A stretch of DNA of 64,000 nucleotides, from the IMG/VR virus record IMGVR_UViG_3300042508_000526. One strand, 5' to 3'. The stretch is from a virus. Taxonomy: Duplodnaviria; Caudoviricetes. Within the stretch, counting starts at the first letter, position 1. Every line of letters begins with the position of its first letter. Positions 1 through 64,000 of this stretch are shown in pieces. The notes below the pieces were generated by a model, which worked only from the letters and a program-made list of their open reading frames with translations, did not search any database and was not told the DNA's origin. A program made the translations under genes and the position numbers.

Positions 1-127
1 GCAACTGAAACACATACGGACCCGGCGCGTTAAATTTTCGATCTAGCTGCCACCAGACGCGCGTTGAGCCGCGGACCATATGATCCACGGAAACACGGCG
101 GAACGGGAAAACAGAAGATTGCGGCAT
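1..127 (-). CDS. partial CDS (N-terminus; runs off window), probable virion neck/head-closure region protein
   Basis: ATG at 127 opens MPQSSVFPFRRVSVDHMVRGSTRVWWQLDRKF..., open to the window edge; follows the 189-1181 gene. Confidence 0.5.
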   Translation of the reverse strand, partial: MPQSSVFPFRRVSVDHMVRGSTRVWWQLDRKFNAPGPYVFQL

Positions 128-188
128 GGTTATTTTTGACGTTCAGATGGGTTGAACATAACAAAATCGTGCTGATCCACACGAAACG

Positions 189-1181
189 TCAATAACGAAT
201 TCTGAGCGCGTCTGTATACGCCGAGTACTTGTAGGTCGAAGAAACCTCGCCGTAGCAGTTTTCAAGGTTGATGCTGGCTTTTGTCGCGCGCACCCATTCT
301 CGATACGCTTGCCAGCGAGCCTGTCCGGCGCGCTCGTAGCTGGACTCTTTGTTTTGATCGTTAATCGCTATTCCGGCCGCGTTGTAGTCGAGCTGATTGC
401 GGCGGAACTGTTCCGCAACCATTAAAAACAGGTTGGCGCAAATGCCCTCTAACCAGTGATAGCGGAATGGGAACGTCTGCGTGTTGTACATCGCGTCTAG
501 CGGCGGCGGGATCTCATTCCAGTACATAACCGGCCGAGAAATAGCCAACGCGATCTCGGCGTCATCAAACATTAAGTTATCAAGCAAAAAGCTTTCGTTC
601 GGCGCTGAGTCGCGCAGGTGTAGCCGAATCTCGGCGATGCTGGGCGGACCACCGTATTGGTTTACGTCGCCAAATGTGCTGCGCGCAATAACGAGCGAAA
701 ACGTATTAGAAAAGATGACGCACGGCTGCTGGCTCGTTAGCGCCGGCACACTAACCATGGCCATCTCAGCGTAGTAAACGCCCGGAACGCCCGTCATCGC
801 AGGCGTAAGCGCCGCAGACACCTGCCCGGTTTCCGCGTTTACAATTGTCGCATCAACCTGTACCGGCGCGTTTTGATTACCTAGCGATAGCTGCTCTTTT
901 AGCCGTAAAACGATTTTAAAGTCGTTGTCGTCAACGCAAGGCGCAAGATTTACAGGGCGACCTTCGCGGTCGTGCATTTGCCACGCAATTGTGGCGCACT
1001 GCCCCTGCGTCACCGTGACGGCCCGCATACGTGTAAGAATGGGCTGGCCATTTACTGCCGAAACTGGCGCGCTGATAACGTTTTGCGTTGCGCACGGTAC
1101 GGGCATAACTTGTTGCGCGGTAGTATTACCGTTGCAACACGGGACAATTGGATGCGCGGCAGGTGAAGCGATGACGACCAT
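189..1181 (-). CDS. putative head-tail connector/neck protein with N-terminal Ig-like (BppU-like) domain
   Basis: 330 aa ORF with RBS GGAGG; beta-rich N-half, helical C-half (EIRLHLRD...FDDAEIALAI) typical of adaptor proteins; downstream of capsid cluster. Confidence 0.5.
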   Translation of the reverse strand: MVVIASPAAHPIVPCCNGNTTAQQVMPVPCATQNVISAPVSAVNGQPILTRMRAVTVTQGQCATIAWQMHDREGRPVNLAPCVDDNDFKIVLRLKEQLSLGNQNAPVQVDATIVNAETGQVSAALTPAMTGVPGVYYAEMAMVSVPALTSQQPCVIFSNTFSLVIARSTFGDVNQYGGPPSIAEIRLHLRDSAPNESFLLDNLMFDDAEIALAISRPVMYWNEIPPPLDAMYNTQTFPFRYHWLEGICANLFLMVAEQFRRNQLDYNAAGIAINDQNKESSYERAGQARWQAYREWVRATKASINLENCYGEVSSTYKYSAYTDALRIRY

Positions 1182-1215
1182 GTAAACCTCCGTATTACAG
1201 CGTAAGTATACAAAT

Positions 1216-1249
1216 AAAAACGGCTGGCCGCTTACGCAGCCAGCCGTTT
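1216..1249 (-). terminator. intrinsic terminator after capsid operon
   Basis: minus strand AAACGGCTGGC-TGCGTAAGCG-GCCAGCCGTTT followed by TTATTTG. Confidence 0.75.
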
Positions 1250-1274
1250 AGGAGAGTTTGACGAGGTTTAACGC

Positions 1275-1595
1275 TCAGTCCCAACCTTCCGGGGTTTTTG
1301 TGCCCAGAGTGTCGGCGTCGAGGTTCACCTGATCGATGCTGCCATCGTCTTCGTCGGTGAGGTAAACGGCCGGCGACTTCGTGATAACCAGCGTGCCGTC
1401 TTCAAGAGCGCGCTCAAGCGCCTTGAACTGCCGCTGACCACCGCGACCACCAGCGCCTACCGCGGCCACGAGATCGCCGGGAACGGTGTACGTTCCGTTG
1501 TTGGCGAGTCGCTTGCCGTGGGCACCGAGAAAACCGAACACGCGGGCGGCGCCCGACGTGTTCTTAACTGTCGTGTATAGACCGGGTACTGCCAT
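1275..1595 (-). CDS. hypothetical virion protein
   Basis: 106 aa ORF with GGAG RBS in capsid operon. Confidence 0.7.
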   Translation of the reverse strand: MAVPGLYTTVKNTSGAARVFGFLGAHGKRLANNGTYTVPGDLVAAVGAGGRGGQRQFKALERALEDGTLVITKSPAVYLTDEDDGSIDQVNLDADTLGTKTPEGWD

Positions 1596-1613
1596 TGTTA
1601 TTTACTCCATTCT

Positions 1614-2000
1614 TCAAGATGCGCTTTGCAGAGCCGCAGCGGCAGCCGCTTGCAGAGTCAGAACAGCCTGCGCGATCGCAGGTTGCTCAGCCGCAATGCC
1701 AGCTACGTCGCTGTAGGCAGCCGCTTTTTCAACTGTGCCGCCAAGGCCCGCGGCCGCAAGCATCGCGTCCAGCTGCTTGTTAGCAGCCGAGAGACCCGAC
1801 ACTTGCGCGGCCGCGGCCTTTTCTTGCTCCGCCGTGTAGAGCACATGAAGCTTGGAAGCAGCAGTCCACATCTCTGTGGCCTCGCTCTCCGAGCGCGGAG
1901 CAATTCCGTGCGCGGCAAGCTTCTCGAAGAAATACGGCGCGGCAAGTTCCGCCACGATGGTGGCATACGCTTGCTCTGCCGCCTCTTTAACGTTGTCCAT
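1614..2000 (-). CDS. hypothetical Ala-rich head protein with K-x-A motifs
   Basis: 128 aa ORF, AGGAG RBS, EKAAAA/EKAAAY motifs. Confidence 0.7.
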   Translation of the reverse strand: MDNVKEAAEQAYATIVAELAAPYFFEKLAAHGIAPRSESEATEMWTAASKLHVLYTAEQEKAAAAQVSGLSAANKQLDAMLAAAGLGGTVEKAAAYSDVAGIAAEQPAIAQAVLTLQAAAAAALQSAS

Positions 2001-2034
2001 AACGTGCTCCTTTTGGTTTAAACCTTACACGGCA

Positions 2035-2976
2035 TCACTTGAAGTCGACGCGGGCGAGACCGTTCGTATGGCCGAACGAGCCGCCGGACGTCTGATACGC
2101 AAAGTACTCAAGCATGTAAGCCTCACGACGGATGTACATCGTGGTGGGCTCCAGCTCGTAGTTCTTACCGATGAACTTCGGGCTGGCGAACATGAAGAGC
2201 GAATCGTCGGGGATCAGGTTGCGCTTGATCGTGACGATCCAACGGCAGTTGAGGAAGTTAGTTTCCGCCCAGCCGTTCTTGATGATGTCTTGCGAGAAGT
2301 CACCACCCATTTCGTCGCGACCAAACTTGAGGAGTTCCTTGATCGTGATGTTATTCACGAGGCAGGTTTCAACCTCAAAGTGACTCGGTGTCCGCGGCAT
2401 GACCTTCAGCGCGTCGACGAGCGTCTCACGGGTGATGCCACCCGAGATCTCTTCGTACTGCACCGTGTCCGACAGGGTCACTATCTGGCCGGGAGCCGTA
2501 AGAACCGCATTGAACGCCGCGATAAACTTCGAGTCCTCTTCGGCAAGCATGTCCTTGATCATGTTGTCGCTGAGAACCTGACGGATGTCGATCACGTACG
2601 TACGCAGCTCGTCGACGTCCTTCACAGCGCGGGGCGACACGATCCGGTCAAACATGACGCGGTAGCGCGGGCCACGGATGTAGAAGTTAATCGGGAGCGT
2701 CGCGAACGGAAGCGACACAGCCGCCGGGGAATCGGGTTCTTTGTCCACAACCTTAACGGGCTTGTCAGTATCAACCTGACGGTCAAGCTCGTCGTTGGTG
2801 ATGGTCAGCGGCGGCATGATCCGCCGGTAGAACCCGTCTTCACGCATCTTGGTGCGCGTGAAGTCGTTAACCGCATCGATGGCCTGCTTCTGCATGCCGG
2901 GGGTATCAAGCTGCTCAAAAAGCGTCTCGTTAAGCAGCTGGATTTCTTGCTGAGTGGGCATTTTGGGAACCTCCAT
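2035..2976 (-). CDS. major capsid protein (HK97-fold, putative)
   Basis: 313 aa, strongly biased codon usage, position after protease-scaffold-decoration genes; REDGFYRRIMPP, AEEDSKFIA, FMFASPKFIG segments resemble large-phage capsids. Confidence 0.7.
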   Translation of the reverse strand: MEVPKMPTQQEIQLLNETLFEQLDTPGMQKQAIDAVNDFTRTKMREDGFYRRIMPPLTITNDELDRQVDTDKPVKVVDKEPDSPAAVSLPFATLPINFYIRGPRYRVMFDRIVSPRAVKDVDELRTYVIDIRQVLSDNMIKDMLAEEDSKFIAAFNAVLTAPGQIVTLSDTVQYEEISGGITRETLVDALKVMPRTPSHFEVETCLVNNITIKELLKFGRDEMGGDFSQDIIKNGWAETNFLNCRWIVTIKRNLIPDDSLFMFASPKFIGKNYELEPTTMYIRREAYMLEYFAYQTSGGSFGHTNGLARVDFK

Positions 2977-3001
2977 GTTCCTGAATTAGTTAGGGATTAG
3001 A

Positions 3002-3589
3002 TCACGGATCAATGGTGGCTGCAGTGCCAGCCGGCAGGTACACGCACCAGAACGATAGCGTGGCCACACCGTTGTGATTCTTCGCTGCGCCGCTGGAAAC
3101 GACACCGCAAACCGGATTCACGTACTGGACAGCGTTGCTCTTGGTCAGCACACCCTCGACGGCAGCGCCGCCGGAAGTGGGAGCCGTAAGCAGGTCGCCC
3201 GGGTTATAAACCACGGCCACAGCAGGACTGCCGGACGTCTTCACGTACTCGGTGGTGGCAATTTCATAACCACCGGTAGCAACAAGACCCGACAGCTTGC
3301 CCGAGGGCGAAACCGCTTGGTGCATGAAGTTACCAGCCGCTGTGGTGCCGGGATTGCTGACGTCAGCATCCGACGAGCCGTTCAGCAAGAAAATCGCGAC
3401 GCCCGTGTTAGAAAGGCCCGGAACGAAAACGTCCTTGCCGCCCTCTTTCGAGAGATGCACGACGCGGCCGCGCGGGACATCATAAGTGACTGTGCTCAGC
3501 AGCTTGGCTGAGTAGTCGAGCGACGCCATATCGAACCAGCCCTTTTTGACGTCAAGGCCGTGTTCAAACATAAGATCGGGAGCAGGCAT
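3002..3589 (-). CDS. putative head decoration/cement protein
   Basis: 195 aa beta-rich ORF directly upstream of MCP (YNPGDLLTA, VCGVVS pattern). Confidence 0.55.
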   Translation of the reverse strand: MPAPDLMFEHGLDVKKGWFDMASLDYSAKLLSTVTYDVPRGRVVHLSKEGGKDVFVPGLSNTGVAIFLLNGSSDADVSNPGTTAAGNFMHQAVSPSGKLSGLVATGGYEIATTEYVKTSGSPAVAVVYNPGDLLTAPTSGGAAVEGVLTKSNAVQYVNPVCGVVSSGAAKNHNGVATLSFWCVYLPAGTAATIDP

Positions 3590-3645
3590 TGTTAGACCTC
3601 CGTGTCTTTAATCAATTGGAAACGTGTTCCGTGAAGGGGACGAAA

Positions 3646-4068
3646 TCAGGCAGTGGGCGGATTGAGACCAAGGCCAGTGAACAACTTCACATCGGAAGCC
3701 TTGAGGCGACCATCGCGGGCACCCACATACCCGCTCGTCAGACTGTTCGTCGGATCATAACCAGCGGTCTTTGTGGCCACCGGCGTACCGAGACGCGCCA
3801 TTTCAGCGGCGTTACGATGCGACGCTAATTTGACGACAAGTTCCATAGTGCGCACCGGATCTTGAAGCGCCGCAGCGAGCGCTTCCTTCTGGTGAGCTTC
3901 AATCCGCTCGTTATCCACGCACGCCTTTACGGCTTCGGGGATCAGGTGAGCGAGCTTTTCAGCAGCCTCATCCTGCGCCTTTTGGGCGGCGGCGGCTTTG
4001 GTCATCGCGGCATCGGAGTAACCGATGTAGTCGATGATTTTCTGTACGAGCGCGTTAGTTTCGGCCAT
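3646..4068 (-). CDS. hypothetical head-assembly protein
   Basis: 140 aa helical ORF between scaffold and decoration genes; TKAAA, TKTAG motifs. Confidence 0.65.
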   Translation of the reverse strand: MAETNALVQKIIDYIGYSDAAMTKAAAAQKAQDEAAEKLAHLIPEAVKACVDNERIEAHQKEALAAALQDPVRTMELVVKLASHRNAAEMARLGTPVATKTAGYDPTNSLTSGYVGARDGRLKASDVKLFTGLGLNPPTA

Positions 4069-4088
4069 AGTAAAAAACCTCCGTGTAA

Positions 4089-5438
4089 TCAGCGATTCAC
4101 AAGTTCAAGCACATGCTGCTTCATCATGTCCCGCAGTTCGCGCGAACGCTTTGTGCGGGCCTCTTTAACTTGAAACCGACCAGCGCGCTTGAAGTTGACA
4201 ACAGCACGACCAATCGCGTCTAAGTCTTTAGCAGCGGCAGTCTTCGGGGCTTCGGGCATCGGGGCAGCTTCGGGAGCGGGGCCGGCTTCGCCGCCCATAC
4301 CGCCACCCATGCCGCCTTCTTGCACAGCTTGCAGCAAGGCTTCGGGCGGGATGCCAAGCTCTTCAAGAGCCATCGCTAGCTCTTGCACAGCCTCGTCTTC
4401 CGACGGCTCGCCACCTTCACCAGCAGCTTCGGGCGCCATCTCGCCGCCTTCGCCGCCCATCATGGCTTCAAGACCAGCCGGAGCGCCACCAGCTTCGGCA
4501 GCCGGGGCGTCACTCATACCAGACGCAGCATCGCCCGGGGCAGAATGATCTTCGCCCTCAGCGGCTTCTTCAGTCGGATCAGCACCGGCTGTCTTAGCGT
4601 TTAAAAAACCGATGAACAGGTCAGCCATTTCATCGGCGTCGCGGAGCGTGTTAGCGCACACCTCGCGAACCGAGGCTTCAGCAGCAGCCTTGTCCATGCC
4701 AAGAGCAGCGGCAAGTTCATAGCCGGCTTTGAAAGCAGCTTCTTTGCCCGACCGCAGCGCAGCGAGATCAGAACCCTCGATCTTACCGTCGTTGTCCGTG
4801 TCGAGCTTGTGCTGATCACCCTTTAAACCGCTGCCGGAGTGCTCGGCTTTCTCCTCAGCGGGAGACTCTTTTTTTTCTTCGGCCTTTTCTTTCAGGAAAG
4901 CCGGCATCTCAGCCGCCTTCTCGTTTACAAGCTTGCCGGTACCGAAATTGATCAGGTTGGCAAGAATATCGTTACCAAGCGAAGCAGCGCGGTCACGAGC
5001 TTCCTTGAACGAGACAGACGAGTACTTCTCGCCGTCATCCGCCTTCACCGGCGAAGAAGTGCCGGGATCGTCTTTCGTGCCCTTAAAGTCTTTTTCATTG
5101 GACGGGTCTTCGCCGGTCGCCTTAGCAGTCACGCCGATGTTTGTCTGCACATCGTCTTGACGACCTTCTTGCGACATCTCCGGTGTGTTGTCGACAGAGA
5201 GAGCACCTTGCTGCTTCTTGATGTCGGACTCGTACTCAGAAGCGCGCGCACCGGTGTTAGCGTTTTGAACGCCGTTGTCGGCGCTAGTAGTCGGGTGCGA
5301 GGAGGCGCCTTGATAACCGCCCGGATCGGCAGGCACGGGGCCAGCAGATTTTTCGGCCGCCGTCTTCACGGGGCTCTGCGAGATCTCTTCGGCGAGAGCG
5401 TTAAGTTGAGCGAACAGTGAACGTTGCATCCGTGCCAT
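4089..5438 (-). CDS. putative capsid scaffolding protein
   Basis: 449 aa acidic low-complexity protein between protease and capsid genes; many K-x-A motifs; one EF-hand-like DTDNDGKIEGSDL segment. Confidence 0.6.
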   Translation of the reverse strand: MARMQRSLFAQLNALAEEISQSPVKTAAEKSAGPVPADPGGYQGASSHPTTSADNGVQNANTGARASEYESDIKKQQGALSVDNTPEMSQEGRQDDVQTNIGVTAKATGEDPSNEKDFKGTKDDPGTSSPVKADDGEKYSSVSFKEARDRAASLGNDILANLINFGTGKLVNEKAAEMPAFLKEKAEEKKESPAEEKAEHSGSGLKGDQHKLDTDNDGKIEGSDLAALRSGKEAAFKAGYELAAALGMDKAAAEASVREVCANTLRDADEMADLFIGFLNAKTAGADPTEEAAEGEDHSAPGDAASGMSDAPAAEAGGAPAGLEAMMGGEGGEMAPEAAGEGGEPSEDEAVQELAMALEELGIPPEALLQAVQEGGMGGGMGGEAGPAPEAAPMPEAPKTAAAKDLDAIGRAVVNFKRAGRFQVKEARTKRSRELRDMMKQHVLELVNR

Positions 5439-5481
5439 GACTTTCTCCTTTAGGGCCTAACCGTTTCCGATTAGCTTCCGT

Positions 5482-6933
5482 TCATGTGACATAATTTTGC
5501 AATACACAGTGGTTTGCTGTCAACCAATGATTCCCGTGTTTTTCACAAATGGCAGCATAAGCAGCAATCTTATACAGCGCGTAGTGTTGTGCAAGAGCTG
5601 TTTCAGCTGCTCCACTGGCTTGTTTATACGACGGAAACTCATCAGACTGAACACCGCGAAGAACCGCTAAATAAGCACGTTTCTCTACGTTGGTCAGTAA
5701 TACGCTATGGGTGTGTGCTAGTTTTTCTGCCCATACACGTGCACTTGGCGACGCAGCAGGAGCAGGATAGTAGGCGTTGTTTTCTAGTAGCTTAACGACA
5801 TCCGCGTCGTTGGCTAACTTCGAAAATATGTTAGGCAGCGCATTAACCACTGCACTAACAAGTCTCGCATCGGCGGTCTTTACTGTCAACGCTAAAAAGT
5901 CCCGCACAGGCAGAACTACTCCGGCGTCGGCAAGGCCGCGCAACACTTCGGATATTTTAACAGAATAGCAGGCATTTACATCAATAGGTGTTTGCACAGC
6001 CGGCGATGACGCCAGCGCCACCTGCGCCCAGCTATGCCCGGCAGTCGCTGTTTTCTCAGCCGCCGCCAGTTGTGTTAACGCCTCTAACTGCTGCTGTACC
6101 CGCGGTAAAAGCGGCTCGCCGCTGAAGTTAATAGGCGCGGTTACACCCAGCTGCTCGGCGAGTTCGGACCCGGATAGACAACCTGCTGCGGCAGCCTTGA
6201 GCTGCCCAGAGACATAAGCGATCCTGTCAGCCGGCCGGAAAACGTGAGAAATATCAAAAAACGTGGGGTTTGGGTTGTCGGCGTGCAGGACGTGCCCGTC
6301 TTCAAGCACGCGCCCCATGTTGTGCCGCAAGCCGCCGGCTTTACAGTGGCCGCCGCGCTCAACAGAGTCGCAGTACTCTGCGCGCGTCTTGGCTTTGTTT
6401 CCGCACGACGAGCACTTATCGAATGGAATCTTGCAGGCCATGGACACAGCGATGTCGTCGCCCTTAGCCAGCTTTTCTAGTTCCTTGTCGGCAATAAGTC
6501 CGCCGTTTCGATCCGCCGCTTCTTTACTTCCGTTTAGAGCGACGACTAACTCAATTCGCTTCATCGGCTCGTGGTACGCCGACGCTTTTACTAAGCCGAA
6601 AGACTTTGCCGGGTTCTTATTGGCGTGGTCGCGATAGAACCGCGCAAACTTCTCAAACGTTTGGTGGTAGTTACGGCAACAATCGCGCGTAAATCCGTCA
6701 CCGTTTCGGTTCGGTCCGTAGTCCTCAGTAGCGCCGATGGCGATCATATGCACCGGCACTTCGTCTTTGGCAAACTTGATGTTCTCAAGTTTATGCGCAA
6801 ATTCAGCGCCGGCGCGCTTAACAAGCTCTTGGCGATCAGTGCCGATAATGCCGCGGCTTGATACTTTTATCAAAGCGGCTACGGGCTCGCTAAAATCCTG
6901 CGCATGCGGTTGAATGACTTTAATCATGCTCAT
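5482..6933 (-). CDS. putative prohead (maturation) protease
   Basis: 483 aa; GPNRNGDGF, YRDHANK, VSMAC, FFDISHV pattern of prohead-protease-type folds, with a CxxC..C..C insert; canonical position upstream of scaffold/MCP. Confidence 0.6.
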   Translation of the reverse strand: MSMIKVIQPHAQDFSEPVAALIKVSSRGIIGTDRQELVKRAGAEFAHKLENIKFAKDEVPVHMIAIGATEDYGPNRNGDGFTRDCCRNYHQTFEKFARFYRDHANKNPAKSFGLVKASAYHEPMKRIELVVALNGSKEAADRNGGLIADKELEKLAKGDDIAVSMACKIPFDKCSSCGNKAKTRAEYCDSVERGGHCKAGGLRHNMGRVLEDGHVLHADNPNPTFFDISHVFRPADRIAYVSGQLKAAAAGCLSGSELAEQLGVTAPINFSGEPLLPRVQQQLEALTQLAAAEKTATAGHSWAQVALASSPAVQTPIDVNACYSVKISEVLRGLADAGVVLPVRDFLALTVKTADARLVSAVVNALPNIFSKLANDADVVKLLENNAYYPAPAASPSARVWAEKLAHTHSVLLTNVEKRAYLAVLRGVQSDEFPSYKQASGAAETALAQHYALYKIAAYAAICEKHGNHWLTANHCVLQNYVT

Positions 6934-6935
6934 AG

Positions 6936-7916
6936 TTATTCACCTGCGGCTGCGCCGCTGCTAAAGCTGTTCAATGCCGCCGGCCCGGCCAGCGCGCCTA
7001 GCAGCGGCAGACCTAAACCCACAAGACCGCCGCCGCGACGGGGTAACCGGCGCAGCGCCTGTCGCAGCTGCGCGCCCGTTAGCTTGCGGCCGGCAGTGCC
7101 GACGCCAGCAGCCGGTTCGGCGGCGATGGCAGTTAAAACGTTTGCCGCGTCATCTGCGTTGCGTCCAAAAAGGCCGCCAAAGAAGTTACCGCGAGCAGTA
7201 TTTCTCGCGGACTGTACGCGCCCCGCTACGGCAGACGGCGACGTAATACCGGCATCTTCTAGGTGCATGCCGACGTCGCGGGCAAGATGATCTTGTCCGC
7301 GCGCCAATGCCTGCAACCGGCCCATTAACGTTGGGTTGTTTACTGGCGGAGCGGCGCGGAGCCGATCTGTTAAATTTTCTGTGATTTTTGTAGCGCCGCT
7401 GGTTGAACGCAGGCTGTCAACGGTTGGCTGCAGTTGTTTGGCAATGGCTGGATCAGCTGCGAGCAGACGGTCTAACTTGCCGTGCGCGTCGATTGCATTG
7501 GCCACTTGCCGGCCGCCGTAAGCGCCAGCACCGGATGCCGCAAGGCCGGCGACTGCGTTAGCCGGGTTATTGTCGTACTTAGCTTCCGCTACAGCTGCAG
7601 GCGGTGTTGCCGGCGTTAGCAGCATGTTCTTTGCCGCCGTAGCCCCGAGTCCGCCGAGGCCGCCCATGAGTGCGTAGTCCAGCGTGGCGCGGCGCTTCTT
7701 CTTACCCTGCAGCATGCCAATAAGCCCACCAGCACCGGCGCCGATCAAGGCGTTTTGGGTGTACGGGCTGCTGAGCACGTCTTTCAGCTCAAGCGCCTCT
7801 TTTTCAAAGTGCAGATCAACTACAGCGGCAGCAAGTTTACTGCGTTCGGGCACCGGTTCGCCCAGCGCAATGCCGGACAGGCCACGAGCAAGTTGTTTTG
7901 CGTCATCTGTGTGCAT
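6936..7916 (-). CDS. Gly-zipper virion (internal head) protein
   Basis: 326 aa; EKEAL motif then GAGAGGLIG/GGLGGLG hydrophobic helices. Confidence 0.6.
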   Translation of the reverse strand: MHTDDAKQLARGLSGIALGEPVPERSKLAAAVVDLHFEKEALELKDVLSSPYTQNALIGAGAGGLIGMLQGKKKRRATLDYALMGGLGGLGATAAKNMLLTPATPPAAVAEAKYDNNPANAVAGLAASGAGAYGGRQVANAIDAHGKLDRLLAADPAIAKQLQPTVDSLRSTSGATKITENLTDRLRAAPPVNNPTLMGRLQALARGQDHLARDVGMHLEDAGITSPSAVAGRVQSARNTARGNFFGGLFGRNADDAANVLTAIAAEPAAGVGTAGRKLTGAQLRQALRRLPRRGGGLVGLGLPLLGALAGPAALNSFSSGAAAGE

Positions 7917-7925
7917 GGCTAAATC

Positions 7926-9305
7926 CTAGATCAGTTCGCGCGCCTTGGTTTGCGCTTCGAGGTTGGCCTTTAGACTTTCAGCGCGCAGCTTTTCCATCTC
8001 AATCATCTGCTTAACGTCGAAATCGGCGAGCTGACCAGCTTCTAACCGCTTGCGCAAAAGAGCCTGCATAGCCGCGCTAGATCCTGTGAAATTTGGCGCC
8101 ATCTCGGCAATTTGGTTATACGCGCTGGCCACTTCGTGCGGATCGTAACCCGAGATAACTGGGTCGTTTAAAATCAGATCATTTAACACGCCGCGCGACT
8201 TTATCTGCTGCAACCTGTTCTCATGATCAGAGTCCGAAATGCGCATGTATGCTTTTTCTTTTTGCGCTTTCGGGTCGCCTGCCGCATCCGCTTTCGCGAG
8301 GGCAGCTTGAGGGCCCATGATTTTGCCCATGTGCGAAATTACACCGCTATACGAGCCTAGCGGGGCCGGTTCGGGTTGCTCAGGTTTTTTTTTACCTTTA
8401 GCGGCGACGGCGGCCACTTTTAGGGCCAACGGCGCAGTTTTAGCGTCGTATAGAATTGAGCCAGTTACTACTTCCGGCGCAGCCTTCGGGGTTTGCGCAG
8501 AAGCCGTTTTTTGCGAAACGTTGCGCTGGGCGTCGTTGTACGCTGTAACGTCGCGCACTACCTGCTCGACTAACGTCACAACAGGCAACGTACCGAAGTA
8601 GTCGTTTTTCGTCGTAGCCTGTTTTGCTAGGTGCGGATAAACAGCCGCAACTTTCTGCAACACCGATACGCCGGTCTCGCCAAGACGCAAGCCGACTTCG
8701 CGCAGCGCATCGTTAAACGACATGTTGCCGGGCACACGGAAATACTCGCAGAGCTTTTCCATGCTCGCAGCAGCTTTCGAGTGCGCGGCGGTGGCCTGTC
8801 GCCGCAGTTCTTCAGCGGCGCGCTTTTCCGCGACGCGCTGGCTGTACTCGCGGCGAGCTGCGGACAGCTCATCACGCGGCGCGGGCGTCCACGTGCTGGC
8901 GGGCAACTCATACTTAGCCGCAGCCGCTTTTTGCTGCGCGGCAGCGCGACGACCAATAAAGCCGGCCGGCGACACAGCGTATTCTGTTGAAACTGTCGTG
9001 TCTTGGCGCAGCTCTGCTGACGTTTTAACTTGCGCCGGATACAGAGCAGCCATTACCTTATTCGCGTCGGCTAACTGAAAATCAGCCGCCTTCTCTACTG
9101 CGTCTTCGCCCTGTTCGCGCTGTTTGTTTGTGCGGCCTGTGTTGTACGCGTGCACCATAAGATTAATGTGCCCGGCGGGAACATTAGCGTCGCTGGCGCT
9201 TTTGATGATGGCGTCATTCGGCGACGCGCCATCGTTTACAAGTGACGCCGCGCGCTCAATTGCGCTGATCAGTTTCTGCTCAGCTTCTTTACTTAATGCC
9301 CGCAT
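7926..9305 (-). CDS. putative virion structural protein with multiple K-x-A motifs
   Basis: ORF track 7926-9374; likely start MRALSKE at 9305 after GGAG; IKSAS, EKAAD, KTSAE, QKTAS motifs. Confidence 0.65.
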   Translation of the reverse strand: MRALSKEAEQKLISAIERAASLVNDGASPNDAIIKSASDANVPAGHINLMVHAYNTGRTNKQREQGEDAVEKAADFQLADANKVMAALYPAQVKTSAELRQDTTVSTEYAVSPAGFIGRRAAAQQKAAAAKYELPASTWTPAPRDELSAARREYSQRVAEKRAAEELRRQATAAHSKAAASMEKLCEYFRVPGNMSFNDALREVGLRLGETGVSVLQKVAAVYPHLAKQATTKNDYFGTLPVVTLVEQVVRDVTAYNDAQRNVSQKTASAQTPKAAPEVVTGSILYDAKTAPLALKVAAVAAKGKKKPEQPEPAPLGSYSGVISHMGKIMGPQAALAKADAAGDPKAQKEKAYMRISDSDHENRLQQIKSRGVLNDLILNDPVISGYDPHEVASAYNQIAEMAPNFTGSSAAMQALLRKRLEAGQLADFDVKQMIEMEKLRAESLKANLEAQTKARELI

Positions 9306-10236
9306 TGTTAATCTCCGGATAATGCAAAGCTTCGATGGTTGTTTGGTTATCCAACTTCCCGCCGACAGCCACAACCATTAGTTCATCGTTTCTTAATTCA
9401 GCGGCGTTATTATCATAAGGTAACATTTTTCTGGCTTCGGAATCTAGCTTTGTACCGACGCCAAACGGCAGCGACGAGAGCATTGCGCCTATATTTTCAA
9501 CAATTGTGGTGTGGGCTTTGCTCGCGTTGTCCGTGTTCCGCTCGATCTCGACATATTTTACAAAAGAATCGATTAGCGGTAACTGGGTATGAGTATTAAC
9601 TGGCACGCTGAGGCTGGCAAGGGCGGCTTTGTACTTCATGCAGCTAACCGCCATGTCCTGAAAGTAACTAGAAACGCCGTCCGGCCCTTCTGGCCGCGGA
9701 ATTGCGCCAAATTTATTTATCACCGCATCAATGACATGCGTGCCGCCACGAAACCCCAGCAATTTCCACAGTAAGTCGTAGTGCCGCTCCTGAAGCCCGC
9801 GCGTCACCGCCTCAGCCATGATTACATTTTGCACGTAATCCATGTTGTCGAGCTTTTCGCGCACGTCGAAAAACGTGTTGATATAAGCGGCGATTACCTC
9901 TGTTTTTGTGCCAACGCGTTGAGCGATTTCTTCGTCCGTCTGCCCCGCCAAAACACGCGCCTCGATTCCCCAGCGTGTTGGCGTTTTATCTTCACTCCAA
10001 ATTGTGTGCGCCCAGTACAGGTCGGGGTCTCGGTGAAGGATGGCGTAAAGAGACTGCGGGCGATTGTTTGCGCGCTCAAAGTGCCGTTTAAGCGTCACGG
10101 CACGGCGAATCCATTTAAAACCGTCCGGCCCGTCGATTGTCCGTGACGCGCGAAAACCACCGCTATCAATTTCAATCGCGCGCAGCCACCTCCAGTTTGG
10201 CGCGCGGCGCGGACTGTCGCGTAACGAGTTGTTCAT
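9289..10236 (-). CDS. hypothetical protein
   Basis: 315 aa globular-looking ORF, translationally coupled to neighbours. Confidence 0.7.
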   Translation of the reverse strand: MNNSLRDSPRRAPNWRWLRAIEIDSGGFRASRTIDGPDGFKWIRRAVTLKRHFERANNRPQSLYAILHRDPDLYWAHTIWSEDKTPTRWGIEARVLAGQTDEEIAQRVGTKTEVIAAYINTFFDVREKLDNMDYVQNVIMAEAVTRGLQERHYDLLWKLLGFRGGTHVIDAVINKFGAIPRPEGPDGVSSYFQDMAVSCMKYKAALASLSVPVNTHTQLPLIDSFVKYVEIERNTDNASKAHTTIVENIGAMLSSLPFGVGTKLDSEARKMLPYDNNAAELRNDELMVVAVGGKLDNQTTIEALHYPEINNAGIK

Positions 10237-10620
10237 TTAGCGCAGCGTCGGGGTGTCGACCGTGACCGAAAACACGAGCGTCTTCGTGGCGGCCGGAGTA
10301 ATTTTCAAATACAAATAACGCTGCGGATTTGTCGGCGTGCCGTCTCGGTTTAAATACGATACGTCTAAGTCGTTTTTGAACGGCGTCGACTGATCAAACG
10401 ACAGCACTTTAAAAGTGTCTGCGGGTAATGTGCTATTTGGCGCCTTATCTTGCTTGCTCGAATACAGCGTCGCAGAGAAGTTGCCAGTAGCCCCGCCGGC
10501 AGCCTCAACAAGGCTATACCCGCGCAATACGGCGCGATGCGGCATCGGCACGGCAATTGTGTTAGCTTGCCCGCCAGTGGCTTCAAATGTAACGCTGCCA
10601 GACCAAACTGTACTTGGCAT
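10237..10620 (-). CDS. hypothetical beta-rich protein
   Basis: 127 aa ORF. Confidence 0.65.
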   Translation of the reverse strand: MPSTVWSGSVTFEATGGQANTIAVPMPHRAVLRGYSLVEAAGGATGNFSATLYSSKQDKAPNSTLPADTFKVLSFDQSTPFKNDLDVSYLNRDGTPTNPQRYLYLKITPAATKTLVFSVTVDTPTLR

Positions 10621-10629
10621 ATTTCACCT

Positions 10630-13008
10630 TTAGACGTTTGCAACAGCGCTAAGATCAACGTTTTGCGCCGCTTCTTCGGGATACGGTTCAACGGTTTTTT
10701 GCTTAAGGAACAGGATCACGTCGCCCAGCATTTCAAACGCGTTGCGCAGCGAATCCTCAAGCTCGGGCATGTCGGCTTTGCCGTAACGCTCAGCAAACCG
10801 ATCGCCGTGCCAGTAAAACATAAACAGGATACGGCCCAGCTTGTCGAGCCCCTTTGTCAGTTCGCCCATATACCGATCGACCAACGAGTCATCGCGGACG
10901 GCGCGCAGCATCGAACCGACCATGGCCGTGTCAAACACTTCACGCTGCCCGCTCTGCGCGGCGTCGATGACGGACCGCACATCCTTTTGGTCAAACATCG
11001 GGTTGGGGTTGTAAATCTGCCGATCCGTGTTGCTGGCGCTCATGCCAGATACCGGCAAGCCAACGTCGATGCCAAGCTGCGTCGGCACGCTTGTACCCAT
11101 GATGCTTTCGCCGCCCATAACGGCACCCGGATCAGACGGCGCGTTCGGCGCGCTGTTCACAAGCATCGGCCCGCCATACGGATCAGCGTACTTCACGCGG
11201 CACTCAAACTTACGTTTCGCGGAAGCCTGCTTTAAGATCTCGCGGGCAGCTTCTTCACGCAGACCGTGATGCTCAACAAGCGTAACGAGCGCTTTGATCG
11301 GGCTGACCGCCGCGGCTTTGTTAATCGTGACTTCGGTGCCGGTGTGGTACACCGTCAGCGACGCTGTCTTCTGGAACAACGCCAGTTGCGCGTCAACAAG
11401 ATTGCCGGGCTGCAGAGCCGGCGGATCACTCTCGCCGCAACCGCAGGCGCTTTGATCTTCGGCTGTTTCCTTGTCGTCTTCTCCGCGGCTGACGTTCAAC
11501 AGCTTAAAGCCTTCGGGGACAAAGATGTCGCCCATGCTCGCCCGCAGGCTGGAGCCCTTCTTGCCGTTTAAATGCAGACGGACACCGTCGCGCCACTTGT
11601 CGTAGTTTAACGGGTCGTTGTAGCAGCAGGGCGAAATCGTGCCTTTCGGCGGATACTTGGAGTGATCTTCTAGATGCACTTCGTAGCATGTATCGCCGTC
11701 GCCTTTGCCGTATTCTTTGATAACACGAAACGGCGCGGTTGTGTCACCGCGTCGGCTCAGCGCTACATAACGGCTCGACTTGTTCGGAACACTGTTGGCG
11801 TCGGGCAGGCCATCAAACCACTTGTCGAACTCTTCGCCTTCGATCCGCGATAGCGCAAAGACCTGATCGGCACGGGTGTTAAGCCAGTTACGCGCGCCCT
11901 CGACGCGAATAACGGTCACAAAGTTTTCGCGCTTTGCGGCACCCTGCGGATGAACGGCGACATAGCAGCGCTCAACTCCACCCGGCTTGACCAGAATCTC
12001 GTACAGCCCGCTCTCGGTCGGGTTAAACAGTTTCTTTTCGACTTGGATATGATACGGTACCGATACGTTATCACGATCACGCTGGTCGAGAATCAGTACG
12101 CCGTCGCGCAGCAGCTTTTCTTGATCTTCTTCCGTATGGCCAGCCGGCAGCTTGGTCTGCACTGTGGCGTCATACGTGATAACTTTCAGTCCCGTTGCCG
12201 ATTCGGGCTTTTCGGGTGCTTCTGAAAGTACGCTCGCTACTTTCGGCTGATTTTCGCGCGCCTTGGCCGACGCGATAGCTTGCTTAATAACATCTAGCCC
12301 GTGGAACTCGTCGATAGCCGCGGCAATTTGCGGCGCATGCTTGCAGGTGTTAACAAGCGTGCTGATCATTTGCAGACCAGCTTCTTTGAGCAAAAACGTT
12401 TTTAGATTCAGCGCGTCGCCAATTTCTTTAAACGTCTGTTCGGTGTTCAGGGTTGCCGACTTCGCAAACGCACCGATGGCGGCGGCCATCATCTCTTTGA
12501 GCGTCGGCTGCGCCGATCCAAACTTTGCCGGGCTCCGCGACAGCTGCGTAAAGTCTGGCTGGCGCTGACCAAGCCGCGACAACGACCGGTCGACGCCGCT
12601 ACCGAGAATGTTCGGCTTGCGGTTGATTAGATAATTAATCCAGTTTTCCTTGAGCGGCACGAACATGTCCTGATTCTTGATGTACAGGAGTTCGTGGCCC
12701 TTGAGGTCGCCATTGAGGAAGAATACCGGCGCATACAGCCAGTTAGAGCCGACCTTAAACGCAAAGACGCCAACGGCCTTTGTGTTTTCTTTGTTGCGGT
12801 CGAGAAGCTGGAAACCGATTTCGTGGTCGAGCAGTTTGGGCGCTGAGTCGCGCAGATAGGCGTGCGCCAAGTTGCTAAACGACTGCTCAAAGGACGTGTC
12901 GTCGCCTTTTCCGCCGAGATCAGCATATTTGGTTTGCGTGCGATCGTACGACCGCATTACGTTTAACCAATGCTTTACAGACGACTCTTTAGCTTTTTTG
13001 TTGTACAC
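10630..13008 (-). CDS. large virion structural/internal protein
   Basis: ~790 aa; GTG start after GGAGG; many K-x-A/S motifs (AKSAT, PKVAS, QKTAS, LKQAS); conserved-looking helical C-terminus. Confidence 0.65.
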   Translation of the reverse strand: MYNKKAKESSVKHWLNVMRSYDRTQTKYADLGGKGDDTSFEQSFSNLAHAYLRDSAPKLLDHEIGFQLLDRNKENTKAVGVFAFKVGSNWLYAPVFFLNGDLKGHELLYIKNQDMFVPLKENWINYLINRKPNILGSGVDRSLSRLGQRQPDFTQLSRSPAKFGSAQPTLKEMMAAAIGAFAKSATLNTEQTFKEIGDALNLKTFLLKEAGLQMISTLVNTCKHAPQIAAAIDEFHGLDVIKQAIASAKARENQPKVASVLSEAPEKPESATGLKVITYDATVQTKLPAGHTEEDQEKLLRDGVLILDQRDRDNVSVPYHIQVEKKLFNPTESGLYEILVKPGGVERCYVAVHPQGAAKRENFVTVIRVEGARNWLNTRADQVFALSRIEGEEFDKWFDGLPDANSVPNKSSRYVALSRRGDTTAPFRVIKEYGKGDGDTCYEVHLEDHSKYPPKGTISPCCYNDPLNYDKWRDGVRLHLNGKKGSSLRASMGDIFVPEGFKLLNVSRGEDDKETAEDQSACGCGESDPPALQPGNLVDAQLALFQKTASLTVYHTGTEVTINKAAAVSPIKALVTLVEHHGLREEAAREILKQASAKRKFECRVKYADPYGGPMLVNSAPNAPSDPGAVMGGESIMGTSVPTQLGIDVGLPVSGMSASNTDRQIYNPNPMFDQKDVRSVIDAAQSGQREVFDTAMVGSMLRAVRDDSLVDRYMGELTKGLDKLGRILFMFYWHGDRFAERYGKADMPELEDSLRNAFEMLGDVILFLKQKTVEPYPEEAAQNVDLSAVANV

Positions 13009-13088
13009 GGCCAGCCTCCATGCGGCACACAATTAACAAACCGCTGTAATTTACCGACTTGCGGTCCCTATATCGTACAAAAACTAGC

Positions 13089-14969
13089 TCAGGGCTTCCA
13101 CCCGCTAGTTGTACCCGTCACGCCAAACTGCTCGCCTTGGGCTAAAGACGGCACATAACTGCTGCCGGCTGTATCGCTACTTAACCCCCGGTGAACGCTA
13201 TTCATAAGCCCCTTTTCCTGATATGAGCCCAGCATTCGGGTCATCCAGTCAGGGTCGTTCGAAATGTTTGCCATGCCGCGCACCATTTCGGGTTGGAACG
13301 GCGGCGGCTCTTTGTGGGCTTGTATGTTTTTAATTCCGTACTTATTCAGGTTGTTCAATACCCCGCGCCCGATTTTTGTGCCGATCGAGTAGTGCAGCAC
13401 CGGTTTTTCGAGGTAATGGCCTGTTAGCGTTTGCGGGGCGCCAGCCACACTACCTTCACGCGGCGTCCAGTTTCTCTCCAACATCGCGTACGGCACAATG
13501 TCGTCCGGCGCATAATTCCCGTACTCGTCTGTGAGGCGCACGTGATTTACAAGTCCGCGGGATAGCAGCTCAATATTGCGGCGATGCGCTCCGATGCCGC
13601 TATTACCCATAACTTGGCGCATAGCTTGCACAAAATAGCGCCGCCCTTCGCCGATACCCTTGTGCTTTACGATTTCCGACGGATTCGGCATTCCGTCAGA
13701 TAGAACGTCGCCAGCCTCCAGATCATCACCCTTTTTGATCGCCAACGATCTTTCCGTCGGCACATAATGATCTTGGCCGTTAATTTGCACGTAGTATCCG
13801 CCCTGCGGAGCCGGCCTGATTTCTTGCACGCGGCCATCAGTTTGGGCGTGTGCGGCGCCGTCCGGGTATTTCTTCGGGACCTGTACAAGGGCGTTGAGCG
13901 CTTTAAAACCCGAGATTGCGCCAGCGCCTCCGACGCCGCCAGAGTGTTTCGAGCTAATCTGGCTCTGTGTGACAGGTTCAGACAGCGCTTGGGCCGCAGC
14001 GATACCCACATAATCTCCAGCCGGCGGTAAACGGCCTTTTTCTCTAAAACCGACATCGCGCGCGTATACGCCGCCATCAGCCGGGCCTCCTACGATTGGG
14101 CTACGCACAAGAATATCTTTTGTGCCCATCTCTTTGATGTCGCGCAGGATCTTGGGCGTTAATACGGTGTTGCGCTTGTACGGCCCGACAGGACGCGCAA
14201 GTAACGCGCCTTCGTTGTCCGGGTCGTCAACATCGGTCGGATAACCACGCTCTAGCGCATCAGCTTTTCGGTCTTCATCATCGTCGTCATCGTCGTCGGC
14301 CGTGACCAGCAAACGATGCGTCATCTGCGCGAGCTGTTTACCGTAGAAACCAGCGTCCGCAGTCGCCGTCTTAAGATCGATAACACCTTTGCGCGTGCCG
14401 AAAGCGCCGGCAAAATACTCGACAGGTCGTAGCCCCTGCCCGTAGCCGCGAAGAACGGGAATTGGAATTGGATCGCCGCGGTGATCCAGATACTGCATGT
14501 CTGCGCCGATCAGCGAATTCAATTGATATTTATTGCCAACGCCAGAGCCAGTGATTTGATGCACAAGCGGATTGTCTTGCGACTCGGCTTCTTTGTACAC
14601 CTTGTCGAGTAGTTCCGACTGCGTGTTAGCGGCTAATTCCAGCAGTTTTACTTGCTTTTCTTTGTCGCCCAATTTCTTGTTCGACAAGATTTCTTGCATT
14701 GCGTGCTGCGTGCGGATCTGCGCCGCTTTAACGGCCAATGTCGGCCGAATGTGCTTCAGGCTAAACGACAGCCCTGCGCTAGAATATCCCGCGTCCTTGC
14801 CGACGTCGTGCAGCCGCTTCATTACATCCCGGTACTTGTCGGGATGCTTTTGTGCTAGCTCAGTGGCTAGCGCGCCCATGCTTTTCTTGGTTAATACCCG
14901 ATCGTAATCCCGCATTTCTGGCGGGAGCGCGTCGTTAATCAGGATTTGACCAAGCGTTGTTTTAAGCAT
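13089..14969 (-). CDS. rpoC: DNA-directed RNA polymerase beta' subunit, C-terminal part
   Basis: LKTTLGQ; GYGQGLRPVEYFAGAFGTRKGVIDLKTATADAGFYGKQL (bridge helix); GIAAAQALSEPVTQSQISSKHSGG (trigger loop); RRNIELLSRG. Confidence 0.9.
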   Translation of the reverse strand: MLKTTLGQILINDALPPEMRDYDRVLTKKSMGALATELAQKHPDKYRDVMKRLHDVGKDAGYSSAGLSFSLKHIRPTLAVKAAQIRTQHAMQEILSNKKLGDKEKQVKLLELAANTQSELLDKVYKEAESQDNPLVHQITGSGVGNKYQLNSLIGADMQYLDHRGDPIPIPVLRGYGQGLRPVEYFAGAFGTRKGVIDLKTATADAGFYGKQLAQMTHRLLVTADDDDDDDEDRKADALERGYPTDVDDPDNEGALLARPVGPYKRNTVLTPKILRDIKEMGTKDILVRSPIVGGPADGGVYARDVGFREKGRLPPAGDYVGIAAAQALSEPVTQSQISSKHSGGVGGAGAISGFKALNALVQVPKKYPDGAAHAQTDGRVQEIRPAPQGGYYVQINGQDHYVPTERSLAIKKGDDLEAGDVLSDGMPNPSEIVKHKGIGEGRRYFVQAMRQVMGNSGIGAHRRNIELLSRGLVNHVRLTDEYGNYAPDDIVPYAMLERNWTPREGSVAGAPQTLTGHYLEKPVLHYSIGTKIGRGVLNNLNKYGIKNIQAHKEPPPFQPEMVRGMANISNDPDWMTRMLGSYQEKGLMNSVHRGLSSDTAGSSYVPSLAQGEQFGVTGTTSGWKP

Positions 14970-14970
14970 G

Positions 14971-15210
14971 TTACTTTGGCCAGATAATTTGCTGCATTGG
15001 CTTTGGCTTGAAATCAGATACGACAACCGTTTTTTCGATGCCAAGCGCCCGCAACATCGAATGGAAATCTGGCTCACCCGGCGTGGAATACACGATCGCT
15101 TCGTCTACTTGAATAGCGACGAAGATCGGATTGCCCAGATCGTCTTCAACTACAACACTGTGCGCTTTCTGCTCAGTAGGTTGTAATTTGTGCTGCGTTT
15201 TAACGAGCAT
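14971..15210 (-). CDS. small hypothetical protein between RNAP genes
   Basis: 79 aa ORF coupled to flanking genes. Confidence 0.6.
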   Translation of the reverse strand: MLVKTQHKLQPTEQKAHSVVVEDDLGNPIFVAIQVDEAIVYSTPGEPDFHSMLRALGIEKTVVVSDFKPKPMQQIIWPK

Positions 15211-15928
15211 TGCCGTTGAGACTCCGAACCATTGCAGCTATAGCGTTTGCTTTAATCTGCATGTCGGTCGGCTCATCGGGATTTTGCCGGTCAACGGGAT
15301 GCCCGATATACGACGCCGACTTTGTTTCAGTCTGCTGCCACCACGCAGCCTTCGCGTTGGGATCGGGTTGTGGCGCATTGGGCGGAAGCGGACCGCCGGG
15401 AGGAAGCGGACCACCGGGCGGCTGCATACCGCCGCCTTGTGCGTTCGGGTCTTGCGGCGGCGGTGCCATCGGTCCGCCGGGCAGCGCTGTCTCAGCCGGC
15501 GGGGCACCTGTCGTTCCCGGGGGCAGCACAAGTGACTCCGGCGGAACTTGAACACCCATCGCGTTCATAATCGCGGTGAGCTGCTGCTGCATGTTGTAAA
15601 GCCGGTAGTCGAGCATCTGCATCATTTGCTCGGGCTTGAGTTTCTGCTGAGTGGCTGGAGCCATCCCCGGTGCCGCCGGGGCGGCAGGCGCAGCTGGCAT
15701 CGCGGGAGGAGCGGCACCCATCGCAGCCGGATCTACCGGCGCGGCACCACCAGCCATCATGGCCGGATCGGCAGGGGGCGCAGCTGCGGCTGCCGCGGGA
15801 TCAGCCGCCGGATCTACCGGCGGTGCACCACCTGCGGCGGCCGGATCAACGGCGGCACCGGGGACGAAAGCGGCTTTTTCAAATCGCGCTTTTGCAAGCG
15901 CAATTAATTCTGGATTGACTGTAAACAT
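15200..15928 (-). CDS. Pro/Ala/Gly-rich hypothetical protein between RNAP genes
   Basis: start MFTVNPE after GGAGG; EKAAF motif; low-complexity arms around a short helix (QMMQMLDYRLYNMQQQL). Confidence 0.65.
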   Translation of the reverse strand: MFTVNPELIALAKARFEKAAFVPGAAVDPAAAGGAPPVDPAADPAAAAAAPPADPAMMAGGAAPVDPAAMGAAPPAMPAAPAAPAAPGMAPATQQKLKPEQMMQMLDYRLYNMQQQLTAIMNAMGVQVPPESLVLPPGTTGAPPAETALPGGPMAPPPQDPNAQGGGMQPPGGPLPPGGPLPPNAPQPDPNAKAAWWQQTETKSASYIGHPVDRQNPDEPTDMQIKANAIAAMVRSLNGNAR

Positions 15929-15950
15929 GTGACCTCCGTGTGCGCCAAAG

Positions 15951-18900
15951 TTACTTATTATCTTCCACAATATGAACCGGGGTGTCTACCTCTATTTCGC
16001 CGCGCCGATACGCCAGCACGGCGTCTTGCCGGTTTCTAAACACGCGCGGCTTGGCTTTGTTATTGATGCGGCTAGACGCCACGTATAAGCCAGTTTGATA
16101 GTCTTTATTGGGCACGTAGTGCGCCCGGAAGCTCGACGCCGCGAACAGATTTTTACTCGGCAGCATCTTGTCGACAGCTTCTTTTGCTGCATCTTCAGTC
16201 GACGGCACGTGATACTGCATAGCGTCGCCGTCAAAGTCGGCGCCGAATCCCTTTGTGATAACGGGGTTTACTTCCATGACCTTGTTCTTTGTTAGCCGCG
16301 GGTAGAACGCCATCATTCCATAGCGATGCAGAACCGGCGCGCGATTGATGATAATTGGCCGGGAATTCATTTGCTTGTCTAGCTCGGCCGCTGCTTCTTT
16401 GTTCTTTTTCTCAACCGCTTCCAATGCTTGCATGCGCGGTAACCCACGGCGCACTAGCCCGCGCACCACAAACGGCTTGTAGATATCCCACGCCTTTTCT
16501 TCGGGCAAGGCCACCTGATCCATGTCTAGATCGGGGTTTGGCGTAATTACCGCGCGGCCGACGAGGTCGACCGTCGAGCTTAATAATTTGCGCTGCACAG
16601 TGCCGTACTTTGGTGACGCCCCAAAAATGTGGCGTAAAAACCCTTTTACGTTTCGTTCAGCGTTTTTGGGCTGCTGCGGTTCGCCTAGGCCAGTCACGCC
16701 CTTCATTGCGTCGTACACACTGAGTCGCTCGTCGCCGTACTCAGCTAGTGCGCCGGACGTATCTTTCAGCGTGTTGTTGGCGTCCAGCAACTCCTTGTAT
16801 AAGTAATTTGCGTCAGCTACGAGCGGCAGCTTTTTGCTGCCCATCGTACTAACGGGCCGAAACAGAGGCGGCAGCACCGGCACGCGTGTTAGCATCCAGT
16901 CTTTTGGATGCACGCCGGTAGACTCCGCACTCTTTAAAAAGCCAAGCCGTCGTACCGCTGCGTCGCGTAACGTTTTTCGGCCGGATTTGATATCTTCGCG
17001 CGCCTGTTCAATGGCCTTTGGCAAATTGATTTTGGCTAGCGCGTCTGCAATCGCTTTTGGGCCGGTTTGGTCGCCAAGCTGGTCCGTACCCGCTAACACG
17101 CCGCGAAATTTTTTCTCCGTCAAGCCCAGCACGCGGCGGATCGGATCTTCCATCACCGGATTCGGCATGGGCTCGTGTAATGTTATTTTTGACCATCGGT
17201 TACCGCCGTGGCCGCCAGTAAGTGACTCGTCGAACAGGCCGCCCTTGATCGGCTTAAGCCTGCCCTTCCAGTCAACCGTCTCGGCGTTTTCGATTTCACG
17301 TGCGCCGGCTAATCCGTCGACGTCTTTGTCTGTAAGCGCCATAACGTTTGTGCGTGTACCGCTGCGCACAACGTTAATGCCAGACGCCTTCAGCTGCCCG
17401 ACAAACTTTTCGTATACGTGTGGGACGCGCGGAAGCGGCGGCGTGTAACCGGCCATGAACTGCGACCAGTACTCTGGATTAGCTTGGCCGCGCACCATCT
17501 TGGCGTCACGAATTACTTTGCCAGCGCCGTGCGACAGCAAGGCGCCAAGATCCAACATGCCAACCCGCTTAGCGCCTTCTGATCCACCCTTCGCCGGAGT
17601 GCCTTCCGCGGTGTATGCGCCCGTTGCACGCCCCTGCGCTTTGGACTCGCTGGTGTGATGCAGTTTCATAAAAAAGCGCGAGCCGGTAAGCACACCCGGA
17701 ATCTTTCGACCTGTCTCCGGGTCGGTTAAGTCTTCTGTATCAGATAACCCGTTCCTGTCTAATTCTTTCTGCGCAAACTCGACAAGATCTTTCTGGTCAT
17801 CGAAGTCTTTGATCTTAAACGGCTTGCCAGTCTTTGCGGCAACTTTGCCCAACGCCGCCTCAATAACCTGCGCCGGATTAACACGCGAAATTAAACCTAG
17901 CGGGCTAACCAGCACCTCGAACGGATTGCCGTCTTTGTCTTGCGGCATCTGGTCATCGGGGATGATGTCTGCCACAACGCCTTTATCGCCAAAGCGGCCT
18001 GTAAGCTTGTCGCCAACGTCCATCGCGGCTTGGTTTTTAACAACGACGCTCACGCCCTTTTTTGTGTGCACAACGTCCGTAACGACTCCGGGCGCATGGT
18101 GTTCCCACGTCACCGTCTCGTTGGTGAAGCTGCCCGCGCGGCCGCGATGCACTTTGCCGTAAACCGTGTCTTTTTTCTTAGCTACCAGCACCAGCGGATC
18201 GCCAAAGTTAACTGTGGTGCCCTTTTTAATTGCGCCCTGATCGTCAAAGTTGTCCAGCATCTTGCGCTCGTATTCGCGGGGGAAAAGACTCACGAACGCC
18301 TTTTTGCCAACGTGAGTGTTATCGTCCCATTCCGCTTCGTGCTGGTACATGTGCTCTGACGTAAGCCGCTTGGCCGCAGACTCGGAGATCACTACGGCGT
18401 CTTCGTAGTTTTTGCCGCGAAAGGGCAGATAAGCTACGCGCATGTTCAGACCCAGCGCGGCGCTCCCTTGATCGTCCGTAAAGTTCGACTTGGCAAGCAG
18501 CTGTCCCGGCTTTACGTAATCGCCCGGTTTAACCAGCGGCGTTTGATGTAAAAACGTTTTTCGGTTGTACGGCATCTCGTTGTACAGCTCGATCGTTTTC
18601 TTTTCGCCGTTCTTGTCGCGCAGCACGATCGCATCTGGCGTAACGTCGACAACCTGCCCGGCTTCAGCCGCTCTCGCCGCGCCAAGCTTTTCGCCCATCT
18701 CGTCTTCGTGCGATACGTTTTCATCGTCAAACTTGGCCGACTGCACAAGCGGCGTTTGGGCGCCAACGAGCGGAAGCGCCTGCGTAAACATGCGACTACC
18801 CATGATCACGCGCTGCCCTTTAACCATGGCTTTCATCGGCACCATGTTTGTGAGCGCAGAAAACGTCGAATCCATGTTTGACAGGCTGTACTGCGCATCT

Positions 18901-20378
18901 TTGCGGTCGACGTACTTCATCTTGCCGTTTACAAGCGCAGCCACTACCGGCATTTTGTTATTTGTCTCGCCCGGGAACACGAGCGGCGTATCCGCTAGTT
19001 CCTGCGGCGTCTTGTATTCCGTCTCACCTGTTTTCATGTTGATCACAGGCGTGTACACCTTCCCATCGGCGCCCTTCATAGCGCCCCGCGCAAACCGCAT
19101 ATCAACGCCAACTTTGCCGGACTCAGGCGTGCGCAGATAGTCGATAAAGCCCAGATGGCTGGGCTGCACACTGCGCGACTCTGCCGGCACGGCGTCGAGT
19201 GACGCGATGCCGCCTTCGCCCATTCGCGTAACGCGTGTTTGGTGGTCAAAAATTTCGGCGGGGTTGATCTCTTCAAGACTCGATCCAAGACCAGACCCGA
19301 TCAGCGCAGCAGAAATCGCTTTATCGAAGACGCCGCTCGGAATGTGATCAATCGACTTCTTCGCCGTGGCTTTCCACAGCAACTTGTTTAAACCCTGCCG
19401 ATCTTTGGTGAAGCGCTCAGAGATGAGATCCTCTGGCCCGACGACAGATTGAAACACCATGTTGTCGCGGTCGTCACTCTCGGCTTCGCGTCGGTTAACA
19501 GCTAGCAGCTTTTTTGTAATTGCCAGAATGGTGTCTGGCGTCATGTTTTTGTATTCGCTACCTAGCGTGCGGCGTGTGACTTCAGGATCAAGCTCTGTTT
19601 TGGCAAACTCTTCAAGCAACGCCTTGGCTTTGATCGTGGCGTCTGCTCCGGCGACTGGTTTATTCACAAAGCGACTGTACAGCTTGTCGAGCGTACCGGC
19701 GTCGCCTTTTTCCATATTGACGGCCGTTATCTCGTTGCCCCACGCCTCGCGGATCTGGCTGTCCGTAACGCCCATGGTTTTCAGCAGCGGCATTAGCGGA
19801 ATCTGCGCCTGTCCGACGCTGATTTTAAACACGCCCGTTTTCGGATCTAAAAAGTAACGGTGCGAGCGGCCTTTGCCCGGCAGTGTGTTTACGTGCGCTT
19901 CGATTTCGCCGTTGTCTTTTTCGCGGGTGAAGACGCCGGACTTAAGCCGCATCTGATGCGCCAGCGTGTACTCGACACCGCCGTTGACGAACGTGCCAGC
20001 ATCTGTCAGATAAGGCACATGCGCGATAGTTGCACGCTTCTGCCCAAGCGGCTGTCCGGTTTTGTTATCAACTAGCGCCCACGTACCCTGTAAACGACGC
20101 GACAGCGAGCCGCGCGAGAGCACTGCCTTTTTTTGGTCGGCCCGCGTAAATCGTTCGGGCCCCGTGTAGCCGACGTCTTGCAGCTGCAGCGTATACAAAT
20201 CGTTTTGCAGCGGGCGCAAACCCTGCGCGCTTGTCAGCGCCTGATTGAAGATGTTGTCGCGCATCGAGCCGATGTCGCCAAACGTCCGCATTGGTGGCGG
20301 CGTTGTCGGCGGCGCTGTCGGCACCGCGGGCGGCTGGCTGCTGAACTGCTTCAGCGGCGGCAATTCAGGCGCTGGCAT
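15951..20378 (-). CDS. rpoB: DNA-directed RNA polymerase beta subunit fused to beta' N-terminal half (catalytic DFDGD)
   Basis: beta motifs GTFVNGG, RTPESGKVG, GKNYEDAVVIS, GDKLTGRFGDKGVV, KLHH; then beta' motifs GLFD, VPVLPPLFRP, NRAPVLHR, GADFDGD. Confidence 0.92.
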   Translation of the reverse strand: MPAPELPPLKQFSSQPPAVPTAPPTTPPPMRTFGDIGSMRDNIFNQALTSAQGLRPLQNDLYTLQLQDVGYTGPERFTRADQKKAVLSRGSLSRRLQGTWALVDNKTGQPLGQKRATIAHVPYLTDAGTFVNGGVEYTLAHQMRLKSGVFTREKDNGEIEAHVNTLPGKGRSHRYFLDPKTGVFKISVGQAQIPLMPLLKTMGVTDSQIREAWGNEITAVNMEKGDAGTLDKLYSRFVNKPVAGADATIKAKALLEEFAKTELDPEVTRRTLGSEYKNMTPDTILAITKKLLAVNRREAESDDRDNMVFQSVVGPEDLISERFTKDRQGLNKLLWKATAKKSIDHIPSGVFDKAISAALIGSGLGSSLEEINPAEIFDHQTRVTRMGEGGIASLDAVPAESRSVQPSHLGFIDYLRTPESGKVGVDMRFARGAMKGADGKVYTPVINMKTGETEYKTPQELADTPLVFPGETNNKMPVVAALVNGKMKYVDRKDAQYSLSNMDSTFSALTNMVPMKAMVKGQRVIMGSRMFTQALPLVGAQTPLVQSAKFDDENVSHEDEMGEKLGAARAAEAGQVVDVTPDAIVLRDKNGEKKTIELYNEMPYNRKTFLHQTPLVKPGDYVKPGQLLAKSNFTDDQGSAALGLNMRVAYLPFRGKNYEDAVVISESAAKRLTSEHMYQHEAEWDDNTHVGKKAFVSLFPREYERKMLDNFDDQGAIKKGTTVNFGDPLVLVAKKKDTVYGKVHRGRAGSFTNETVTWEHHAPGVVTDVVHTKKGVSVVVKNQAAMDVGDKLTGRFGDKGVVADIIPDDQMPQDKDGNPFEVLVSPLGLISRVNPAQVIEAALGKVAAKTGKPFKIKDFDDQKDLVEFAQKELDRNGLSDTEDLTDPETGRKIPGVLTGSRFFMKLHHTSESKAQGRATGAYTAEGTPAKGGSEGAKRVGMLDLGALLSHGAGKVIRDAKMVRGQANPEYWSQFMAGYTPPLPRVPHVYEKFVGQLKASGINVVRSGTRTNVMALTDKDVDGLAGAREIENAETVDWKGRLKPIKGGLFDESLTGGHGGNRWSKITLHEPMPNPVMEDPIRRVLGLTEKKFRGVLAGTDQLGDQTGPKAIADALAKINLPKAIEQAREDIKSGRKTLRDAAVRRLGFLKSAESTGVHPKDWMLTRVPVLPPLFRPVSTMGSKKLPLVADANYLYKELLDANNTLKDTSGALAEYGDERLSVYDAMKGVTGLGEPQQPKNAERNVKGFLRHIFGASPKYGTVQRKLLSSTVDLVGRAVITPNPDLDMDQVALPEEKAWDIYKPFVVRGLVRRGLPRMQALEAVEKKNKEAAAELDKQMNSRPIIINRAPVLHRYGMMAFYPRLTKNKVMEVNPVITKGFGADFDGDAMQYHVPSTEDAAKEAVDKMLPSKNLFAASSFRAHYVPNKDYQTGLYVASSRINNKAKPRVFRNRQDAVLAYRRGEIEVDTPVHIVEDNK

Positions 20379-20382
20379 ATAA

Positions 20383-21255
20383 CTACCCCGCCTGCGCTTG
20401 TTCGGCTCGCTGCTTCAGGGCGACAATCTCGTCGGGATCTACGTACGTCGGCAGAATACCGGCGATACGCGCCTTGGATTGCGCCGCCTCTTCTACAGCC
20501 TTGGCACGAGAACGCTCGCGGGCCCGGTCGTACATTAACTTGGCCGCAAGTCCGCCCAGTCCTAAACCAGTGGCCACATAGGCGCCACCCACGGCCGACG
20601 GAACACGTTTGGCGGTGTCCCACATGCTCGTCAGCATCTCTAGCGGGTTCGCCTGCTTCTCCGCAGCGGCCTTTTGCCCGGCGAGGTCATACACACCGTC
20701 TAGTTTGTTCGCCGACGGGCCGACCAGCGCGGCATAGTACTCTTTTTCGGCCGCATCAATCTCGGCCTGCCGATCGCGTTTCTTCTTACGGTTGTGCAGC
20801 GCTTGAATAAGTTTATAGCCGCCGTATGTGCCTAGTGCACCGGCGCCCAGCGTAGCAGCCGTACCAAACGACGAACGAATAACGTTTGGATCGTACGAGT
20901 TCGGCGCTTTGGGTGTAACCGCCGGCGTAAACGGCTTTAGAAAATCAACAACGGAGTCGGGCAGTGCGCGGCCAATACCGCCAGCGACGTCGTCGTAGGC
21001 ACCGGCCATTTTGTTGCCCGGCACTACAGCTTCCGCTGGGTTTTCGTCTTCTTCGACTTCGGGCTTGCGGTCGCGAATCGCTTGCGACAAGCCGCGGGCA
21101 AGATAATAAAGCCCTGCAGCGCCAGCGCCGAGACCGAGACCACCAACACCAGTGCGCAAAATGCGATCACCCCAAAAACGCTGGAAGTCTTGGGGCGTAG
21201 GTTTGCCAGCAACGGCGGGTTGAACGTCATTTGCGAGCTTTGCGGTAGTCGTCAT
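20383..21255 (-). CDS. Gly-zipper virion protein
   Basis: 290 aa with three Gly-rich hydrophobic helices and KMAG/EKQAN motifs. Confidence 0.6.
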   Translation of the reverse strand: MTTTAKLANDVQPAVAGKPTPQDFQRFWGDRILRTGVGGLGLGAGAAGLYYLARGLSQAIRDRKPEVEEDENPAEAVVPGNKMAGAYDDVAGGIGRALPDSVVDFLKPFTPAVTPKAPNSYDPNVIRSSFGTAATLGAGALGTYGGYKLIQALHNRKKKRDRQAEIDAAEKEYYAALVGPSANKLDGVYDLAGQKAAAEKQANPLEMLTSMWDTAKRVPSAVGGAYVATGLGLGGLAAKLMYDRARERSRAKAVEEAAQSKARIAGILPTYVDPDEIVALKQRAEQAQAG

Positions 21256-21267
21256 TTTAGCCCCTCA

Positions 21268-21615
21268 TTACAGTTTCGGCGGAAGCATGCCGTATACCTG
21301 CGCCCACTCCAACCAAACGCGAAAATGTTTTTTTTCGTCGTCCCAGTTGTCGCTGCGCTTCAACAGCCGATACCAGCCGTTCACTATCTTATCATTTATG
21401 TCGTCAAATTCTTGCTTTTGCTGCTCGTCCCACAGGTCGAACATACGCGACTTGTAATCAAACCGCAGATCTATATTTTCCAGTTCGTCCTGCTTTAAAT
21501 CAGCGCGAAACCCATTGCCGACGACGGGAAAACCCTCCATCGTGCCCGGCCAGTTTAACTGATCGCCGCCGTGCTGCGGGCCGCCTAACTCAGCGTGATA
21601 TTTGCGCAGGCTCAC
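21268..21615 (-). CDS. hypothetical protein
   Basis: 115 aa ORF. Confidence 0.65.
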   Translation of the reverse strand: MSLRKYHAELGGPQHGGDQLNWPGTMEGFPVVGNGFRADLKQDELENIDLRFDYKSRMFDLWDEQQKQEFDDINDKIVNGWYRLLKRSDNWDDEKKHFRVWLEWAQVYGMLPPKL

Positions 21616-21618
21616 AAA

Positions 21619-21975
21619 TTACCTTTCTGGTCGATACAGCCGTAACTTCCGATTTGTCTTGGCCCGGGCGGCGTAGGCTTTGTACGCCGCGGCTAGTTCT
21701 CGCGCCTTAAGGTCATCTTCATCGACATCGGGCTCGGTTAATTTCCCGGCCAGATGCCCCGCCAACCCGCCACCAGCCGTCGCTAAAAGCAGCGGGGCGT
21801 AGGCAATATTGCCCGCCCAGCTGCCCACATTGGACAGCGAATTCATGTCAAAGCCGCTTTTTGCGAAATCTTCTGCGGCCTTAATGCGCCCGTTTAACGC
21901 GTCGCCCGTCAGGGCTTCTTCGGCGCACCTGTGTAAAAAGCCCAGCCTAAAGGCTTCCTTTTCCGTGACATCCAT
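21619..21975 (-). CDS. Gly-zipper virion protein
   Basis: 118 aa; EAFRLGF leader, AKSG motif, AGGGLAGHLAG helix. Confidence 0.6.
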   Translation of the reverse strand: MDVTEKEAFRLGFLHRCAEEALTGDALNGRIKAAEDFAKSGFDMNSLSNVGSWAGNIAYAPLLLATAGGGLAGHLAGKLTEPDVDEDDLKARELAAAYKAYAARAKTNRKLRLYRPER

Positions 21976-21976
21976 G

Positions 21977-22468
21977 TCAAAAGTCTCCGGGCAGAATAAG
22001 TTTCTTTGGCTGCGACCCGACGCTAAAGTCGGGCGTTACGTGCTTACCGGTATCCTTTCCGATAGGCAGCGCACCGGGCAGCGAAGTTGCAAAATTCGCG
22101 CCGCTCGCCATGGATATCTTACTCTTTCGACCCGGCCTGTGTCGCCTAAACCACGCGTCAACAGCCGGATCGTCCCGGTCGCCCTGCTCTTGGGCTTCTT
22201 TTGTTACCTCGATCATATTCTCGATCGCCCGCTGTAAGTCCATGCGGTCCGCGGCCATCCACGGCGCCTGCATCGGATTTTCAGCCGCCATGGTCCGTAA
22301 ACGCCGCGCTTCTTCGCTGATAGCCTGCGCGCGCTGCAAAAATTCTTTACGCGTTAAAACAAAAAACTCGCCGGTCTGTTCGTCGTGCAGACAGACGAAT
22401 CCATTTTTGGCGTAAAATTTGAGACCGCGATAGCTGTAACATTTACCGGTTTTTTGGTAAGCCGACAT
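21977..22468 (-). CDS. hypothetical protein
   Basis: 163 aa ORF. Confidence 0.65.
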   Translation of the reverse strand: MSAYQKTGKCYSYRGLKFYAKNGFVCLHDEQTGEFFVLTRKEFLQRAQAISEEARRLRTMAAENPMQAPWMAADRMDLQRAIENMIEVTKEAQEQGDRDDPAVDAWFRRHRPGRKSKISMASGANFATSLPGALPIGKDTGKHVTPDFSVGSQPKKLILPGDF

Positions 22469-22476
22469 TCAACACC

Positions 22477-22830
22477 TTACGCGTGGGGAATCTCACAGCC
22501 GTTCTCGTCGCACTTGCTGGACTTCGCCGGCGGTACGGGCGGGAGCGGTTTGACCTGCAACTTCATCGACGGCATCGGGCCAGCCTCTTTCATGCCGCCC
22601 TCTTTCGGCTCGCACTCGGGGCAGTCCGTCCAGCCCTGACCGTCGCCCGTGCGAACCTTGCCGACGCCATTACACCGCGTGCAGTCTTTTGTGTCTACAA
22701 GCGGTTTGACTACCGGCGCAGCAGGAAGCATAGAAGCGTAAGCAGCCTCTGCAGCGACCACACCGATATAGTCTTTTTTGGGCGGAGCTGCATGAGACGA
22801 CGGAGCCATTAATAAAAGCCAATCGAGCAT
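22477..22830 (-). CDS. exported protein with DnaJ-type CxxCxGxG zinc finger
   Basis: N-terminal hydrophobic segment; CTRCNGVG...DCPEC. Confidence 0.65.
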   Translation of the reverse strand: MLDWLLLMAPSSHAAPPKKDYIGVVAAEAAYASMLPAAPVVKPLVDTKDCTRCNGVGKVRTGDGQGWTDCPECEPKEGGMKEAGPMPSMKLQVKPLPPVPPAKSSKCDENGCEIPHA

Positions 22831-22845
22831 GTTAACCCCACTGAT

Positions 22846-23871
22846 TTAGATATTACCAAGCGCGCCGAAACTACGCAGCTTCTTCGGCGGCCAACCGTTT
22901 ACACCCGAAATCGCCACCATGTAACGATTTTTGATATCAGACCAGCGAGCCCAGAACGCACCAACTGGAATGTCAATGTTCGTGCCGAAGATGCGGCGAC
23001 TTCCTTCATTCCACGCGCCCCAGCTGTTTTGGACCAACACCAGCGGCTCGCCGTATAGCTTTACTATTTCTGCGCGATCGTCAACACCAAGATAGGCGAG
23101 CGCATGCGCCCAACTGCCTTTGCGTTTACTTACGCCGTTTGCATCGCGTTGATCGGAGAAGCCCTCGCTGCCGCACGAGCTAACGCAGTAACCGTTTGCT
23201 AGCAGGTCGCGAAGCGCCTCGTACTCTTCGACTTCCGTAATTGTTTGCACGCGATGGTTTTCACCAATCTTGCGCCACGACTCAGGCGGCGTTCGAGAGC
23301 CGTATAGTCCGGCATTGCGCGCGCTGTATTGTGTAAAATCAACATCAATTTCGTCGTACTTCTTTCGCAGCCACAAGCCGGAATCGTTTAACGCGACCTG
23401 CGCCGCCTCTGCGCAGCTCCAGCCGTCCCCGCCGTGCCGCCGCCAATTGTAAAACGCTTCAGTGCTGAGCACGCCGTTCAGTCGCGCCGTATCACTGACG
23501 TCGGGCGCGCCCTCTAGACGACCACTGTTCGGGTCCGGCACACCGCTTGTGATCTCGCAGCACATCGTGCCGAGGCACGCGTTGCGCGTCGACCAACTTA
23601 CGCAGTCGCCGCGTCCCTGCGCGCCACCCGGTAAGGAGTCGGGGTACAGCTTGAGTACTTCCAGCACGGGCAGGCTTAACTTGCCTTTGCCGGTTTCCTC
23701 AAGGCTGTACTCCGCGCACGCCATGGCGCCGTCGGGGATACCGCCGGCGTTTTTAATCTGATCTCGAAGTGCTGCGGCAGCTTCCGGGTTGCTGTAGGCG
23801 CCAACGAAGCCGCCTTCATAAGCTGCCACAACGTCGTAAACGTTCGAGAAGAACTGTTCATTATCAGCCAT
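22846..23871 (-). CDS. papain-like (C1) cysteine peptidase
   Basis: QGRGDCVSW (catalytic Cys), WAHAL (His), QNSWG (Asn). Confidence 0.85.
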   Translation of the reverse strand: MADNEQFFSNVYDVVAAYEGGFVGAYSNPEAAAALRDQIKNAGGIPDGAMACAEYSLEETGKGKLSLPVLEVLKLYPDSLPGGAQGRGDCVSWSTRNACLGTMCCEITSGVPDPNSGRLEGAPDVSDTARLNGVLSTEAFYNWRRHGGDGWSCAEAAQVALNDSGLWLRKKYDEIDVDFTQYSARNAGLYGSRTPPESWRKIGENHRVQTITEVEEYEALRDLLANGYCVSSCGSEGFSDQRDANGVSKRKGSWAHALAYLGVDDRAEIVKLYGEPLVLVQNSWGAWNEGSRRIFGTNIDIPVGAFWARWSDIKNRYMVAISGVNGWPPKKLRSFGALGNI

Positions 23872-23891
23872 GACGTGCCTCCAAACTTAAC

Positions 23892-24380
23892 TCAAGCCGT
23901 CGGCTCTTCGGGCGTAACCGGAGCTTCAGGGGCCGGCGACTCGCTAACAAGCGTGACACCGAGGAACCCGGGCTGCGCCGGCGGAAGCGTGTCGACCGCT
24001 GTAAACTCATACTCAGCGGCCGGCGAAACGTTGCCGGCATCGTCGACGTCAACCAGCGAGAGCTTGACCACGGCGTCTTGCGGTACAACCACAACGCCGA
24101 GATCTTCGCTCACCGGGTAAGACGTCGAACCTTTTTCTTCACCATTCACGGTCACCGACAGAATACGCGACACGACATCGCTGTCGACGGGCGCACCGGC
24201 GGAAACACGATACGTAAGCACATCAGCCATATTTACATTGCTCCTGATCTGCACTACTGTTAAGCCAACCGGCTCCGATGGCCCGTGCAGGGCAAGCCAT
24301 TCGTGTAACACTACCAACAACCAAAAGACGAGACATACGAGCAGTACGGCAACGCTGAGCGCCATGTTATTTCTTACCAT
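23892..24380 (-). CDS. membrane-anchored Ig/fibronectin-like protein
   Basis: N-terminal TM helix; LVDVDDAGNVS..TAVDTLPPAQP Ig-like signature. Confidence 0.55.
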   Translation of the reverse strand: MVRNNMALSVAVLLVCLVFWLLVVLHEWLALHGPSEPVGLTVVQIRSNVNMADVLTYRVSAGAPVDSDVVSRILSVTVNGEEKGSTSYPVSEDLGVVVVPQDAVVKLSLVDVDDAGNVSPAAEYEFTAVDTLPPAQPGFLGVTLVSESPAPEAPVTPEEPTA

Positions 24381-24825
24381 TAGCGGAATTGGCTACCGTG
24401 ACACATGCTTCAATAAGTTTTGCGCGAGTGGCGTCGTTTGCAGGCACAACGTCGTCCGTACCAACAGCCCGCAAAAATACCGCCTCAATTGCCTTGTCGA
24501 GGTCGGGGTATTTGCCCGGAGTGTCGATAGCCATGTTGAGCGTACGCGCCTGTAACTCAGCCCATTGCTCTGTCGTAACAATACGCTTGACCGGCTGACC
24601 ACCGTCGCGCCGCAGTACTTCCGCAAGGCCGTTGTACACGCCGTTAATTCGGTCGGTATCGACGGTGTCTGCGTCAACAAGCAGCTCGACAATCTTGGTG
24701 TCTGTTGGCCCCGCGGGCGTGACTGGCGCGACAGGCTTTACCTGCGGAATTAACGACGGCACGCCGTTCGGAAACACGAACGACAAAGCGAGCAGCAAAC
24801 CAAAGACCCAAACAAGCTTTTTCAT
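24367..24825 (-). CDS. exported/membrane hypothetical protein
   Basis: signal-like N-terminus MKKLVWVFGLLLALSFV. Confidence 0.65.
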   Translation of the reverse strand: MKKLVWVFGLLLALSFVFPNGVPSLIPQVKPVAPVTPAGPTDTKIVELLVDADTVDTDRINGVYNGLAEVLRRDGGQPVKRIVTTEQWAELQARTLNMAIDTPGKYPDLDKAIEAVFLRAVGTDDVVPANDATRAKLIEACVTVANSANGKK

Positions 24826-25097
24826 ACAACACCCTTTGACGGTTGCTCATACTCTACGATCACACGCAGTAGCGACGTGCAGGCTTCGACACCGGCCCCG
24901 CAGCCCTCCGCGGCAAGCTTGTCGCGCAGCTTGGTGACGGCAATGATATCGTCCACAAGCGGCACAGCGATCGACGCTGTCACGCCGCCCGTTACCGTTT
25001 TGTCGGCGCGGCGGATGAGGCTAAGCAGTTTGTCGCGGTATGTTACCGCCAGCGCAACTACGAACAGACCAGCCAGTACCAGTTGAACCGTATTCAT
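24822..25097 (-). CDS. membrane hypothetical protein
   Basis: N-terminal TM helix; GGAGG RBS. Confidence 0.6.
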   Translation of the reverse strand: MNTVQLVLAGLFVVALAVTYRDKLLSLIRRADKTVTGGVTASIAVPLVDDIIAVTKLRDKLAAEGCGAGVEACTSLLRVIVEYEQPSKGVV

Positions 25098-25130
25098 AGA
25101 ACCTCCAATTGAAAGTAACACCCTAGTTTA

Positions 25131-25952
25131 TCAAGTTTGCGGCACCAGTACATACGGCCGACCGTTAATCACAATAGTGCCGTTAATTTGCAGTCCAGCA
25201 TCTTTTGTAATCGGATAAACCGCGGTGCGCTTTCCGTAAAGTTTTATGATTTCGGCGATATCGCCTTCTTGCGGTTTTGTTACGTTCGGATCGTAGTAGG
25301 GCGCCATCAGGTTACCCGCGTTTAAATGCGGTAGCCCCAACGCGTGCCCCAGCTCGTGACAAATAACAGCAACAGCCATGTTGAACGACCAGTCTTCCGC
25401 TTCGTCGAACATCTGATCAAGCTGGACGTTTTCGGCTACACCGCACGGCAACTCGCTCCACGCCAGTGTGCCGCCCTTGTTATCTAAACCGTTTTTCTTT
25501 CCGACACCGGAGCGCGCATAAATGTTCGCCTTGGTGTGCGTATCGACGCGCTGCGGCTCCAGCGCACACACCTCTGCCCACTGCGAAAACGCAATGTCGT
25601 AGGCTTCGGCCACCTGCTGTTCTGTCAGCCCCGGCAAATGGATTTTGTGATAGTACGTCACATTCGGCATCGGCCACTTGCACGGATCGCCGCCCGGAGC
25701 GGTGATATTGAAGTCCGGCAGACCGCAGCGCCGCTTGTTGATGCGATGCGCTGTCTTGGGGCCCACAGTACCTGTGGGGTTTAAGCCGTTAAACGACTGG
25801 AAGGCGCGGATCGCTTTTTGCAACTCCGCGCCTTTAATCTTCTTGACCTGCGCCAGCGTTTTATCGCCGAAATACCCCAGCGCATGCAGCCGCGTGAGAA
25901 TCTCGCTGATCGGTAAAACGTGGGTTTCGTGAGCGGTTGGCTTCCGTGCCAT
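25131..25952 (-). CDS. matrixin (M10) metallopeptidase with peptidoglycan-binding-like prodomain
   Basis: AIRAFQSFNGL..TGTVG (PGBD-like), RRCGLPD (cysteine switch), HELGHALGLPH, LMAPYY (Met-turn). Confidence 0.9.
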   Translation of the reverse strand: MARKPTAHETHVLPISEILTRLHALGYFGDKTLAQVKKIKGAELQKAIRAFQSFNGLNPTGTVGPKTAHRINKRRCGLPDFNITAPGGDPCKWPMPNVTYYHKIHLPGLTEQQVAEAYDIAFSQWAEVCALEPQRVDTHTKANIYARSGVGKKNGLDNKGGTLAWSELPCGVAENVQLDQMFDEAEDWSFNMAVAVICHELGHALGLPHLNAGNLMAPYYDPNVTKPQEGDIAEIIKLYGKRTAVYPITKDAGLQINGTIVINGRPYVLVPQT

Positions 25953-25973
25953 CGTGCGCCTCCGTGCTTGATG

Positions 25974-26381
25974 TTAGCGCGCGGGAGCCAGTTCCATTAG
26001 CCCAGCAGCCGCGGCATCATCAATTGTATCACTTAGGCTGTACACAGCACCCACAACTGGATTATCACGCGTATAGGTCGTGCCAGTCTTTGCGCAATGT
26101 TCTCGCCATAAATTATTTAACCGACGGCGCAAGCGCATTAACTTCCGCGGCGGCAACGTGCGAAGCTCACGCATGTTTTGCGCAATAGATTCGTCCGAGT
26201 TTTGCTCGCGGCAGTGAATGATTACCTGCACCAACACCGAGATAATCATGATTACGAGAATCGGATCAAACTGGCAGTTCTCGTTATCTGCCTGCAGCAC
26301 AAGCTCATCCGTGAGCTTGCGTTGCAGGTCTTGCAAAGCCGGAGACGCAGCGATCCGCTGCTGCAGTTCTTCGGTGGTCAT
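25974..26381 (-). CDS. hypothetical membrane protein
   Basis: 135 aa; hydrophobic DPILVIMIISVLVQVIIHC. Confidence 0.6.
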   Translation of the reverse strand: MTTEELQQRIAASPALQDLQRKLTDELVLQADNENCQFDPILVIMIISVLVQVIIHCREQNSDESIAQNMRELRTLPPRKLMRLRRRLNNLWREHCAKTGTTYTRDNPVVGAVYSLSDTIDDAAAAGLMELAPAR

Positions 26382-26752
26382 CAGTTCGCAGTCCTTTCAG
26401 CGCGCATCTTCTCGACAGCCACGGCTTCCATGTAGCGATACCGCGCATCAATCATCTGGGCACGCAGCTCAGTGCGACCAGCCAGATACTTCCAAATCAG
26501 CGCGCTATTGAGCACAACAATCTGCGTTGCGCCGACAATCGCCGTCACAGCCTTGGTCAGCGTCTCGGCCTGCGAGGTGTCAACCCATCCAACCAGAACG
26601 CCCACCGCGATCAGATTGCTGACAGCGCCCACAGCCATGGTCCAGAATTCCGGCGTCAGCCAGTTTCCGGTATCTACGTTCACATCGTCAGCGGCGCTAT
26701 TTAAAACGCGCAGCTCTTCGCGGACAGTTTCAACGCTTTTTTTGATCGCCAT
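26381..26752 (-). CDS. holin-like membrane protein
   Basis: WLTPEFW motif followed by two TM helices; within peptidase cassette. Confidence 0.5.
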   Translation of the reverse strand: MAIKKSVETVREELRVLNSAADDVNVDTGNWLTPEFWTMAVGAVSNLIAVGVLVGWVDTSQAETLTKAVTAIVGATQIVVLNSALIWKYLAGRTELRAQMIDARYRYMEAVAVEKMRAERTAN

Positions 26753-26818
26753 AACACGCTCCTTAAGTAACGAGGAAAGCACATTATGCCCCGGATATGT
26801 TCCGGCTGCAATACGTTT

Positions 26819-27853
26819 TTATCGCCCAAACAGACTGGGTACGACGGCGTGCATCATACCGCCCCATAACCCCAGATCTTGTAACTTTGCTTGCCCAGCT
26901 GGTGTTAATCCGGCCATGGCTGACAGCGCTTTACCCGCCAGCGTCGCCGTGGCAAGCCCGACGCCCGCCGAGGCAATACCGTGAATAACGTCAATGGGCC
27001 GGATAATCGGGGATTGCATACTAGTGCTGATGCCACTCATTAAACCGGTCGTGGCCGCGGCGTAAGCTGGCGGCGTGTAATTGCTGAAGTTACCCGCCCG
27101 CATGCCGCGATTTACGTCTTGCCACGCGGCCTGATTAAACTGCGGCACGCTTACAATGGGGCTGTAGAGCGCTGGCGGCTGCCCCGGAAACATGCTGCTT
27201 TTTTCGCGCTCTTGCATCTTTTTTTCATACGGGTACACAACCGCCGTATTGTTATTTGTGATCAGGCCACGCGGAAAGCTTGTACGCAGCGCGCGGGCAT
27301 TGGCATAGCCGCCAAGCCCCGCCACGGCAGCGCCGCTCAGCGCGCCGAGTAAACCCAGCGTGCGGCGCAGTTTTCCGCGCTCGATATAGCGCTCTGGAAA
27401 CAGCTGCTCCGCGAGCATACCGGCGCCGTATCCAGTTCCGCCGGCAAGTAAGCCGGTCATAATGCCGTTCGACAGCGGCGATGGTCCCGCCAGCAGGGTG
27501 TTGCCCGTGTTCCACACCGCTGGCAAGCCGGGAACCAAGGAACCACGTTTGACGACGACCTGCTGCGCAAAATCGGGTGTTGCAGAAGACAACAAATGCG
27601 CCGCGCAGCTATATCCGCGTTCCGCCATAACCGCGGCGTACTTTTCGCGGGCATCGGCGGCGATCTCAATCGGGCTGTATAGCGTAACGGCGTTTGTGGT
27701 GGGATTCCAAGCCGCTACGGTATGCGACAGCACGTGCGTAGCTGCGCCTGCCTGCTCGTGCGCAACTTTGACCGCATGCGCACACGGCAACAGCTCTGCT
27801 ACTCGCGCCGGCACACGCTGCCAGTCCTCGACGGTGTAGATACTGGTTGTCAT
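26819..27853 (-). CDS. Gly-zipper virion protein
   Basis: ~345 aa with several Gly-rich hydrophobic helices; EKSSM motif. Confidence 0.6.
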   Translation of the reverse strand: MTTSIYTVEDWQRVPARVAELLPCAHAVKVAHEQAGAATHVLSHTVAAWNPTTNAVTLYSPIEIAADAREKYAAVMAERGYSCAAHLLSSATPDFAQQVVVKRGSLVPGLPAVWNTGNTLLAGPSPLSNGIMTGLLAGGTGYGAGMLAEQLFPERYIERGKLRRTLGLLGALSGAAVAGLGGYANARALRTSFPRGLITNNNTAVVYPYEKKMQEREKSSMFPGQPPALYSPIVSVPQFNQAAWQDVNRGMRAGNFSNYTPPAYAAATTGLMSGISTSMQSPIIRPIDVIHGIASAGVGLATATLAGKALSAMAGLTPAGQAKLQDLGLWGGMMHAVVPSLFGR

Positions 27854-27854
27854 A

Positions 27855-28118
27855 TTAGTGCGCAACTGAAAAAACGAAGCGAAGTGCCAGCGAAATCCAC
27901 GCAAGAAGTCCGCTGATAGCTAAAAAAACAATAATCGCAGTCAGCAGCGCCACGCTACCCAGTTTTTCGAACGGAATTTTTTTAAACAGGTTCCACGCGC
28001 GCAGGTAATCAATCGCGTTTGGGGGTTTAGGCGGCGGTGCGGGCGCAGGTACAGGCTCGGGTTTTTTGGTATCGATCCCTAGAGCTTTTTTGATCATGTC
28101 GAGCAGCGGTGTGGCCAT
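27855..28118 (-). CDS. small membrane protein
   Basis: Pro-rich linker then long C-terminal TM segment. Confidence 0.55.
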   Translation of the reverse strand: MATPLLDMIKKALGIDTKKPEPVPAPAPPPKPPNAIDYLRAWNLFKKIPFEKLGSVALLTAIIVFLAISGLLAWISLALRFVFSVAH

Positions 28119-29425
28119 TATTTCTTCCCCCAACGAGAGATAGTGTCAAAAATATCATTGCCGTAAAGCTGCACAATCTTGTCCGTGGGGTTCATTTGCG
28201 GCAGCGTGCCGTTAATCGCCATCTGCGCCACTTGATAACGATAGTTTGGGTCAAGCTGCGACCGGTACAAGTGTGATTTATGCCGCGCCGCCATAATAAA
28301 GTCGCCGCGCTGTTTGGCCTTGAGCAAATGATCGGTCACGTTTTGAAAAACGGGCTTACTGTGGTCGTAGATAAGCGGCTCGCGGAAGTTCAATAGGTTG
28401 CGAAACTGTTGCCCGTACACGCTAGCGCCAGCTTTCTCTATTTTTTGGACTTTTTTGTAGTAGTCGGGGTCTTCGGACAAGTGATCCTTGGCAATTTCTT
28501 TGGCAACTTGACCATTGTCTGTGTGTTCGCGCTCATGTTTAGCTCCTTCAGCTAAAGCAGGTTCAGAAAAATCCCGATCGGGTAAATTATCGGCTTCACC
28601 GCCCGGTAACAGGTCTTTTTGTCCCGAACGGGAAAGTGCGTTTGGCTGCTGTTTTTCTGCGGCAGATACCTTCTCGGCGGCGCAGCGGCCGGATTTTTTA
28701 CACACGCACGTTTCAGGGCACATGCACGGACCGGAGCAGCCACAGTCGTACGTGGTCTTATCATCCGCGGCGGCTTTGAGTTCTCCCCTGCTGATGGGGT
28801 TACTAAACCTATGCTCGTCGGCGCTTTCGGCCGAGGTTTCGGAACCCTTGGCCGTGCCGTTGTCGCGTAAAACGCCTTTGCGCCGGACAGCGAATGTGAT
28901 GTGAAACGGTTGATCGTCCTTGGGCAGCGCCGAAAGGCCGTAACTCTTGCGCAAGGCAGACAGCGCCGGACTGAGCACATGTAGCGCCCATACTTTGCTG
29001 ACGCCGCGCACGTTTTTGACGTCAATTTCTTTTAGGCCGCCCAGCGTATAGCCGAACATGTGACCGCGTTCGTTAATCTTGTCGCCGCCGATTGCTTCTA
29101 CTTCAGCCGCCGTCATCACCGAGATGTGCGCATTGACCAACTCGCCATCGACGTTTGGTACATTCATCACGCCGGCAGTCGGCAGCTCAGTGCCGGGCTC
29201 GGTAAGGGCGTCAAATACACCGCGGACGAGCGCGTTGGGCACCGCCAGCAGCAACCAGCCGCTTTTTGCGAGATATAGCCGACCCGAAAGCGGGTAGCTC
29301 GTGGCGGCGTTCTTGTCGCCGCTCATATACAGCCAGCCTAGCGCGTTGCCAGCAGCGTAGGCGGGGTGCTCGCGGAAGTATTCCGAGTCCCACGCGAGCG
29401 GATCTAAAGCGGATAGCGTATCCAT
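28118..29425 (-). CDS. multi-module protein: 2H phosphoesterase + Cys-rich module + DUF5661-like module
   Basis: AHISVM and FHITFA (two HxS/T motifs); CGCSGPCMCPETCVC; EREHTDNGQVAKEIAKDHLSEDPDYY; modules separated by KNAA/KAAA/KAGA. Confidence 0.75.
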   Translation of the reverse strand: MDTLSALDPLAWDSEYFREHPAYAAGNALGWLYMSGDKNAATSYPLSGRLYLAKSGWLLLAVPNALVRGVFDALTEPGTELPTAGVMNVPNVDGELVNAHISVMTAAEVEAIGGDKINERGHMFGYTLGGLKEIDVKNVRGVSKVWALHVLSPALSALRKSYGLSALPKDDQPFHITFAVRRKGVLRDNGTAKGSETSAESADEHRFSNPISRGELKAAADDKTTYDCGCSGPCMCPETCVCKKSGRCAAEKVSAAEKQQPNALSRSGQKDLLPGGEADNLPDRDFSEPALAEGAKHEREHTDNGQVAKEIAKDHLSEDPDYYKKVQKIEKAGASVYGQQFRNLLNFREPLIYDHSKPVFQNVTDHLLKAKQRGDFIMAARHKSHLYRSQLDPNYRYQVAQMAINGTLPQMNPTDKIVQLYGNDIFDTISRWGKK

Positions 29426-29441
29426 GCGGGACTCGTCCTTA

Positions 29442-29517
29442 TGGCTGCCTGAGTAGGACTCGAACCTACGACCCGGCGGTTAACAGCCGCCTGCTCTACC
29501 AACTGAGCTATCAGGCA
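29442..29517 (-). tRNA. tRNA-Asn(GUU), CCA encoded
   Basis: canonical cloverleaf: TGCCTGA/TCAGGCA acceptor, GCTC-AGTTGGTA-GAGC D arm, CTGTTAA loop, TTCGAGT T loop, G-CCA end. Confidence 0.95.
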
Positions 29518-29523
29518 ATTTTG

Positions 29524-29670
29524 TCACGGGTGCGTAGTCATCGTTGGCATGTCAGTATGCCCGTGACTGTGCGCTACTGCGGCTAGCGCAGACACGAACA
29601 GAAGCAGACAAAACATAGCGGACGCGCCCCACGCCGCTACGCTCAATTGTTTACGAATTGTCATTGTCAT
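29524..29670 (-). CDS. small membrane peptide
   Basis: 48 aa with one TM helix, overlapping end of holin-like gene. Confidence 0.4.
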   Translation of the reverse strand: MTMTIRKQLSVAAWGASAMFCLLLFVSALAAVAHSHGHTDMPTMTTHP

Positions 29671-30007
29671 GCTCGTGATCTCCTTGACGATCGCGCTCGT
29701 GCACAATAGTGACTTTGATACCAGCTCCGGCTAGCAAAGATATCACAAGATCGGTCATTGTGGAGCCGCCCATACCGGCGAGCACACAGATTCCGATCAA
29801 ACCGTAAACGTTCTCTGCTTTTCGGTAGTTTTGGTACCAAATCAGCGCAATGGCCAAACCCAGAAAACCGGCGTTGAGCATGGCGCTGACAACAGCTAGT
29901 TTAGATAACTTCTTGGCAAACCGCAAAAAGGTCGCCAAGCCTGCAAAAGCAGCAGCGCCAAATGCGCTAAAAAGCACCGACAACGAATGTAGTGTTTCGT
30001 CGCCCAT
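29651..30007 (-). CDS. holin-like protein (3 TM)
   Basis: 118 aa, three hydrophobic helices, charged C-terminus; LAGMGG motif seen in LydA-type holins. Confidence 0.55.
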   Translation of the reverse strand: MGDETLHSLSVLFSAFGAAAFAGLATFLRFAKKLSKLAVVSAMLNAGFLGLAIALIWYQNYRKAENVYGLIGICVLAGMGGSTMTDLVISLLAGAGIKVTIVHERDRQGDHEHDNDNS

Positions 30008-30039
30008 GTTTAATAACTGCCGACTGTGTAACGATTTGT

Positions 30040-30320
30040 GAAATGTGAATGTACGCCAAAAGCCCCTGCGATCCCCTGTCCGCAGGTCCGTGTCCCGACC
30101 GAAGTCAGGACTCCGCAGCAACTTTCAAGGACAAAATTTATCCTGTGTGGCATTTGCTGCTCCTCCGCCCGCGTGCCCGACAGAATCTGACCGCGGAACC
30201 TGTAACCCCGTTGGCATCCATGCCGCCGAAGAAACGCCTAACCAGCCGGCCACCACGACTAACTTTTGACGCACATACAGTAATTTTAACACTCGCGGTA
30301 TGCAGTAACTACAGACCGCT
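30040..30320 (-). ncRNA. structured non-coding leader/RNA candidate upstream of holin-like gene
   Basis: GTCCTGAC-TTCG-GTCGGGAC, GCAGCAA/TTGCTGC, CCTGCG/CGCAGG and GCGGT/ACCGC stems; no convincing ORF. Confidence 0.4.
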
Positions 30321-30356
30321 AAACAGATTTTCAAAGAACAAAAATACCGGCGCAAT

Positions 30357-30815
30357 TTAGATATAACGCGCCGGTTCGTTACTGCATAGCCCGGCTGGCT
30401 CGTAATTATCCAGCCAGCTGGGCTCGGCCAGCTCGGGAAACGCCGCGATTGAGCGCGGCGAAAGTTCGCGCGGCGGCATCGTCCAGATAAATTGCGCCGT
30501 GGTCAGCGACAGCGGAATTTCGCCGCCCATAAACGCGTGCGCGCCAATTGTGCACAGCGCGTCGAGCGTTTCGGCGTTGTAACAGCGCGACCAGACCCGC
30601 TGCTGGGAAAAGAAACTGGGCGGCGCGACACTGAAACCATTTTCGTTGGGCAGCACAAATCCGCCATTTAAAAGCTGCACATCGACGCAAACATGCCAGC
30701 CAGCTTTCAAACTCGCCTGCACATATTTCAGCGTATTTTCCAGCTCTGGTTGCCGGCCGTCGATGTTGCCCAAGTGCGAAATGATAATCCCGTCGAAGCG
30801 CGCCCTGCGTCCCAT
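30357..30815 (-). CDS. glycerophosphodiester phosphodiesterase-like protein (degenerate motifs)
   Basis: IISHLGN..PELENTLKYVQASLKAGWHVCVDV resembles SHRGN..ENT..A...G...EIDV with R and E replaced. Confidence 0.6.
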   Translation of the reverse strand: MGRRARFDGIIISHLGNIDGRQPELENTLKYVQASLKAGWHVCVDVQLLNGGFVLPNENGFSVAPPSFFSQQRVWSRCYNAETLDALCTIGAHAFMGGEIPLSLTTAQFIWTMPPRELSPRSIAAFPELAEPSWLDNYEPAGLCSNEPARYI

Positions 30816-30901
30816 ACACTGGCCTTTTTTTTGTTAACAGCCGCCACAATTGCATGTGACGTATCGTACCGACGTTCGTGACCTATGTCCACGAACCTGT
30901 G

Positions 30902-31918
30902 TCACAAAATCTTGGCCGCAATGAGACAACCGCGCGCGACCGCATGCAGCGGATCATTGGCGTGACGTACTTCTTTGACCGGCAGCGGAAAACCATGCTC
31001 GTCAAGTTTCTTTTGAAACATTTCAACGAAGCCTTTAGCGCGTGTCGTGCCGCCGGCCAATGTTATCAGAATCGGCTCTTTGAACTTGGGCAGAGCTTTG
31101 TGGCCCTGTAACGCGTGCGCAAGCATCTTCACGGTGTAATCGATCAGACGCTCGTAGTACACGCTAACAGCAGACAAAATTGCGCTGTCACTCTGCTCGC
31201 CAATCACAAACGTGCCGTGCTCTTTCTCTGCCTGCACAACTGAATCCGGCTCATTTGTGGCAACGGCCGTCATGCGGTCAATCCAGTCGCCGGACTTCGT
31301 TGTCGAAAACAGCACGGTGGGTTCGCCGTTGAGCATGACACAGCAATTCACCATGCCCGCGCCCCACGACAAGCCAATGCCGGTGTAATCATCGTTTTCC
31401 AGCTCCGAGTAGCACAGCGCTTCGGCTTCGTTAATCGCCCGGGCCGTGTAACCCTGCTCCGCCAGCACCGTGCGCACAACGTCTTCGTGATACGCGACGT
31501 CAAAATCATCGTCTTCCTGATCGACGGGCTGGGCCGGCACGCAAAAGATCAGCTTTTCGTGCGGCTCGCTGGCGGTGCCGACAACTTCCTTGAGGATAAA
31601 CGCCAGCACGCGCTTGGCTTCTTTTTCCTTGGGGCTAACCACGCCGCGATACATGGGGCGCTTGGCCGAGTCATTGCGCTCAACGGCCTTTTCGATGGCG
31701 TCTTGGCCGAGAATAATAAACGTGCCGTCGGCGTCGCGCACAAATACCTTACCCTGTAGACCTTTTTCGATCATCTTGGTGGCCACGGGGGTCGTCGGCT
31801 TGATGACGTAAAACGCATCGCGGAAATCTTTGTATTGAACGCTGGCCGCGACGGCAGAGTCCAGCGCGTCTTGCGCCAGCACGATAAACGATGTTCCGAC
31901 GTCTAAACCCTTAGCCAT
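30902..31918 (-). CDS. actin-like ATPase (MreB/FtsA/ParM superfamily)
   Basis: GLDVGTS (phosphate 1), EAEAL (connect 1), SWGAGMVN (phosphate 2), LAGGTT (adenosine), DPLHAVARGC (connect 2). Confidence 0.88.
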   Translation of the reverse strand: MAKGLDVGTSFIVLAQDALDSAVAASVQYKDFRDAFYVIKPTTPVATKMIEKGLQGKVFVRDADGTFIILGQDAIEKAVERNDSAKRPMYRGVVSPKEKEAKRVLAFILKEVVGTASEPHEKLIFCVPAQPVDQEDDDFDVAYHEDVVRTVLAEQGYTARAINEAEALCYSELENDDYTGIGLSWGAGMVNCCVMLNGEPTVLFSTTKSGDWIDRMTAVATNEPDSVVQAEKEHGTFVIGEQSDSAILSAVSVYYERLIDYTVKMLAHALQGHKALPKFKEPILITLAGGTTRAKGFVEMFQKKLDEHGFPLPVKEVRHANDPLHAVARGCLIAAKIL

Positions 31919-31920
31919 AA

Positions 31921-32037
31921 CTACTTACCTTTCTTCTTGAGTTTCTTTTCCAGCTGCTTAATGTACTTGTTTTGCTTCTGCAGCTTATCGCACTGTTTTT
32001 TAATCTTTTTTTTCGTCCACTTGTCCCAAAACGACAT
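31921..32037 (-). CDS. 38-aa Lys-rich peptide (not in ORF track)
   Basis: MSFWDKWTKKKIKKQCDKLQKQNKYIKQLEKKLKKKGK; ATG overlaps upstream TGA (TGATG) and stop lies 2 nt before the actin ATG. Confidence 0.6.
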   Translation of the reverse strand: MSFWDKWTKKKIKKQCDKLQKQNKYIKQLEKKLKKKGK

Positions 32038-32369
32038 CACTTACCTTTCAACTGCGCCAGCTTTGACACTGACGAATTAATATCATCTTGCGTCTGCGTG
32101 GTTTTGCCAAGCGTGACATCCTGTGTTTTTTGCATGCTGGACGTGTTAATCTCGCCCACGTACTTGCCGGCGTTGATTTCTATTTTAGCTTTTTCAGCCG
32201 CAGGATTGTCGCGGAGCGCCGCCCGTAACGTATTGGCCGCGGGCGCCACGTTCTCAGCGCGCTGAACTAGCGTAACGTACAGTAAATTCAGCCGCCCGGT
32301 CAGATAGCCCAGCGCAAACCCGGTAAAGAGCAGCACCAATGCGTTGGTATACAGCGAATACAATTCCAT
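32037..32369 (-). CDS. membrane-anchored protein upstream of actin-like gene
   Basis: N-terminal TM helix; C-terminus DINSSVSKLAQLKGK. Confidence 0.7.
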   Translation of the reverse strand: MELYSLYTNALVLLFTGFALGYLTGRLNLLYVTLVQRAENVAPAANTLRAALRDNPAAEKAKIEINAGKYVGEINTSSMQKTQDVTLGKTTQTQDDINSSVSKLAQLKGK

Positions 32370-32377
32370 GACTTTGC

Positions 32378-32815
32378 TCACTGTGCGTCCTGATCTGCAA
32401 ATGTTTTGGGCTGCCACACAGTATACGGGTTTACGGCCTTGGGCGTGAAGATCGGCAGCGTCTCGCACACATCGAACTGGTCTTCGAGTTTTTTAAACAC
32501 TTTTGGATCAGTCGCGCCGACGCCCTCTGGCAAATCGTCAATCCAGATGTCTATCTTGTAGCCCAGCTGCTGCGTTTTTTCGCGCTTTGGAGAGTGGTTG
32601 CAGAAGATACACGCGCTGAGCAGTTTGTACGTCTCCTCGCCAAAGACCTGCGCCAACTGCAGACGATTAGCCGTCGAGTCCGTGCGGCCAGTCACGCACA
32701 ACACACGATGCCCACGGGCTGTAAATAACTTAATCGCCATGCGCCACATATCGACGTCGCTGGTGAACGTGCGATCGAAGTCGATGGCGATTGTGGTCGT
32801 GCGGTATGGGTTCAT
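32378..32815 (-). CDS. HAD-superfamily phosphatase
   Basis: IAIDFDRTF (motif I), VTGR (II), WIDD (IV). Confidence 0.85.
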
Positions 32816-33279
32816 GCTGTCTTGAGCACGTGCCACGCGTTGGCCCATTTGCTGGCGCGATCAAACGTGATCCAGTGCCGGCGGAAATCCAACTCAGCCG
32901 CGGGCACAATAAAAAACCGCTTGAGCCGCACGTGTACAAAAATAAACACGTCTACGTCAGTGGGCCGATACGCCCGCCGTTTGGTCATAGCCGCTGAACC
33001 ACGCCGCGTCTTGCACGCCTTGCTTTTGCATAGCGAAAACCGTGTGGAATCCGGTCGCGCGGTATTAATCGTCGTGGTCGCTTTAACTTGAATGCGTTTC
33101 ACCACATCGTCATAGCCAGATACGAGATCGTACCCGATGTCGATCAGCGGCACGCACGGCACGATCTTATGCCGTAACAACTTTGCAATCGCCAGCGAAA
33201 CGCCTTCGGCGCCGATGGCAATCGCGTTTGGCCATGTTTCTTCTTGTATTCGCACGGGCAAACAACTCCTTTTGTTCAC
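32812..33279 (-). CDS. PD-(D/E)xK endonuclease (PDDEXK_5-like)
   Basis: GAEG...YDLV...RIQVKATT...[12 protein letters not shown]. Confidence 0.8.
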
Positions 33280-33563
33280 TCGTCAAAAAAGTCATCGGAC
33301 AAGATTTTTCCGCCAGAACCAATCCACGCCAGCGTGACAAGAAAACCGAGCCCCGCCGCGACGGCGCCAGCGATTTTGCCGCAAAGTATCGCGACCGTCA
33401 GAATTGCTTGCCAGTTCTGCTCGTTAGCCGCAAACGGCAAAGCGTGCCAGATTACAACACCGATAAACCAAAACATTAGCGTGCGCAGGAATAAACGTTC
33501 CAAAAAACGCTCTCGCGCCCACTCACGATCGAGCCGCTGTCGTGTTTCTTCGTCAATCGCCAC
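33276..33563 (-). CDS. membrane protein
   Basis: two TM helices; GTG start after GGAG. Confidence 0.55.
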   Translation of the reverse strand: MAIDEETRQRLDREWARERFLERLFLRTLMFWFIGVVIWHALPFAANEQNWQAILTVAILCGKIAGAVAAGLGFLVTLAWIGSGGKILSDDFFDE

Positions 33564-33879
33564 GGCTCGACTCCAGCGCGGCAATGCGGTCTTTTAACTT
33601 GTCGTTCTCTGTCCGTAACGCCTGCACGTTTGCAGCCGACGTCACAGTTAAATTCGCGAGCGTGGCTTGCAGCTCTGTAATTTGTGCATCTAGTCCGGGC
33701 GTTGAGACTGGCTGCACCGCAGGAGGCGGCGTAAACCGCGGCGCTGCGTTTGCCAGCATTTGCGTTAAATCAGCCACGTGGAGCACGAGCCGGTCTAACT
33801 CGTCGGCGGCAGCGGTGTTGAGCCGCGCATCGACTAATCCTGTCGCGTCGCGGAGCGCCTGACTGAGGGGATGTAGCAT
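33553..33879 (-). CDS. coiled-coil hypothetical protein
   Basis: heptad-rich C-terminus; start uncertain. Confidence 0.55.
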   Translation of the reverse strand: MLHPLSQALRDATGLVDARLNTAAADELDRLVLHVADLTQMLANAAPRFTPPPAVQPVSTPGLDAQITELQATLANLTVTSAANVQALRTENDKLKDRIAALESSRGD

Positions 33880-33899
33880 CGGATGTTCCATAAAGTGCG

Positions 33900-34140
33900 G
33901 GCTGGATACTGGCAACAAAGCCGCTCGTGCTCTGTTTGTGCTCGTATGACGTAGGGGCGAAGGAGGCGCTTGGACACGTTTAAAACCCAGCCACCAGTAT
34001 CCGGCACCACGGCTATCCAAGTGTGGTGCGAACGCTGTTGGGACAGACAACGTTCTGCGGCGTCACTGCCTGACCGGCGCTGTGTAAGTGGGAGTGCCTT
34101 ACACGCGGCCAATATCAAACCACCATGCCGCAACTTTCCC
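33900..34140 (-). ncRNA. structured non-coding RNA/leader candidate
   Basis: 13-bp helix GGATACTGGTGGC/GTTGCCAGTATCC, three upstream hairpins, possible 8-bp pseudoknot CTTGGATA/TGTCCAAG. Confidence 0.45.
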
Positions 34141-34151
34141 GCACAAGACGT

Positions 34152-34685
34152 TCACCTATCCATAATGTTTAGTTTACGCAGCTGACGTTTGTCAACATCA
34201 GCCAGAATTCTTTGAATGTGTTGCGCGTCTTCATAACTGTCTTGCAGTTGATTTTCGTAAAACACTTCGAGGTACTTGGCGGCCACTTGATCGTCTAGCG
34301 ATCCGGCCTGCTCAATCCGCTTGGCGTAATTAACAACTACTTGGCGCTCCAGCGTATGCGCCTCAATCAGAATGTCTTCCACGCGCGTATAAGTCGCAAA
34401 CGTGTGCCCGCCCGCTGCCGGCAAGACAAAGTTAAAGCCATGCAGGCAGTCGAGAAACTGCTGCACGTGCTCCAGCTCTCCCTTGGCCGCGTCGGTCAGG
34501 AACTCCTTGTATTCCTCGGCGTGCAGGCCTGTGACAGCGCTGGAGTGATACAAGTAAAACGCGAGATGGGTCCACTCGTTCTGCAGGTCCGCGTTCATCA
34601 GGGTTAAGAACTGCGGCAGCGTAAAACGGCCGGGTTCGCCTTCAGGACCGGGCAGCCCCGGATCGTCGATGTGTTCGTTTGTCAT
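34152..34685 (-). CDS. ferritin/bacterioferritin-like di-iron protein
   Basis: LQNEWTHLAFY, GELEHVQQF, LERQVVVNY, ENQLQDSYEDAQHI four-helix pattern. Confidence 0.75.
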   Translation of the reverse strand: MTNEHIDDPGLPGPEGEPGRFTLPQFLTLMNADLQNEWTHLAFYLYHSSAVTGLHAEEYKEFLTDAAKGELEHVQQFLDCLHGFNFVLPAAGGHTFATYTRVEDILIEAHTLERQVVVNYAKRIEQAGSLDDQVAAKYLEVFYENQLQDSYEDAQHIQRILADVDKRQLRKLNIMDR

Positions 34686-34686
34686 A

Positions 34687-35316
34687 TCAACTGCTCCTAC
34701 CTTCTGGGAAATGGGTTAACTGCAACGCGTGTAGCTCAGCCGCACTCGCCGGCGGAGCTATTATGTCCTTGACTGCTAAATTCCAGCAATCCTCTTTGAA
34801 ACACCAGCCGTTGTGACTTGTCGGATCAAGCTCGCCCTTTAGATATTTTTGCGCCGAGCTAAAAAACAGTGGCTTGGGCATAAAGCCAAGAATCCACGCT
34901 TTTTCGCACAGGTGATGCACGCGCACGAAACAATACCAGTCGCAATCTTGGTGAATGTTTTTGTCGCACACGGTTACGAAATAGTGTGCCTGCGGCGGCT
35001 TGGGATATGTCTGCGACTTTGTTTTTACGTCAATGCGGCCGTGCGCTGTATTAATCAGCCGCAGATCCCAGTGATAGGGATTGTCGGCCGGCGTGCGCTC
35101 AAACTGCCCCGGATAGTAGTCGTACAGCACCTCTTCGCCGAGCATGCCGATAAAGTCACCGGAGCCGCTCCGAATCGAGTTTTTTAGGTGTGACCGCCCA
35201 CGCCGCTGCAGCATGTGCTTGAACTCATCGTCGCGAGCCAGTGCGCGCTCCAGCTGATCGGAGGTAACAGCCACCTCGATCAGCCCGGTATTGGGCTCGA
35301 CGCCGCAAACGTCCAT
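34687..35316 (-). CDS. putative PD-(D/E)xK nuclease-fold protein
   Basis: GMLGEEVL, WDLRL, IDVKTK. Confidence 0.6.
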   Translation of the reverse strand: MDVCGVEPNTGLIEVAVTSDQLERALARDDEFKHMLQRRGRSHLKNSIRSGSGDFIGMLGEEVLYDYYPGQFERTPADNPYHWDLRLINTAHGRIDVKTKSQTYPKPPQAHYFVTVCDKNIHQDCDWYCFVRVHHLCEKAWILGFMPKPLFFSSAQKYLKGELDPTSHNGWCFKEDCWNLAVKDIIAPPASAAELHALQLTHFPEGRSS

Positions 35317-35331
35317 GTCGCACTCCTGTAA

Positions 35332-36084
35332 TTAAGCCACATACGGTTCTAGGACAGCCGGGTCGAACTCCGCGTCGTAATACCGTTTGTCGTGGTGATC
35401 AAAGGCCGCGTCGCGCATAACACACCACTCCAGCCGGGGCCATGTCAGCTCTGATACTTCTGCCCATTCGCTGTACTGATAGCCGTGCATGAGAAACAAG
35501 CACGTAAGAAACACGTCCGGCGCGTAGTACACGTTGTCGTCGAGAATGTTCAGCAGGCGCATGTCCGTGCCGCGACGACAACAATCCAGAAACAACTCAC
35601 GACTAAAGCAGCCGCCACCACACAGACCGTAGCAGTACTGTTTTGTCGTGCCGTGAATCAAATTGAAATACTTGTTCAACTGCGCGGATACGGGATTTGA
35701 CCGGGCGCCAGCGCATGCGGTCGGCGGAAATTGCAGCGCGCGACGTTTAGTCATCACGTCTTCTTCGAGCAGCACCACCCAGTCGCTTGTGACTGTCTCG
35801 CAGTGGGTCCGCATGCGATTTAGATATGTGTCCGCCGCAGCTTTGCCCGTGAAATAGCCGCCGGGAGCCACCTGCTCAGCAGCATGCGTATAGCGCAGGT
35901 TGAACTTCCGGGCAAAAGCCGAGAAGTCCTGCCCATTGTCTGACACAAAAGAAATGTCAGCCTCGGGGTAATGCGCGCGAAACGAGCTGAGCGCCTCGTA
36001 TACCGCGCGCGGCCGGGCATAACATTGCATGAAAGCCGACAGCGTCATGCCGCAAAGTGTAACCGCGCTTATTATCGCTGGCAA
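35332..36084 (-). CDS. glycosyltransferase family 2-like protein
   Basis: FVSDNG, WVVLLEEDV (DxD-like) GT-A pattern. Confidence 0.65.
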   Translation of the reverse strand: MPAIISAVTLCGMTLSAFMQCYARPRAVYEALSSFRAHYPEADISFVSDNGQDFSAFARKFNLRYTHAAEQVAPGGYFTGKAAADTYLNRMRTHCETVTSDWVVLLEEDVMTKRRALQFPPTACAGARSNPVSAQLNKYFNLIHGTTKQYCYGLCGGGCFSRELFLDCCRRGTDMRLLNILDDNVYYAPDVFLTCLFLMHGYQYSEWAEVSELTWPRLEWCVMRDAAFDHHDKRYYDAEFDPAVLEPYVA

Positions 36085-36091
36085 TACACTT

Positions 36092-36796
36092 TTACAGTTT
36101 TTTGAGCACCGCGCTTACGATGGGATGGCGTACAACGTCACTATGGGCAAAATGCACAGTATCAATACCCGCCACACCTTTTAACTTCTGCACAACTTCG
36201 TTTATTGGCGGAGGTGAAAACGGTAAATCACTCTGATGCGGGTCGCCGGTAATAACCATCTGCGTGTTCTGCCCAAAACGCGACAACAACAGTTTGAGCT
36301 GCATATACGTCGCATTCTGGGCTTCGTCAAATACAACGACTGAATCGTTAAACGTACGGCCGCGCATATAACACAGCGGCGCCAACACGATGGCTTTATT
36401 TACAAATTCGCGCTTGGGATTAAATTTGCCCAGCAGCGTGTCCATCGTGTCGTACAGCGGTTGCATGTACGGATTGACTTTTTCGCCAAATGAGCCGGGA
36501 AGATAGCCGAGTTTTTCACCGGCATCAACGATCGGCCGCGTAAGAATGATCTGGCTTTTGCGCTTGGCGAGGATCTCATTGATCGCATACGCCATCGCCA
36601 AAAAAGTCTTGCCAGACCCCGCTGACCCAAGCAGAAATGTGACGTGGTTATCCAGTAACGTTTGCCACGCGCGTTTTTGACTGTCGGTGCGCCATTCGAT
36701 TTCACACGGCGCTAATGCGACTTTTGCCCGCTCCTGTTGATCTTGTTTTTTCTTTGCCTTTTTCTCCGCTCTGTTAGACGAGCGCGATGTAGCCAT
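36092..36796 (-). CDS. phoH: PhoH family ATPase
   Basis: GSAGSGKTFLA, LTRPIV, LGYLPG, MRGRTF, DEAQN, ITGDPHQSDL, DVVRHPIV. Confidence 0.95.
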   Translation of the reverse strand: MATSRSSNRAEKKAKKKQDQQERAKVALAPCEIEWRTDSQKRAWQTLLDNHVTFLLGSAGSGKTFLAMAYAINEILAKRKSQIILTRPIVDAGEKLGYLPGSFGEKVNPYMQPLYDTMDTLLGKFNPKREFVNKAIVLAPLCYMRGRTFNDSVVVFDEAQNATYMQLKLLLSRFGQNTQMVITGDPHQSDLPFSPPPINEVVQKLKGVAGIDTVHFAHSDVVRHPIVSAVLKKL

Positions 36797-36814
36797 ACAA
36801 TCCTACCTTCCTTG

Positions 36815-36848
36815 GTGTGGATCTAGCGGCCGATGTTTTGTTATTTAG
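36815..36848 (-). promoter_or_regulatory. degenerate copy of CTAAAT promoter upstream of phoH
   Basis: CTAAAT-AACAAAACATCGGC-CGCTAGAT, same spacing as the consensus but weak -10. Confidence 0.35.
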
Positions 36849-36854
36849 ACGCGA

Positions 36855-39068
36855 TCAATTCCCCCACTTAATCGGAGACTGAAGTTGGGGCATACCCTTC
36901 GGCATCATGCCGCCCAGCTGCGACGCGCCGTAGATACCAGCTGCCGCCGTCGGAACTGCGGTGTACGGGCTCTTGGCGGCCATGGAGAGCGCTTTGCCAG
37001 CCATGTTGACGCCACTGCCGAGTCCTTGCGCCACGGCACCTGCGCCGCCGACCATACCTTGCGCCAGCGGAGCCACGCCACGGGCAATGTTCATACCAGC
37101 TTGGCCAGCGCTTTGTAATCCGCGGGCAATGTTCTGCCCTGCGCTATAGGCACGCGAAGCGCCTTCCGACACGCCGCCAACAACGCGCTGACCCAACGAC
37201 TGCGGAATATCTGCGCCGCCGCGACCAGCCATGGCGGGGTTATACGGCGCGTTCCAACCCGGCGGATCAGGCAGCGGCGGACGACCAGCCGCACCAGCAG
37301 TCGCAGCGGGACGAGGCGCAGCAGCCGCGGCCGGGCGAGCAGCACCAGCGCCAGCCTGCGCACCACCAGCCGGAGCAGCAGCCGGAGCGACACGATACTG
37401 CCGCGTCATGCCCGGATACTGCACAGTGGCCATACCGTCAGCAACGTTTTGCACCGTGCCCGAGCCGTAACGATTGTGCTGCAACGTCTTCCCAGCCTGA
37501 ATGTTCGACGGCAGCACTGTGCGGCCCTGTGTCATCGGCGCCGCTTTCTGCGCCATCTGCGCCGCGTTATCAGCAGCGCCGGCGACGGCACCCGTAGCTT
37601 TCTGCGCAACGTTATCAGCGGCACCCGCGACAGCACGACCAGCGCCTTGCGCGACACGACCGACAAGCTTGCCCAGAAACGCAGCTTTTTCGGCGCTGCT
37701 CTGTTGCGCGTTAGTCGCATCAGTCGGCACGGGGCAGCATGTTTCACGCTGCTTGTCGTCCACGAGGCGCTGACTTCCGCGGCTAGACGGCGTGTCGTTC
37801 ATCGTGGTCTTGCCCTGTCCCGCCACACCAGCTTTCTTGACTTCTTTCTTTTTCTTCTTGCCCACAGGCCGGCACGAGTCGTTGCTGTAGGGCTTCTTGC
37901 CCGGAACCGGCTCATAGCCTTCCCAGCAGCGCGCCATCTTGTAGGCAAACGCCGCGCCAGCTTTTACAGCCGATGTGCTGTTCGCCTGTAGTTGTGGCAT
38001 CAGTCGTTCGATCGCGTCTTGGTTGTTTGTTAGAAAGTCGTACATGCCGCGTGCCTGTTGTGAACTCATGTTAGGATCACGACCCATCAGCGCCGTAGTA
38101 CCGAACTCCGGGCTCAGGCCGCGCAATGTATTCATCTGCGAGCGAATATCGCCACCACCGCCACCGGCCAGCCCGTAGAGCGCATTCGCACCCTGACCAA
38201 CCAGCCGACGCGGGCCATCGCCAAACATGCCGGCTCCAGCAGCACCTAAGCCAGCCGCGCCGAGACCAAGCGCGCCGAGCGTGCCGCCCAGTGCACCTTG
38301 ACCGCGACCACCCATAAACGCGCCAGCAAGCGCCAGCGGAACACCAGCGCCAATTGCGTACCGAGCTTCAATCGGCAGGCTGTTCCACGCGCCCATCAGA
38401 CCACCACCGCCAGCCGGTTGGCCGCTTTGGGTGTCCATGCTGTGCTGCATACCCGACGCCATCTGCGTCTGCTGATTAATACCAGCCGCCGAGGGTTCGT
38501 CGCCACTGCCGATAAGCCCAGTCGCCCGGGCTCCGCCGTACAGCGTACCGCCGCCAACGGCTAAGTTCAGCGGGTTGAGCTTGTCGCCGACGGGGCTTGT
38601 ACCGAAGGCGCGGCCAGCTTCTGTTTGAATGGGGCGCACTACCTTGTCGCCGAGCTTGTTGCCGGCCGGCGCTGCTTTGCCCGGCCCGCTCATGGCCCAT
38701 CGGCCGGCGTCATCGGCTGTGTTCAGTAGATTACGCGCGGTGTTGGTCGTAAACTGCCCAACGCTACCTACACCCTCGCCGACCGATCGCGCGGCGCCTA
38801 CTACGCGGTCTTTCGCGCCCTGCACAAACTTGTTGCCGCCGACGCGCGACGCCACATCGTCCATCACGCCTTTCGCCTGCGTCGCGTACGGCGTGGCTTT
38901 CTGCACGACGTTATCAACCATGGGCGCGGCTTTTTCGACAGCTTTCGTCGCGGCGCCACGGATCGCCGGGATGGCGCGCGTCGTGGCGTAATTAACAAAC
39001 TTGCCCAGATACGCGTCTTTTTCCATTGCTTCGCGGGCAGCAGCGCCGAATGCTTGTACGTCGTTCAT
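36855..39068 (-). CDS. large Gly/Ala-rich virion cargo protein
   Basis: QAFG...EKDAYLG leader; Gly-zipper helices; CWEGYEPVPGKKPYSNDSC module; EKAAFLG internal motif. Confidence 0.7.
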   Translation of the reverse strand: MNDVQAFGAAAREAMEKDAYLGKFVNYATTRAIPAIRGAATKAVEKAAPMVDNVVQKATPYATQAKGVMDDVASRVGGNKFVQGAKDRVVGAARSVGEGVGSVGQFTTNTARNLLNTADDAGRWAMSGPGKAAPAGNKLGDKVVRPIQTEAGRAFGTSPVGDKLNPLNLAVGGGTLYGGARATGLIGSGDEPSAAGINQQTQMASGMQHSMDTQSGQPAGGGGLMGAWNSLPIEARYAIGAGVPLALAGAFMGGRGQGALGGTLGALGLGAAGLGAAGAGMFGDGPRRLVGQGANALYGLAGGGGGDIRSQMNTLRGLSPEFGTTALMGRDPNMSSQQARGMYDFLTNNQDAIERLMPQLQANSTSAVKAGAAFAYKMARCWEGYEPVPGKKPYSNDSCRPVGKKKKKEVKKAGVAGQGKTTMNDTPSSRGSQRLVDDKQRETCCPVPTDATNAQQSSAEKAAFLGKLVGRVAQGAGRAVAGAADNVAQKATGAVAGAADNAAQMAQKAAPMTQGRTVLPSNIQAGKTLQHNRYGSGTVQNVADGMATVQYPGMTRQYRVAPAAAPAGGAQAGAGAARPAAAAAPRPAATAGAAGRPPLPDPPGWNAPYNPAMAGRGGADIPQSLGQRVVGGVSEGASRAYSAGQNIARGLQSAGQAGMNIARGVAPLAQGMVGGAGAVAQGLGSGVNMAGKALSMAAKSPYTAVPTAAAGIYGASQLGGMMPKGMPQLQSPIKWGN

Positions 39069-39229
39069 GGTTTGTCTTCCGTTTTGTTATCTAGTGGTTT
39101 GGGTTGTGGTTTTGAGTAATCGCAGCGGCCGCCTTCACAGCACGTCTCGATGATGATGTGGCAAAAGGGGCAGACAGCTTTCCCGCGTATCTCCACCGAC
39201 GGGCTTTCGCACACCGGGCAGACACTCAT
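39065..39229 (-). CDS. 54-aa zinc-ribbon protein (not in ORF track)
   Basis: MSVCPVCESPSVEIRGKAVCPFCHIIIETCCEGGRC...; start and stop overlap flanking genes. Confidence 0.6.
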   Translation of the reverse strand: MSVCPVCESPSVEIRGKAVCPFCHIIIETCCEGGRCDYSKPQPKPLDNKTEDKP

Positions 39230-39861
39230 CACCAATTGACCTCAATGGGATTACGCGTCTTGTAGCTGAAGTCCAGATCGACGGGTGAGCGGAGTTTAAC
39301 GTTAGGTAGCGGCAGCTTCGGCGCCACGGCCGCAGTTCCGCCCAGCAAACCAGCTGCTGCCAGCGTCGGCACACCGTACGATGTTTGCGACAGCGCATTA
39401 AGCCCGCGGCCAGCAGCTTGTAAACCTTCGCCGGCCATGTTGGTAGCGTGACCGACGCCACGGACAGCGCTGCCGCTGAGACGCGAGCCGTGGCCAACCA
39501 TGCCATACAGATCTCGCAGCCAACGGGGATTTGTTCCCGGCACAGAATCAATCATCTTCTTGCCGCCCGTCTGCATGCCGCGGCCCAGACCCAAGAACAA
39601 TCCGCCAAGACCTGTTGAGTTGCCAAGGCTTGTACCGGTTGTGGGCGAAAACGATGTGCGGGCTTTCGTGCCGACCATCTTGCCGATACCTTCGGTCAGG
39701 CCGCCAAAACCTTTCACGATGTGCTGCGAGCCGCGATCGAGCGTCTTCGCGCCGGAAGCAACGCCGCGCAACGCATTCATGATGCGCCCACCCACACTGG
39801 TAGGATTAATCGCGGCCTTTTCCATTTCACCGACGGCTAAGCCAAATTCATACGGATTCAT
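39229..39861 (-). CDS. Gly-rich virion cargo protein
   Basis: MNPYEFGLAVGEMEKAA leader; amphipathic Gly-rich helices. Confidence 0.7.
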   Translation of the reverse strand: MNPYEFGLAVGEMEKAAINPTSVGGRIMNALRGVASGAKTLDRGSQHIVKGFGGLTEGIGKMVGTKARTSFSPTTGTSLGNSTGLGGLFLGLGRGMQTGGKKMIDSVPGTNPRWLRDLYGMVGHGSRLSGSAVRGVGHATNMAGEGLQAAGRGLNALSQTSYGVPTLAAAGLLGGTAAVAPKLPLPNVKLRSPVDLDFSYKTRNPIEVNW

Positions 39862-39871
39862 GTATCACTCC

Positions 39872-40582
39872 TCAAAAGTTTGCGATCGGTTGCGGCCGGA
39901 ACGCTGTCGGCGCCATCGGCCTGTTTAAGTTTGGCACTTGCGGGGCTGGCGTCGCCGGAAGCGCCTCTGCCGTAGCAGCAGCGGCGTTATGGGGCGCACC
40001 ACCCGAGCCGTTTAATACCATCGGGCCAGCGATCGTGGCCGTCGTGGCCGGATTGCGAATAGCAGCGTCGATTGTTGAACGGACCGGAGCAGCCTTGGTG
40101 ATTGCGCCATATTGCTGCGGCACGATCTTCTGCAGACCCTTGGTGACAGCCTGCTGGCCCTGCGTGGCTGCCCGACCGCCAGCCTGCACGAACTTCTGCG
40201 CGGCCACACCGCCTTGTCGCAACGCTTGGTTGCCGACAGCTTTGCCAGTGGCGCTCAAGCCCTTGCCGATTGTTTTGCCAACCGCGCCACCCACACCGGG
40301 CAAGAAGCTCAGCGCGGTCATGCCCGCAGCGCCAAGCGCGCTTCCAAAACGACCGTTGTACAGATGTCGCGCCATGTCGTTCACACCGGTTGCGACGCCC
40401 GTAAACGGATTCGAGTACAGCGCGATGTCTTGTGCTAAGCCGCGCTGTGTGGGGTCGAGCTGATTCAGGCCGAGCGCCGGCCCGCTGCCTAGCGCGATTT
40501 CGCCCGCAACTTGTCCGACGTCACCCCAGCTGGCGCGCTTTGTGTACGTACCGACGGCGTAACCAAACTCGTACGGCTGCAT
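39872..40582 (-). CDS. Gly-rich virion cargo protein
   Basis: likely start MQPYEFGYAVGTYTKRAS; FGSALGAAGMTALSFLPGVGG segment. Confidence 0.7.
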   Translation of the reverse strand: MQPYEFGYAVGTYTKRASWGDVGQVAGEIALGSGPALGLNQLDPTQRGLAQDIALYSNPFTGVATGVNDMARHLYNGRFGSALGAAGMTALSFLPGVGGAVGKTIGKGLSATGKAVGNQALRQGGVAAQKFVQAGGRAATQGQQAVTKGLQKIVPQQYGAITKAAPVRSTIDAAIRNPATTATIAGPMVLNGSGGAPHNAAAATAEALPATPAPQVPNLNRPMAPTAFRPQPIANF

Positions 40583-40589
40583 AGTAAGC

Positions 40590-40967
40590 TCACTTTTTGT
40601 ACTGCTGGCATTTACGCACCAGCATCTTTGCGCGGAAGCTTCTGGCCATCTTGCGAACGTCCTTATTGTAACAATGATAACTAAAAAAGTGCCCAAACAT
40701 GAAGTGGCAGGGCGTATCGCAGAGTGTAATCAGGTTATTTTCCGTTAATTCCAGCTCCGGCGCAATGCTCACTGGAAAAATATGGTGCACGATAACATTG
40801 GCCGTGCGCCCGCAGACTTCACAGGCGGGATGCGCTTTTAAATGCGCGGCGCGAACTTTCTTCCACGCCAAAGCACGTTCGCGATACGCCAGAATATGTC
40901 GCGGGCGTAACCATAGAGGAAGCCACGTGATGCAAAACTGCCAGAATCGCGACAAGAAGTTTTGCAT
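40590..40967 (-). CDS. HNH endonuclease
   Basis: CEVCG, VHHIFP, NNLITLC..CHFMFGH. Confidence 0.85.
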   Translation of the reverse strand: MQNFLSRFWQFCITWLPLWLRPRHILAYRERALAWKKVRAAHLKAHPACEVCGRTANVIVHHIFPVSIAPELELTENNLITLCDTPCHFMFGHFFSYHCYNKDVRKMARSFRAKMLVRKCQQYKK

Positions 40968-41086
40968 GAGGCCACCTGCGTACTGCCGGCTGTGTGTCGC
41001 GGCAGATAGGGGCAATTAATACATCGCCGGCCGCAACATTGTTTTCTCGATAACAAAAACTCCCGCGACAGTGGTTCCGGCGTCAT
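40838..41086 (-). CDS. small Cys-rich protein (DUF5522-like)
   Basis: FLLSRKQCCGRRCINCPY; C-terminal part overlaps the HNH ORF so boundaries are uncertain. Confidence 0.5.
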   Translation of the reverse strand: MTPEPLSREFLLSRKQCCGRRCINCPYLPRHTAGSTQVASCKTSCRDSGSFASRGFLYGYARDIFWRIANVLWRGRKFAPRI

Positions 41087-41436
41087 AGCACAGTAGCGTG
41101 CTGCGTAAATAACTTCTCGTACACGACGTAGATTTCAGCATACGCTACACCCCACGCAGCGTCGTGCGCTAACTTATTAAAATCCTCGTCGGTGACCGCG
41201 GCATCGAGGCGATGGTTCCACGCCCTCGCGTGTGCCCACTCATGGAGCAGCACATCCATGGCCCGGGACTCATCCAGACTCTTGTCAATCTGAATGTGAA
41301 AGCGCTTGCCGTGTTTCCAGCAGCGACCCTCTAACTTAGAAAGCTTGACCCGGCGAACTGTCACCGGAAAAGCAGCCGGACTGAGCTTTTTCAGCGTCCG
41401 GAGGAGGGCCTGATAATATTTAAACTGAGCCGCCAT
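41083..41436 (-). CDS. zincin (SprT/ImmA-like) metallopeptidase
   Basis: LLHEWAH HExxH motif, downstream AHD..WG. Confidence 0.7.
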   Translation of the reverse strand: MAAQFKYYQALLRTLKKLSPAAFPVTVRRVKLSKLEGRCWKHGKRFHIQIDKSLDESRAMDVLLHEWAHARAWNHRLDAAVTDEDFNKLAHDAAWGVAYAEIYVVYEKLFTQHATVL

Positions 41437-41513
41437 GCTCCATCCTCCTGAAGGGCGTCCTTGCCACATCAGGCCGATTATACCGGGCGGCGCAACGTTT
41501 GCCTGCACGCTTT

Positions 41514-42956
41514 TTAAGCGTTTTTCTGTAGCTGCGCTAACACGCGGGCAGCGCTCTCTTTAATTTCTTCTTCTTCCTTTTTGTCGTCTTTTTCGTCGTC
41601 TTTTTTCTCGCTCTTTTCGTCGTCCGGCTTTTTCTTCTTGCCGATGCTGGAACCAATATTACCCCCCAGATGAGCGCCTGCCCCGAGCCCCAGCGCGCCG
41701 CCACTTAACAAACCCAGTCCGGCACCCGGAGCGCCGCCGAGCGCACCACCCGTCAGCGCACCCATCAGGCCGCCACCCACGCCGCCGGCCAAACCACCGA
41801 CGCCAGAGCCCAGCACGCCGCCGAGCAGCGACGCCTTCTTGCCTTCCCACGACGGAGCGCCCATCGCAGCATCAGCCATCGAATAGCCGGCGCCACCACC
41901 CAGCGCTGCACCGCCGACGCCGCCTGTAAACAGCGTGTTCATAGCCTGTAAATGCGACGCCGGAGACGAACCGGGACCGCCGGCACGACGAACTAACTGC
42001 CCTCTACGCGCTAGTGATTTGAGGTAATCCCCGAGCTGGCGAGCTGACGGCGCAAAGAACTTTTTCGCCAGTCGCGGATTGGTCGACGCTAAAAGCAGCG
42101 TGCCGAGCGCGCCAATGGGCGCACCTACCATCATGCCGGCGCCAGTTGCTGTGCCCTTGACCGCGCCGCGGCCGACACCTTCCATGCGGTGGCCAGACGG
42201 CGCTGTCGCCGCGCCAAGACCAGCGCCAATACCGGCCGACGGCAGCATCAGCGCCGCCATCTTGTCGCCTGCAGCGGCTGCGGCTTCCTCTGGCGCAGGT
42301 GTCGCGGGCGTCTGCGGATTGCGGAACACGCCATCAGAGCCAATAAGATTGCTGCCGTGACCCTGCGCGGCGAGCATGGGATTGATAACGGCACGCTCCA
42401 ACGGATTCATCGTTTTCTGCCCCTTAGCTTTTAACATTGCGTCGCCAAGCATGCCGCCAACCAGCGCTGATTGCTTCATCTGCTGGCCTGCCATCAAGCC
42501 AGCACCAGCAACACCACCGGTCACCGCAGCCCGAGTCGGCGTACCAAACATTGTCTTGCCCATGCGACCAGCAATGTCAGAGCCCATTTGATTTACCTCT
42601 TTCACAAGCGGTTGCGCCGCATTCTGCAGCCGATTCGTGGCCCGCTGCGCTTGAATTCCGAGTCCGCGCATCTGTGTGGTCGCGGTGTTCGCGACTTGAT
42701 TGGCCGCGTTGCCGAGTTCACTGCCGACTTCATTGACGGCGGCACCTAGCGCACGCTCGCCAGAACGGATACCGGCACCAACGCCGCGCATGCTGTTGCC
42801 GAGACCAGAGACAGCATTGCCGACCATATTGTTACCCAGATTCTTCGCGGCAAAGTTAGCAATACCTTTTCCAGCGGCGTTGACTGCGCGACCCAGAAAC
42901 GCTTGCTTTGTCTGCTGACCAACTTGCATACCAAATTGCTGGGGCGTAACGGCCAT
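41514..42956 (-). CDS. Gly-zipper virion cargo protein
   Basis: MAVTPQQFGMQVGQQTKQAFLG leader; repeated KQSA/KMAA/KKAS/KESA motifs, each preceding Gly-zipper blocks. Confidence 0.7.
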   Translation of the reverse strand: MAVTPQQFGMQVGQQTKQAFLGRAVNAAGKGIANFAAKNLGNNMVGNAVSGLGNSMRGVGAGIRSGERALGAAVNEVGSELGNAANQVANTATTQMRGLGIQAQRATNRLQNAAQPLVKEVNQMGSDIAGRMGKTMFGTPTRAAVTGGVAGAGLMAGQQMKQSALVGGMLGDAMLKAKGQKTMNPLERAVINPMLAAQGHGSNLIGSDGVFRNPQTPATPAPEEAAAAAGDKMAALMLPSAGIGAGLGAATAPSGHRMEGVGRGAVKGTATGAGMMVGAPIGALGTLLLASTNPRLAKKFFAPSARQLGDYLKSLARRGQLVRRAGGPGSSPASHLQAMNTLFTGGVGGAALGGGAGYSMADAAMGAPSWEGKKASLLGGVLGSGVGGLAGGVGGGLMGALTGGALGGAPGAGLGLLSGGALGLGAGAHLGGNIGSSIGKKKKPDDEKSEKKDDEKDDKKEEEEIKESAARVLAQLQKNA

Positions 42957-43050
42957 ACGGTCACCTGTGGCTTGAATAGAGTTTTGGATCTTCTTTTTTG
43001 TAACGTGCTGTGCAATGCGCTCGAACAACTTGCGGCGAGATAGTAATAAC

Positions 43051-45555
43051 TCAGCCGCCCGGGCTCCCGGTTGCGTCGACAGTAAACTCGATATCGGAAA
43101 CGTCGGCATCGCTGGGCCCCAAAATACTTCTAATTACCGGCTTGGTCGCGTTTAACACAGCCTTGTCGGGGAGCTGGTATTTTACAAGCTTGCGGCGCTT
43201 CCGTGAAAGCGGGCGTTTGGCTGTGCGCGTAATGTGCTGCTGGAGCACACGCAGCAGATCATCGCCGGCACCCGTAATTCCAGCTTGTTTGTCACCGGCC
43301 TGCTCTTTGCGGCGGCGCTTTAGATATTTTTGCAGCTCTTGCTCTTGGTATTCCTGCAGCATGGTCTTAACATCGCCGGCCTGAACTTTAGAGACCAGCT
43401 TTTCGGGGTTAATCGCCCAGTGTCTAAGCGCCCAGCCACGACGAGGTGTAGGATTGCTGACAAACGGTCCGCCATGCCGCGCTTTGAAGCTCGCCCAGCG
43501 CTTGATCTGTCGCGTGTCTTCGTCGGGGATTCTCCGCCCAGAGTTATAGTTCTGATACCACTCCAGCCAGCCCTTGGGGTCATGCTCTGTCACCCACTCT
43601 GGCTTCCATTCGCCCAGACTGGCTAACCGCGGCCCGTCTTTCTCGTACAGCGACTTGTACACACCCATGGCATGCAACTGCCCGGGCGTATAGTCAGGCT
43701 GAAAGTCAGGAAGTTCCGCGCCGAGCTTTTCTTGTTGATAGCGCGAGCCCTCTTCTTTCAGGAGCTGCCGGAAGGCTTCGTTGAGCTGCTCTTTCTCAGC
43801 CGTGAGGCGTTCCAGCACTTCGTCGCCCGTGCGTTCGCGCTTGTAGCCCATGAGCTTGCCAACAATGCTGGGCTCTTCGCTGGCGCTTAGATATCTTTTG
43901 ACGGCGACGTTTTTGAGTTCCTCTGGCAAATCCCGGTGCGAGTCAAAACGCAGGCCACGGCCTTTGGCTTGCTGGCTGCGCGATTCATGCCAGTGCGGGT
44001 CGAGCAGCTGAATCAAGCTCGTGCCGCGGGTGGACAAGCCTTCAGCGCCAGCCGGGCCAATGAGCAGCGCCCGCAGCTTGCCTTGGTTGTACGCATCGAC
44101 GGCCGCTTGGCGCGCCTTGGGTGTTACGCCGCCGTGGAAGAACGCATGCGGAACTTTGGCTTTCTCCAGCGCGGACGCATACGGCGCCAAGCCAGAGTCA
44201 ATAAAGTTCGAGTAGATAATCGCCTTCTTGCGCTTGTCTTCCGCCAGCGTCTTCTGCAAGTCTTGAAACGCCTTTTGTAACTTAGCGCTTTGCGAAAACG
44301 CCTTAGACGGATCTTTATCGGCGCGAAACGGCTGCGTCGACAGGCTCACTTGGCGCAGGCCCGTCATAAAGCTATTTAATTTGGCCAGCTCATCGCGGGA
44401 CAATGGAAACTCTTGGTCCAGCTTCCAGAGAAAGCCCGGCGGAATCTTCGTGCGGATGGCGTTCTGAATCTTCTTTTGTTCAGCACTGAGCGGGACTTTG
44501 ACCTGCTCTTCTTGAACGTTCACGCCTTCGGGTGTCTTGCTGGGCTGATAATCGACTTTGCCCTTCAGCAGCTGGCGCAGTTCTTTCTCGTTCTTAACAA
44601 TCGGCTTCACGCCGGGCTTCACCCCACGCAGCCAGCCAAATAAACCCGGCCGCACGGTCTTGTAGCCCACGTAGCGCTTCTCAAACTCTTCGGGCGACAG
44701 CTGCTTGTTGTGCAGCATGGCCAAGAGATTCGCCATGTCGCTGGGCGAGTTGGTAATCGGCGAGCCTGTTAATAACAACAGGCGCTGCGCTTTGGCCGCG
44801 GCTTCAGCAGCGCCGACAGAACTAGCGCTCCCGGGATTACGTAATCTATGCGCCTCGTCCATGATGAGCGTGCTGGGCTGCTGCTGGAACTTCTTGCCCA
44901 ACGCCAAGCCGGTGTAGCTCATGATCTCCGGATTGGAGTTGCGCGTGAACTTCTTGACTTCTTTGTCAAAGTTCCCACGCAAGCTCGCCGGCACAACCAC
45001 GCCATAGTCTTCGCCGGTCTGCTTCTTGGCTTCTTCAGCAGCCGCGAGTGACGACAGCGATTTCCCAGAACCCAGTCCGTGATACACCAGTAGTCTGGGA
45101 TCTTCGCCGGTAATGCGATCGGCAATGCGCTGCTGGTGCTCTTGCAGCTGCAGGTCGGGGATGAGTTCCGCGGTTTTGTCTGCTTCTATCTTTGCCCACG
45201 CATCGTCTTTGCTCATGCCGTTTTCTTGCAGCATCCACGCTTTATGGATTTGATCACGTTTTGCTGTTGGATAAAAGCTTAAATCTGTGTTGTTGCCAGA
45301 AGCGGTTAAAAACCCGCCCGGTCGTTGCTTGAGTTTATAGCCGTGTTTTTGCGCAAGGGTGTGCAAAAGTTTCCGAAAACGTTCTTGCTGCGCGACATCA
45401 TCCGTAAACGCAATGTAATCATAGTCGCGCCCCTGCGGCGCCGGACGGCCGTACATTTTTGCGCGGCCCCGCGAACCCATAAGCTCGGCATCGCGCATAA
45501 AACTCGCTGCCGGCTTCGGTAATGTATCGTCGAGAATGCTGTTAATTTTGCTCAT
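43051..45555 (-). CDS. multi-module protein: minimal nucleotidyltransferase + SNF2-type helicase + conserved DPxGW domain
   Basis: GSRG..DYDY..TDL; LVYHGLGSGKS, MDEAH, LLTGSP, AEGLS, QAKGRGLR; HDPKGWLEWY..GRR..DEDTRQIKRW; junctions KTA, KLGA, KQAG. Confidence 0.8.
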   Translation of the reverse strand: MSKINSILDDTLPKPAASFMRDAELMGSRGRAKMYGRPAPQGRDYDYIAFTDDVAQQERFRKLLHTLAQKHGYKLKQRPGGFLTASGNNTDLSFYPTAKRDQIHKAWMLQENGMSKDDAWAKIEADKTAELIPDLQLQEHQQRIADRITGEDPRLLVYHGLGSGKSLSSLAAAEEAKKQTGEDYGVVVPASLRGNFDKEVKKFTRNSNPEIMSYTGLALGKKFQQQPSTLIMDEAHRLRNPGSASSVGAAEAAAKAQRLLLLTGSPITNSPSDMANLLAMLHNKQLSPEEFEKRYVGYKTVRPGLFGWLRGVKPGVKPIVKNEKELRQLLKGKVDYQPSKTPEGVNVQEEQVKVPLSAEQKKIQNAIRTKIPPGFLWKLDQEFPLSRDELAKLNSFMTGLRQVSLSTQPFRADKDPSKAFSQSAKLQKAFQDLQKTLAEDKRKKAIIYSNFIDSGLAPYASALEKAKVPHAFFHGGVTPKARQAAVDAYNQGKLRALLIGPAGAEGLSTRGTSLIQLLDPHWHESRSQQAKGRGLRFDSHRDLPEELKNVAVKRYLSASEEPSIVGKLMGYKRERTGDEVLERLTAEKEQLNEAFRQLLKEEGSRYQQEKLGAELPDFQPDYTPGQLHAMGVYKSLYEKDGPRLASLGEWKPEWVTEHDPKGWLEWYQNYNSGRRIPDEDTRQIKRWASFKARHGGPFVSNPTPRRGWALRHWAINPEKLVSKVQAGDVKTMLQEYQEQELQKYLKRRRKEQAGDKQAGITGAGDDLLRVLQQHITRTAKRPLSRKRRKLVKYQLPDKAVLNATKPVIRSILGPSDADVSDIEFTVDATGSPGG

Positions 45556-45800
45556 CAGCTCACCGTAATGTTGCGAGCTGTTTTATACATTGCCCAGAGG
45601 CCCAAACCAGCTGACACCAAGCCCAGATATTTAAACGACGTGTAGACCGTGACAAAGAAGTAAATCCCCAGCCAGCATGAAAGTGCGCCGATCACCACCG
45701 CCAGCACATGCCAGCGATTGATTGCGCATAGGGCGGCGATCGGCCCGCACAGCAAGACCGCGCACACAATCAGGAATACCATGAAGGCCAAACTTTCCAT
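45555..45800 (-). CDS. membrane protein (3 TM)
   Basis: 81 aa, almost entirely hydrophobic. Confidence 0.6.
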   Translation of the reverse strand: MESLAFMVFLIVCAVLLCGPIAALCAINRWHVLAVVIGALSCWLGIYFFVTVYTSFKYLGLVSAGLGLWAMYKTARNITVS

Positions 45801-45808
45801 GCCACACC

Positions 45809-46144
45809 TCAAAACGCGCTACGGCTGACACGTTTGGTCACAGCCGGCATCGTCGGCTTGGGTGCGGCAGGTGCGGCGGGCCTTGTCACCGGCGCGGGCG
45901 CAGCAGGCTTCGCGGCCACTGGCGGAACGCGCGTTCCGGCACCAACGCTCGTCACTTGTCCGCGGGACAGCGTGCCCTGCAGCGGCTGCCCGGCAGGAAT
46001 ACCAGCTTGACGGCCGGCTGCCTGTAGCTGCTGCGCTTTGCCCTCCAGTGCCGCGTCTTCGCGCTCCATGCGCGCCCACTCCGCGTCAAAGTCGCCCATG
46101 GCTAATTTAATACGTTGCCCAAATTCAAACGGCGTCATAGACAT
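45809..46144 (-). CDS. small virion cargo protein
   Basis: MSMTPFEFGQRIKLA leader; Pro/Ala-rich tail. Confidence 0.65.
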   Translation of the reverse strand: MSMTPFEFGQRIKLAMGDFDAEWARMEREDAALEGKAQQLQAAGRQAGIPAGQPLQGTLSRGQVTSVGAGTRVPPVAAKPAAPAPVTRPAAPAAPKPTMPAVTKRVSRSAF

Positions 46145-46154
46145 AACTTTCTGT

Positions 46155-47012
46155 TTATTTGTCAGCCGGAAACACCAGATTCAGATCCGATGCGGTGGTG
46201 CCCTTGCCGGCAATGCGCAATTCGTGCGCTGTGATCTGTGATTCTATCCAATCCGCGTACAAACTGATACGGGTGTGCGCTGCTTCGTCGCCATACGAGC
46301 CGTTGGGTTGCTTATCCGCCGCCATGAGAAATGAATTAATTCCCGCCAATTTGTTGCCAATAAACATTCCGCCACCAGAATCGCCCGGCGTAATCAAAAA
46401 TTCGAGCGGATAACGATTTTTTACGTCCGCCCGGCAAATCAACACGCCCCGCTCCGTGCCTTCGACCGCATTGTGCCCGCCCCGACGTTTGTTATCGGCT
46501 GTTTGGGCGCCGGTGTGAAATGTGCCCGCAAAGCCGTAGCCCGCAATGGTCACAGCTTTGCCCAGCTCATCGGTGTCGCGATACAGCTCCGGATAAAACT
46601 CTGCTTCGAAATCTTTGTCCGAATAGCACAGCGCCAGATCCCCGTGCCCAAAACTCTCATCTTTGAAGTCGTGGTGAATGACAAAATACGGCACCGCATG
46701 TTTCTTGTCGTCGGCCAGCATGATCTCCGGCTCGCGCGTGTCATGGAGCACATGCGCCGCCGTAAGCGCCCAGTTCGGCCGGATTAAGACAGCCGAGCCG
46801 TACTGATGCAGCGTAATCTCGACGCCGCTTTTCTTATCTTTAATCGTCGTCAGCGCACGAATGCGCACGACATTGGGAAACTGCTTGCCGAATTCGACGT
46901 ATTTCTCGTCTGGCGTGTTCGGATCACGAGTGCCGGCCAAAGCTACAGACGAGCCGGCTAGGATTAGAACTATGTAGCGAAGCAGGTGGGCAAAGGTTTC
47001 TCGCACGTTCAT
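46155..47012 (-). CDS. exported trypsin-like (S1) serine protease
   Basis: signal peptide; LTAAHV, GDLAL, PGDSGGG. Confidence 0.92.
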   Translation of the reverse strand: MNVRETFAHLLRYIVLILAGSSVALAGTRDPNTPDEKYVEFGKQFPNVVRIRALTTIKDKKSGVEITLHQYGSAVLIRPNWALTAAHVLHDTREPEIMLADDKKHAVPYFVIHHDFKDESFGHGDLALCYSDKDFEAEFYPELYRDTDELGKAVTIAGYGFAGTFHTGAQTADNKRRGGHNAVEGTERGVLICRADVKNRYPLEFLITPGDSGGGMFIGNKLAGINSFLMAADKQPNGSYGDEAAHTRISLYADWIESQITAHELRIAGKGTTASDLNLVFPADK

Positions 47013-47053
47013 GGCGCGCCCCCGATCGTATGTTAAATAGTTAGCATCTCATT

Positions 47054-49039
47054 TCACGCAGTGGGTCGTAAAAGTTTCTGAGCCTGTGCAAACATGTGCG
47101 GATCTAACTGTGGCGGCATGGGCTTGGCCGGCGACGCTTTGAGCGCATTGCCGACAGCGCCGAGACCATAACCAGCCGCGCCCATCAGTCCGGCCGCACC
47201 CAGACCGAGGACCGTACGTTTGTTGGCGCTGCGCATCAGGTCTTTCAGGACCTTTGGTTTGTGCGTCACGCCGAGAATCTTTACGCCGTCATCCAGCAAC
47301 GTTGTGCTGGGCAGCGTGTCCGTGTGCGGAATCGGAGCTTTGCGGAGGCCCATGCCCTCCATCACCGCAGATGGCATCGAGCCACAGTGATTGCCCCAGC
47401 ACGTCGAACCGCCGGGTCCACGACCGCCGATGTAGGGCAGCTTTTGCGTCCACGGAAACCACCGCCGCAGCATGTTAATACCAGTGACTTCTTTCCCGCC
47501 GGCGCCTACCGCGTCTGTCGTGGCGTATGACTTGCCGACTTGCGCGCGGAGATTATTTGTTAACTTTTCTGGCGTGGCAGCAATTCCACGGTCATCAGGC
47601 CGGAACCATGTCGTGCCGCGTTCGCCGCCATAGGCGCTGCCGGGCATATCAGCCGGCCGGACACGCGAACCTTCGTTGACCAGATCGTGGTACACCGTGT
47701 CGGTCATGCCGCCATTGAACGTGGGATACAAGAACGAGTTGGGCGCTTTGCTCAGCGAACGCCGATCCGCCGCCATTTGCTTGGCGTTCTCACGCAGATA
47801 CTTGCGCAGCGTGCTCACACTGCTGCCGACGCCACTGCGATACGCTTCTTGCAGCGACTCAGGAAGCTTGGTTGCCATGGCCAGCAAGGGATCACTGGCC
47901 GAGCCCATCGCGCCGCCGTGATGCAACGACGGCACAAAGCGCTCGAACGCTCGCGGTTTAAATATGTTTGACCGCGGCATGGCGCCTGTGCGGGACGGCG
48001 CTTCCCGAGCAATGCGCTTGATCTCTTCCGCCAGCGCCCTAGACTTCGGCCCGCTGCGCTGCGCAAACTGTTCTGAGAGCGCCTGTAGTCTTTTTTGCGC
48101 GGCTAATCCAGCCTGATTGCCGCCTTGTAACTTACGAATCTCATCTAAGTTACTAGCAGTTTGAGCCTGCGGCGTGCCACCAAAGAATTCGCTGATGCCT
48201 TCTGCGCCCAGTAGCTGCTTCAGGTTGGTGACGCCGTCGGTCTTGGCGCGGCGCACACTCTTTAACTCACGCAGACTGGGCCGCTTGCCTTCTGGCTTGG
48301 GCACATCTTTGCCGGCTTGGCGTGCGGCATCATATGTTTCCCACGCTTTGCGGCGCGCGCTTAGCTCTCGGAACTCACGCGAGCGACCGCGAATGTGTTC
48401 CTTCATCAGGCCGTAGTCATAGATCTCGCCCGTGGTGCCCGGCGAGAATTCTCCATAACCCGCCACGAAATCTTTGTAGCCCTTTAGTTCAGCCTTCGTG
48501 GGTTTCTTAACTGTTGGTTTGACAGCCGCTTGGCCTTTGGACTTGGCTGCCTCGTAGTCAGCCCACGCTTTCTGGCGCGCCCGTAAGTCTTGCTGGCCAG
48601 AATACTCAGCCGCGAACTGCGGCCCGAAGGCTTCGCCGCGGCTATTAAATAACAATGGCAGATCGGGCGTTGTAGCTCCGGGCGCCATACGGGCAATGTC
48701 ATGCGGCGTGCGAATATTGGGCCCGACAATCTGGCCGTGCGCACCGGGACCGCCAGACGAGCTAGCCGAGCCCTCGATGAGAAAATCTACAAGAGGATTA
48801 CGCTCCGCACTGCGCTGCAAACCAGCCACGCCTACGTCGCCGGGCCGTAATGTCTTGAGCGCGGTGGCAATATCGACGTCGCCGTTCGCCAGCGTCCAGT
48901 CCGGCGCGTCTTGGATCATCTTTTTGTAGCGCGGCAGCGTACGGAACAGATATTCCAGCAGGCTCGCCGACGGAAGCGCAGCACCGGCAACCGCGCCAAC
49001 AGGACGTAGATCTACGCCATTATTATCGTCTGGGGGCAT
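47054..49039 (-). CDS. large virion-type protein, possible permuted NlpC/P60 fold with insertion
   Basis: LRPGDVGV..AHGQIV near N-terminus; QVGKSY..HCGSMPSAVMEGMG near C-terminus; terminal Gly-zippers. Confidence 0.45.
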   Translation of the reverse strand: MPPDDNNGVDLRPVGAVAGAALPSASLLEYLFRTLPRYKKMIQDAPDWTLANGDVDIATALKTLRPGDVGVAGLQRSAERNPLVDFLIEGSASSSGGPGAHGQIVGPNIRTPHDIARMAPGATTPDLPLLFNSRGEAFGPQFAAEYSGQQDLRARQKAWADYEAAKSKGQAAVKPTVKKPTKAELKGYKDFVAGYGEFSPGTTGEIYDYGLMKEHIRGRSREFRELSARRKAWETYDAARQAGKDVPKPEGKRPSLRELKSVRRAKTDGVTNLKQLLGAEGISEFFGGTPQAQTASNLDEIRKLQGGNQAGLAAQKRLQALSEQFAQRSGPKSRALAEEIKRIAREAPSRTGAMPRSNIFKPRAFERFVPSLHHGGAMGSASDPLLAMATKLPESLQEAYRSGVGSSVSTLRKYLRENAKQMAADRRSLSKAPNSFLYPTFNGGMTDTVYHDLVNEGSRVRPADMPGSAYGGERGTTWFRPDDRGIAATPEKLTNNLRAQVGKSYATTDAVGAGGKEVTGINMLRRWFPWTQKLPYIGGRGPGGSTCWGNHCGSMPSAVMEGMGLRKAPIPHTDTLPSTTLLDDGVKILGVTHKPKVLKDLMRSANKRTVLGLGAAGLMGAAGYGLGAVGNALKASPAKPMPPQLDPHMFAQAQKLLRPTA

Positions 49040-49112
49040 GCGCGGCCTGCTTGTAAATATCTAAAGCGCCCATTGTAGAGAAGTTTATTCTACCCCAAAA
49101 GCGCCAATAGCT

Positions 49113-49158
49113 AAAAAAAAGCGCCGTGCTTGGGGTTACCCCCGAGCCGTGCGCCTTT
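49113..49158 (-). terminator. intrinsic terminator (possibly bidirectional)
   Basis: GC hairpin flanked by an A8 tract and a T tract; followed on minus strand by TTTAGCTATT. Confidence 0.7.
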
Positions 49159-49159
49159 T

Positions 49160-49480
49160 TTACTCAAGATCGACGAGCGCTGCCAGATTTTTAATCAGCG
49201 CGCGCAACACTTCGATCATCTTCTCGATCCGGGGCAGTTCGTCAGCGGGCACGAACTTTCGCAGATCTTCCACGGCCTGCAGCTGATTCTCGGTGAACGC
49301 GATTAACTCCTTGTTGGACACGGAGTTAAAGTTCTCACCGAAGATCTGCATATGAATGCTGTCCAGCCGGTCTACGATCGAGTCATACTCGGCCGTGGAC
49401 GCAGCGGGAGCAGCCGCAGGCGTGGGAGCGAAGAAATCACTGTCGAACTCGAAATCGAAGCTGACCATGTGGTCCTCCAT
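49160..49480 (-). CDS. acidic hypothetical protein
   Basis: ~100 aa ORF with very high GC3. Confidence 0.65.
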   Translation of the reverse strand: MEDHMVSFDFEFDSDFFAPTPAAAPAASTAEYDSIVDRLDSIHMQIFGENFNSVSNKELIAFTENQLQAVEDLRKFVPADELPRIEKMIEVLRALIKNLAALVDLE

Positions 49481-49505
49481 GAATGCCGTCTCGAAAGGAA
49501 TAGCT

Positions 49506-49538
49506 AAAAAAAGGCGTGCACCCTTTCGGATGCACGCC
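49506..49538 (-). terminator. intrinsic terminator
   Basis: GGCGTGCA/TGCACGCC stem + T7, then AGCTATT. Confidence 0.75.
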
Positions 49539-49593
49539 CCAAAACCTCACAACAAGTGATGTTTTTACGCCGCCAGAAATGGCGGCGTCAGGA

Positions 49594-50343
49594 TCACGAG
49601 ACGGCGACCGCGTTGACCACGGTGACCGGCTTCGACTGCTGGGTCTCGGCCTCGACCTGCGCTTCCGCCTCCGTCAGGCAGGTGGCGAGCAGCTCACGCC
49701 GCACGCCAGCCTGAAAGAACGCGTACGCCACTTCGGCCACGCAGCCAGCGGTCACGGCGCCGAAGAACACGGCGGTGATCTGCTGGACGAGCGTGCTGCC
49801 GCCGAGGCTGGCCGCGACACCGGCCATCGCACCACCGGAGAGCACACCGGCCACGACCGAGATACCGATCGTAGCGGCGGCCACCATGAGGTTGATGGCG
49901 ACGTTGTTCACGGCCACCCAGTCCACGTTCATGGAGCTGATCAGCTCCTTCACGTAGGACAGGGCCTCGCGGACCTTGCCGACCGCAGCCGTCGCCATCT
50001 GGCCGAGCCAGTTGACGACCGCCCGGACCGCATCAGCCGCGCTGGCGTAGATGCGGCCGAGGAACGTCCAGACACCGGACGCGATCGCCTTGAGGGCGCT
50101 GAACGCCTTCTCGGTGATCGTGTAGATGCCCTCGCCGATCCCACCCAGCACCGCCGCCGTGCCGTCATAGACGCGCACGAGCGGGCTGTTCGAGTGGACC
50201 GTCTCCTCGACGATCTGCTCGATGTCCTCCCGGGTGAGGGGCTTGGACTTGGTGCGCGTGCGAGTGGCCGAGGCCTTCTTCGTGGCCTTGACCCGACGGG
50301 CACCGATCTTCTCACGCATCGACATCTTGACCTTCGTTGTCAT
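49594..50343 (-). CDS. membrane protein with basic N-terminus
   Basis: 249 aa, GGAG RBS, own promoter and terminator; Lys/Arg-rich N-terminus, amphipathic middle, 2 TM helices. Confidence 0.75.
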   Translation of the reverse strand: MTTKVKMSMREKIGARRVKATKKASATRTRTKSKPLTREDIEQIVEETVHSNSPLVRVYDGTAAVLGGIGEGIYTITEKAFSALKAIASGVWTFLGRIYASAADAVRAVVNWLGQMATAAVGKVREALSYVKELISSMNVDWVAVNNVAINLMVAAATIGISVVAGVLSGGAMAGVAASLGGSTLVQQITAVFFGAVTAGCVAEVAYAFFQAGVRRELLATCLTEAEAQVEAETQQSKPVTVVNAVAVS

Positions 50344-50429
50344 CTGAGCAACTCCTAGAACGTGGAAAGAAACCTAGTTACGCAGAAACCCATGTAACTC
50401 ATATGGGGACACGAATAACACATTCGCAT

Positions 50430-50463
50430 CACTAGATATACCCGGCTTTTGGCTTTTATTTAG
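50430..50463 (-). promoter_or_regulatory. conserved phage promoter copy 1
   Basis: CTAAATAAAAGCCAAAAGCCGGGTATATCTAGTG. Confidence 0.75.
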
Positions 50464-50466
50464 ATA

Positions 50467-51549
50467 TCAGCCGTCATTCCGGGCTTTCACCACCATCTGC
50501 CCCTTCGCAGGCCACAATACCATCTGTTGCATTGTGTCCTCGTCAGTTACATCTTTCAGTAACTGCAGAGCTGTTACTGGACGCTGCGCGATCTCTTCCT
50601 TGCGCTTGTCATTGAGCTTGTCGCGCAGGACGAGCTTCAGCGCGTCATACCGCGGATACGTGTTCCATTCCCAGCCGTCCTCGTTGACCGGGTTGTACTC
50701 AGCGTACTTCCCAGACACGTAATGGTTGGTTTGCGCCATCGCATGTCGCTTGGTGCGAATGGTCGACGTATCCCCGACATGAGTTACAACAGTGTGTTCT
50801 TTGGACTTGGTACCGACCACGTGCGCAAAAAACGGCACCATGGTTTCGTAGTTACGCAAGCCGAGAACTAACCCGTTGTAACTTGGCAGCTGATCACACA
50901 CGGCTCTGACCCGCTGTAAGGCAGGCCATTTGAAGAGCAGTGTGGGAGCTGCCAGCCAACCAGACCAAGTGTTAAGCTTGTTAACAATTGGCGCCTGATT
51001 GACCGTGACTGCCCAGTTGTCAGCCATTGCAGATATCACGCCCACCATGCCAGCAACGCCCACAGATGTGTAGGACTTGTTGCCACGGTGAAAGCGCAAG
51101 ATCTTGGTGTGCCGGCCTGTACTGCGCGGCACCACCCAGTCCATGTTCCGGACCAGCAATGGCGTGTTATCAACCTCGAAGCTGATACTGGAGCACCCAC
51201 AACCGTACATCTCGGCAAGAGATGTAAAGTCGTAGATGAGGTTCCCCAGCATCAACTTACCCACAGGGACATCAGCGTGCTGGGCAATGCACGCCAGTTC
51301 CTGTGTGTACTCTTCACCAAATTGATTGACAACTTGGCGAAGTAACCAGCCGGTGCCGGAAGCCAAAGCATGCAGCGCGGTACAGAGCGTGCTGCCCAGA
51401 TATGGCTCCAGTTCTTCTGAGACGGCGGTTTCCACGTCGTCCAGAAGCTCAGCGATGGCTCCGGCTTCACGCTGCGCGAATGTCGCCCAGCGTGTGTCGG
51501 CCGGCTCGTCGAGGTCGATGTCATGAACCCGCCGAGGACTTGTAAACAT
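50467..51549 (-). CDS. Ntn-hydrolase (C45/acid ceramidase/NAAA-like)
   Basis: helical prodomain, CGCSSI (nucleophile Cys), LLVRNMDW, VGVISAM, TVNQ, QTNH. Confidence 0.8.
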   Translation of the reverse strand: MFTSPRRVHDIDLDEPADTRWATFAQREAGAIAELLDDVETAVSEELEPYLGSTLCTALHALASGTGWLLRQVVNQFGEEYTQELACIAQHADVPVGKLMLGNLIYDFTSLAEMYGCGCSSISFEVDNTPLLVRNMDWVVPRSTGRHTKILRFHRGNKSYTSVGVAGMVGVISAMADNWAVTVNQAPIVNKLNTWSGWLAAPTLLFKWPALQRVRAVCDQLPSYNGLVLGLRNYETMVPFFAHVVGTKSKEHTVVTHVGDTSTIRTKRHAMAQTNHYVSGKYAEYNPVNEDGWEWNTYPRYDALKLVLRDKLNDKRKEEIAQRPVTALQLLKDVTDEDTMQQMVLWPAKGQMVVKARNDG

Positions 51550-51554
51550 GATGT

Positions 51555-52109
51555 TTAATTCCTCGATGGTGACAAAGAACGGCAGGCATCCAGCCCATCG
51601 AGCAGGGCCTGCAGCTTGGTGTCCCGAACCTTGGCCTGTGCATCTCGCACTCTGTCAGCCGGGGTTTCGGGCAGCACGGGGCCGACGAGGCCACCATGCT
51701 TGTTGAGCACCAGCACCACCACCTCCACGGGCACCCAGCCGAAGACGTCGCCAGTGCCGTCTTCAGTGCCCATGTCGGAGTACGGCGCCAGCAGCGGCTC
51801 AGGCTGCGTGGGGAAACCGATCTCCACTGCGTTCCACGGGCCGGTGTCCCGGCGCGGGGAGCAGTAGTGACTCTGGCTGGCCTGCACCGACATGCTGAAG
51901 CCGTCTCGGCAGAGCATGGGCCGGCGCTGGTACAACCCGGACTCGGGCTTCCAGTACCGGACGTTGTTCATGTCGTTGAGGTACCCGTTCACCAGCGCCA
52001 GCGCGTTTTCGAGCTGCGCGATCTTGGCGAAGTGATACCCCATGACGACCAACATCGCCACGACAGCCGCGACCAGACCGGTGACCACGATGTTAACATC
52101 TGCGAACAT
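51555..52109 (-). CDS. conserved phage hypothetical protein with N-terminal TM
   Basis: CRDGFSMSVQASQSHYCSPR..VEIGFP..KHGG motif. Confidence 0.7.
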   Translation of the reverse strand: MFADVNIVVTGLVAAVVAMLVVMGYHFAKIAQLENALALVNGYLNDMNNVRYWKPESGLYQRRPMLCRDGFSMSVQASQSHYCSPRRDTGPWNAVEIGFPTQPEPLLAPYSDMGTEDGTGDVFGWVPVEVVVLVLNKHGGLVGPVLPETPADRVRDAQAKVRDTKLQALLDGLDACRSLSPSRN

Positions 52110-52199
52110 ACAGACTCTCCTTCAAGCGCTGCGAGAATGCAGCAGAAGAGCCGCCAAAACCCGGGCAGCCCTACGGGGATGCTGATTACACGTCAGCAT

Positions 52200-52233
52200 C
52201 ACCGTATATGCCCGCTTTTGGTCTTTTATTTAG
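52200..52233 (-). promoter_or_regulatory. conserved phage promoter copy 2
   Basis: CTAAATAAAAGACCAAAAGCGGGCATATACGGTG. Confidence 0.75.
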
Positions 52234-52236
52234 CTA

Positions 52237-54462
52237 TCAGGAGGCGGCCGCAACTCCAGCCCCTGCGCCACCCACAGCAGCCGCTCCGCCAGCCCCATAG
52301 GCCAAGCGTTTCCCGGCCGGCACCATCGGCGACGCGACCGTCATGCCATACTGGAGCATGGGCTTGTACACATACTTGCCAACCGCGGGCATAACGCCGG
52401 ATTCATGCGGCTTGTACACCATGCTGTGATCCGCGGCCGACAGCCCTTGCAGCCGGCGCGGTGAAAGCTGGAACTCCACGGGTGTCTGGCCCAGCGTGCC
52501 CTTGATGTTCCAGCCGTGATAGCCCGGGCGCTGGAGCATTTGCGATTTACTTATGTTTACGCCGGCCTCTGTCAGCTGCTTCGTTAAGCTATCAATGACA
52601 GGTTGGTCATAACCGCCCTGCGATGTGAGCCGAAAGCCCAGCAGGTCATTGGTTATTGTGTCGCCGTGGCCAGCAATACTTTGCGGTGTCTTTACCCGGC
52701 CGGCATACACTTGGAACCCTTTGGGCTGAAATGACTTCAAGAACTCATTGCCGGCCTGTAACGCCTGCTCACGTTCTTTCTGGAAAACGCCTTGGGGCAC
52801 ATTGTCGCCCAGCGTTGTCATGGGGCCACGAAATGCGCTTCGAGCTGCGCCCACAGCCTTCGAGATACCCTTGAGACCAATGCGCCGGCCGAACTCCATG
52901 AGATTCGCCGACTTTTCTTTTTCGTCGGGCCAGCCGGGTTGCAACTGGTATTCGTACACGGGCTCGCCATGCAGCAGTTGTTTCTTGGCGAGGGCTGGAA
53001 CTTTGCCGACCATAGCGCCGGACGGATCGGGTTGCAGGCGATAGCGTTCCTGCAGCCATTGTTTTTTGTATTCCGGATCTGTTTTGGCCAGCCGCATGAA
53101 CCCCTGTGTCTGCACAAAGTTTTCGATATCTTTGGGCGCAAGGGAAACATTATGTAATCTCTCGGGCGGCACGCTCAGGGGCGTAATCTTGTAGTGTGTG
53201 CCTTCTTCTAACTGGCGCTTGTGTGTCCGCTCCGCCAGATGTTTACGCAGCCGGTCGAGAACTTCCTGCTGTTTCTTCTTGTTCCCGGGAATGATGGCGC
53301 GCGCTTCCCCTGTCCGGGCATTGTTGTAGGCCAGTCCGGGGTGCTGCAGCTCATCAAGAATCTGGTGTAAAGACTTGCGCAGGTTCACGCCCTGCACATT
53401 GCCCTCAAAGCTGTACACGGCAGACTGCTTGCCGAACTCATAGGCGCTGGAGCATTTGCAGTTCCACTTGCGCAGAGATTTGTTAATGCGCGAGTCAGGA
53501 TCTTTGGCCGTGCTGGCGCCAGTGTTAACTCGACGCATGCCGCACATACGGGAGCAGAAAGAATTCTGGCGCTTGGCCCGGTCGCCCTTGGGGTTACTTT
53601 CGGTCACAGGGGCTTTTAAGTTCCCGCCGTGCTCCCGTTCGTAGCTCTTGCGCCCCTTCTCGTTGAGGCCGCCAGCTTCGTTTTTGCCCTCGCTGCGCTG
53701 CCATGCCGGAGTTGACGATATCTTTTCGCTGCTATTGGCGGTCCCAAAAGACGCATTGCCGTTAATATCGCCGCTGGACGAGATAGCCCCATAAGAATTA
53801 ATGGGATTGGCGTTGGGAGAGCTACCGCCGCCTACTGGAGGAAGCTGCCCGGATTGCCCTTGGGCGCTCGCTTGGCCGCCAGCAGGGGCCGCCGGGGCTG
53901 CAGGAGCCTGTGCCATACCCATTGGGGGCGGCGTCGCGGCAGCTGGCATGGCGTATCGTTTAATTCCACTGTTCATCGGCTGTAACTGGGCGTTTCGGGC
54001 CTCCTGTTCAGCCTTTTCATTCTCGATCGCCTGCATAATCGGCTGGGACAAGACGACCGAAAGCTTTTTAAACAAGCTATTTTCCGCTTTTTCCGGCATT
54101 TTTTCGCAGATATGGTTTTCCCCCACGGTTTCTGCCGGCTGGACGGGTTTTTCACCTGCCGCCATGGGTTTATCACTCTGGGGGAGCGTAACTTTAACCG
54201 TTGTAGACTCGGCTTTCTTGCAAATTTGGCTGTAAATACTTACCGCTAATGACTTTGCAGAAAAATCCCAGTTGTTTGGCACCATGGCTGTTTTCTTATT
54301 TGTATCGTCGTCGCTGGACTCTGGCTTTTTGTCTTCTTGAGCCTTGTCAGAGACGTACAGAGGGAGCTTTTTAGGCTTCGGATACTCATGCGCCCAGCGT
54401 TTGGCAATATCTGGGTGCGCAGCCCAGAGAAACCGTCGCTGTTTTTCTGAGCGAAAGGGCAT
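52237..54462 (-). CDS. multi-module cargo protein incl. acylphosphatase-like and RelA/SpoT-like synthetase domains
   Basis: MPFRSEKQRRFLWA module; AWQRSEGKNEAGGLN..SFCSRM..LRKWNC module; GNVQGVNLR; GRVKTPQSI, DLLGFRL, GYHGWN, VEFQL, DHSMVYKP. Confidence 0.75.
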   Translation of the reverse strand: MPFRSEKQRRFLWAAHPDIAKRWAHEYPKPKKLPLYVSDKAQEDKKPESSDDDTNKKTAMVPNNWDFSAKSLAVSIYSQICKKAESTTVKVTLPQSDKPMAAGEKPVQPAETVGENHICEKMPEKAENSLFKKLSVVLSQPIMQAIENEKAEQEARNAQLQPMNSGIKRYAMPAAATPPPMGMAQAPAAPAAPAGGQASAQGQSGQLPPVGGGSSPNANPINSYGAISSSGDINGNASFGTANSSEKISSTPAWQRSEGKNEAGGLNEKGRKSYEREHGGNLKAPVTESNPKGDRAKRQNSFCSRMCGMRRVNTGASTAKDPDSRINKSLRKWNCKCSSAYEFGKQSAVYSFEGNVQGVNLRKSLHQILDELQHPGLAYNNARTGEARAIIPGNKKKQQEVLDRLRKHLAERTHKRQLEEGTHYKITPLSVPPERLHNVSLAPKDIENFVQTQGFMRLAKTDPEYKKQWLQERYRLQPDPSGAMVGKVPALAKKQLLHGEPVYEYQLQPGWPDEKEKSANLMEFGRRIGLKGISKAVGAARSAFRGPMTTLGDNVPQGVFQKEREQALQAGNEFLKSFQPKGFQVYAGRVKTPQSIAGHGDTITNDLLGFRLTSQGGYDQPVIDSLTKQLTEAGVNISKSQMLQRPGYHGWNIKGTLGQTPVEFQLSPRRLQGLSAADHSMVYKPHESGVMPAVGKYVYKPMLQYGMTVASPMVPAGKRLAYGAGGAAAVGGAGAGVAAAS

Positions 54463-54586
54463 GGCGAAGCTCGTATGTCAGGCGCTGCTGTTTCCCAAGC
54501 TGAATACGCTTATTGTGGCATATGAAACGTGGGAAGAAAAGGGCATGCTATACTGGCGCGCTGGGGAGTTACAAAAGGAGGCCGCC

Positions 54587-54916
54587 ATGCACGCGCTCAA
54601 GACGAGTTTTATTTCGCTGGCGTTGATTCTGTGGGCTGGGGAAGCCTACGCAGAAACCTTAGAGATGTTTTCGGCTGACTGGTGTAAATACTGTCAGCAG
54701 GCGAAAGCAGATTTACTGCCTGAAGATGCGCTGGTGGATAAATACCGGCTGGAAATCATCGACGTGGACCGGGCCAAGGAACTCGCCAAAGATAACAATA
54801 TCAAAACCCTGCCCACGTTTATCCTGCGCGATGACGAGGGGAAAGAAATTGCCCGCCAGACCGGATATCACGGCCTGCGAAAGTTTAAACGCTGGCTAGA
54901 AAATCACACCCGCTAA
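54587..54916 (+). CDS. exported thioredoxin-family protein
   Basis: signal peptide, WCKYC, LPTF cis-Pro motif; AGGAGG RBS; TGCTATACT -10 upstream. Confidence 0.85.
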   Translation: MHALKTSFISLALILWAGEAYAETLEMFSADWCKYCQQAKADLLPEDALVDKYRLEIIDVDRAKELAKDNNIKTLPTFILRDDEGKEIARQTGYHGLRKFKRWLENHTR

Positions 54917-54975
54917 AATGGCAGGCCGCAAAGCTTTGTGCCAATTAGGCAGTGCTGTCTTGGAGCGCTGATATC

Positions 54976-55005
54976 TAAAAAAAGAGGGTACGGTGTATAC
55001 CCTCT
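54976..55005 (-). terminator. intrinsic terminator closing ncRNA candidate 1
   Basis: AGAGGGTA/TACCCTCT stem + T tract, then AGATATCAG. Confidence 0.8.
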
Positions 55006-55580
55006 CCGCGTTAACGTACGCGTTCCACGGGCCTATCTCTGACTCATCGTCAGTTGGGACCACCCATGCGTTTTCTCTAGAGGTTCTGCACCTCTAGCTA
55101 CCGCTTGGACATTACATCCGCGCGCTTCTACCAGTGAGGTTGCCCATACCCAAACCTCACCAGTTCTAGCGGCACAACACGACGTGCATAACACTCGTGC
55201 CACACCCTGTGCTAGATTCGATTGGCCAACGCAAAACCGCATGGCTCTACACCGTAAGAAACGGAACAAGAAAAATTAGAAACCACCTGCTTTAGACTTT
55301 CTTGCGAAAGCTATCACATGGCGTTTCTCCCGATTGGAGCAGCGCGCCAATCACGCGTCACTGTGCGTAGTTGCAGAGTGAAAATAAGTGCGATGTAGAT
55401 TTCTCCGGCATTACGGAGACCGCTACAACACGGCTTGGTACTGCGACCAACTTTACTGCTGCACTGAACAGCGCTGTCTGTATGATTTCCTCGGGGATAT
55501 ACGAGGACCGCATACTCGGCCAAGCACTCCGGCTTGCTTTACCGTGGACAGGCATTGCACGATTGATAGGTATTCCCCAT
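54977..55580 (-). ncRNA. large structured ncRNA candidate 1 (~600 nt)
   Basis: lies exactly between promoter copy 3 and a terminator; no credible ORF; >10 hairpins, GCAA tetraloop, G-U pairs on minus strand, 5'/3' end pairings. Confidence 0.7.
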
Positions 55581-55614
55581 CACTAGATATACCCGGTTTT
55601 TGCCCGATATTTAG
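55581..55614 (-). promoter_or_regulatory. conserved phage promoter copy 3
   Basis: CTAAATATCGGGCAAAAACCGGGTATATCTAGTG. Confidence 0.75.
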
Positions 55615-55679
55615 CTGGGCCCTGATAGCTAAAGAAAGCTTGCGCTTTGCGGAGCCGTCGCCTCCGCTGCCGACATGCT

Positions 55680-56063
55680 TTAGCTCGCCGTGAGCCGCTC
55701 GAAGATCGCGAGGACCTCCGGCATCTTGGTGTTGACGATTTCCTTGATTTCGTCATTCACCGCGACTTGAATCGGACCGGCGTTCTCAACCCACTTCTGC
55801 CCGACACCGGCGGCGAAGAAGTCGGCCAGCGCGGCCATCTCTTCGTCGGTGAAGTTTTCACGCAGGTGGCGCGCCATTACGGGCGCGAACGTGTCGATCG
55901 TGAAGACCTCCAGAAAGGCGGCCTTCATTGACTCGACCATCTGGGCTGGCAACAAGCCATTGCCCATGTTTTCGATCATGTTCTTCACCATCGTGTCGAA
56001 CATGTCACCGGCACTGATCACCGCCAGAAGCCGATCAACCGACGTCGCAGTTTCCATCGTCAT
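55680..56063 (-). CDS. DUF2059-like helical protein
   Basis: FTDEEMAALADFFAAGVGQKW resembles the DUF2059 core. Confidence 0.65.
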   Translation of the reverse strand: MTMETATSVDRLLAVISAGDMFDTMVKNMIENMGNGLLPAQMVESMKAAFLEVFTIDTFAPVMARHLRENFTDEEMAALADFFAAGVGQKWVENAGPIQVAVNDEIKEIVNTKMPEVLAIFERLTAS

Positions 56064-56174
56064 TTCTCCGTGAAAGCAGGAGTAACCACAGCTTCAGCAT
56101 GCAACGCGCATGTGAACTCCAACCGGGTTACCGTGAGAGCGCCGCAGGGCAAGCCTACAGCATATCGACATCGC

Positions 56175-56396
56175 TCAGTTCCGGCCGTCCCACTCGAAGG
56201 TAGCTTCGAGCGGATTGGCTGCCGGACGAACCTTCCGCGGTTTGCGCGAAGGCTTGGGGGCTGGCTTGGACGCCGGTGGTGGCGGCGGCTCAGACCAGCG
56301 CTGCGCTAGATCCACATACTCGGAATACTGCTGAGACGCAGCACCAATCCAATAAAGAACCGCGCAGGCAACCACGATCCAGACGAACGCTGACAT
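56175..56396 (-). CDS. small membrane protein
   Basis: N-terminal TM helix, Pro/Lys-rich tail, AAGGTG RBS. Confidence 0.6.
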   Translation of the reverse strand: MSAFVWIVVACAVLYWIGAASQQYSEYVDLAQRWSEPPPPPASKPAPKPSRKPRKVRPAANPLEATFEWDGRN

Positions 56397-56470
56397 ATTT
56401 GCACCTTTCTCATGGGGTGTCCTTCATACAGGTTACTGGGGCGTAATATTTATGGCTTACGCCCATCGTT

Positions 56471-56504
56471 CACCTAATATGCCCGCGTTCTGGCGCAAAT
56501 TTAG
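56471..56504 (-). promoter_or_regulatory. conserved phage promoter copy 4
   Basis: CTAAATTTGCGCCAGAACGCGGGCATATTAGGTG. Confidence 0.7.
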
Positions 56505-56617
56505 AGCGTCAAAAAGATGATCAGGTCGAGGTCGTCTTCGTCCTCGTAGTCCCAATCTTCGCTCCCACGAGCGGAACGGGGCGGAATGGCGCAGGGCTGG
56601 CTCGTTGTCGCTGGCAT
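56501..56617 (-). CDS. 38-aa acidic peptide (not in ORF track)
   Basis: MPATTSQPCAIPPRSARGSEDWDYEDEDDLDLIIFLTL; GGAGG RBS; high GC3. Confidence 0.4.
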   Translation of the reverse strand: MPATTSQPCAIPPRSARGSEDWDYEDEDDLDLIIFLTL

Positions 56618-56688
56618 GGTCTAGCCTCCGGATTTAGATATTTGGACCGAAGGGCTATTTTACAAACCAGCCTGCTCCAGATTGTTAT

Positions 56689-56716
56689 CTAAATCGGCTA
56701 CAGGCACCGGCGATAT
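56689..56716 (+). promoter_or_regulatory. plus-strand copy of the promoter motif
   Basis: CTAAAT-CGGCTACAGGCACC-GGCGATAT, same spacing. Confidence 0.5.
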
Positions 56717-56722
56717 ACGCAA

Positions 56723-56807
56723 TTTGACGTAAGTGTTTGCAACACAAAGACTTACGTCAAAAAGGTATTCCGGTTTGACGTAACATGTTGCGGCACAAGG
56801 ACTTAGC
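56723..56807. repeat. two imperfect 34-bp direct repeats (51-bp period); the first is a 12-bp inverted repeat
   Basis: TTTGACGTAAGT-N15-ACTTACGTCAAA at 56723-56761; TTTGACGTAACATGTTGCGGCACAAGGACTTAGC at 56774-56807. Confidence 0.75.
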
Positions 56808-56817
56808 GCTAATAGCT

Positions 56818-56843
56818 AAAAAAAGCGGCGCCGAAGCCCGCTC
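56818..56843 (-). terminator. intrinsic terminator closing ncRNA candidate 2
   Basis: GAGCGGGC-TTCG-GCGCCGCT-TTTTT then AGCTATTAG. Confidence 0.75.
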
Positions 56844-57600
56844 GTGTCCGGTTTCATCACATGGTCGGATTCCACGCCACTGGGACAGACTAATGCGCTA
56901 GCCCGCCCGGTGGTGTTATATGCGCTTAAGGGCAACAGCAAGTAAGTGCGCAGTTACTTGTCGGCAGCAACGATGCGCATACCGCACCGCCTATGCTGTT
57001 GGGTCAGCCACTCACACCCATAGGGTCTTCTATGGGTGGAGCCTTTGAGGCCGCTGACCAGAACCTTCGCATTGCCGAAGCGAACGCGTCTAGGTTGTTA
57101 ACACAAGCAACGCCCACGGAGCAGGTACTACTACCCGCCTTGACCCCGTGATCCGTTTATTAGGCTACGTATACCATTGGGCTCAACTTATTAACGCTGA
57201 TCAGGCGTTAGTTTGTCGGGCTATTGATATACCGCAGGACTTTCACCTGCACCCCCCGCTCTCCTAAGTACTTTTTTATGAGCACAGTCGAGGAAGGAAC
57301 GCTCGTTTGCACACCATAGCACTCGCTTGTATGGCTTAACAGGGCGCTACCCCCGTGCAAACTCCATTGCCTTAACGCCTACCCCCACGAAATTCAACCA
57401 CCAAGGTTGCTCCCCATCCCTTGCGGAATGGGCCTCAGTGTGCGTGCACCCAGAGATTAGTTCATCTCACACGCTTCCGTAGGCGCTGCTTGTGTTAACA
57501 ACGCTAATAAATCCGACGCATTGCCATATTTCCACGTTACGCGTCGGACGTACATGGGGCCGGGCTTCGACCCCAGCGGACTGATGCTCACCCAGTTCGT
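56818..57600 (-). ncRNA. large structured ncRNA candidate 2 (~700-780 nt)
   Basis: ORF-free; 27-bp long-range helix 57476-57502/57094-57120; many nested hairpins; ends in UUCG terminator; 5' boundary uncertain. Confidence 0.7.
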
Positions 57601-57610
57601 GTAAAACTCC

Positions 57611-57802
57611 TTAGTTACGATTGACGTGAATGATAAACCCCTCGCCGAACGGTAGACGAAAAGCAGGGTCTGCAATAATCTTGCCATTGACCTCGACTCT
57701 TTCCTCGACGATTAGCCGCCGAGCAATGTGCTCGTCGACAGGCGTTTTGGAAAAAGGACCTACCTCGACCAGATAGTCTACGAGTGTTTGTTCTTTGGCC
57801 AT
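57611..57802 (-). CDS. stand-alone S4 RNA-binding domain protein
   Basis: ARRLIVEERVEVNGKIIADPAFRLPFGE = S4 signature; AGGAG RBS. Confidence 0.75.
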   Translation of the reverse strand: MAKEQTLVDYLVEVGPFSKTPVDEHIARRLIVEERVEVNGKIIADPAFRLPFGEGFIIHVNRN

Positions 57803-57845
57803 TTGAAACTCCTTGTGGTTGTTTAACTAACGTCCCAACCGTGCA

Positions 57846-57879
57846 CACAATATATGCCAGCATTTGACCGGTTATTTAG
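57846..57879 (-). promoter_or_regulatory. conserved phage promoter copy 5
   Basis: CTAAATAACCGGTCAAATGCTGGCATATATTGTG. Confidence 0.7.
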
Positions 57880-57882
57880 TTA

Positions 57883-58086
57883 TCAAACCAACCGGTCAAT
57901 TGCTGCCACAATTGCGGCCGAATACCGCAACCCGATATCTTCGGCCTCACTGCCCTCGCCGTACGCCTGCTGCAGTTCTTCCTGCATCTTGAGTACGGCG
58001 GCCCTCGTCTCAGCCAGCGTCCGGCGCATGTCCTTGAGCTGGATTTCCGGCGCTGTCTTGTACCGCAACCCCGCCTTCGTCGTCAC
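57883..58086 (-). CDS. hypothetical helical protein
   Basis: C-terminal part of track ORF 57883-58269; probable GTG start after AAGGAG; start uncertain. Confidence 0.5.
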   Translation of the reverse strand: MTTKAGLRYKTAPEIQLKDMRRTLAETRAAVLKMQEELQQAYGEGSEAEDIGLRYSAAIVAAIDRLV

Positions 58087-58321
58087 TTGCGGTTCCAAAT
58101 CGCTCTCCTTCTTTCTCACACAGGTCGTCCACCATTGGTTGTTCCAGTTCGTCGCCGCCTGATGCGTTGCCATGTTGCGTCTCTTCGAGGAAATAAAGAA
58201 TGTCGCTGATCGCGCCATCGACAGCACTGACCGCTTGTCGAATCTTGGTCTCAGCGACGCATAGTTCACGTTTTGTTTTAATCATCGTCTTCAGCGTGTC
58301 AACTAAAACTCGCCTTGTCAT
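58010..58321 (-). CDS. hypothetical protein
   Basis: helical N-terminus, acidic tail; overlaps next ORF, so boundaries uncertain. Confidence 0.45.
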   Translation of the reverse strand: MTRRVLVDTLKTMIKTKRELCVAETKIRQAVSAVDGAISDILYFLEETQHGNASGGDELEQPMVDDLCEKEGERFGTASDDEGGVAVQDSAGNPAQGHAPDAG

Positions 58322-58333
58322 GTGCACTTCTTT

Positions 58334-58618
58334 CTAGCGCAGAGCATCGAACGATTCTTGCAGGCCTACCGCGCGGTCGGCCAGAAACCGAGCCACGCGA
58401 TCCATCACGTCGATGATGCCTTGGTTTTTGTATACCCGCCGGGCCTCCGTCGGCGAGTACGCACCAAAGCACGTGACTTTCAGCAGTATGGGCGAGCCGC
58501 GGTCGGTCACCTCGACCTTTTCGATGTGACACATTTGGTCGCCCACGATGCCATCTTCCAGTGCGCGATTGCATGTATCGCGCAGCGCCTCAATGAACCA
58601 GCGCATGTTGTTGTCCAC
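58334..58618 (-). CDS. hypothetical protein
   Basis: 94 aa, AAGGAG RBS. Confidence 0.65.
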   Translation of the reverse strand: MDNNMRWFIEALRDTCNRALEDGIVGDQMCHIEKVEVTDRGSPILLKVTCFGAYSPTEARRVYKNQGIIDVMDRVARFLADRAVGLQESFDALR

Positions 58619-58633
58619 TTGCTACTCCTTTGG

Positions 58634-59047
58634 TTATTCGACCACCACGGACTTACCGGCGTACGAGATCTCCGCGAAGGGCGTGATCACAGCCGACAAA
58701 TCCTCGACCACAGCGCCATCCACCGCCACACGGCCCATCACGATCTCCCTGCGCGCGATGCTCGCCGGGATCTGATACGCGCGCGTCAACGCCTCCACGA
58801 GATACACCGCCGGATACGCCTCGGGCGGCTTTCCCAGCTGATCGTCCAAAAGGATCAGCGCCGCCTCGATCGAAAACTCGCCCGACACCGCCGCCTTATC
58901 AGGCGAAACCACACCGTGCAGGCTGCAGGCGTACGACCCGTTCTGCTGCAGAAATCGGATCAGGCTGCGGGCCGTTGTGCTATCAAAAGCCCGGCCCACC
59001 GCCTCGTTGTTGTACGTTCCGCCGATGCCATAGATCATCAGGTTCAT
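58634..59047 (-). CDS. protein with C-terminal S4 domain
   Basis: SIARREIVMGRVAVDGAVVEDLSAVITPFAEISYAGK = S4 signature. Confidence 0.7.
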   Translation of the reverse strand: MNLMIYGIGGTYNNEAVGRAFDSTTARSLIRFLQQNGSYACSLHGVVSPDKAAVSGEFSIEAALILLDDQLGKPPEAYPAVYLVEALTRAYQIPASIARREIVMGRVAVDGAVVEDLSAVITPFAEISYAGKSVVVE

Positions 59048-59051
59048 GATA

Positions 59052-59708
59052 TTAATCCCAGAGGCCCTCAAAGTACTTACCAAAGAGCAAGAGTCCACGA
59101 GACTTCCTGCTCTGCCACTCCATGTGGCCGTCCCTGTCGTACCCACCGCGGCGCATCGCGTCCTGAAACGAAAGCCCCGGTTCAGTCCGCGGTTTCGCCG
59201 GGTCCAGATCGTAATGAAACTTGTCTTCGGCGTTCGGGTCGACCATCTGCTCAAACGCCCAGATCATTTCATTCATCACCCAGTCCCACCGCTTGTGGGT
59301 GTTATCATCCGAGTACCCCATGTTCTGCTGTTCGGCAGTCAGGGGCGGCGCATTAACACTCTTCAGCTCGTCTGGTACGTCTTCGTCTTCCACGTGCGGC
59401 GAGCCGTGCTTGGTCTCTTTCAGCTGCTTGAGCATGGGCAGGACAATAAGCGCGAGCGTATCGTCCATGCCCCACGTGTCGTACGCGTCAATGCGAATCT
59501 TGACCTTGCGTGGCCAGCGGTGATTGATCCAGTTCTCCAACCGGTTTAAATAATAAAACCGCTTGAACACCCACGAATCGATCTGCTCCTGCTTGTCGTA
59601 CTCTTCTTCGTTGCGGGCGTTATACACGCCGTACCAGCGCTGGACGGCCCGCTTGAGCCACGTGTACGGCCGAAACCAGTGATCGTACGGGCCGATGTAA
59701 ACCTTCAT
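59052..59708 (-). CDS. conserved phage hypothetical protein
   Basis: MKVYIGPY; IRIDAYDTWGMDDTLALIVLPMLKQLK; WDWVMNEMIWAFE; GLLLFGKYFEGLWD. Confidence 0.8.
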   Translation of the reverse strand: MKVYIGPYDHWFRPYTWLKRAVQRWYGVYNARNEEEYDKQEQIDSWVFKRFYYLNRLENWINHRWPRKVKIRIDAYDTWGMDDTLALIVLPMLKQLKETKHGSPHVEDEDVPDELKSVNAPPLTAEQQNMGYSDDNTHKRWDWVMNEMIWAFEQMVDPNAEDKFHYDLDPAKPRTEPGLSFQDAMRRGGYDRDGHMEWQSRKSRGLLLFGKYFEGLWD

Positions 59709-60013
59709 CGCTTCCTCCGTGAAAGAAACCGGGGCCATTGGTGCCGACAATATGGGCACTGCCAGTAGCTTACGCCGTCGTAATGCTCTGGATGATCATG
59801 CGGCAGCTCAACACCCACGATCCGGCTGAACCGGTATGGCGGGCTGTAATGATCTTCGATGTACTTCTGCAGTTCCTCGTCGGACTTGTCGGCGCACCAA
59901 TCCTGCGTCCGTAACACGTCGAAGATCGCGCCGCCATCCCAGCTGGCATTGCAGCTAGGGCAGCGACCGTGATGATCCAGCTCTATCGGCTTGTCGTCCT
60001 TAGAAACTTTCAT
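59705..60013 (-). CDS. Cys-rich (Zn-binding) phage protein
   Basis: CPSC...YDGVSYWQCPYC. Confidence 0.7.
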   Translation of the reverse strand: MKVSKDDKPIELDHHGRCPSCNASWDGGAIFDVLRTQDWCADKSDEELQKYIEDHYSPPYRFSRIVGVELPHDHPEHYDGVSYWQCPYCRHQWPRFLSRRKR

Positions 60014-60264
60014 ACGGGCAACTCTTCTTTCGCTGGGAGTAAGCAGTACCGATCCTTGTACGGGAACACGCCGAGTGACCTCCCGTTATCCCATCGCACG
60101 CTTATCTGATGCCACTCCGGTGGACCCTCGAAGTTAACGTGCACAATCGTGCCTTCAAGCCCGGCCGGCATATCTTTCTCCACGGGCATCCATGTGGAGC
60201 CGGGATTGACCATCTGAGACAGCAACCGAATCCGCAAACCAACCGCAGGCGCAAGCGACGCCAT
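60010..60264 (-). CDS. DUF4314-like SH3-fold protein
   Basis: GLRIRLL..PAGLEGTIVHV..QISVRWDNGRSLGV. Confidence 0.7.
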   Translation of the reverse strand: MASLAPAVGLRIRLLSQMVNPGSTWMPVEKDMPAGLEGTIVHVNFEGPPEWHQISVRWDNGRSLGVFPYKDRYCLLPAKEELPV

Positions 60265-60470
60265 TAGAAACCCTCCGGAAAGACACGAACACTTCCTGCG
60301 TTCTGCCGAAACGCAGCGATCATGGGCTTGTAGACCGACTCGCACAGCCCGTGCTGCGCGCAGAGGTCTTCGGCCCAACCCATCCCCATCCAGACGACAT
60401 CCTCGCTCGCCGTCAGGCTAGCGAGGCCGACGAGCATGCACATCAGCGTTTCAACCACATCATTGCTCAC
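60264..60470 (-). CDS. hypothetical protein
   Basis: C-terminal part of track ORF 60264-60743; probable GTG start overlapping upstream stop. Confidence 0.4.
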   Translation of the reverse strand: MSNDVVETLMCMLVGLASLTASEDVVWMGMGWAEDLCAQHGLCESVYKPMIAAFRQNAGSVRVFPEGF

Positions 60471-60747
60471 GTAGGATGCGTGCTCGATCCCGGTTGAAGA
60501 GCGGACTGCAGCAACCCGCGCCGAAAGCTGGTTCAATTTCCCAGCCTTTTTGGGATGTAATGTGATCATAGATCCCGCAGAAGTATCGGGGCTGTTTTCC
60601 ATCGTCTTGTTGAACCTCCACAAGATGTTTACACGCTGCATCAGCCGCGCTGACGCTCTCACCAAAGCTGCAAGGCCGCCGCTTGCAGCAAAAACCAGAA
60701 TGCACACACGGCACAGCGCCGGGGTACAGCGGCAAAGGGGCAACCAT
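60460..60747 (-). CDS. Cys-rich YkgJ-like Fe/Zn-chelating protein
   Basis: CVHSGFCC..PC..CKHL..CGIYD..GAGCC. Confidence 0.65.
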   Translation of the reverse strand: MVAPLPLYPGAVPCVHSGFCCKRRPCSFGESVSAADAACKHLVEVQQDDGKQPRYFCGIYDHITSQKGWEIEPAFGAGCCSPLFNRDRARILREQ

Positions 60748-60794
60748 CAGATGCTCCTTCGTGGTTAAGAACGCTAATGGCACAGCGCCAATAG

Positions 60795-61140
60795 CAAAGA
60801 AAAACCGGGCGGGTCGATTTACGCGTTCCCAACCCTATAACCCAAGACGAGCTGCAGCTCTTCTTGGAACCCCTCCACGCCGGAGTCGCCGCCACGATAT
60901 TCACCGCAACGGTTCCGGAAGGTAAGGAGTACCCGGTTTACAACGGCGCGCTCAGGTATGCTAGCTGGCGCTGGATACAGGACTTTGGGATCGCGCATAC
61001 CATTCCACCCTAGTTTCCTGCACCCCCGTTGTTGGCTTAGACCCGGCTGTTAATTCAGCGCTCTTACCCGATGAGGGATAAGATACGACCGCCATGTCGT
61101 AGCGTTAATTCGCGCCGCTACCCGATGAAGGATAGCTCCG
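60795..61140 (-). ncRNA. structured ncRNA candidate 3 directly downstream of tmRNA
   Basis: tandem double-hairpin repeats with compensatory changes, crossing helices, terminal T tract. Confidence 0.55.
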
Positions 61141-61146
61141 GGCGAG

Positions 61147-61494
61147 TGGAGCCGGCGGGAATCGAACCCGCGTCCAGAGATGTCTCCAATAAAGACGTCT
61201 ACATGCGTAGGTTGTTGCTACTTGCGCTACAACCAAAGCCAGCCGATTATCGGCGTCAGGTGGGTTACCACCATCTTTGCGTGTCTTTCCACGCCGCCTG
61301 CTGTCTTCCCAGCGGCCAACCTGATTGGGCGATGAGGCTCAGGTCGCCTCACCCGATCACTGCGTCAAGCAGCGAGAGCGGGAGCGCTGTTGAGGGCGCC
61401 AACTAACAATGTGGGCGATTTTTAACGTGGCCCTTCGTCCAACCACGGCATGCAGTCTAGATCTTCCTCATCCTGTCGAAACCAGTACGGCCCC
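61147..61494 (-). ncRNA. ssrA: tmRNA (standard one-piece); tag (A)GALNSAPALAA*
   Basis: 5' GGGGCCGTACTGGTTTCGAC; 3' GCGGGTTCGATTCCCGC-CGGCTCCA with G3-U70; tag ORF 61400-61365 after TAGTT. Confidence 0.93.
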
Positions 61495-61500
61495 TAAATT

Positions 61501-61689
61501 TCACGCAACTGCGCTGGGCAGTGGCGTTACTTCGTAGGCGCGGCCATAAAAATAGCCGTGCCAAAAGTCGTCAACGTGTTTGTCTTGCAACAGCGCATTC
61601 TGATCCGCAACTGTTGCAGCCTCTTCCTTGTTTAGTTTCAACACGCGGCAGTTGTTGCCGAGAGTTTCCGCATACACAAGCGGTGTCAT
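61501..61689 (-). CDS. small hypothetical protein
   Basis: 62 aa, AAGGG RBS. Confidence 0.55.
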   Translation of the reverse strand: MTPLVYAETLGNNCRVLKLNKEEAATVADQNALLQDKHVDDFWHGYFYGRAYEVTPLPSAVA

Positions 61690-61775
61690 TTCGTTTCCCT
61701 TTTGTGAAAAATGAAACCAGCACGGCCACAATTGTATTAGAAACTCACCGCAAAACGTTGAGTTTCCAATATGAA

Positions 61776-61849
61776 TAACCCGGGTGGGAGTCGAACCCAC
61801 AACAAGTAGATCCTAAGTCTACCGCCTCTGCCAATTGGGCTACCGAGTC
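61776..61849 (-). tRNA. tRNA-Leu(UAG) with short variable loop; no CCA
   Basis: GACTCGG/CCGGGTT acceptor, GTAGA-CTTAGGA-TCTAC anticodon arm, 5-nt variable region, GTGGG-TTCGACT-CCCAC. Confidence 0.85.
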
Positions 61850-61922
61850 ATTAAATGTGGCTGGTTGAGAAGGCAACCATTTAACCAAGCCCAACACCTT
61901 GCGAATGCGTTGGCACCACACA

Positions 61923-61994
61923 TGACCCCACGGGGATTCGAACCCCGATTATCGCCGTGAAAGGGCGGTGTCCTAACCATTAGACGATGGGGCC
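61923..61994 (-). tRNA. tRNA-Glu(UUC); no CCA
   Basis: GGCCCCA/TGGGGTC acceptor, CTTTCAC loop, CGGGG-TTCGAAT-CCCCG. Confidence 0.92.
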
Positions 61995-61998
61995 GCGG

Positions 61999-62160
61999 TC
62001 AGGCAAGTCCAACATACTCTGCTTTGCGCCAGAAGTACATTGGCATGCCGATTTGCATATGCCCGTCGCGGACGCGTGTATCCAGCGGGGCATTGTTCGA
62101 ATTTGCCCACGCAATGATACTCGTCACCGCATCGTCGCTCTGCACTGTTCTGTAAAGCAT
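61999..62160 (-). CDS. 53-aa hypothetical protein (not in ORF track)
   Basis: MLYRTVQSDDAVTSIIAWANSNNAPLDTRVRDGHMQIGMPMYFWRKAEYVGLA; GGAG 7 nt upstream. Confidence 0.55.
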   Translation of the reverse strand: MLYRTVQSDDAVTSIIAWANSNNAPLDTRVRDGHMQIGMPMYFWRKAEYVGLA

Positions 62161-62196
62161 TGGTACACTCCATTGTTATCAGAACACAAATCACAG

Positions 62197-62267
62197 TAGC
62201 CCGCCGAGGAGTCGAACCCCGCGTTGCGAGTTAATAAGACTCGCTTGCCAACCGGTTTCCGCGGGCC
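62197..62267 (-). tRNA. atypical tRNA, anticodon UAU (Ile), degenerate D arm
   Basis: GGCCCGC/GCGGGCT acceptor, CGAGT-CTTATTA-ACTCG, CGGGG-TTCGACT-CCTCG; no recognisable D stem, U at 37. Confidence 0.6.
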
Positions 62268-62353
62268 GGAACGAGCGGGTGCCGGAAGCTTGGGCTTCTC
62301 CCGGCACCCGCCCTACCAGACGCGACGCGCTTTAGCGTTTCGCGGCCAGTGTG

Positions 62354-62689
62354 CTATCGGTAGCGCTTGCAGGCGAACCAGCGGCCATTTGAGCCGCGTG
62401 CTACGCCTTGGTCAACTACCCGCATACCAGACCGAGAAAAGCAACAGTTACCCAACGCGGCTTCGGGAGTGCTCCCGCTGCCGACGCCTTCGTAACCGCT
62501 GTTGCCGCCGAAGTGGCGGCACTGCCCGCATCGAGCCTGCATCTCCGCAACGCCCTGCGCAGTCGCGTTGGTAGGCTGATAGTATCGCATCGGTTGATGC
62601 GACGTGTAGCTCTCGATGATGACAGGTCCGTCAGCGCAGGCAATCCCAGCAAGCACTGACAGCACAGAAAAAACACAGACGCGAATCAT
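62354..62689 (-). CDS. exported CAP/SCP-like Cys-rich protein
   Basis: signal peptide; HFGG..YEGVGSG...CC...GVARGSNGRWFAC resembles truncated CAP proteins. Confidence 0.6.
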   Translation of the reverse strand: MIRVCVFSVLSVLAGIACADGPVIIESYTSHQPMRYYQPTNATAQGVAEMQARCGQCRHFGGNSGYEGVGSGSTPEAALGNCCFSRSGMRVVDQGVARGSNGRWFACKRYR

Positions 62690-62760
62690 AGATCCTCCGT
62701 GAAGAGCTGCAGGTGCGCGCAGCCCAAAAAGATCAGCCCCGCACCGGGCTTTCTGACACT

Positions 62761-63123
62761 TCAGCAGCCAGCCGGCTGCAGCACGCGGCCTTTGATGACG
62801 CGGCTGCCCGGTTTCCGGCCGGTGTTACGCACCTTATGCGCAACGCCCATCCGAATCAACCGGTTGGCCCGGGCGGCGGTGAAGATGTAGTTGTTACCGA
62901 TCATCCTGTTGGGGAGGAACGGGTTACGGTCCAGTCCCTTGTTCCCATGGCGACGCGACTCATGCGCCTCCAAGAACTTTTCGGCCGCCGCTGCGCGAAG
63001 CCCGTAAAAACGGTTCATGGTCAAGGGGCGCAAACCCAACAACTCACGACCGAAGTTAATACGAGCCCGAATCTCACGCATTGAGATCGAGCAGCTGCAG
63101 AGCCACGGATCGTTCTTTGCCAC
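62761..63123 (-). CDS. basic hypothetical protein
   Basis: GTG start after AAGGAG; Arg-rich. Confidence 0.6.
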   Translation of the reverse strand: MAKNDPWLCSCSISMREIRARINFGRELLGLRPLTMNRFYGLRAAAAEKFLEAHESRRHGNKGLDRNPFLPNRMIGNNYIFTAARANRLIRMGVAHKVRNTGRKPGSRVIKGRVLQPAGC

Positions 63124-63226
63124 GATGGTCTCCTTATCATCCCTGATGTACAGCCGCACAGCGACTGTGTCCACTGAACAGCAAGTTACACCGTGTAACC
63201 TGCTTGCAGCCAAACGCTAGCTGCAA

Positions 63227-63299
63227 TGGCCGCGGGGGGACTCGAACCCCCGCCCTCCTGCGTGTAAAGCAGGCGCTCTACCAACTGAGCTACGCGGCT
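63227..63299 (-). tRNA. tRNA-Val(UAC); A1-C72 mismatch; no CCA
   Basis: GCTC-AGTTGGTA-GAGC, CCTGC-TTTACAC-GCAGG, GGGGG-TTCGAGT-CCCCC. Confidence 0.92.
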
Positions 63300-63307
63300 A
63301 CCGTACG

Positions 63308-63676
63308 CTATTCAGCGTCGGGTTTGATGGCGTCGAGCATGTCAACGATCTGCCGCATGTACCCACGCGGCGGAAGCGGTACCCAGCTTTTTGCGCGTTC
63401 TGGGTCGTACGGTCGCCAATATGGCGCATCGTCAGCGTCCACCACACCCCAATCGTTGTTAACAAACTTGTTGTGGTTGATGGCGTCGACAAGCCGTTGC
63501 GGCATATCTTCGTACACGAGTTGCCCGTCTGGGCCCTCGTAGCAGCACTGCGTTTGCACCGTGCTGTCGAATTTACCGATGTGGATTCCGATATTCGGAC
63601 CGAAGTAATAAACCATTTGGTTTTCTTCTGGCAGCCGATCGATACACCGAATCCATCCGTCGTTGTCCGCACTCAT
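63308..63676 (-). CDS. hypothetical protein (DUF551-like N-terminus)
   Basis: GWIRCIDRLPEENQMV motif. Confidence 0.65.
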   Translation of the reverse strand: MSADNDGWIRCIDRLPEENQMVYYFGPNIGIHIGKFDSTVQTQCCYEGPDGQLVYEDMPQRLVDAINHNKFVNNDWGVVDADDAPYWRPYDPERAKSWVPLPPRGYMRQIVDMLDAIKPDAE

Positions 63677-63954
63677 TCGTCTTCTTCCTCGTCGGGCGGG
63701 AACATGGCGTTCCAGCAGGTGTTGCAGATGCCGGACAGAAGAAACTCACGCTCGCTAGCGGGCAAGTACGGGAAACAATCCTGCACGTAATTGCCCGCTT
63801 CGAACCGCGCGTAGTCCTGCGGCTTGACGGTCACAGAGACCACCGTACCGCAGGAATAGCATGGACCCTCAATGAGGATCTGCTGCTCGCCACCATCGGT
63901 TACCTCTTCCGTGGTGCAGTTCCCGCGGAAGACGTACTTTGTTATCAAAGCCAT
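63673..63954 (-). CDS. Cys-rich hypothetical protein
   Basis: CYSCG..VQDCFPYLPASEREFLLSGICNTCW. Confidence 0.7.
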   Translation of the reverse strand: MALITKYVFRGNCTTEEVTDGGEQQILIEGPCYSCGTVVSVTVKPQDYARFEAGNYVQDCFPYLPASEREFLLSGICNTCWNAMFPPDEEEDE

Positions 63955-63984
63955 TGAGCACCTCCCGTGAAAAAAAAAACACAA

Positions 63985-64000
63985 TAGGAGCGGTGGGACT
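63985..64000 (-). tRNA. probable 3' end of a tRNA truncated by the window edge
   Basis: minus strand AGT-CCCAC-CGCTCCT-A = T-arm end plus acceptor strand. Confidence 0.4.

Follow-up and report, generated by a model that had tools for sequence, protein, structure and literature searches.

A Lys-x-Ala motif concentrated in the head module of a lake phage is a candidate recognition site of its capsid-maturation-type protease

The motif Lys-x-Ala (K-x-A), usually K-x-A-[A/S/G], is probably the recognition motif of a capsid-maturation serine protease that a 203-kb lake phage genome encodes within its own head module, at positions 5482-6933 of the window (the whole stretch of 64,000 nucleotides analysed here). 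We observed an enrichment of the motif, a characteristic pattern of conservation, the fold of the protease, co-inheritance of motif and protease in distant phages and placement of the motif at domain junctions.

Enrichment of K-x-A in the head module

The first-pass annotation of this DNA had described K-x-[AS] as recurring in nearly every virion-type protein. While the motifs that it quoted are present in the genes named, this breadth was not borne out, as genome-wide K-x-[AS] showed no enrichment (454 occurrences, where within-protein shuffles gave an expectation of 494). The excess was confined to the head module, taken as 11 unselected genes at positions 1614-13032, where K-x-A was the top-ranking gapped residue pair out of 400 (59 vs 31.3, z 5.0). 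Across all ORFs outside the head module, in contrast, K-x-A was depleted (242 vs 282.6, rank 373), and in three modular proteins discussed below (28118, 43051 and 52237, named by their first positions) its counts were at or under the composition expectation. The motif is not a general feature of virion proteins. As a control, T4 gp20-23 were put through the same gapped-pair scan, which recovered the established code of gp21, IxE and LxE. Individually, the protease, the 140-aa head-module protein and the scaffold-like protein were enriched in K-x-[AS] over within-protein shuffles (Table 1).

The K-x-A-enriched proteins are rich in Ala (15-20%) and Lys (6-7.5%), several of the sites lie in predicted helices and genome-wide enrichment is absent, all of which would suit a functionless by-product of Ala/Lys-rich, low-complexity or helical scaffold-type sequence. 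This explanation is, however, largely refuted and retains next to no probability. A 2- to 4-fold excess survives composition-preserving shuffles, K-x-A alone stands out of the 400 pairs, neither R-x-A nor E-x-A is in excess, x drifts between an invariant K and an invariant A, and an i/i+2 spacing does not match the period of a helical face.

Conservation of the sites

In about 25 relatives the middle residue varies, whereas conservation of K and A is close to 100%. Both K and A were retained in at least 90% of relatives at 64% of head-module K-x-A sites, against 9% of those elsewhere (Fisher p = 6e-16), and of 17 conserved-variable-conserved K-x-A sites genome-wide, 14 fell within the head module (Fisher p = 2e-10), where the next most frequent pair forming such triplets reached only 4. 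The site profile has A at +2 in 98% and A, S or G at +3 in 73%. Six of the seven sites in the scaffold-like protein keep K and A at 97-100% with x conserved at 3-48% (29 sequences), and all six K-x-[AS] of the 140-aa protein are retained in 26/26 relatives. The K-x-A motif is real, and narrower in distribution than first claimed.

The genes for the protease, the scaffold-like protein and the major capsid protein (MCP) lie in this order, likewise in Salmonella phage Arash and Vibrio phage D69. The MCP was identified through 29-31% identity to Arash gp226 (annotated as MCP) and D69 0275 and a weak HK97-fold NCBIfam match; its K-[QE]-A is aligned across Arash, D69 and the most distant relative.

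Table 1. Genes and K-x-A sites of the head module, the modular proteins and a rival candidate enzyme (positions in the window)
Feature	Position	Strand	Sites and evidence
Ala-rich head-module protein, 128 aa	1614-2000	-	K61-AAA, K92-AAA; K61: K 1.00, x 0.42, A 1.00
Major capsid protein, 313 aa	2035-2976	-	one K-x-A, K30-Q-A (DNA 2878-2889); candidate propeptide cut
Head-module protein, 140 aa	3646-4068	-	6 K-x-[AS] vs 2.3 expected, e.g. K24-AAA, K100-TAG
Scaffold-like acidic Ala/Glu/Gly/Pro-rich protein, 449 aa	4089-5438	-	flanked by the protease and capsid genes, like T4 gp22
Scaffold-like K25, K30, K174 K-x-A	5355-5366, 5340-5351, 4908-4919	-	conserved
Scaffold-like K232, K250, K282, K399 K-x-A	4734-4745, 4680-4691, 4584-4595, 4233-4244	-	conserved
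Head-maturation protease (putative), 483 aa	5482-6933	-	AF2 fold match; invariant H103/S164; K-x-[AS] 17 vs 6.5 (z 4.8)
K246-A-A-A, protease interdomain linker	6187-6198	-	candidate self-release site like the assemblin R-site; disorder, conservation
Gly/Ala-rich head-module protein, 326 aa	6936-7916	-	K27-L-A, conserved-variable-conserved site
Head-module protein, ~460-482 aa	7926-9374	-	~10 conserved K-x-[AS], e.g. K149, K200, K241, K319; true start probably M24
Head-module protein, 800 aa	10630-13032	-	K191, K216, K264 conserved K-x-A; homolog of Arash virion protein gp218
Modular protein 28118: N-peptide, K38-NAA, 2H-SAK phosphoesterase, K217-AAA, Cys module, DUF5661, C-module	28118-29425	-	Pfam
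Modular SNF2 helicase 43051: variable N-module (NTase-like here), K127-T-A-E-L, SNF2 core, K610-L-G-A-E-L-P, C-domain	43051-45555	-	Pfam
Trypsin-fold serine protease, signal-peptide-like N-terminus	46155-47012	-	rival candidate enzyme; Pfam Trypsin
Modular protein 52237: K247-ISS, DUF6321, K345-QSA, acylphosphatase-like, K517-SAN, C-module	52237-54462	-	Pfam

The head-module protease

The protease comprises an N-domain (residues 17-243) and a helical C-domain (252-483) joined by a disordered linker (243-251), and comparison of its AF2 model (pLDDT 88.8) upheld its earlier assignment, by fold, as a capsid-maturation-type protease. In a VIA-align search of 48,161 chains the top three matches were T4 gp21 (5jbl_A, Z 9.6), the VZV protease (Z 9.2) and the HCMV protease (Z 6.7), with unrelated folds starting at Z 5.3. 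The gp21 match aligned 142 of 165 residues, and the sole recurring Foldseek matches, which were weak, were these same proteases. Sequence searches returned no protease match in Pfam (E<=0.01), NCBIfam or the PDB (sequence or profile), and the only family match was phrog_2774 (function unknown). As the match is at the level of fold only, the protease is best treated as a family separate from S77, S21, S78 and U35, with H103 and S164 as candidate catalytic residues. All 109 homologs retain H103, S164 and a Cys4 cluster, no counterpart of the third catalytic residue of assemblin, a His that follows the Ser, is among the residues invariant in this set, and the inteins found in some homologs sit adjacent to H103 and S164. 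On the evidence of the model, the 5482-6933 product is a putative capsid maturation serine protease of the gp21/assemblin fold.

The linker between the two domains contains K246-AAA, which falls in the sole internal segment of the model with pLDDT<50. This site is kept in 27/27 close relatives and, in the 109 diverse homologs, shows K in 76% and A/S in 91%; Arash gp222 and Mycobacterium phage Catera gp94 likewise have a K-x-A behind the protease domain. The same 109 homologs (37-55% identity) hold 6.6 K-x-A against 1.8 in the N-domain and 6.3 against 1.5 in the C-domain. While K246-AAA lies in a disordered linker, as had been anticipated for these motifs on AlphaFold models, about six conserved K-x-[AS] sites of the protease lie within helices or strands of the folded N-domain, and these sites are either autolysis sites or the product of another constraint.

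K-x-A and the protease family in distant phages

Arash gp222, D69 0270 and Catera gp94 (phrog_2774) are 30-38% identical to the lake-phage protease over its N-domain; they are annotated merely as structural or hypothetical and have no described specificity. Their phages have in common with the lake phage this protease family, the head gene order and the K-x-A excess. When unselected head modules were scanned for all 400 pairs, KxA came first in both Arash (46 vs 21.3) and D69 (51 vs 22.5), and Catera gp94, a 1369-aa protease fusion, contains K-x-A 18 times against 8.2.

In published virion proteomics of Arash, the scaffold-like gp223 and the protease gp222 were detected in particle preparations; the searches were fully tryptic, and cuts at K-x-A could therefore not show there. 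That K-x-A proteins are still detected in these preparations, and that K-x-A also occurs within the folded protease domain, would suit a non-proteolytic motif, either for docking of scaffold, capsid and protease (a packaging signal, the alternative raised in the first-pass annotation) or for Lys modification or cross-linking. We consider this unlikely, since the disordered linker, the module joints, the capsid N-terminus and the small +3 residue fit cleavage better, and tandem sites five residues apart (K25 and K30 of the scaffold-like protein) are typical of scaffold degradation.

Proposed cleavage code and maturation pathway

The earlier proposal that the protease is specific for K-x-A is thus favoured by the enrichment, by conservation with a free middle residue and by co-inheritance with the protease family in Arash, D69 and Catera; a Lys-specific cut is the less likely form of it. 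The scissile bond most likely follows Ala, with K at P3, P2 free and A at P1, and is placed there by analogy with the P3-x-P1 logic of the gp21, phiKZ-type, gp245 and assemblin proteases. The code of SPN3US gp245 is A-X-E at P3-P2-P1 with Ser at P1' (PMC10052503), while the pseudorabies assemblin sites are YLQA|T and VQA|S, and an R-site frees that protease from the C-terminal scaffold part (PMC4498786).

Cutting at K|x-A by another enzyme would implicate a host Lys-specific protease or the trypsin-fold protease 46155-47012. The latter is encoded in the window, has intact His, Asp and GDSGG, and is present in 7/8 related genomes, and the invariant residue of the motif is Lys, the classic trypsin P1. 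However, it carries a signal-peptide-like N-terminus, is without an Asp at the sixth position ahead of its catalytic Ser, and has no homolog in 50,697 phage records, which include the K-x-A-rich Arash, D69 and Catera. Nor are the strict absence of Arg and the invariance of Ala at +2 trypsin-like, and a role for such an enzyme is highly unlikely.

Cleavage by the head-module protease would follow a course modelled on T4, phiKZ-type phages and herpesviruses. The protease would enter the prohead by assembling together with the internal head proteins and the scaffold-like protein, free itself at K246-A-A|A in the interdomain linker, and then fragment the scaffold-like protein at its seven sites together with neighbouring head-core proteins, while the capsid protein would probably lose about 32 residues.

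T4 gp21 (MEROPS S77; (L/I)-x-E) has the same fold and protease-scaffold-capsid gene order as the lake phage. T4 gp21, phiKZ gp175 and SPN3US gp245 ((S/A/G)-x-E) likewise act with a gapped motif of P3-x-P1 type, with which their scaffold and core proteins are saturated. N-terminal propeptides and cleavage of the protease by itself are to be expected in gp21-type systems and the lake phage alike (PMC10052503). In contrast to the gp21 group, the lake-phage protease has no sequence similarity to its members and a motif of Lys/Ala rather than hydrophobic-or-small/Glu; compared with gp21 itself, it adds a Cys4 insert and a 230-residue helical C-domain, and its activity is putative. Herpesvirus assemblin (MEROPS S21; (V/L/I/Y-x)-x-A|S/T) shares its fold, the Ala at the presumed P1 and the small residue that follows, and the assemblin R-site (PMC4498786) resembles the lake-phage linker site in joining the protease domain to a C-terminal part. 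The lake-phage P3, however, is Lys and not hydrophobic, and the protease belongs to a tailed-phage lineage with a bacterial host.

If confirmed, the code would supply a specificity (Lys P3, Ala P1) for an unannotated capsid-maturation protease family of >2,500 clusters at 50% identity, which occurs in abundant jumbo phages of fresh water, in Salmonella phage Arash, in Vibrio phages and in mycobacteriophages of cluster C. With Ala at P1 it would be intermediate between phage proteases specific for Glu and herpesvirus assemblins specific for Ala. Mature termini, along with candidate head-internal or ejected proteins, could then be predicted from sequence only. As cultured relatives exist (Arash, Bixzunaviruses, D69), the prediction is directly testable.

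K-x-A at the joints of modular proteins

Proteins 28118, 43051 and 52237 each combine at least two unrelated domains in an architecture that varies among relatives, as polyvalent proteins do, and their genes, with PhoH, SNF2 and unknown genes as neighbours, lie at a distance of 15-40 kb from the head module. The earlier observation that K-x-A sits between their domains held well for the 28118 family, where 38 of 75 K-x-A lie at most 8 residues from an indel-defined module boundary against 9.7 expected. K38-x-A precedes the 2H domain in 20/24 relatives (K38 is missing in 4/24), and K-x-A-[AST] borders the extra Cys and NUDIX modules of those long relatives that were inspected; the AF2 model of 28118, at pLDDT 50, was too poor for confirmation of linkers. 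It also held for two joints of 43051. K127, at the edge of the hypervariable N-part, has invariant K and A with a variable x and is the sole modular-protein site to pass the genome-wide conserved-variable-conserved test, while relatives have K-x-[SG]-A-E-L-P at the second joint. Placement was weaker in 52237, whose joints carry K-x-S in the lake phage but K-x-A-G or K-L-A-A in its relatives, with shifting positions and weak conservation, and whose C-part is missing from most relatives.

These joints suggest that the three proteins may be substrates of the head protease, cut into separate modules. We propose only tentatively that multi-enzyme polyproteins (2H phosphoesterase-NUDIX-DUF5661, NTase-SNF2 helicase, DUF6321-acylphosphatase and so on) would be packed in the prohead, cut by the protease at Lys-x-Ala and injected with the DNA as effectors, new modules being pluggable through their own K-x-A delimiters; packaging, like cleavage itself and the position of the scissile bond, is here inferred. 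Such a code would offer a testable route for the delivery of polyvalent proteins and their release as separate enzymes.

It is about equally possible that the K-x-A-A joints are uncut, conserved flexible linkers or recombination seams in proteins that act intact in the cytoplasm. Architectures do vary through insertion exactly at K-x-A seams, the genes lie among those of replication and nucleotide metabolism, K127 of 43051 is alone in passing the genome-wide test, and the 'IEK' after DUF5661 is partly intrinsic to that domain. Against this, the seam motif is identical to the one saturating the protease and scaffold, DUF5661 domains of unrelated phages are without a preceding K-x-A, and new modules arrive with their own K-x-A on both flanks.

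The cargo-polyprotein design, which the first-pass annotation had not recognised as described, has precedents in polyvalent proteins (PMC5512222), T4 internal proteins and SPN3US ejection proteins (PMC10052503); packaging and proteolytic module release were already proposed by Iyer, Burroughs, Anand, de Souza and Aravind in 2017 (PMC5512222). Polyvalent proteins also carry several unrelated enzymatic modules per polypeptide that vary between close relatives (PMC5512222), and the lake-phage set of 2H-SAK, NUDIX, DUF5661, SNF2, NTase-like and acylphosphatase-like modules can be likened to theirs. Their processing, however, was ascribed to embedded peptidase domains (MPTase) (PMC5512222), whereas the lake-phage proteins have no peptidase module, bear the head-protease motif at their joints and are encoded away from the virion genes. 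No homologs of the modular proteins were found in cultured phages with virion proteomics. The T4 internal proteins and Alt, whose targeting peptides are cleaved by gp21, and the SPN3US E proteins offer a further comparison, in that K-x-A bounds a candidate N-terminal propeptide in 28118 (K38), 43051 (K127, with its variable N-part) and the MCP (K30).

K-x-A in the head module

The first-pass annotation had claimed that K-x-[AS] recurs in nearly every virion-type protein and that the 5482-6933 protease cleaves at K-x-A. This breadth was not borne out genome-wide, where 454 K-x-[AS] in 257 ORFs stood against 494 expected from within-protein shuffles, and the three modular "cargo" proteins (28118, 43051 and 52237) had ordinary counts. 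The protease gene, by shuffles, contained 17 motifs vs 6.5 expected (z 4.8), and besides it 3646-4068 and the scaffold-like 4089-5438 were individually enriched. A gapped-pair scan of all 400 residue pairs with one free residue between them, observed against expected, ranked K-x-A first across 11 unselected genes of the head module (1614-13032; 59 vs 31.3). The rest of the genome (60,911 residues) showed depletion, with 242 K-x-A vs 282.6 expected (z -2.5) and a rank of 373 among the 400. Run as a positive control on T4 gp20, gp67, gp68, gp21, gp22 and gp23, the scan returned as its top two pairs I-x-E and L-x-E, the experimentally known gp21 code. The K-x-A signal is local and strong in the head module, and on the shuffle counts and the gapped-pair scan a pure composition artefact was rejected as its source. 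The under-representation in the genome outside window positions 1600-10700 may represent avoidance of the protease motif.

Relatives were gathered as 37 head-module loci, 45 RNAP-anchored loci and eight related genomes; 36855-39068 used as an anchor retrieved just one near-identical relative. At head-module K-x-A sites, Lys and Ala were held in 97-100% of sequences and the middle residue was free, its conservation being 10% at scaffold K282, 3% at scaffold K399 and 11% at protease K352. An unbiased count of conserved-variable-conserved triplets in the head module gave 14 for K-x-A and 4 for the runner-up, and across 140 gene families (41,291 residues) the head module accounted for 14 of the 17 such K-x-A (Fisher p = 2e-10). 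Both Lys and Ala were kept in 64% of head-module K-x-A vs 9% elsewhere (p = 6e-16), and the site profile read Lys, any residue, Ala (98%), then Ala, Ser or Gly (73%). As a sequence code of the head module, K-x-A is real and conserved.

A protease of the gp21/assemblin fold

An AF2 model of 5482-6933 built with 109 homologs reached pLDDT 88.8, and in an exhaustive VIA search of 48,161 representative chains three proteases came ahead of all others, residues 17-243 matching T4 gp21 (Z 9.6), VZV protease (Z 9.2) and HCMV protease (Z 6.7). A Foldseek run on the complete two-domain model gave nothing significant, and sequence or profile comparison with the PDB gave chance matches only. Because Pfam, NCBIfam and PDB searches provided no sequence-level link to curated protease families, 5482-6933 is set apart, on its predicted structure, as a separate, unannotated family (>2,500 clusters at 50% identity) of the gp21/assemblin fold. 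H103 and S164 do not vary, nor does a Cys4 cluster. Its four cysteines (C174, C177, C188 and C197; residues 174-197, window 6343-6414) form an insert in the protease domain that resembles a zinc ribbon and is absent from T4 gp21. Many homologs (for example P0121, P0126 and P0188) reach 850-1300 aa through Hint and LAGLIDADG inteins, which adjoin H103 and lie shortly after S164; such placement commonly marks a critical site.

K246-A-A-A falls inside the sole internal low-confidence segment of the model (243-251), between the protease domain and the helical C-domain. This linker position mirrors the herpesvirus assemblin release site, where a cut after Ala frees the protease from the C-terminal scaffold part (PMC4498786). 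Several conserved K-x-[AS] fall on helices or strands inside the folded protease domain, which would fit self-destruction after maturation, as in T4, and would also fit a non-proteolytic role.

K-x-A in distant phages

The protease domain was found by tblastn, at 30-38% identity, in Salmonella phage Arash (gp222), Vibrio phage D69 (0270) and Catera (gp94), the last an example of the cluster C mycobacteriophages that also carry it. In the Arash and D69 comparison, the head genes keep their order and the capsid proteins are homologs. When the gapped-pair scan was applied to the unselected head modules of Arash and D69, K-x-A came first of the 400 pairs in each (46 vs 21.3 in Arash, 51 vs 22.5 in D69), and it occurred 18 times vs 8.2 in the 1369-aa protease fusion Catera gp94. 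Across 109 family members the figures were 6.6 vs 1.8 for the N-domain and 6.3 vs 1.5 for the C-domain. Judged by these sequence comparisons, the excess in distant protease-bearing phages indicates that the motif follows the protease family rather than the window's trypsin-fold gene (46155-47012). The latter was considered as the responsible enzyme and is kept in 7 of 8 related genomes; it was rejected since, unlike for the protease family, tblastn against 50,697 phage records gave no match. Its product has a signal-peptide-like N-terminus, looks secreted and is without the trypsin-type pocket Asp.

Scaffold-like (gp223) and protease proteins are still present in Arash particle preparations (PMC10585845). 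As the Arash searches were fully tryptic and 116 "virion" proteins were reported (PMC10585845), this proteome decides neither way on cuts at K-x-A.

The scissile bond

Recognition by proteases of this fold is at P3 and P1, with P2 left free, and the T4 code is (L/I)-x-E. SPN3US uses A-x-E with Ser at P1' (PMC10052503), and herpesvirus sites are cut between x-x-A and S/T (PMC4498786). K-x-A followed by a small residue conforms to this P3-x-P1 pattern, with Lys at P3, Ala at P1 and a small P1', and would by analogy fit a cut after Ala; conceivably the cut could instead lie directly after Lys. The protease-code proposal survives in narrowed form: K-x-A is probably the motif that a maturation protease of the gp21/assemblin fold recognises, which would be a Lys/Ala specificity not described before. 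The literature searched gave no description of a Lys/Ala prohead-protease motif, or of Bxz1 or phage G processing, which is no proof of novelty.

Modular proteins as possible cargo

It had also been proposed that K-x-A sits exactly between the domains of the modular proteins, which would be packaged and released in the head. At the joints of 28118 and 43051 K-x-A was indeed found. The five extended relatives of 28118 that were read through have gained a NUDIX domain as well as a Cys-rich module, and carry K-x-A-[AST] at every joint, in the order 2H, KAA, Cys, KTA or KEA, NUDIX, KTA or KAA, DUF5661, and further on KAA and the C-module. Among 17 members, 38 of 75 K-x-A lay <=8 residues from an indel-defined boundary vs 9.7 expected, a descriptive count as the sequences are related. 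In unrelated phages DUF5661 commonly stands alone as a small protein, and no K-x-A precedes it there; tblastn of 28118 against cultured phages gave only DUF5661-sized matches. In 43051, K127-x-A-E-L is invariant and lies exactly at the border of the hypervariable N-module and the conserved SNF2 core; the second joint is K-x-[S/G]-A-E-L-P.

At 52237 the claim held weakly: the joints flanking DUF6321 read K-I-S-S and K-Q-S-A in this genome, relatives have K-x-A-G or K-L-A-A in their place, and conservation is weak. This gene is a recent module fusion, because its C-terminal 390 residues are missing from most relatives and in another phage sit behind a different N-terminus.

Packaging of head-internal proteins followed by proteolytic release is established in T4 and SPN3US. 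Proteolytic release of packaged multidomain proteins has already been proposed for polyvalent proteins (PMC5512222). The cargo proposal is weakened here because only one modular-protein site passed the genome-wide conserved-variable-conserved test, the AF2 model of 28118 (17 relatives; pLDDT 50) is too low for placing sites in linkers, and the genes stand far from the head module. That these enzymes are processed cargo of the head protease is plausible, though less likely than not.

Gene annotation of the window

The window spans bases 80,270-144,269 of an IMG/VR phage genome of 203,206 bp that carries direct terminal repeats; nearly every gene lies on the minus strand. The head module had no nucleotide-level match in the phage database, and most of its proteins were without annotation in Pfam, PHROGs and NCBIfam, the exceptions being the protease and the MCP.

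Features of the window and the matches on which their annotation rests
Feature	Coordinates	Strand	Length (aa)	Match or remark
MCP	2035-2976			weak HK97-fold capsid match (NCBIfam)
Scaffold-like protein	4089-5438			
Candidate maturation protease	5482-6933			phrog_2774 (unknown function)
RNA polymerase beta' C-part, separate gene	13089-15077	-	662	Pfam
Ala-rich ORF between the two RNA polymerase genes	15200-15970	-	256	one conserved K-x-A (K32)
RNA polymerase beta subunit fused to N-part of beta'	15951-20378	-	1475	Pfam
M10 peptidase with peptidoglycan-binding domain	25131-25952			Pfam
Modular protein, 2H-SAK and DUF5661	28118-29425			Pfam
Volactin-type actin	30902-31918	-		Pfam PF25216 Volactin, full-length match, E 1.6e-63
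Modular protein, SNF2	43051-45555			Pfam
Trypsin-fold protease	46155-47012	-		Pfam
Modular protein, DUF6321 and acylphosphatase-like	52237-54462			Pfam
PhoH				Pfam (within window)

ORF 7926-9374 begins with TTG and overlaps the end of 9289-10236; its true start is probably Met24, at 9305. A search of the ESM Atlas with 10630-13032, the homolog of Arash gp218, gave nothing usable, and a portal identity for it was rejected because the Arash annotation gives the portal to another gene, gp204. The Arash homologs of the 13089-20378 region, which encodes the split multisubunit RNA polymerase and the Ala-rich ORF, belong to the most abundant proteins of the particle preparations. Volactin is an archaeal-type actin family, and the same phage also encodes the peptidoglycan-binding M10 peptidase.

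Follow-up and report, generated by a model that had tools for sequence, protein, structure and literature searches.

Three abutting genes in a large phage genome

Within a complete IMG/VR virus record of 203,206 bp that has direct terminal repeats, the stretch of DNA analysed here (the window, 64,000 nucleotides) spans bases 80270-144269. Nearly all of the window's long ORFs lie on its minus strand. Three of these ORFs abut one another on that strand. The first to be read (32037..32369) has an ATG start and a TGA stop and encodes a 110-aa bitopic membrane protein, hereafter the partner, that ends in KLAQLKGK. It is followed by a Lys-rich ORF of 38 aa (31921..32037), which also starts with ATG, begins MSFWDKWTKKK and ends KKLKKKGK, and then by the gene for a 338-aa actin-like ATPase of the Volactin family that is related to MamK, BeeR and MreB (30902..31918). 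The ATG of the 38-aa ORF overlaps the stop of the partner gene as TGATG, and the actin ORF starts 2 nt past the stop of the 38-aa ORF. A sequence-only reading of this DNA had described a set of three coupled genes at this place, with a TM-anchored protein and a Lys-rich peptide ending as given above, and our analysis confirms all three ORFs, both endings, the strand and the abutting arrangement.

The window's minus strand also carries four tRNA genes (Asn-GTT, 29442-29517; Leu-TAG, 61775-61850; Glu-TTC, 61923-61994; Val-TAC, 63226-63300) and two large RNA polymerase beta/beta'-like genes (15951-20378 and 13089-15077) that match PHROG families of RNA polymerase beta. Among cultured phages, the closest relatives by these polymerase genes, at ~31% identity, are Salmonella phage Arash and Vibrio phages D181, D148 and D69; phiKZ-like phages are absent among the 15 matches listed. 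No PhuZ-type tubulin system was found in this genome, the tubulin profile PF00091 giving no match at E up to 0.1 across the complete 203-kb record. Nearby minus-strand genes encode a 2H-phosphoesterase/DUF5661 protein (28118-29425), a PD-(D/E)XK nuclease (32812-33279), a ferritin-like protein (34152-34685) and PhoH (36092-36796). The gene just upstream of the partner gene (32378-32848) matches PHROGs 4919 and 4256, which are of unknown function, and accompanies the module of partner and actin genes in two other loci (L054 and L092). Neither tandem nor centromere-like repeats occur at positions 28000-36000 of the window, and the sequences flanking the module show no convincing promoter or terminator.

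The third gene encodes a Volactin-family actin

The actin-like protein matches the Pfam family Volactin (PF25216) over its full length, residues 1-335 aligning with profile positions 1-321 at 215.6 bits (E 1.6e-63; gathering cut-off 35 bits), and a scan of the complete genome gave the same match. Profiles of other actin families score below their cut-offs: the MreB Pfam profile PF06723 reaches 20.8 bits (cut-off 27) over the short stretch 67-131, the MamK NCBIfam profile NF040964 reaches 29.2 bits, far below its cut-off of 400, the BeeR NCBIfam profile NF053558 reaches 27.5 bits against a cut-off of 530 and covers only the C-terminal 80 residues, and the NCBIfam mreB profile scores 12 against 366. 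PHROGs hold nothing for this protein. The AlphaFold (AF2) model, built on 67 relatives, is of high confidence (pLDDT 95.9, pTM 0.92) and displays the four-subdomain fold with phosphate 1, connect, phosphate 2 and adenosine motifs, which bears out the earlier assignment of an actin-fold ATPase. Its top Foldseek matches are BeeR (8r2n), MamK (5ljv) and MreB (4czj), each with probability 1.00 and with TM-scores of 0.66-0.72, versus 0.52 for PilM. When the family profile was compared with the PDB, the matches were MamK (2e-16), BeeR (1e-10) and MreB (3e-8).

The nucleotide-binding motifs read GLDVGT (phosphate 1), SWGAGMVN (phosphate 2) and AGGT (adenosine), a catalytic-type Glu lies in INEAEA, and D6, G8, E164, G186, G188, G289 and G290 are invariant in the alignment of relatives. 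The phosphate-2 region differs from that of MamK in having S-x-G-A-G-x-x-N in place of D-I-G-A-G-T-T-D, such that an Asp is replaced by Ser and the next Asp by Asn. Because this Ser is common to at least 90% of the aligned relatives, we regard the change as a trait of the family rather than a defect. The actin gene is under purifying selection (pN/pS ~0.1).

Volactin, the founder of the family, is a cell-shape factor; it assembles into dynamic filaments that contact the membrane at their tips, and its binding factors are unknown (PMC10869688). Of the nearest solved relatives, MamK polymerises, and BeeR does so with ATP (PMC11929497). Since volactin forms filaments and BeeR polymerises, it is reasonable to expect from homology with volactin, BeeR and MamK that the phage actin would polymerise as well.

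Relatives of this actin are encoded on 257 IMG/VR contigs, and searches of a large protein database and of a representative library gave more than 2,000 matching proteins and 964 matching clusters at 50% identity, respectively. The gene is found in no cultured phage. A megablast search of the region against GenBank phages gave no match, and tblastn gave only two huge uncultured phages, at 33% identity. We examined the loci on 80 of the 257 IMG/VR contigs, whose actins are 73-100% identical and many of which are 190-205 kb in length. Short actin-bearing contigs were also seen among GTDB genome contigs (L099-L103), in MAGs labelled Alphaproteobacteria, Flavobacteriales, Thermoplasmatales and Saccharibacteria. 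Because these labels belong to unrelated phyla and the contigs are most likely mis-binned phage fragments, they give no host signal.

Some relatives depart from the single-domain plan. Two that are 44-57% identical to the window's actin (P0177 and P0189) carry a LAGLIDADG homing-endonuclease intein near residues 180-210, around the phosphate-2 region, and others (P0196, P0220, P0226, P0233, P0235, P0239, P0240, P0181 and P0197) begin with a ParB-type HTH or consist of two actins in tandem (~730 aa). Natural partner-actin fusions were absent among 41 N-terminally extended relatives; the additional sequence in these proteins is a ParB-type HTH domain, an acidic or low-complexity stretch, or a second actin domain.

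A conserved membrane protein precedes the actin gene

All 80 related loci have a homologue of the partner upstream of the actin gene, and its stop usually falls 1-2 nt before the actin ATG. The 55 database homologues of the partner are 37-65% identical, compared with 73-100% for the actin, and the partner thus evolves much faster than its neighbour. The family has no match in Pfam (E below 0.1), PHROG or NCBIfam, and the ESM Atlas holds only unnamed sub-0.9 clusters for both the partner and the 38-aa peptide.

All of these proteins share one layout, in which an N-terminal hydrophobic helix is joined by a variable Pro/Ala-rich linker to a conserved C-terminal region. In the window, the TM segment (32280..32348, minus strand) contains the invariant G21-x-x-x-G25-R26 (GYxxGRxD), and the C-terminal region (residues 62-110; 32040..32186, minus strand) presents, in order, IxIDxxKxVxxIxT, LGKTT and DDIxSSVSKLAQLK. 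The invariant columns are G21, G25, R26, I65, V71, T76, G88, K89, D95, D96, I97 and V101-K108, with the invariance of residues 101-108 scored among 45 database homologues. Between loci, the codons of the C-terminal motif differ by synonymous changes, and the constraint is therefore on the protein sequence.

Modelled alone with AF2, the partner has a confident helix at residues 2-39 (pLDDT 86-96 for the TM helix) and a remainder of pLDDT ~55 in which a short helix is formed at 102-108. The conserved C-terminal region, apart from this short helix, is predicted to be disordered by itself, as is commonly seen in segments that fold only once bound. From its pattern of conservation, the C-terminal region is a candidate actin-binding region, and the topology of the protein is predicted to be N-out, C-in. 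The GxxxG pattern may serve helix-helix packing or self-association in the membrane.

At larger distances the partner becomes harder to follow. One locus at 53% actin identity (L084) has a 120-aa upstream protein of the same plan (partner HMM E 1.4e-13), and two at 38-39% (L088 and L087) have small N-terminally anchored proteins ending DDIQSSLDALKSLKRG or EEAVEKLRKLLGR, tails that resemble DDIxSSLxxLKxLK with marginal HMM support (E 0.037 and 0.33). In still more distant loci, either a small ORF with a basic tail and no clear TM helix is present or no counterpart can be recognised; L086, L089 and L082 have no TM segment. By these sequence comparisons, once actin identity falls below ~50%, homology of the partner lacks secure statistical support.

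The shared KGK ending carries the actin ribosome-binding site

The ends of the partner gene and the peptide gene carry an identical run of 11 nt, GAAAGGTAAGT, and the KGK ending that the two proteins share is real and not due to chance. The sequence-only reading held that KGK is an actin-binding motif common to both proteins and that the 38-aa peptide, being free, is a competitor or regulator of the membrane anchor, a proposal that the translational coupling of the three genes and the purifying selection on the peptide (see below) would also favor. The junctions of the related loci point to a different explanation.

At the junction before the actin ATG (31919..31932, minus strand; AAA GGT AAG TAG TT), a Shine-Dalgarno sequence, AAAGG, is present at 31928-31932, within the closing K-G-K codons of the peptide gene. 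Genomes that have no peptide contain a single copy of this junction, CAG YTR AAR GGN AAR TAR NN ATG. The window's clade contains it twice, at the ends of the partner gene and the peptide gene, and the duplicate at the end of the partner gene (32037..32048, minus strand; AAA GGT AAG TGA) overlaps the peptide ATG. Nearly all of the 47 distinct upstream sequences have AAAGG, AAGGAG or TAGGAG 7-10 nt before the actin ATG, and the element is present whichever gene precedes. Where another small ORF precedes the actin gene, the element overlaps the stop of that ORF (AAA TAG GAG) and the encoded protein ends NTK or YMK. The end residues of the partner itself vary (KGK, KGR, KAK, KRS, KGN, MKG) while AAAGG persists and SKLAQLK stays fixed, as illustrated by AAG GCG in L004 (KAK) and AAA AGG AGC in L059 (KRS).

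Because an AAAGG-type element is kept whichever gene precedes and the amino acids vary, we conclude that the Lys-Gly codons are the Shine-Dalgarno sequence of the actin gene. Judged from these alignments, KGK is the actin ribosome-binding site written into the end of the preceding gene and not a shared binding motif. Conservation of KGK independent of position was not found, the ends of both the partner and the peptide being variable. We would add a general caution that identical short C-terminal tails on adjoining genes may reflect an embedded ribosome-binding site and no protein motif.

The 38-aa ORF is a genuine but accessory gene

The peptide is Trp-capped and strongly cationic and has only 38 aa. 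The reading frame is kept in four diverged copies, among which pN/pS is 0.06-0.23 and synonymous sites are close to saturation; because the ORF is under purifying selection, we consider it a real gene. Its sequence occurs letter for letter in the ESM Atlas, so some pipeline has called it.

Homologues were sought by a degenerate DNA pattern scan and a motif search. The peptide is present in the slot between the partner and actin genes only in the window and in L002-L004, L007, L009 and L018, and it ends GK only where it directly abuts the actin gene. The homologue in L018 lies directly after the partner, before a 47-aa hydrophobic ORF, and ends KQK; that in L054 lies 1.7 kb upstream of the actin gene and ends KKKKK; and that in L026, which has 52 aa, lies 2.2 kb upstream and ends RKKK. 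L092 was picked up through the peptide motif alone and not placed with respect to an actin gene; there the homologue forms the N-terminus of a 116-aa ORF. BLASTP gives no alignment between the peptide and the partner, and the peptide lacks the DDIxSSVSKLAQLK motif.

Genomes with and without the peptide are interleaved among the closest relatives (actin at least 88% identical) on an actin tree without support values, and this interleaving suggests that the peptide was gained once and lost several times. Deletion between the duplicated junctions may be one possible route of loss. The peptide is an accessory, movable and repeatedly lost element that stands outside the core module. Conservation of the trio, which the sequence-only reading suggested checking, thus holds for the partner and actin genes and not for the peptide, which is absent from the slot in most loci, and the idea of the free peptide as a competitor or regulator is not supported, given its lack of similarity to the partner and its patchy occurrence among close relatives.

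The slot between the partner and actin genes is empty in most loci; otherwise it holds the peptide, the 47-aa hydrophobic ORF, both of these, or an ORF of ~95 aa. It is a hotspot for small ORFs, as seen in L018-L020, L026, L042 and L069 (~150 nt upstream of the actin gene) and in L046 and L072. The 47-aa hydrophobic mini-protein is conserved, and the ~95-aa ORF is rich in Ala and Pro.

Proposed function and alternatives

The two-gene module of partner and actin is a real finding, and we propose that it probably produces a membrane-tethered phage filament. The conserved C-terminal motif of the partner, which would be cytoplasmic and end in a short amphipathic basic helix, is expected to be disordered alone and to fold onto the actin-like protein. 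In this way the partner would anchor ATP-dependent filaments to the inner membrane and perhaps also nucleate or cap them there, and its GxxxG helix would allow it to self-associate in the membrane. Such filaments would be the phage's own positioning scaffold during infection. The 38-aa ORF would have settled in the variable slot that separates these genes. For this joint reading, in which the two genes form a tethered-filament module, the 38-aa ORF is genuine but dispensable and KGK is a Shine-Dalgarno sequence plus a stop, we estimate a probability of roughly 0.55. Tight gene coupling alone can mean co-expression without contact between the products. The membrane-tethered cytoskeleton of the earlier reading is retained here in part: the conserved, coupled pair of TM protein and actin stands, with tethering its most plausible role, and the KGK motif and the peptide competitor are given up.

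One alternative is that no filament is formed and the actin-fold ATPase is a peripheral subunit of a membrane complex like PilM-PilN or FtsA-FtsN, docked on the short cytoplasmic peptide of the bitopic protein and with a role at the envelope, for instance in DNA entry, assembly or lysis timing. PilM and FtsA are indeed among the Foldseek matches (ranks 14 and 30), the build of the partner, a bitopic protein that bears a short conserved peptide in the cytoplasm, is reminiscent of PilN and FtsN, and the phosphate-2 Asp is missing. However, the proteins that match best in sequence and structure, MamK, BeeR and MreB, all form polymers, with the TM-scores given above favoring them over PilM, and volactin polymerises in vivo (PMC10869688). 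The MamK-like length of the protein and its alignment also suggest that the 1C domain arrangement of FtsA and PilM is lacking. We consider such a complex unlikely.

The module could also be directed at the host, with the phage actin co-assembling with or displacing host MreB, or reshaping the cell or blocking its division, and the partner acting as a RodZ-like anchor. The MreB profiles score below their cut-offs (Pfam, 20.8 versus 27; NCBIfam, 12 versus 366), and the partner shows no similarity to RodZ and belongs to no Pfam family at E below 0.1. These results weigh against a host target. In its favor are that volactin is a cell-shape factor (PMC10869688), that MreB is among the closest folds and that RodZ is likewise a bitopic partner of MreB (PDB 2wus among the Foldseek matches). 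We hold this role, too, to be improbable.

DNA segregation of the ParMRC or AlpAC type, acting on the phage genome or a plasmid prophage, is very improbable: the Volactin family can be coupled to DNA, since other members have an N-terminal ParB-type HTH (P0196 and its relatives) and salactin partitions DNA, but the 28-36 kb stretch of the window has no tandem or centromere-like repeats, the adjoining partner is a membrane protein without a DNA-binding domain in Pfam or NCBIfam, so that neither element of a type II partition system is found nearby, and direct terminal repeats together with RNA polymerase-like genes are more typical of a virulent large phage. The shared KGK tail with a competing peptide is already largely refuted, and we accord it scarcely any probability, given that the Lys-Gly codons are the actin Shine-Dalgarno sequence, that non-abutting peptide homologues end otherwise, that the partner's last residues vary beside a fixed SKLAQLK, that peptide and partner are dissimilar and that the closest clade interleaves genomes with and without the peptide in the slot.

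The membrane-tethered filament that we favor can be extended to a broader proposal, which is possible but doubtful and which we offer tentatively. A large, globally distributed clade of ~200-kb uncultured phages may have its own membrane-nucleated actin cytoskeleton, in which an oligomeric GxxxG anchor would use a C-terminal peptide, folding as it binds, to capture the ends of filaments, and the filaments would organise replication or assembly in large phages that have no tubulin. The use of an adaptor encoded upstream or at the N-terminus, a membrane anchor in this phage and a ParB-type HTH in other relatives, might then hold as a general rule throughout the Volactin family and lead to the membrane factor still missing for archaeal volactin.

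Comparison with known systems

Phage cytoskeletons are known mainly from PhuZ tubulin and one prophage actin with a DNA adaptor. PhuZ of the nucleus-forming jumbo phages is, like the protein described here, a cytoskeletal NTPase of a large phage, and the window's genome has RNA polymerase beta-like genes as well; PhuZ has a tubulin fold, whereas the window's protein has an actin fold and its genome no tubulin, and "actin counterpart" can be used of it by analogy. A phage actin with an adaptor has reportedly been published already, in AlpC/AlpA of the Corynebacterium prophage CGP3. In AlpC-AlpA and ParM-ParR, as here, the gene for a (pro)phage- or plasmid-borne actin-like ATPase lies beside a small adaptor gene, the likeness of AlpC and ParM to the window's actin being judged by fold ranking only (ParM is at Foldseek rank 46). 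Those adaptors link the filament to DNA, which they bind at alpS or parC sites; the window's adaptor is membrane-anchored and there are no repeats nearby.

MreB-RodZ, PilM-PilN and FtsA-FtsN follow the same principle that we propose here, an actin-fold ATPase bound by a short conserved cytoplasmic segment of a single-pass protein. In RodZ, PilN and FtsN the binding segment is N-terminal and the TM segment follows, whereas the window's partner has its TM segment at the N-terminus and its motif at the extreme C-terminus, and no sequence similarity was detected between the partner and these systems. MamK and BeeR, bacterial actins whose filaments have been solved, are the nearest solved structures and profile matches and have the four-subdomain fold in common with the window's protein, which differs from them in having no magnetosome context, no BeeR-type disordered N-terminal extension and a replaced phosphate-2 Asp.

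A literature search returned papers on volactin, BeeR, AlpC/AlpA and PhuZ and none describing the partner-actin module. The arrangement reported here, a Volactin-family actin with a membrane anchor, differs from those of PhuZ and the prophage actin and is kept across hundreds of uncultured large-phage contigs and in more distant lineages. If the tail of the partner binds the filament, the module would offer a compact two-protein system in which to study how actin-like filaments attach to membranes.

The closest comparison is with volactin itself (HVO_2015 of Haloferax volcanii; PF25216), which belongs to the same Pfam family and shares the S-x-G-A-G-x-x-N phosphate-2 region. Volactin comes from an archaeon and the window's protein from a bacterial-type tailed phage; volactin acts in disk-shape formation, and the phage actin would have a role in infection. 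Whereas volactin has no known binding factor, the phage actin has a dedicated, translationally coupled membrane partner, and binding of the filament by the partner's tail would provide a concrete lead to volactin-binding factors in archaea.

Follow-up and report, generated by a model that had tools for sequence, protein, structure and literature searches.

A highly divergent RelA/SpoT-type synthetase domain at the C-terminus of a polyvalent-type protein from an uncultured lake phage

RelA/SpoT-type (RSH) enzymes serve as stress regulators, toxins of toxin-antitoxin systems, secreted effectors and MuF-fused prophage toxins. To our knowledge, nobody has demonstrated the role that an RSH enzyme plays for an infecting phage. 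In this study, we describe P0001, a 741-aa protein of a 203-kb uncultured lake phage, the last third of which (residues 526-741) is almost certainly a highly divergent RSH synthetase domain, as judged from an RSH-type fold and from homology. RSH domains have been described before in phage proteins with several enzymatic modules; the one in P0001 is a real but very divergent example, and the protein conforms to the established class of phage "polyvalent proteins". A divergent RSH synthetase module within a phage polyvalent protein is the core of our favoured explanation, which as a whole, with the proposed activity, acceptor and delivery, has a probability of roughly 0.6. From its motifs and its modelled fold the domain is probably catalytically active, and we infer that it is an ATP-dependent 3'-pyrophosphokinase.

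Results

Modular organization of P0001

P0001 is encoded on the minus strand of the window, i.e., the whole stretch of 64,000 nucleotides that was analysed. The following parts were distinguished, with the basis of each assignment in brackets:

52237..54462, minus strand: 741-aa modular ORF P0001, polyvalent-type phage protein (ORF list, translation)
54358..54462, minus strand: N-terminal basic motif module with SEKQRRF, residues 1-35 (translation)
53464..53688, minus strand: DUF6321 module, residues 259-333 (PF19846, E 1e-19)
53419..53442, minus strand: junction Y-E-F-G-K-Q-S-A directly before the acylphosphatase-like module, residues 341-348 (translation)
53236..53415, minus strand: acylphosphatase-like module, residues 350-409 (PF00708)
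52918..53235, minus strand: conserved "X" region, residues 410-515 (alignment A2)
52888..52917, minus strand: K-x-A junction E-K-S-A-N-L-M-E-F-G, N-terminal border of the synthetase module, residues 516-525 (aligned column)
52303..52797, minus strand: RelA/SpoT-type synthetase (SAS-like) fold, residues 556-720 (AF2 model, Foldseek and VIA, profile against the PDB, invariant columns)
52240..52302, minus strand: Gly/Ala-rich "glycine-zipper" C-terminal tail, residues 721-741 (hydrophobicity, conservation)

Pfam recognized DUF6321 and, weakly, an acylphosphatase domain in P0001, and the only family match of the N-terminal module was a weak one to phrog_1375 (residues 3-27, E 0.004). The DUF6321 module, which a linker separates from the N-terminal module and which is preceded by E-K-I-S at residues 246-249, was also matched by several PHROGs (E 1e-28 to 1e-32); in cultured cyanophages and a pelagiphage DUF6321 lies within or beside genes annotated as structural. 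The acylphosphatase-like module bears a G-N-V-Q-G-V-N-L-R loop and a G-L-A-Y-N motif, and its G, L, A and N columns are invariant in alignment A2. Its PF00708 match has an E-value of 6e-4 on the whole protein and 8e-5 on the isolated part (23.3 bits, cut-off 22.5), reaching 1.6e-7 in relatives. The X region always goes along with this module and shows 50% mean column identity across the seven proteins of alignment A2, one of them with reversed module order. A complex prediction of the acylphosphatase-like+X module with the synthetase module scored 0.00, which gives no verdict either way.

The original prediction had placed a synthetase domain at the end of a cargo polyprotein, preceded by KSAN-LMEFG and followed by a glycine zipper; the module map agrees as to these flanks and as to a C-terminal position in a multi-module protein. 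The N-terminal helix of the synthetase domain begins just past the K-x-A junction. The tail includes the most hydrophobic 19-residue window of P0001; it is conserved among the closest relatives and forms the end of several of them as well. AF2 predicts it as helical with low confidence (pLDDT 54-62).

Homology and fold of the synthetase domain

In single-sequence family scans with Pfam, NCBIfam and PADLOC, neither P0001 nor its isolated C-terminus (residues 520/530-741) gave a PF04607, NCBIfam or PADLOC RelA/SpoT match, even at E-values up to 10. PF04607 found no match in the whole phage genome, and a phmmer search of the domain against the PDB returned nothing. The comparison with RelA/SpoT HMMs that had been proposed as a check gave a divided picture, with no match for P0001 itself, while PF04607 matches 5 of 30 relatives (best E-value 2.2e-5), and a precomputed PF04607 match exists for one relative. 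A profile of these 30 relatives (A1), searched against the PDB, ranked 12 RSH/SAS chains ahead of any unrelated protein (3l9d, 1.7e-5; 2be3 and FaRel2, 1.6e-4; YjbM, 3e-3), with Syn1 to Syn5 in register.

An AF2 model built from the alignment (pLDDT 91.1, pTM 0.82) has the synthetase fold, which is defined by a five-stranded mixed sheet with flanking helices and a Pol-beta-like nucleotidyltransferase core; a single-sequence AlphaFold model was set aside (pLDDT 50). Ranks 1-10 of the VIA comparison were all RSH synthetase domains (Z 11.2 down to 6.8). The top four were small alarmone synthetases with 152-154 aligned residues, namely SAS2 (Z 11.2, 152 aa, 3.3 A), RelP (10.9), SAS1 (10.5) and an exported SAS (10.1), and further matches included Rel (9.1), CapRel (8.3, 162 residues), SpoT (7.7) and Tas1 (7.3). 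The best non-RSH nucleotidyltransferase reached Z 6.8 and FaRel Z 5.7. The first 35 Foldseek matches in the PDB were all RSH proteins, and the ESM Atlas structure search and BFVD returned RelA/SpoT, Tas1-like and large phage polyvalent proteins. Profile and model together bear out a RelA/SpoT-type domain with intact catalytic motifs. The predicted span of 52400-52720 covers the catalytic core; the folded domain is wider, at about residues 556-720 (52303-52797).

Synthetase motifs and catalytic residues

All five motifs named in the original prediction were found in the P0001 ORF, between residues 588 and 685:

52675-52701, minus strand: Syn1, GRVKTPQSI, residues 588-596
52627-52650, minus strand: Syn2, NDLLGFRL, residues 605-612
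52507-52524, minus strand: Syn3, GYHGWN, residues 647-652
52465-52479, minus strand: Syn4, VEFQL, residues 662-666
52408-52434, minus strand: Syn5, ADHSMVYKP, residues 677-685

The R-x-K-x3-S pattern of Syn1 (R589, K591, S595), D-x2-G-x-R of Syn2 (D606, G609, R611), E-x-Q of Syn4 (E663, Q665) and H-x3-Y-K of Syn5 (H679, Y683, K684) are all present. The residues for ATP-Mg binding and pyrophosphate transfer are thereby complete (R589/K591/S595, D606/R611, E663/Q665 and H679/Y683/K684), and Y648, G650 and N652 of Syn3 are the remaining residues of the catalytic set. Across the 30 relatives (27-75% identity), the R, K, D, E, Q and H columns of the Syn motifs are invariant. In the acceptor loop, the Tyr used for base stacking (Y648) is retained, and a conserved Arg is found in the N-terminal helix (R564 column).

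Several positions deviate from standard enzymes. Past Syn1, known enzymes have a helix that holds the triphosphate, and in P0001 this helix is shortened (compared with FaRel2 residues); the Lys four residues past the Syn1 Ser is His599 in the subgroup of P0001; and Syn4 continues Q-L-S-P where Q-I-R-T is standard. Syn3 reads Y-H-G-W-N instead of the Y-x-S-x-H of (p)ppGpp enzymes. The H-to-N change noticed earlier is thus present, and it need not be a defect, since PMC12226406 gives G-x-N as Apk2-type Syn3 and S-x-H as RSH-type Syn3. The Syn3 His is retained in three distant relatives; solo members at a greater distance still have both Lys and His in their canonical form and make a bridge to standard SAS enzymes. 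Apk forms are R-Y-T in Syn2, G-x-N in Syn3 and Y-H in Syn4, and exchanging such motifs leaves the specificity unchanged (PMC12226406). P0001 agrees with them in Syn3 (G650, N652). Because its Syn2 (G-F-R) and Syn4 (L-S) differ from the Apk2 forms, Syn3 is the one motif that points to an Apk-like enzyme.

Relatives, module shuffling and distribution

Iyer et al. [quoted passage not shown] P0001 combines DUF6321, an acylphosphatase-like module and a synthetase, and modules are shuffled among its relatives, in which the synthetase occurs both solo and fused. Partner modules in the relatives are a 2H phosphoesterase (2H-SAK), MazG, P-loop kinases (AAA_18/AAA_33) and DUF6321, in combinations other than that of P0001, and the acylphosphatase-like+X module accompanies the synthetase in both orders. 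NUDIX-containing neighbours were seen beside some relatives, and in other contigs solo versions lie among non-structural genes near a phage RNA polymerase.

Copies of the gene turn up in at least 23 lake metagenomes (2020-2025), with no RNA data set among the runs listed; within the synthetase part, the only change listed across four of these runs is synonymous, at the third base of the V590 codon. Searches against cultured phages gave no match, either for the synthetase domain (tblastn, E up to 1) or for 20 kb of the window (megablast). With no relative in cultured phages, nothing can therefore be transferred from experiments. This phage lineage, present in many lake metagenomes, escapes standard HMM surveys of RSH enzymes.

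Leader and K-x-A junctions

Each module border of P0001 bears a K-x-A junction. The K-x-A column is aligned and retained, with few exceptions, across the 35 family members, whether fused or solo, and solo proteins carry it behind a leader of 15-35 residues. Five neighbouring genes likewise encode an N-terminal leader with the E-F-G ... K-x-A pattern, and in two other phage contigs, too, leaders are common to unrelated neighbouring proteins. Two further members of the gene block of P0001 are an SNF2 helicase resembling DarB and, at 46155-47012, a trypsin-like protease. Prohead proteases (PF03420, PF04586) were not found in the whole genome, and MuF (PF04233) is absent from P0001 and from the whole genome. 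Cleavage sites of the phiKZ type (S/A/G-x-E) were dropped as candidates, since by rough reckoning their frequency in P0001 is about that expected by chance. Capsid targeting is inferred from the K-x-A junctions at the module borders and from the E-F-G ... K-x-A leader common to the neighbours; by analogy with known polyvalent proteins, this sequence pattern suggests that P0001 may be packaged and processed. The cargo polyprotein, the injection and the host shut-off of the original prediction would have the same basis.

Neighbouring genes and translation genes

Two features follow P0001 on the same strand:

52206..52233, minus strand: phage promoter-like element CTAAAT-N14-GGGCATAT, directly past the P0001 stop codon (motif count)
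51555..52109, minus strand: 184-aa downstream ORF with an N-terminal hydrophobic helix (no family match)

The window contains 6 copies of the promoter-like element, where chance would give 0.29, and the copy past P0001 would drive the next gene separately from P0001. The 184-aa ORF, the sole positional candidate for an immunity gene, is not supported as one: it has its own promoter-like element, no family match and no homologue beside relatives. Genes beside the synthetase relatives had nothing in common with the 184-aa ORF, a 360-aa ORF or other neighbours of P0001. As predicted, no adjacent antitoxin is recognizable. Neither an alarmone hydrolase (SAH, PF13328; searched in the whole genome) nor immunity genes of the Tis1/IapK-like or Aph1 type were found, and a genome-wide search yielded only a distant MazG gene. 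The phage tRNAs and tmRNA on which the original prediction drew do exist: the genome encodes 9 tRNAs, and a tmRNA missed by ARAGORN lies at 61144-61494 on the minus strand (130 bits). A tie between the synthetase and these RNAs is speculation.

Discussion

A possible capsid-loaded pyrophosphokinase as favoured reading

In the favoured reading, P0001 would be targeted to the capsid by its leader, possibly be cut at the K-x-A junctions, and be delivered with the DNA, so that host nucleotide pools or translation would be disturbed at the start of infection. Packaging and injection is a tentative part of this reading, to which we give somewhat less than even odds. Concerning the acceptor, the G-x-N form of Syn3, as in the Apk2 (p)ppApp synthetases, somewhat favours an adenine-type acceptor over tRNA; an adenine nucleotide is the likeliest, with close to an even chance, and a guanine nucleotide or a tRNA CCA end is possible. 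With an adenine acceptor, ATP or ADP would be pyrophosphorylated to (p)ppApp, depleting ATP and bringing purine synthesis to a halt. For a lytic phage, late synthesis and packaging would make an immunity gene unnecessary. It is tempting to go further and regard the acylphosphatase-like+X module and the divergent synthetase as a new two-part capsid-loaded effector with an undescribed leader/K-x-A code, possibly cut by the trypsin-like protease and making a product other than (p)ppGpp, (p)ppApp or pyrophosphorylated tRNA, such as a modified defence-signalling nucleotide; this combination, however, we consider a long shot.

Alternative explanations

P0001 might never be packaged and instead act as an intracellular phage enzyme, its (p)ppGpp or (p)ppApp reprogramming host transcription and metabolism and the K-x-A/E-F-G elements being mere linkers or structural features. 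Such a role would suit the lack of a prohead protease, MuF or other packaging domain, the solo versions that lie close to the phage RNA polymerase in a non-structural gene setting, and the phage's own MazG, which belongs to a family acting on nucleotides. We nevertheless regard it as rather unlikely: the leader is common to unrelated proteins in three different phages, the K-x-A column persists in solo proteins behind their 15-35 residue leader, in cultured phages DUF6321 is associated with structural genes, and polyvalent architecture has been linked to co-delivery with DNA (PMC5512222). If the acceptor were the 3' CCA end of host tRNAs, as in enzymes of the FaRel2, CapRel and PhRel2 type, the phage tRNAs and tmRNA could sustain translation. 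The profile match to FaRel2, the structural match to CapRel and the basic character of the domain (pI about 9.7) are in line with this, as is the presence of the tRNA and tmRNA genes themselves. On the other hand, nucleotide-using SAS enzymes are closer in structure (Z 10-11) than FaRel, Syn3 of FaRel2 is G-x-H and not G-x-N, the Arg of the R564 column suits a phosphate-bearing nucleotide acceptor and, by our own reasoning, the phage tRNAs are also CCA-ended and have no obvious escape, which makes a tRNA-directed enzyme unlikely.

It is quite improbable that the domain is catalytically dead or repurposed, e.g., as a nucleotide-binding or structural module. The blindness of curated HMMs to P0001, the shortened helix after Syn1, the replacement of the S-x3-K Lys by His and of the Syn4 R-T by S-P, and the oddity of a supposedly toxic enzyme without an accompanying immunity gene would agree with loss of activity; the invariance of the metal- and phosphate-binding residues in relatives with as little as 27% identity would be unexpected for a dead enzyme, and the canonical Lys and His of the distant solo members connect the family to standard SAS enzymes. 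Potentially, the acceptor is a non-canonical one, such as a host defence signalling nucleotide, and the protein a counter-defence tool working with its partner modules rather than a shut-off toxin. The fusions of relatives to 2H phosphoesterase, MazG and P-loop kinase modules, the NUDIX-containing neighbours and the linkage of acylphosphatase-like+X to the synthetase in both orders point this way, and nucleotide-centred polyvalent modules have been proposed to counter host nucleotide signalling (Iyer et al., PMC5512222). However, this support is indirect throughout, and the acceptor loop keeps the purine-stacking Tyr of ordinary alarmone synthetases. We know of no RSH enzyme that pyrophosphorylates defence signalling nucleotides and consider a counter-defence role very improbable.

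Comparison with known systems

The original prediction had set the domain beside the toxSAS enzymes. With these enzymes (FaRel, FaRel2, PhRel, PhRel2, CapRel) it has in common the RSH fold, the existence of phage-associated members and a likely growth-inhibiting chemistry. As a family label, toxSAS is nevertheless unfit, since P0001 has neither an antitoxin partner nor a fused pseudo-zinc-finger domain; in addition, it lacks an SAH gene, and the structural match to FaRel is weaker (Z 5.7). Because no antitoxin, MuF domain or alarmone hydrolase was found, P0001 is a member neither of the toxSAS toxin-antitoxin systems nor of Apk2.

Apk2 proteins are MuF-fused (p)ppApp synthetase toxins of temperate phages (PMC10083569, PMC12226406). 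Like P0001, they are phage-encoded, carry an RSH-type synthetase at the C-terminus of a presumed capsid-carried protein and show the G-x-N form of Syn3. P0001 differs in lacking MuF and the Tis1/IapK-like or Aph1 immunity genes, in Syn2 and Syn4, and in belonging to a lytic-looking jumbo phage and not to a prophage; Tas1 is a middling structural match (Z 7.3).

In phage T4, Alt and the internal proteins form a set of several unrelated cargos with a short N-terminal capsid-targeting leader, which is cut in the head, and are injected with the DNA. The likeness of P0001, which is known from sequence alone, lies in the idea of a leader-bearing injected cargo enzyme. Its leader is different (aromatic-E-F-G ... 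K-x-A), and no gp21-type protease was found. The conserved leader and junction signature could reveal how the jumbo phages of this clade select their capsid cargo and process it.

The best structural matches are the housekeeping enzymes RelQ/SAS1 and RelP/SAS2 (PDB 5dec, 6fgk, 6ewz) and the exported SaEAS (8vx3), with Z 10.1-11.2 over about 152 residues and the five Syn motifs in identical order. Identity is 12-18%, however, and P0001 has G-x-N in Syn3 where they have S-x-H, a shortened helix after Syn1, an extra N-terminal helix, the glycine-zipper tail and a phage multi-module setting.

Finally, P0001 resembles the polyvalent RelA/SpoT proteins (PMC5512222) in the joining of a RelA/SpoT-type domain to unrelated enzymatic modules in one polypeptide, in module reshuffling, in solo forms, in an SNF2 helicase in the gene block and in presumed co-delivery with DNA. 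The clade of P0001 stems from lake and marine jumbo phages, whereas that paper names spirochaete or epsilon-proteobacterial prophages; P0001 is invisible to PF04607 and has no zincin-like MPTase, its acylphosphatase-like+X partner is fixed, its K-x-A junctions go together with an E-F-G leader, and it ends in a glycine-zipper tail. With lytic-looking jumbo phages, no immunity gene and a fixed partner module, this clade is a clean test case for what RelA/SpoT-type enzymes do for a phage.

Fold and homology of the synthetase domain

The original prediction had placed a RelA/SpoT-type domain toward the C-terminus of P0001, and all five synthetase motifs that it quoted were found in this protein, with EKSAN-LMEFG before them and a Gly/Ala-rich tail after them.

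Features of P0001
52237-54462, minus strand: ORF of 741 aa (ORF list, translation)
N-terminus, upstream of DUF6321: short basic motif, then low-complexity linker
residues 259-333: DUF6321 (E 1e-19)
residues 350-409: acylphosphatase-like module (Pfam)
residues 516-525: EKSAN-LMEFG, N-terminal of the Syn motifs
residues 588-596: Syn1, GRVKTPQSI
residues 605-612: Syn2, NDLLGFRL
residues 647-652: Syn3, GYHGWN
residues 662-666: Syn4, VEFQL
residues 677-685: Syn5, ADHSMVYKP
residues 721-741: Gly/Ala-rich tail, C-terminal end

Pfam, NCBIfam and PADLOC scans of the C-terminal part gave no match, even at E-values up to 10, and a PF04607 search across the whole phage genome found nothing. Only 35 related clusters emerged when 1.84 billion representative proteins were searched exhaustively, and 30 of them were taken into an alignment (A1). 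Its invariant columns (R and K of Syn1, D of Syn2, E and Q of Syn4, H of Syn5) coincide exactly with the catalytic positions of RSH synthetases. Against the PDB, the top 12 chains found with the A1 profile were all RelA/SpoT-type, ahead of anything else and with the five motifs in register (3l9d, E 1.7e-5; 2be3 and FaRel2, 1.6e-4; YjbM, 3e-3), and five of the 30 relatives individually matched PF04607 (best 2.2e-5). AlphaFold2 with A1 as input gave a confident model (pLDDT 91.1, pTM 0.82). Compared with about 48,000 PDB representatives, its ranks 1-10 were RSH synthetase domains without exception: SAS2 (Z 11.2; 152 residues, 3.3 A), RelP (10.9), SAS1 (10.5) and the exported SaEAS (10.1) were followed at lower ranks by Rel (9.1), CapRel (8.3), SpoT (7.7) and Tas1 (7.3), and the top unrelated nucleotidyltransferase reached 6.8. 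The leading 35 Foldseek matches were all RSH, and the ESM Atlas and BFVD libraries agree. RelA/SpoT fold and homology are therefore well supported by profile, PF04607-matching relatives, model and structure searches; a fold unlike RelA/SpoT, which the original prediction had named as its refutation, was not what we found.

Lake-water metagenomes of the years 2020 to 2025 contain the P0001 gene nearly whole in at least 23 cases. In four of these, 52693 is the one position listed as changed within the synthetase part; it is the third codon base of V590, and the change is synonymous. The N-terminal linker region is far more variable, a pattern compatible, on thin evidence, with constraint.

Departures from known synthetases and the acceptor

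Syn3 of P0001 reads Y-H-G-W-N. Since phage MuF toxins of the Apk2 type, which are (p)ppApp synthetases, carry G-x-N versus S-x-H in (p)ppGpp-making RSH (PMC12226406), the H-to-N change corresponds to an adenosine-type signature already described rather than to damage. In A1, three distant relatives retain the His. Syn2 (G-F-R) resembles ordinary SAS enzymes, and Q-L-S-P in Syn4 is specific to the P0001 clade. Compared with FaRel2 residue roles (PMC11782079), P0001 has a short helix behind Syn1; the Lys of this helix is replaced by His599 in the P0001 subgroup and retained in a more distant solo subgroup. Exchanging these motifs does not convert specificity (PMC12226406), thus the product is not readable from sequence. 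An adenine nucleotide is tentatively favoured as acceptor, at just under even odds; a guanine nucleotide, tRNA CCA or something new are possible alternatives.

Module architecture and leader

The Pfam match of the acylphosphatase-like module is weak in whole P0001 and slightly above the cut-off for the isolated module. Its loop motif occurs in six of the closest relatives, 235-263 residues upstream of Syn1 in five; module order is inverted in the sixth. Together with the following X region (residues 410-515), the module has 50% mean column identity, a level of conservation which suggests that module and synthetase are functionally linked. Elsewhere among the relatives, 2H phosphoesterase (SAK), MazG, AAA_18/AAA_33 P-loop kinase-like or DUF6321 modules are added, one contig has a gene for a NUDIX-bearing giant protein in the neighbourhood, and the shorter proteins, of 190-250 residues, consist of the synthetase alone. 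Among the BFVD matches are large proteins of uncultured phages with the names ART-PolyVal-like and DdrB-like.

In nearly all 35 family members a K-x-A junction forms a single aligned column about 55-70 residues upstream of Syn1; among solo proteins, this junction is preceded by an N-terminal leader of 15-35 residues. An aromatic-E/Q-F-G ... K-x-A leader also opens five otherwise unrelated neighbour genes (36855-46144, minus strand).

Leader-bearing genes (all minus strand)
listed at 36855, start 39068
listed at 39229, start 39861
listed at 39872, start ~40585
listed at 41514, start ~42940
listed at 45809, start 46144

Genome-wide, the strict pattern has three occurrences (0.26 expected), always three residues past a Met, and P0001 has internal copies before the acylphosphatase-like and synthetase modules. 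In two other phage contigs an unrelated protein encoded nearby begins with the leader of the solo synthetase; this leader, aromatic-x-D-E-L-x-K-I-A/S, is seen in a marine contig (L009:775-1539, minus, and 2634-3311, plus) and in a second viral contig (L019, near 9878 and 20126). DUF6321 lies within or beside structural-annotated genes in cultured cyanophages and one pelagiphage.

The leader gene block also contains a SNF2 helicase (phrog_62) and a trypsin-like protease. The former (43051-45555, minus; 834 aa) matches the helicase part of phrog_62, a phage helicase family of 1881 positions (7e-44), and, weakly, families of >2200 positions, one named DNA methyltransferase. The helicase is a further protein of polyvalent type in this block. 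Hydrophobic at its N-terminus and with a Y-V-E-F-G-K motif of its own, the protease (46155-47012, minus; PF00089, 2.4e-12) is a candidate K-x-A processing enzyme. Gly/Ala-rich hydrophobic segments in proteins of 661 aa (47054-49039, minus) and 249 aa (49594-50343, minus) resemble the Gly-zipper tail of P0001 and may represent a shared anchoring or membrane-insertion element.

Genomic context

The virus record that contains the window is complete (203,206 bp, 127-bp terminal repeats, 54.7% G+C) and derives from an uncultured lake-water jumbo phage encoding its own multisubunit RNA polymerase. The tRNAs and tmRNA mentioned in the original prediction are both present: nine tRNA genes in the genome, and a full-length tmRNA at 61144-61494, minus strand (Rfam RF00023, 130 bits, E 1.6e-50), which ARAGORN overlooked on window and whole genome alike.

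No antitoxin had been evident beside the domain, and this holds. The gene after P0001 (184 aa, hydrophobic N-terminus) gave no family match, has no counterpart beside any relative of the synthetase, and lies behind its own promoter-like element, beginning 4 bases past the P0001 stop codon. This element (CTAAAT-N14-GGGYATAT, rigid spacing, at most two mismatches) occurs six times in the window versus 0.29 expected by chance.

Promoter-like elements
50436-50463, minus strand
52206-52233, minus strand
55587-55614, minus strand
56477-56504, minus strand
57852-57879, minus strand
56689-56716, plus strand

No alarmone hydrolase was found in the phage genome. A MazG-family gene lies outside the window, 124 kb from the synthetase gene (G000:C1:8238-8369, minus; 179-aa frame, 24.1 bits, above cut-off); in two relatives MazG and synthetase are fused in one polypeptide. 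Divergent from the synthetase gene, a small ORF (~54587-54916, plus) looks like an exported thioredoxin-like protein, given its strong ribosome-binding site, signal-peptide-like start and W-C-K-Y-C (CxxC). A 360-aa ORF (50467-51549, minus) has weak sub-threshold matches to Ntn-hydrolase-type families (AAT, NAAA-beta).

Comparison with known systems

Among T4 proteins, Alt and the internal proteins combine a capsid-targeting leader with maturation cleavage. The P0001 family, known here from sequences, can be likened to this scheme, and the observations on leader, K-x-A junction, gene block and DUF6321 are hints that would be compatible with it; neither a prohead protease nor MuF was recognised in the phage genome. 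Packaging and injection of P0001 is a possibility that we place somewhat below even odds. The domain identity proposed in the original prediction thus stood, through fold, profile and motifs, and injection with host shut-off is plausible, unproven. Because no antitoxin is evident beside it, P0001 falls short of what defines toxSAS toxin-antitoxin systems, and likewise of what defines Apk2. Its family shows the architecture pattern of polyvalent proteins, whose phage-type domains explicitly include RelA/SpoT, with the proposal that alarmone synthesis shuts the host down (Iyer et al., 2017; PMC5512222). The P0001 domain represents a divergent, HMM-invisible clade within this established group of RelA/SpoT modules of phage polyvalent proteins, and the clade's own traits are a partner module, a junction signature and a tail.
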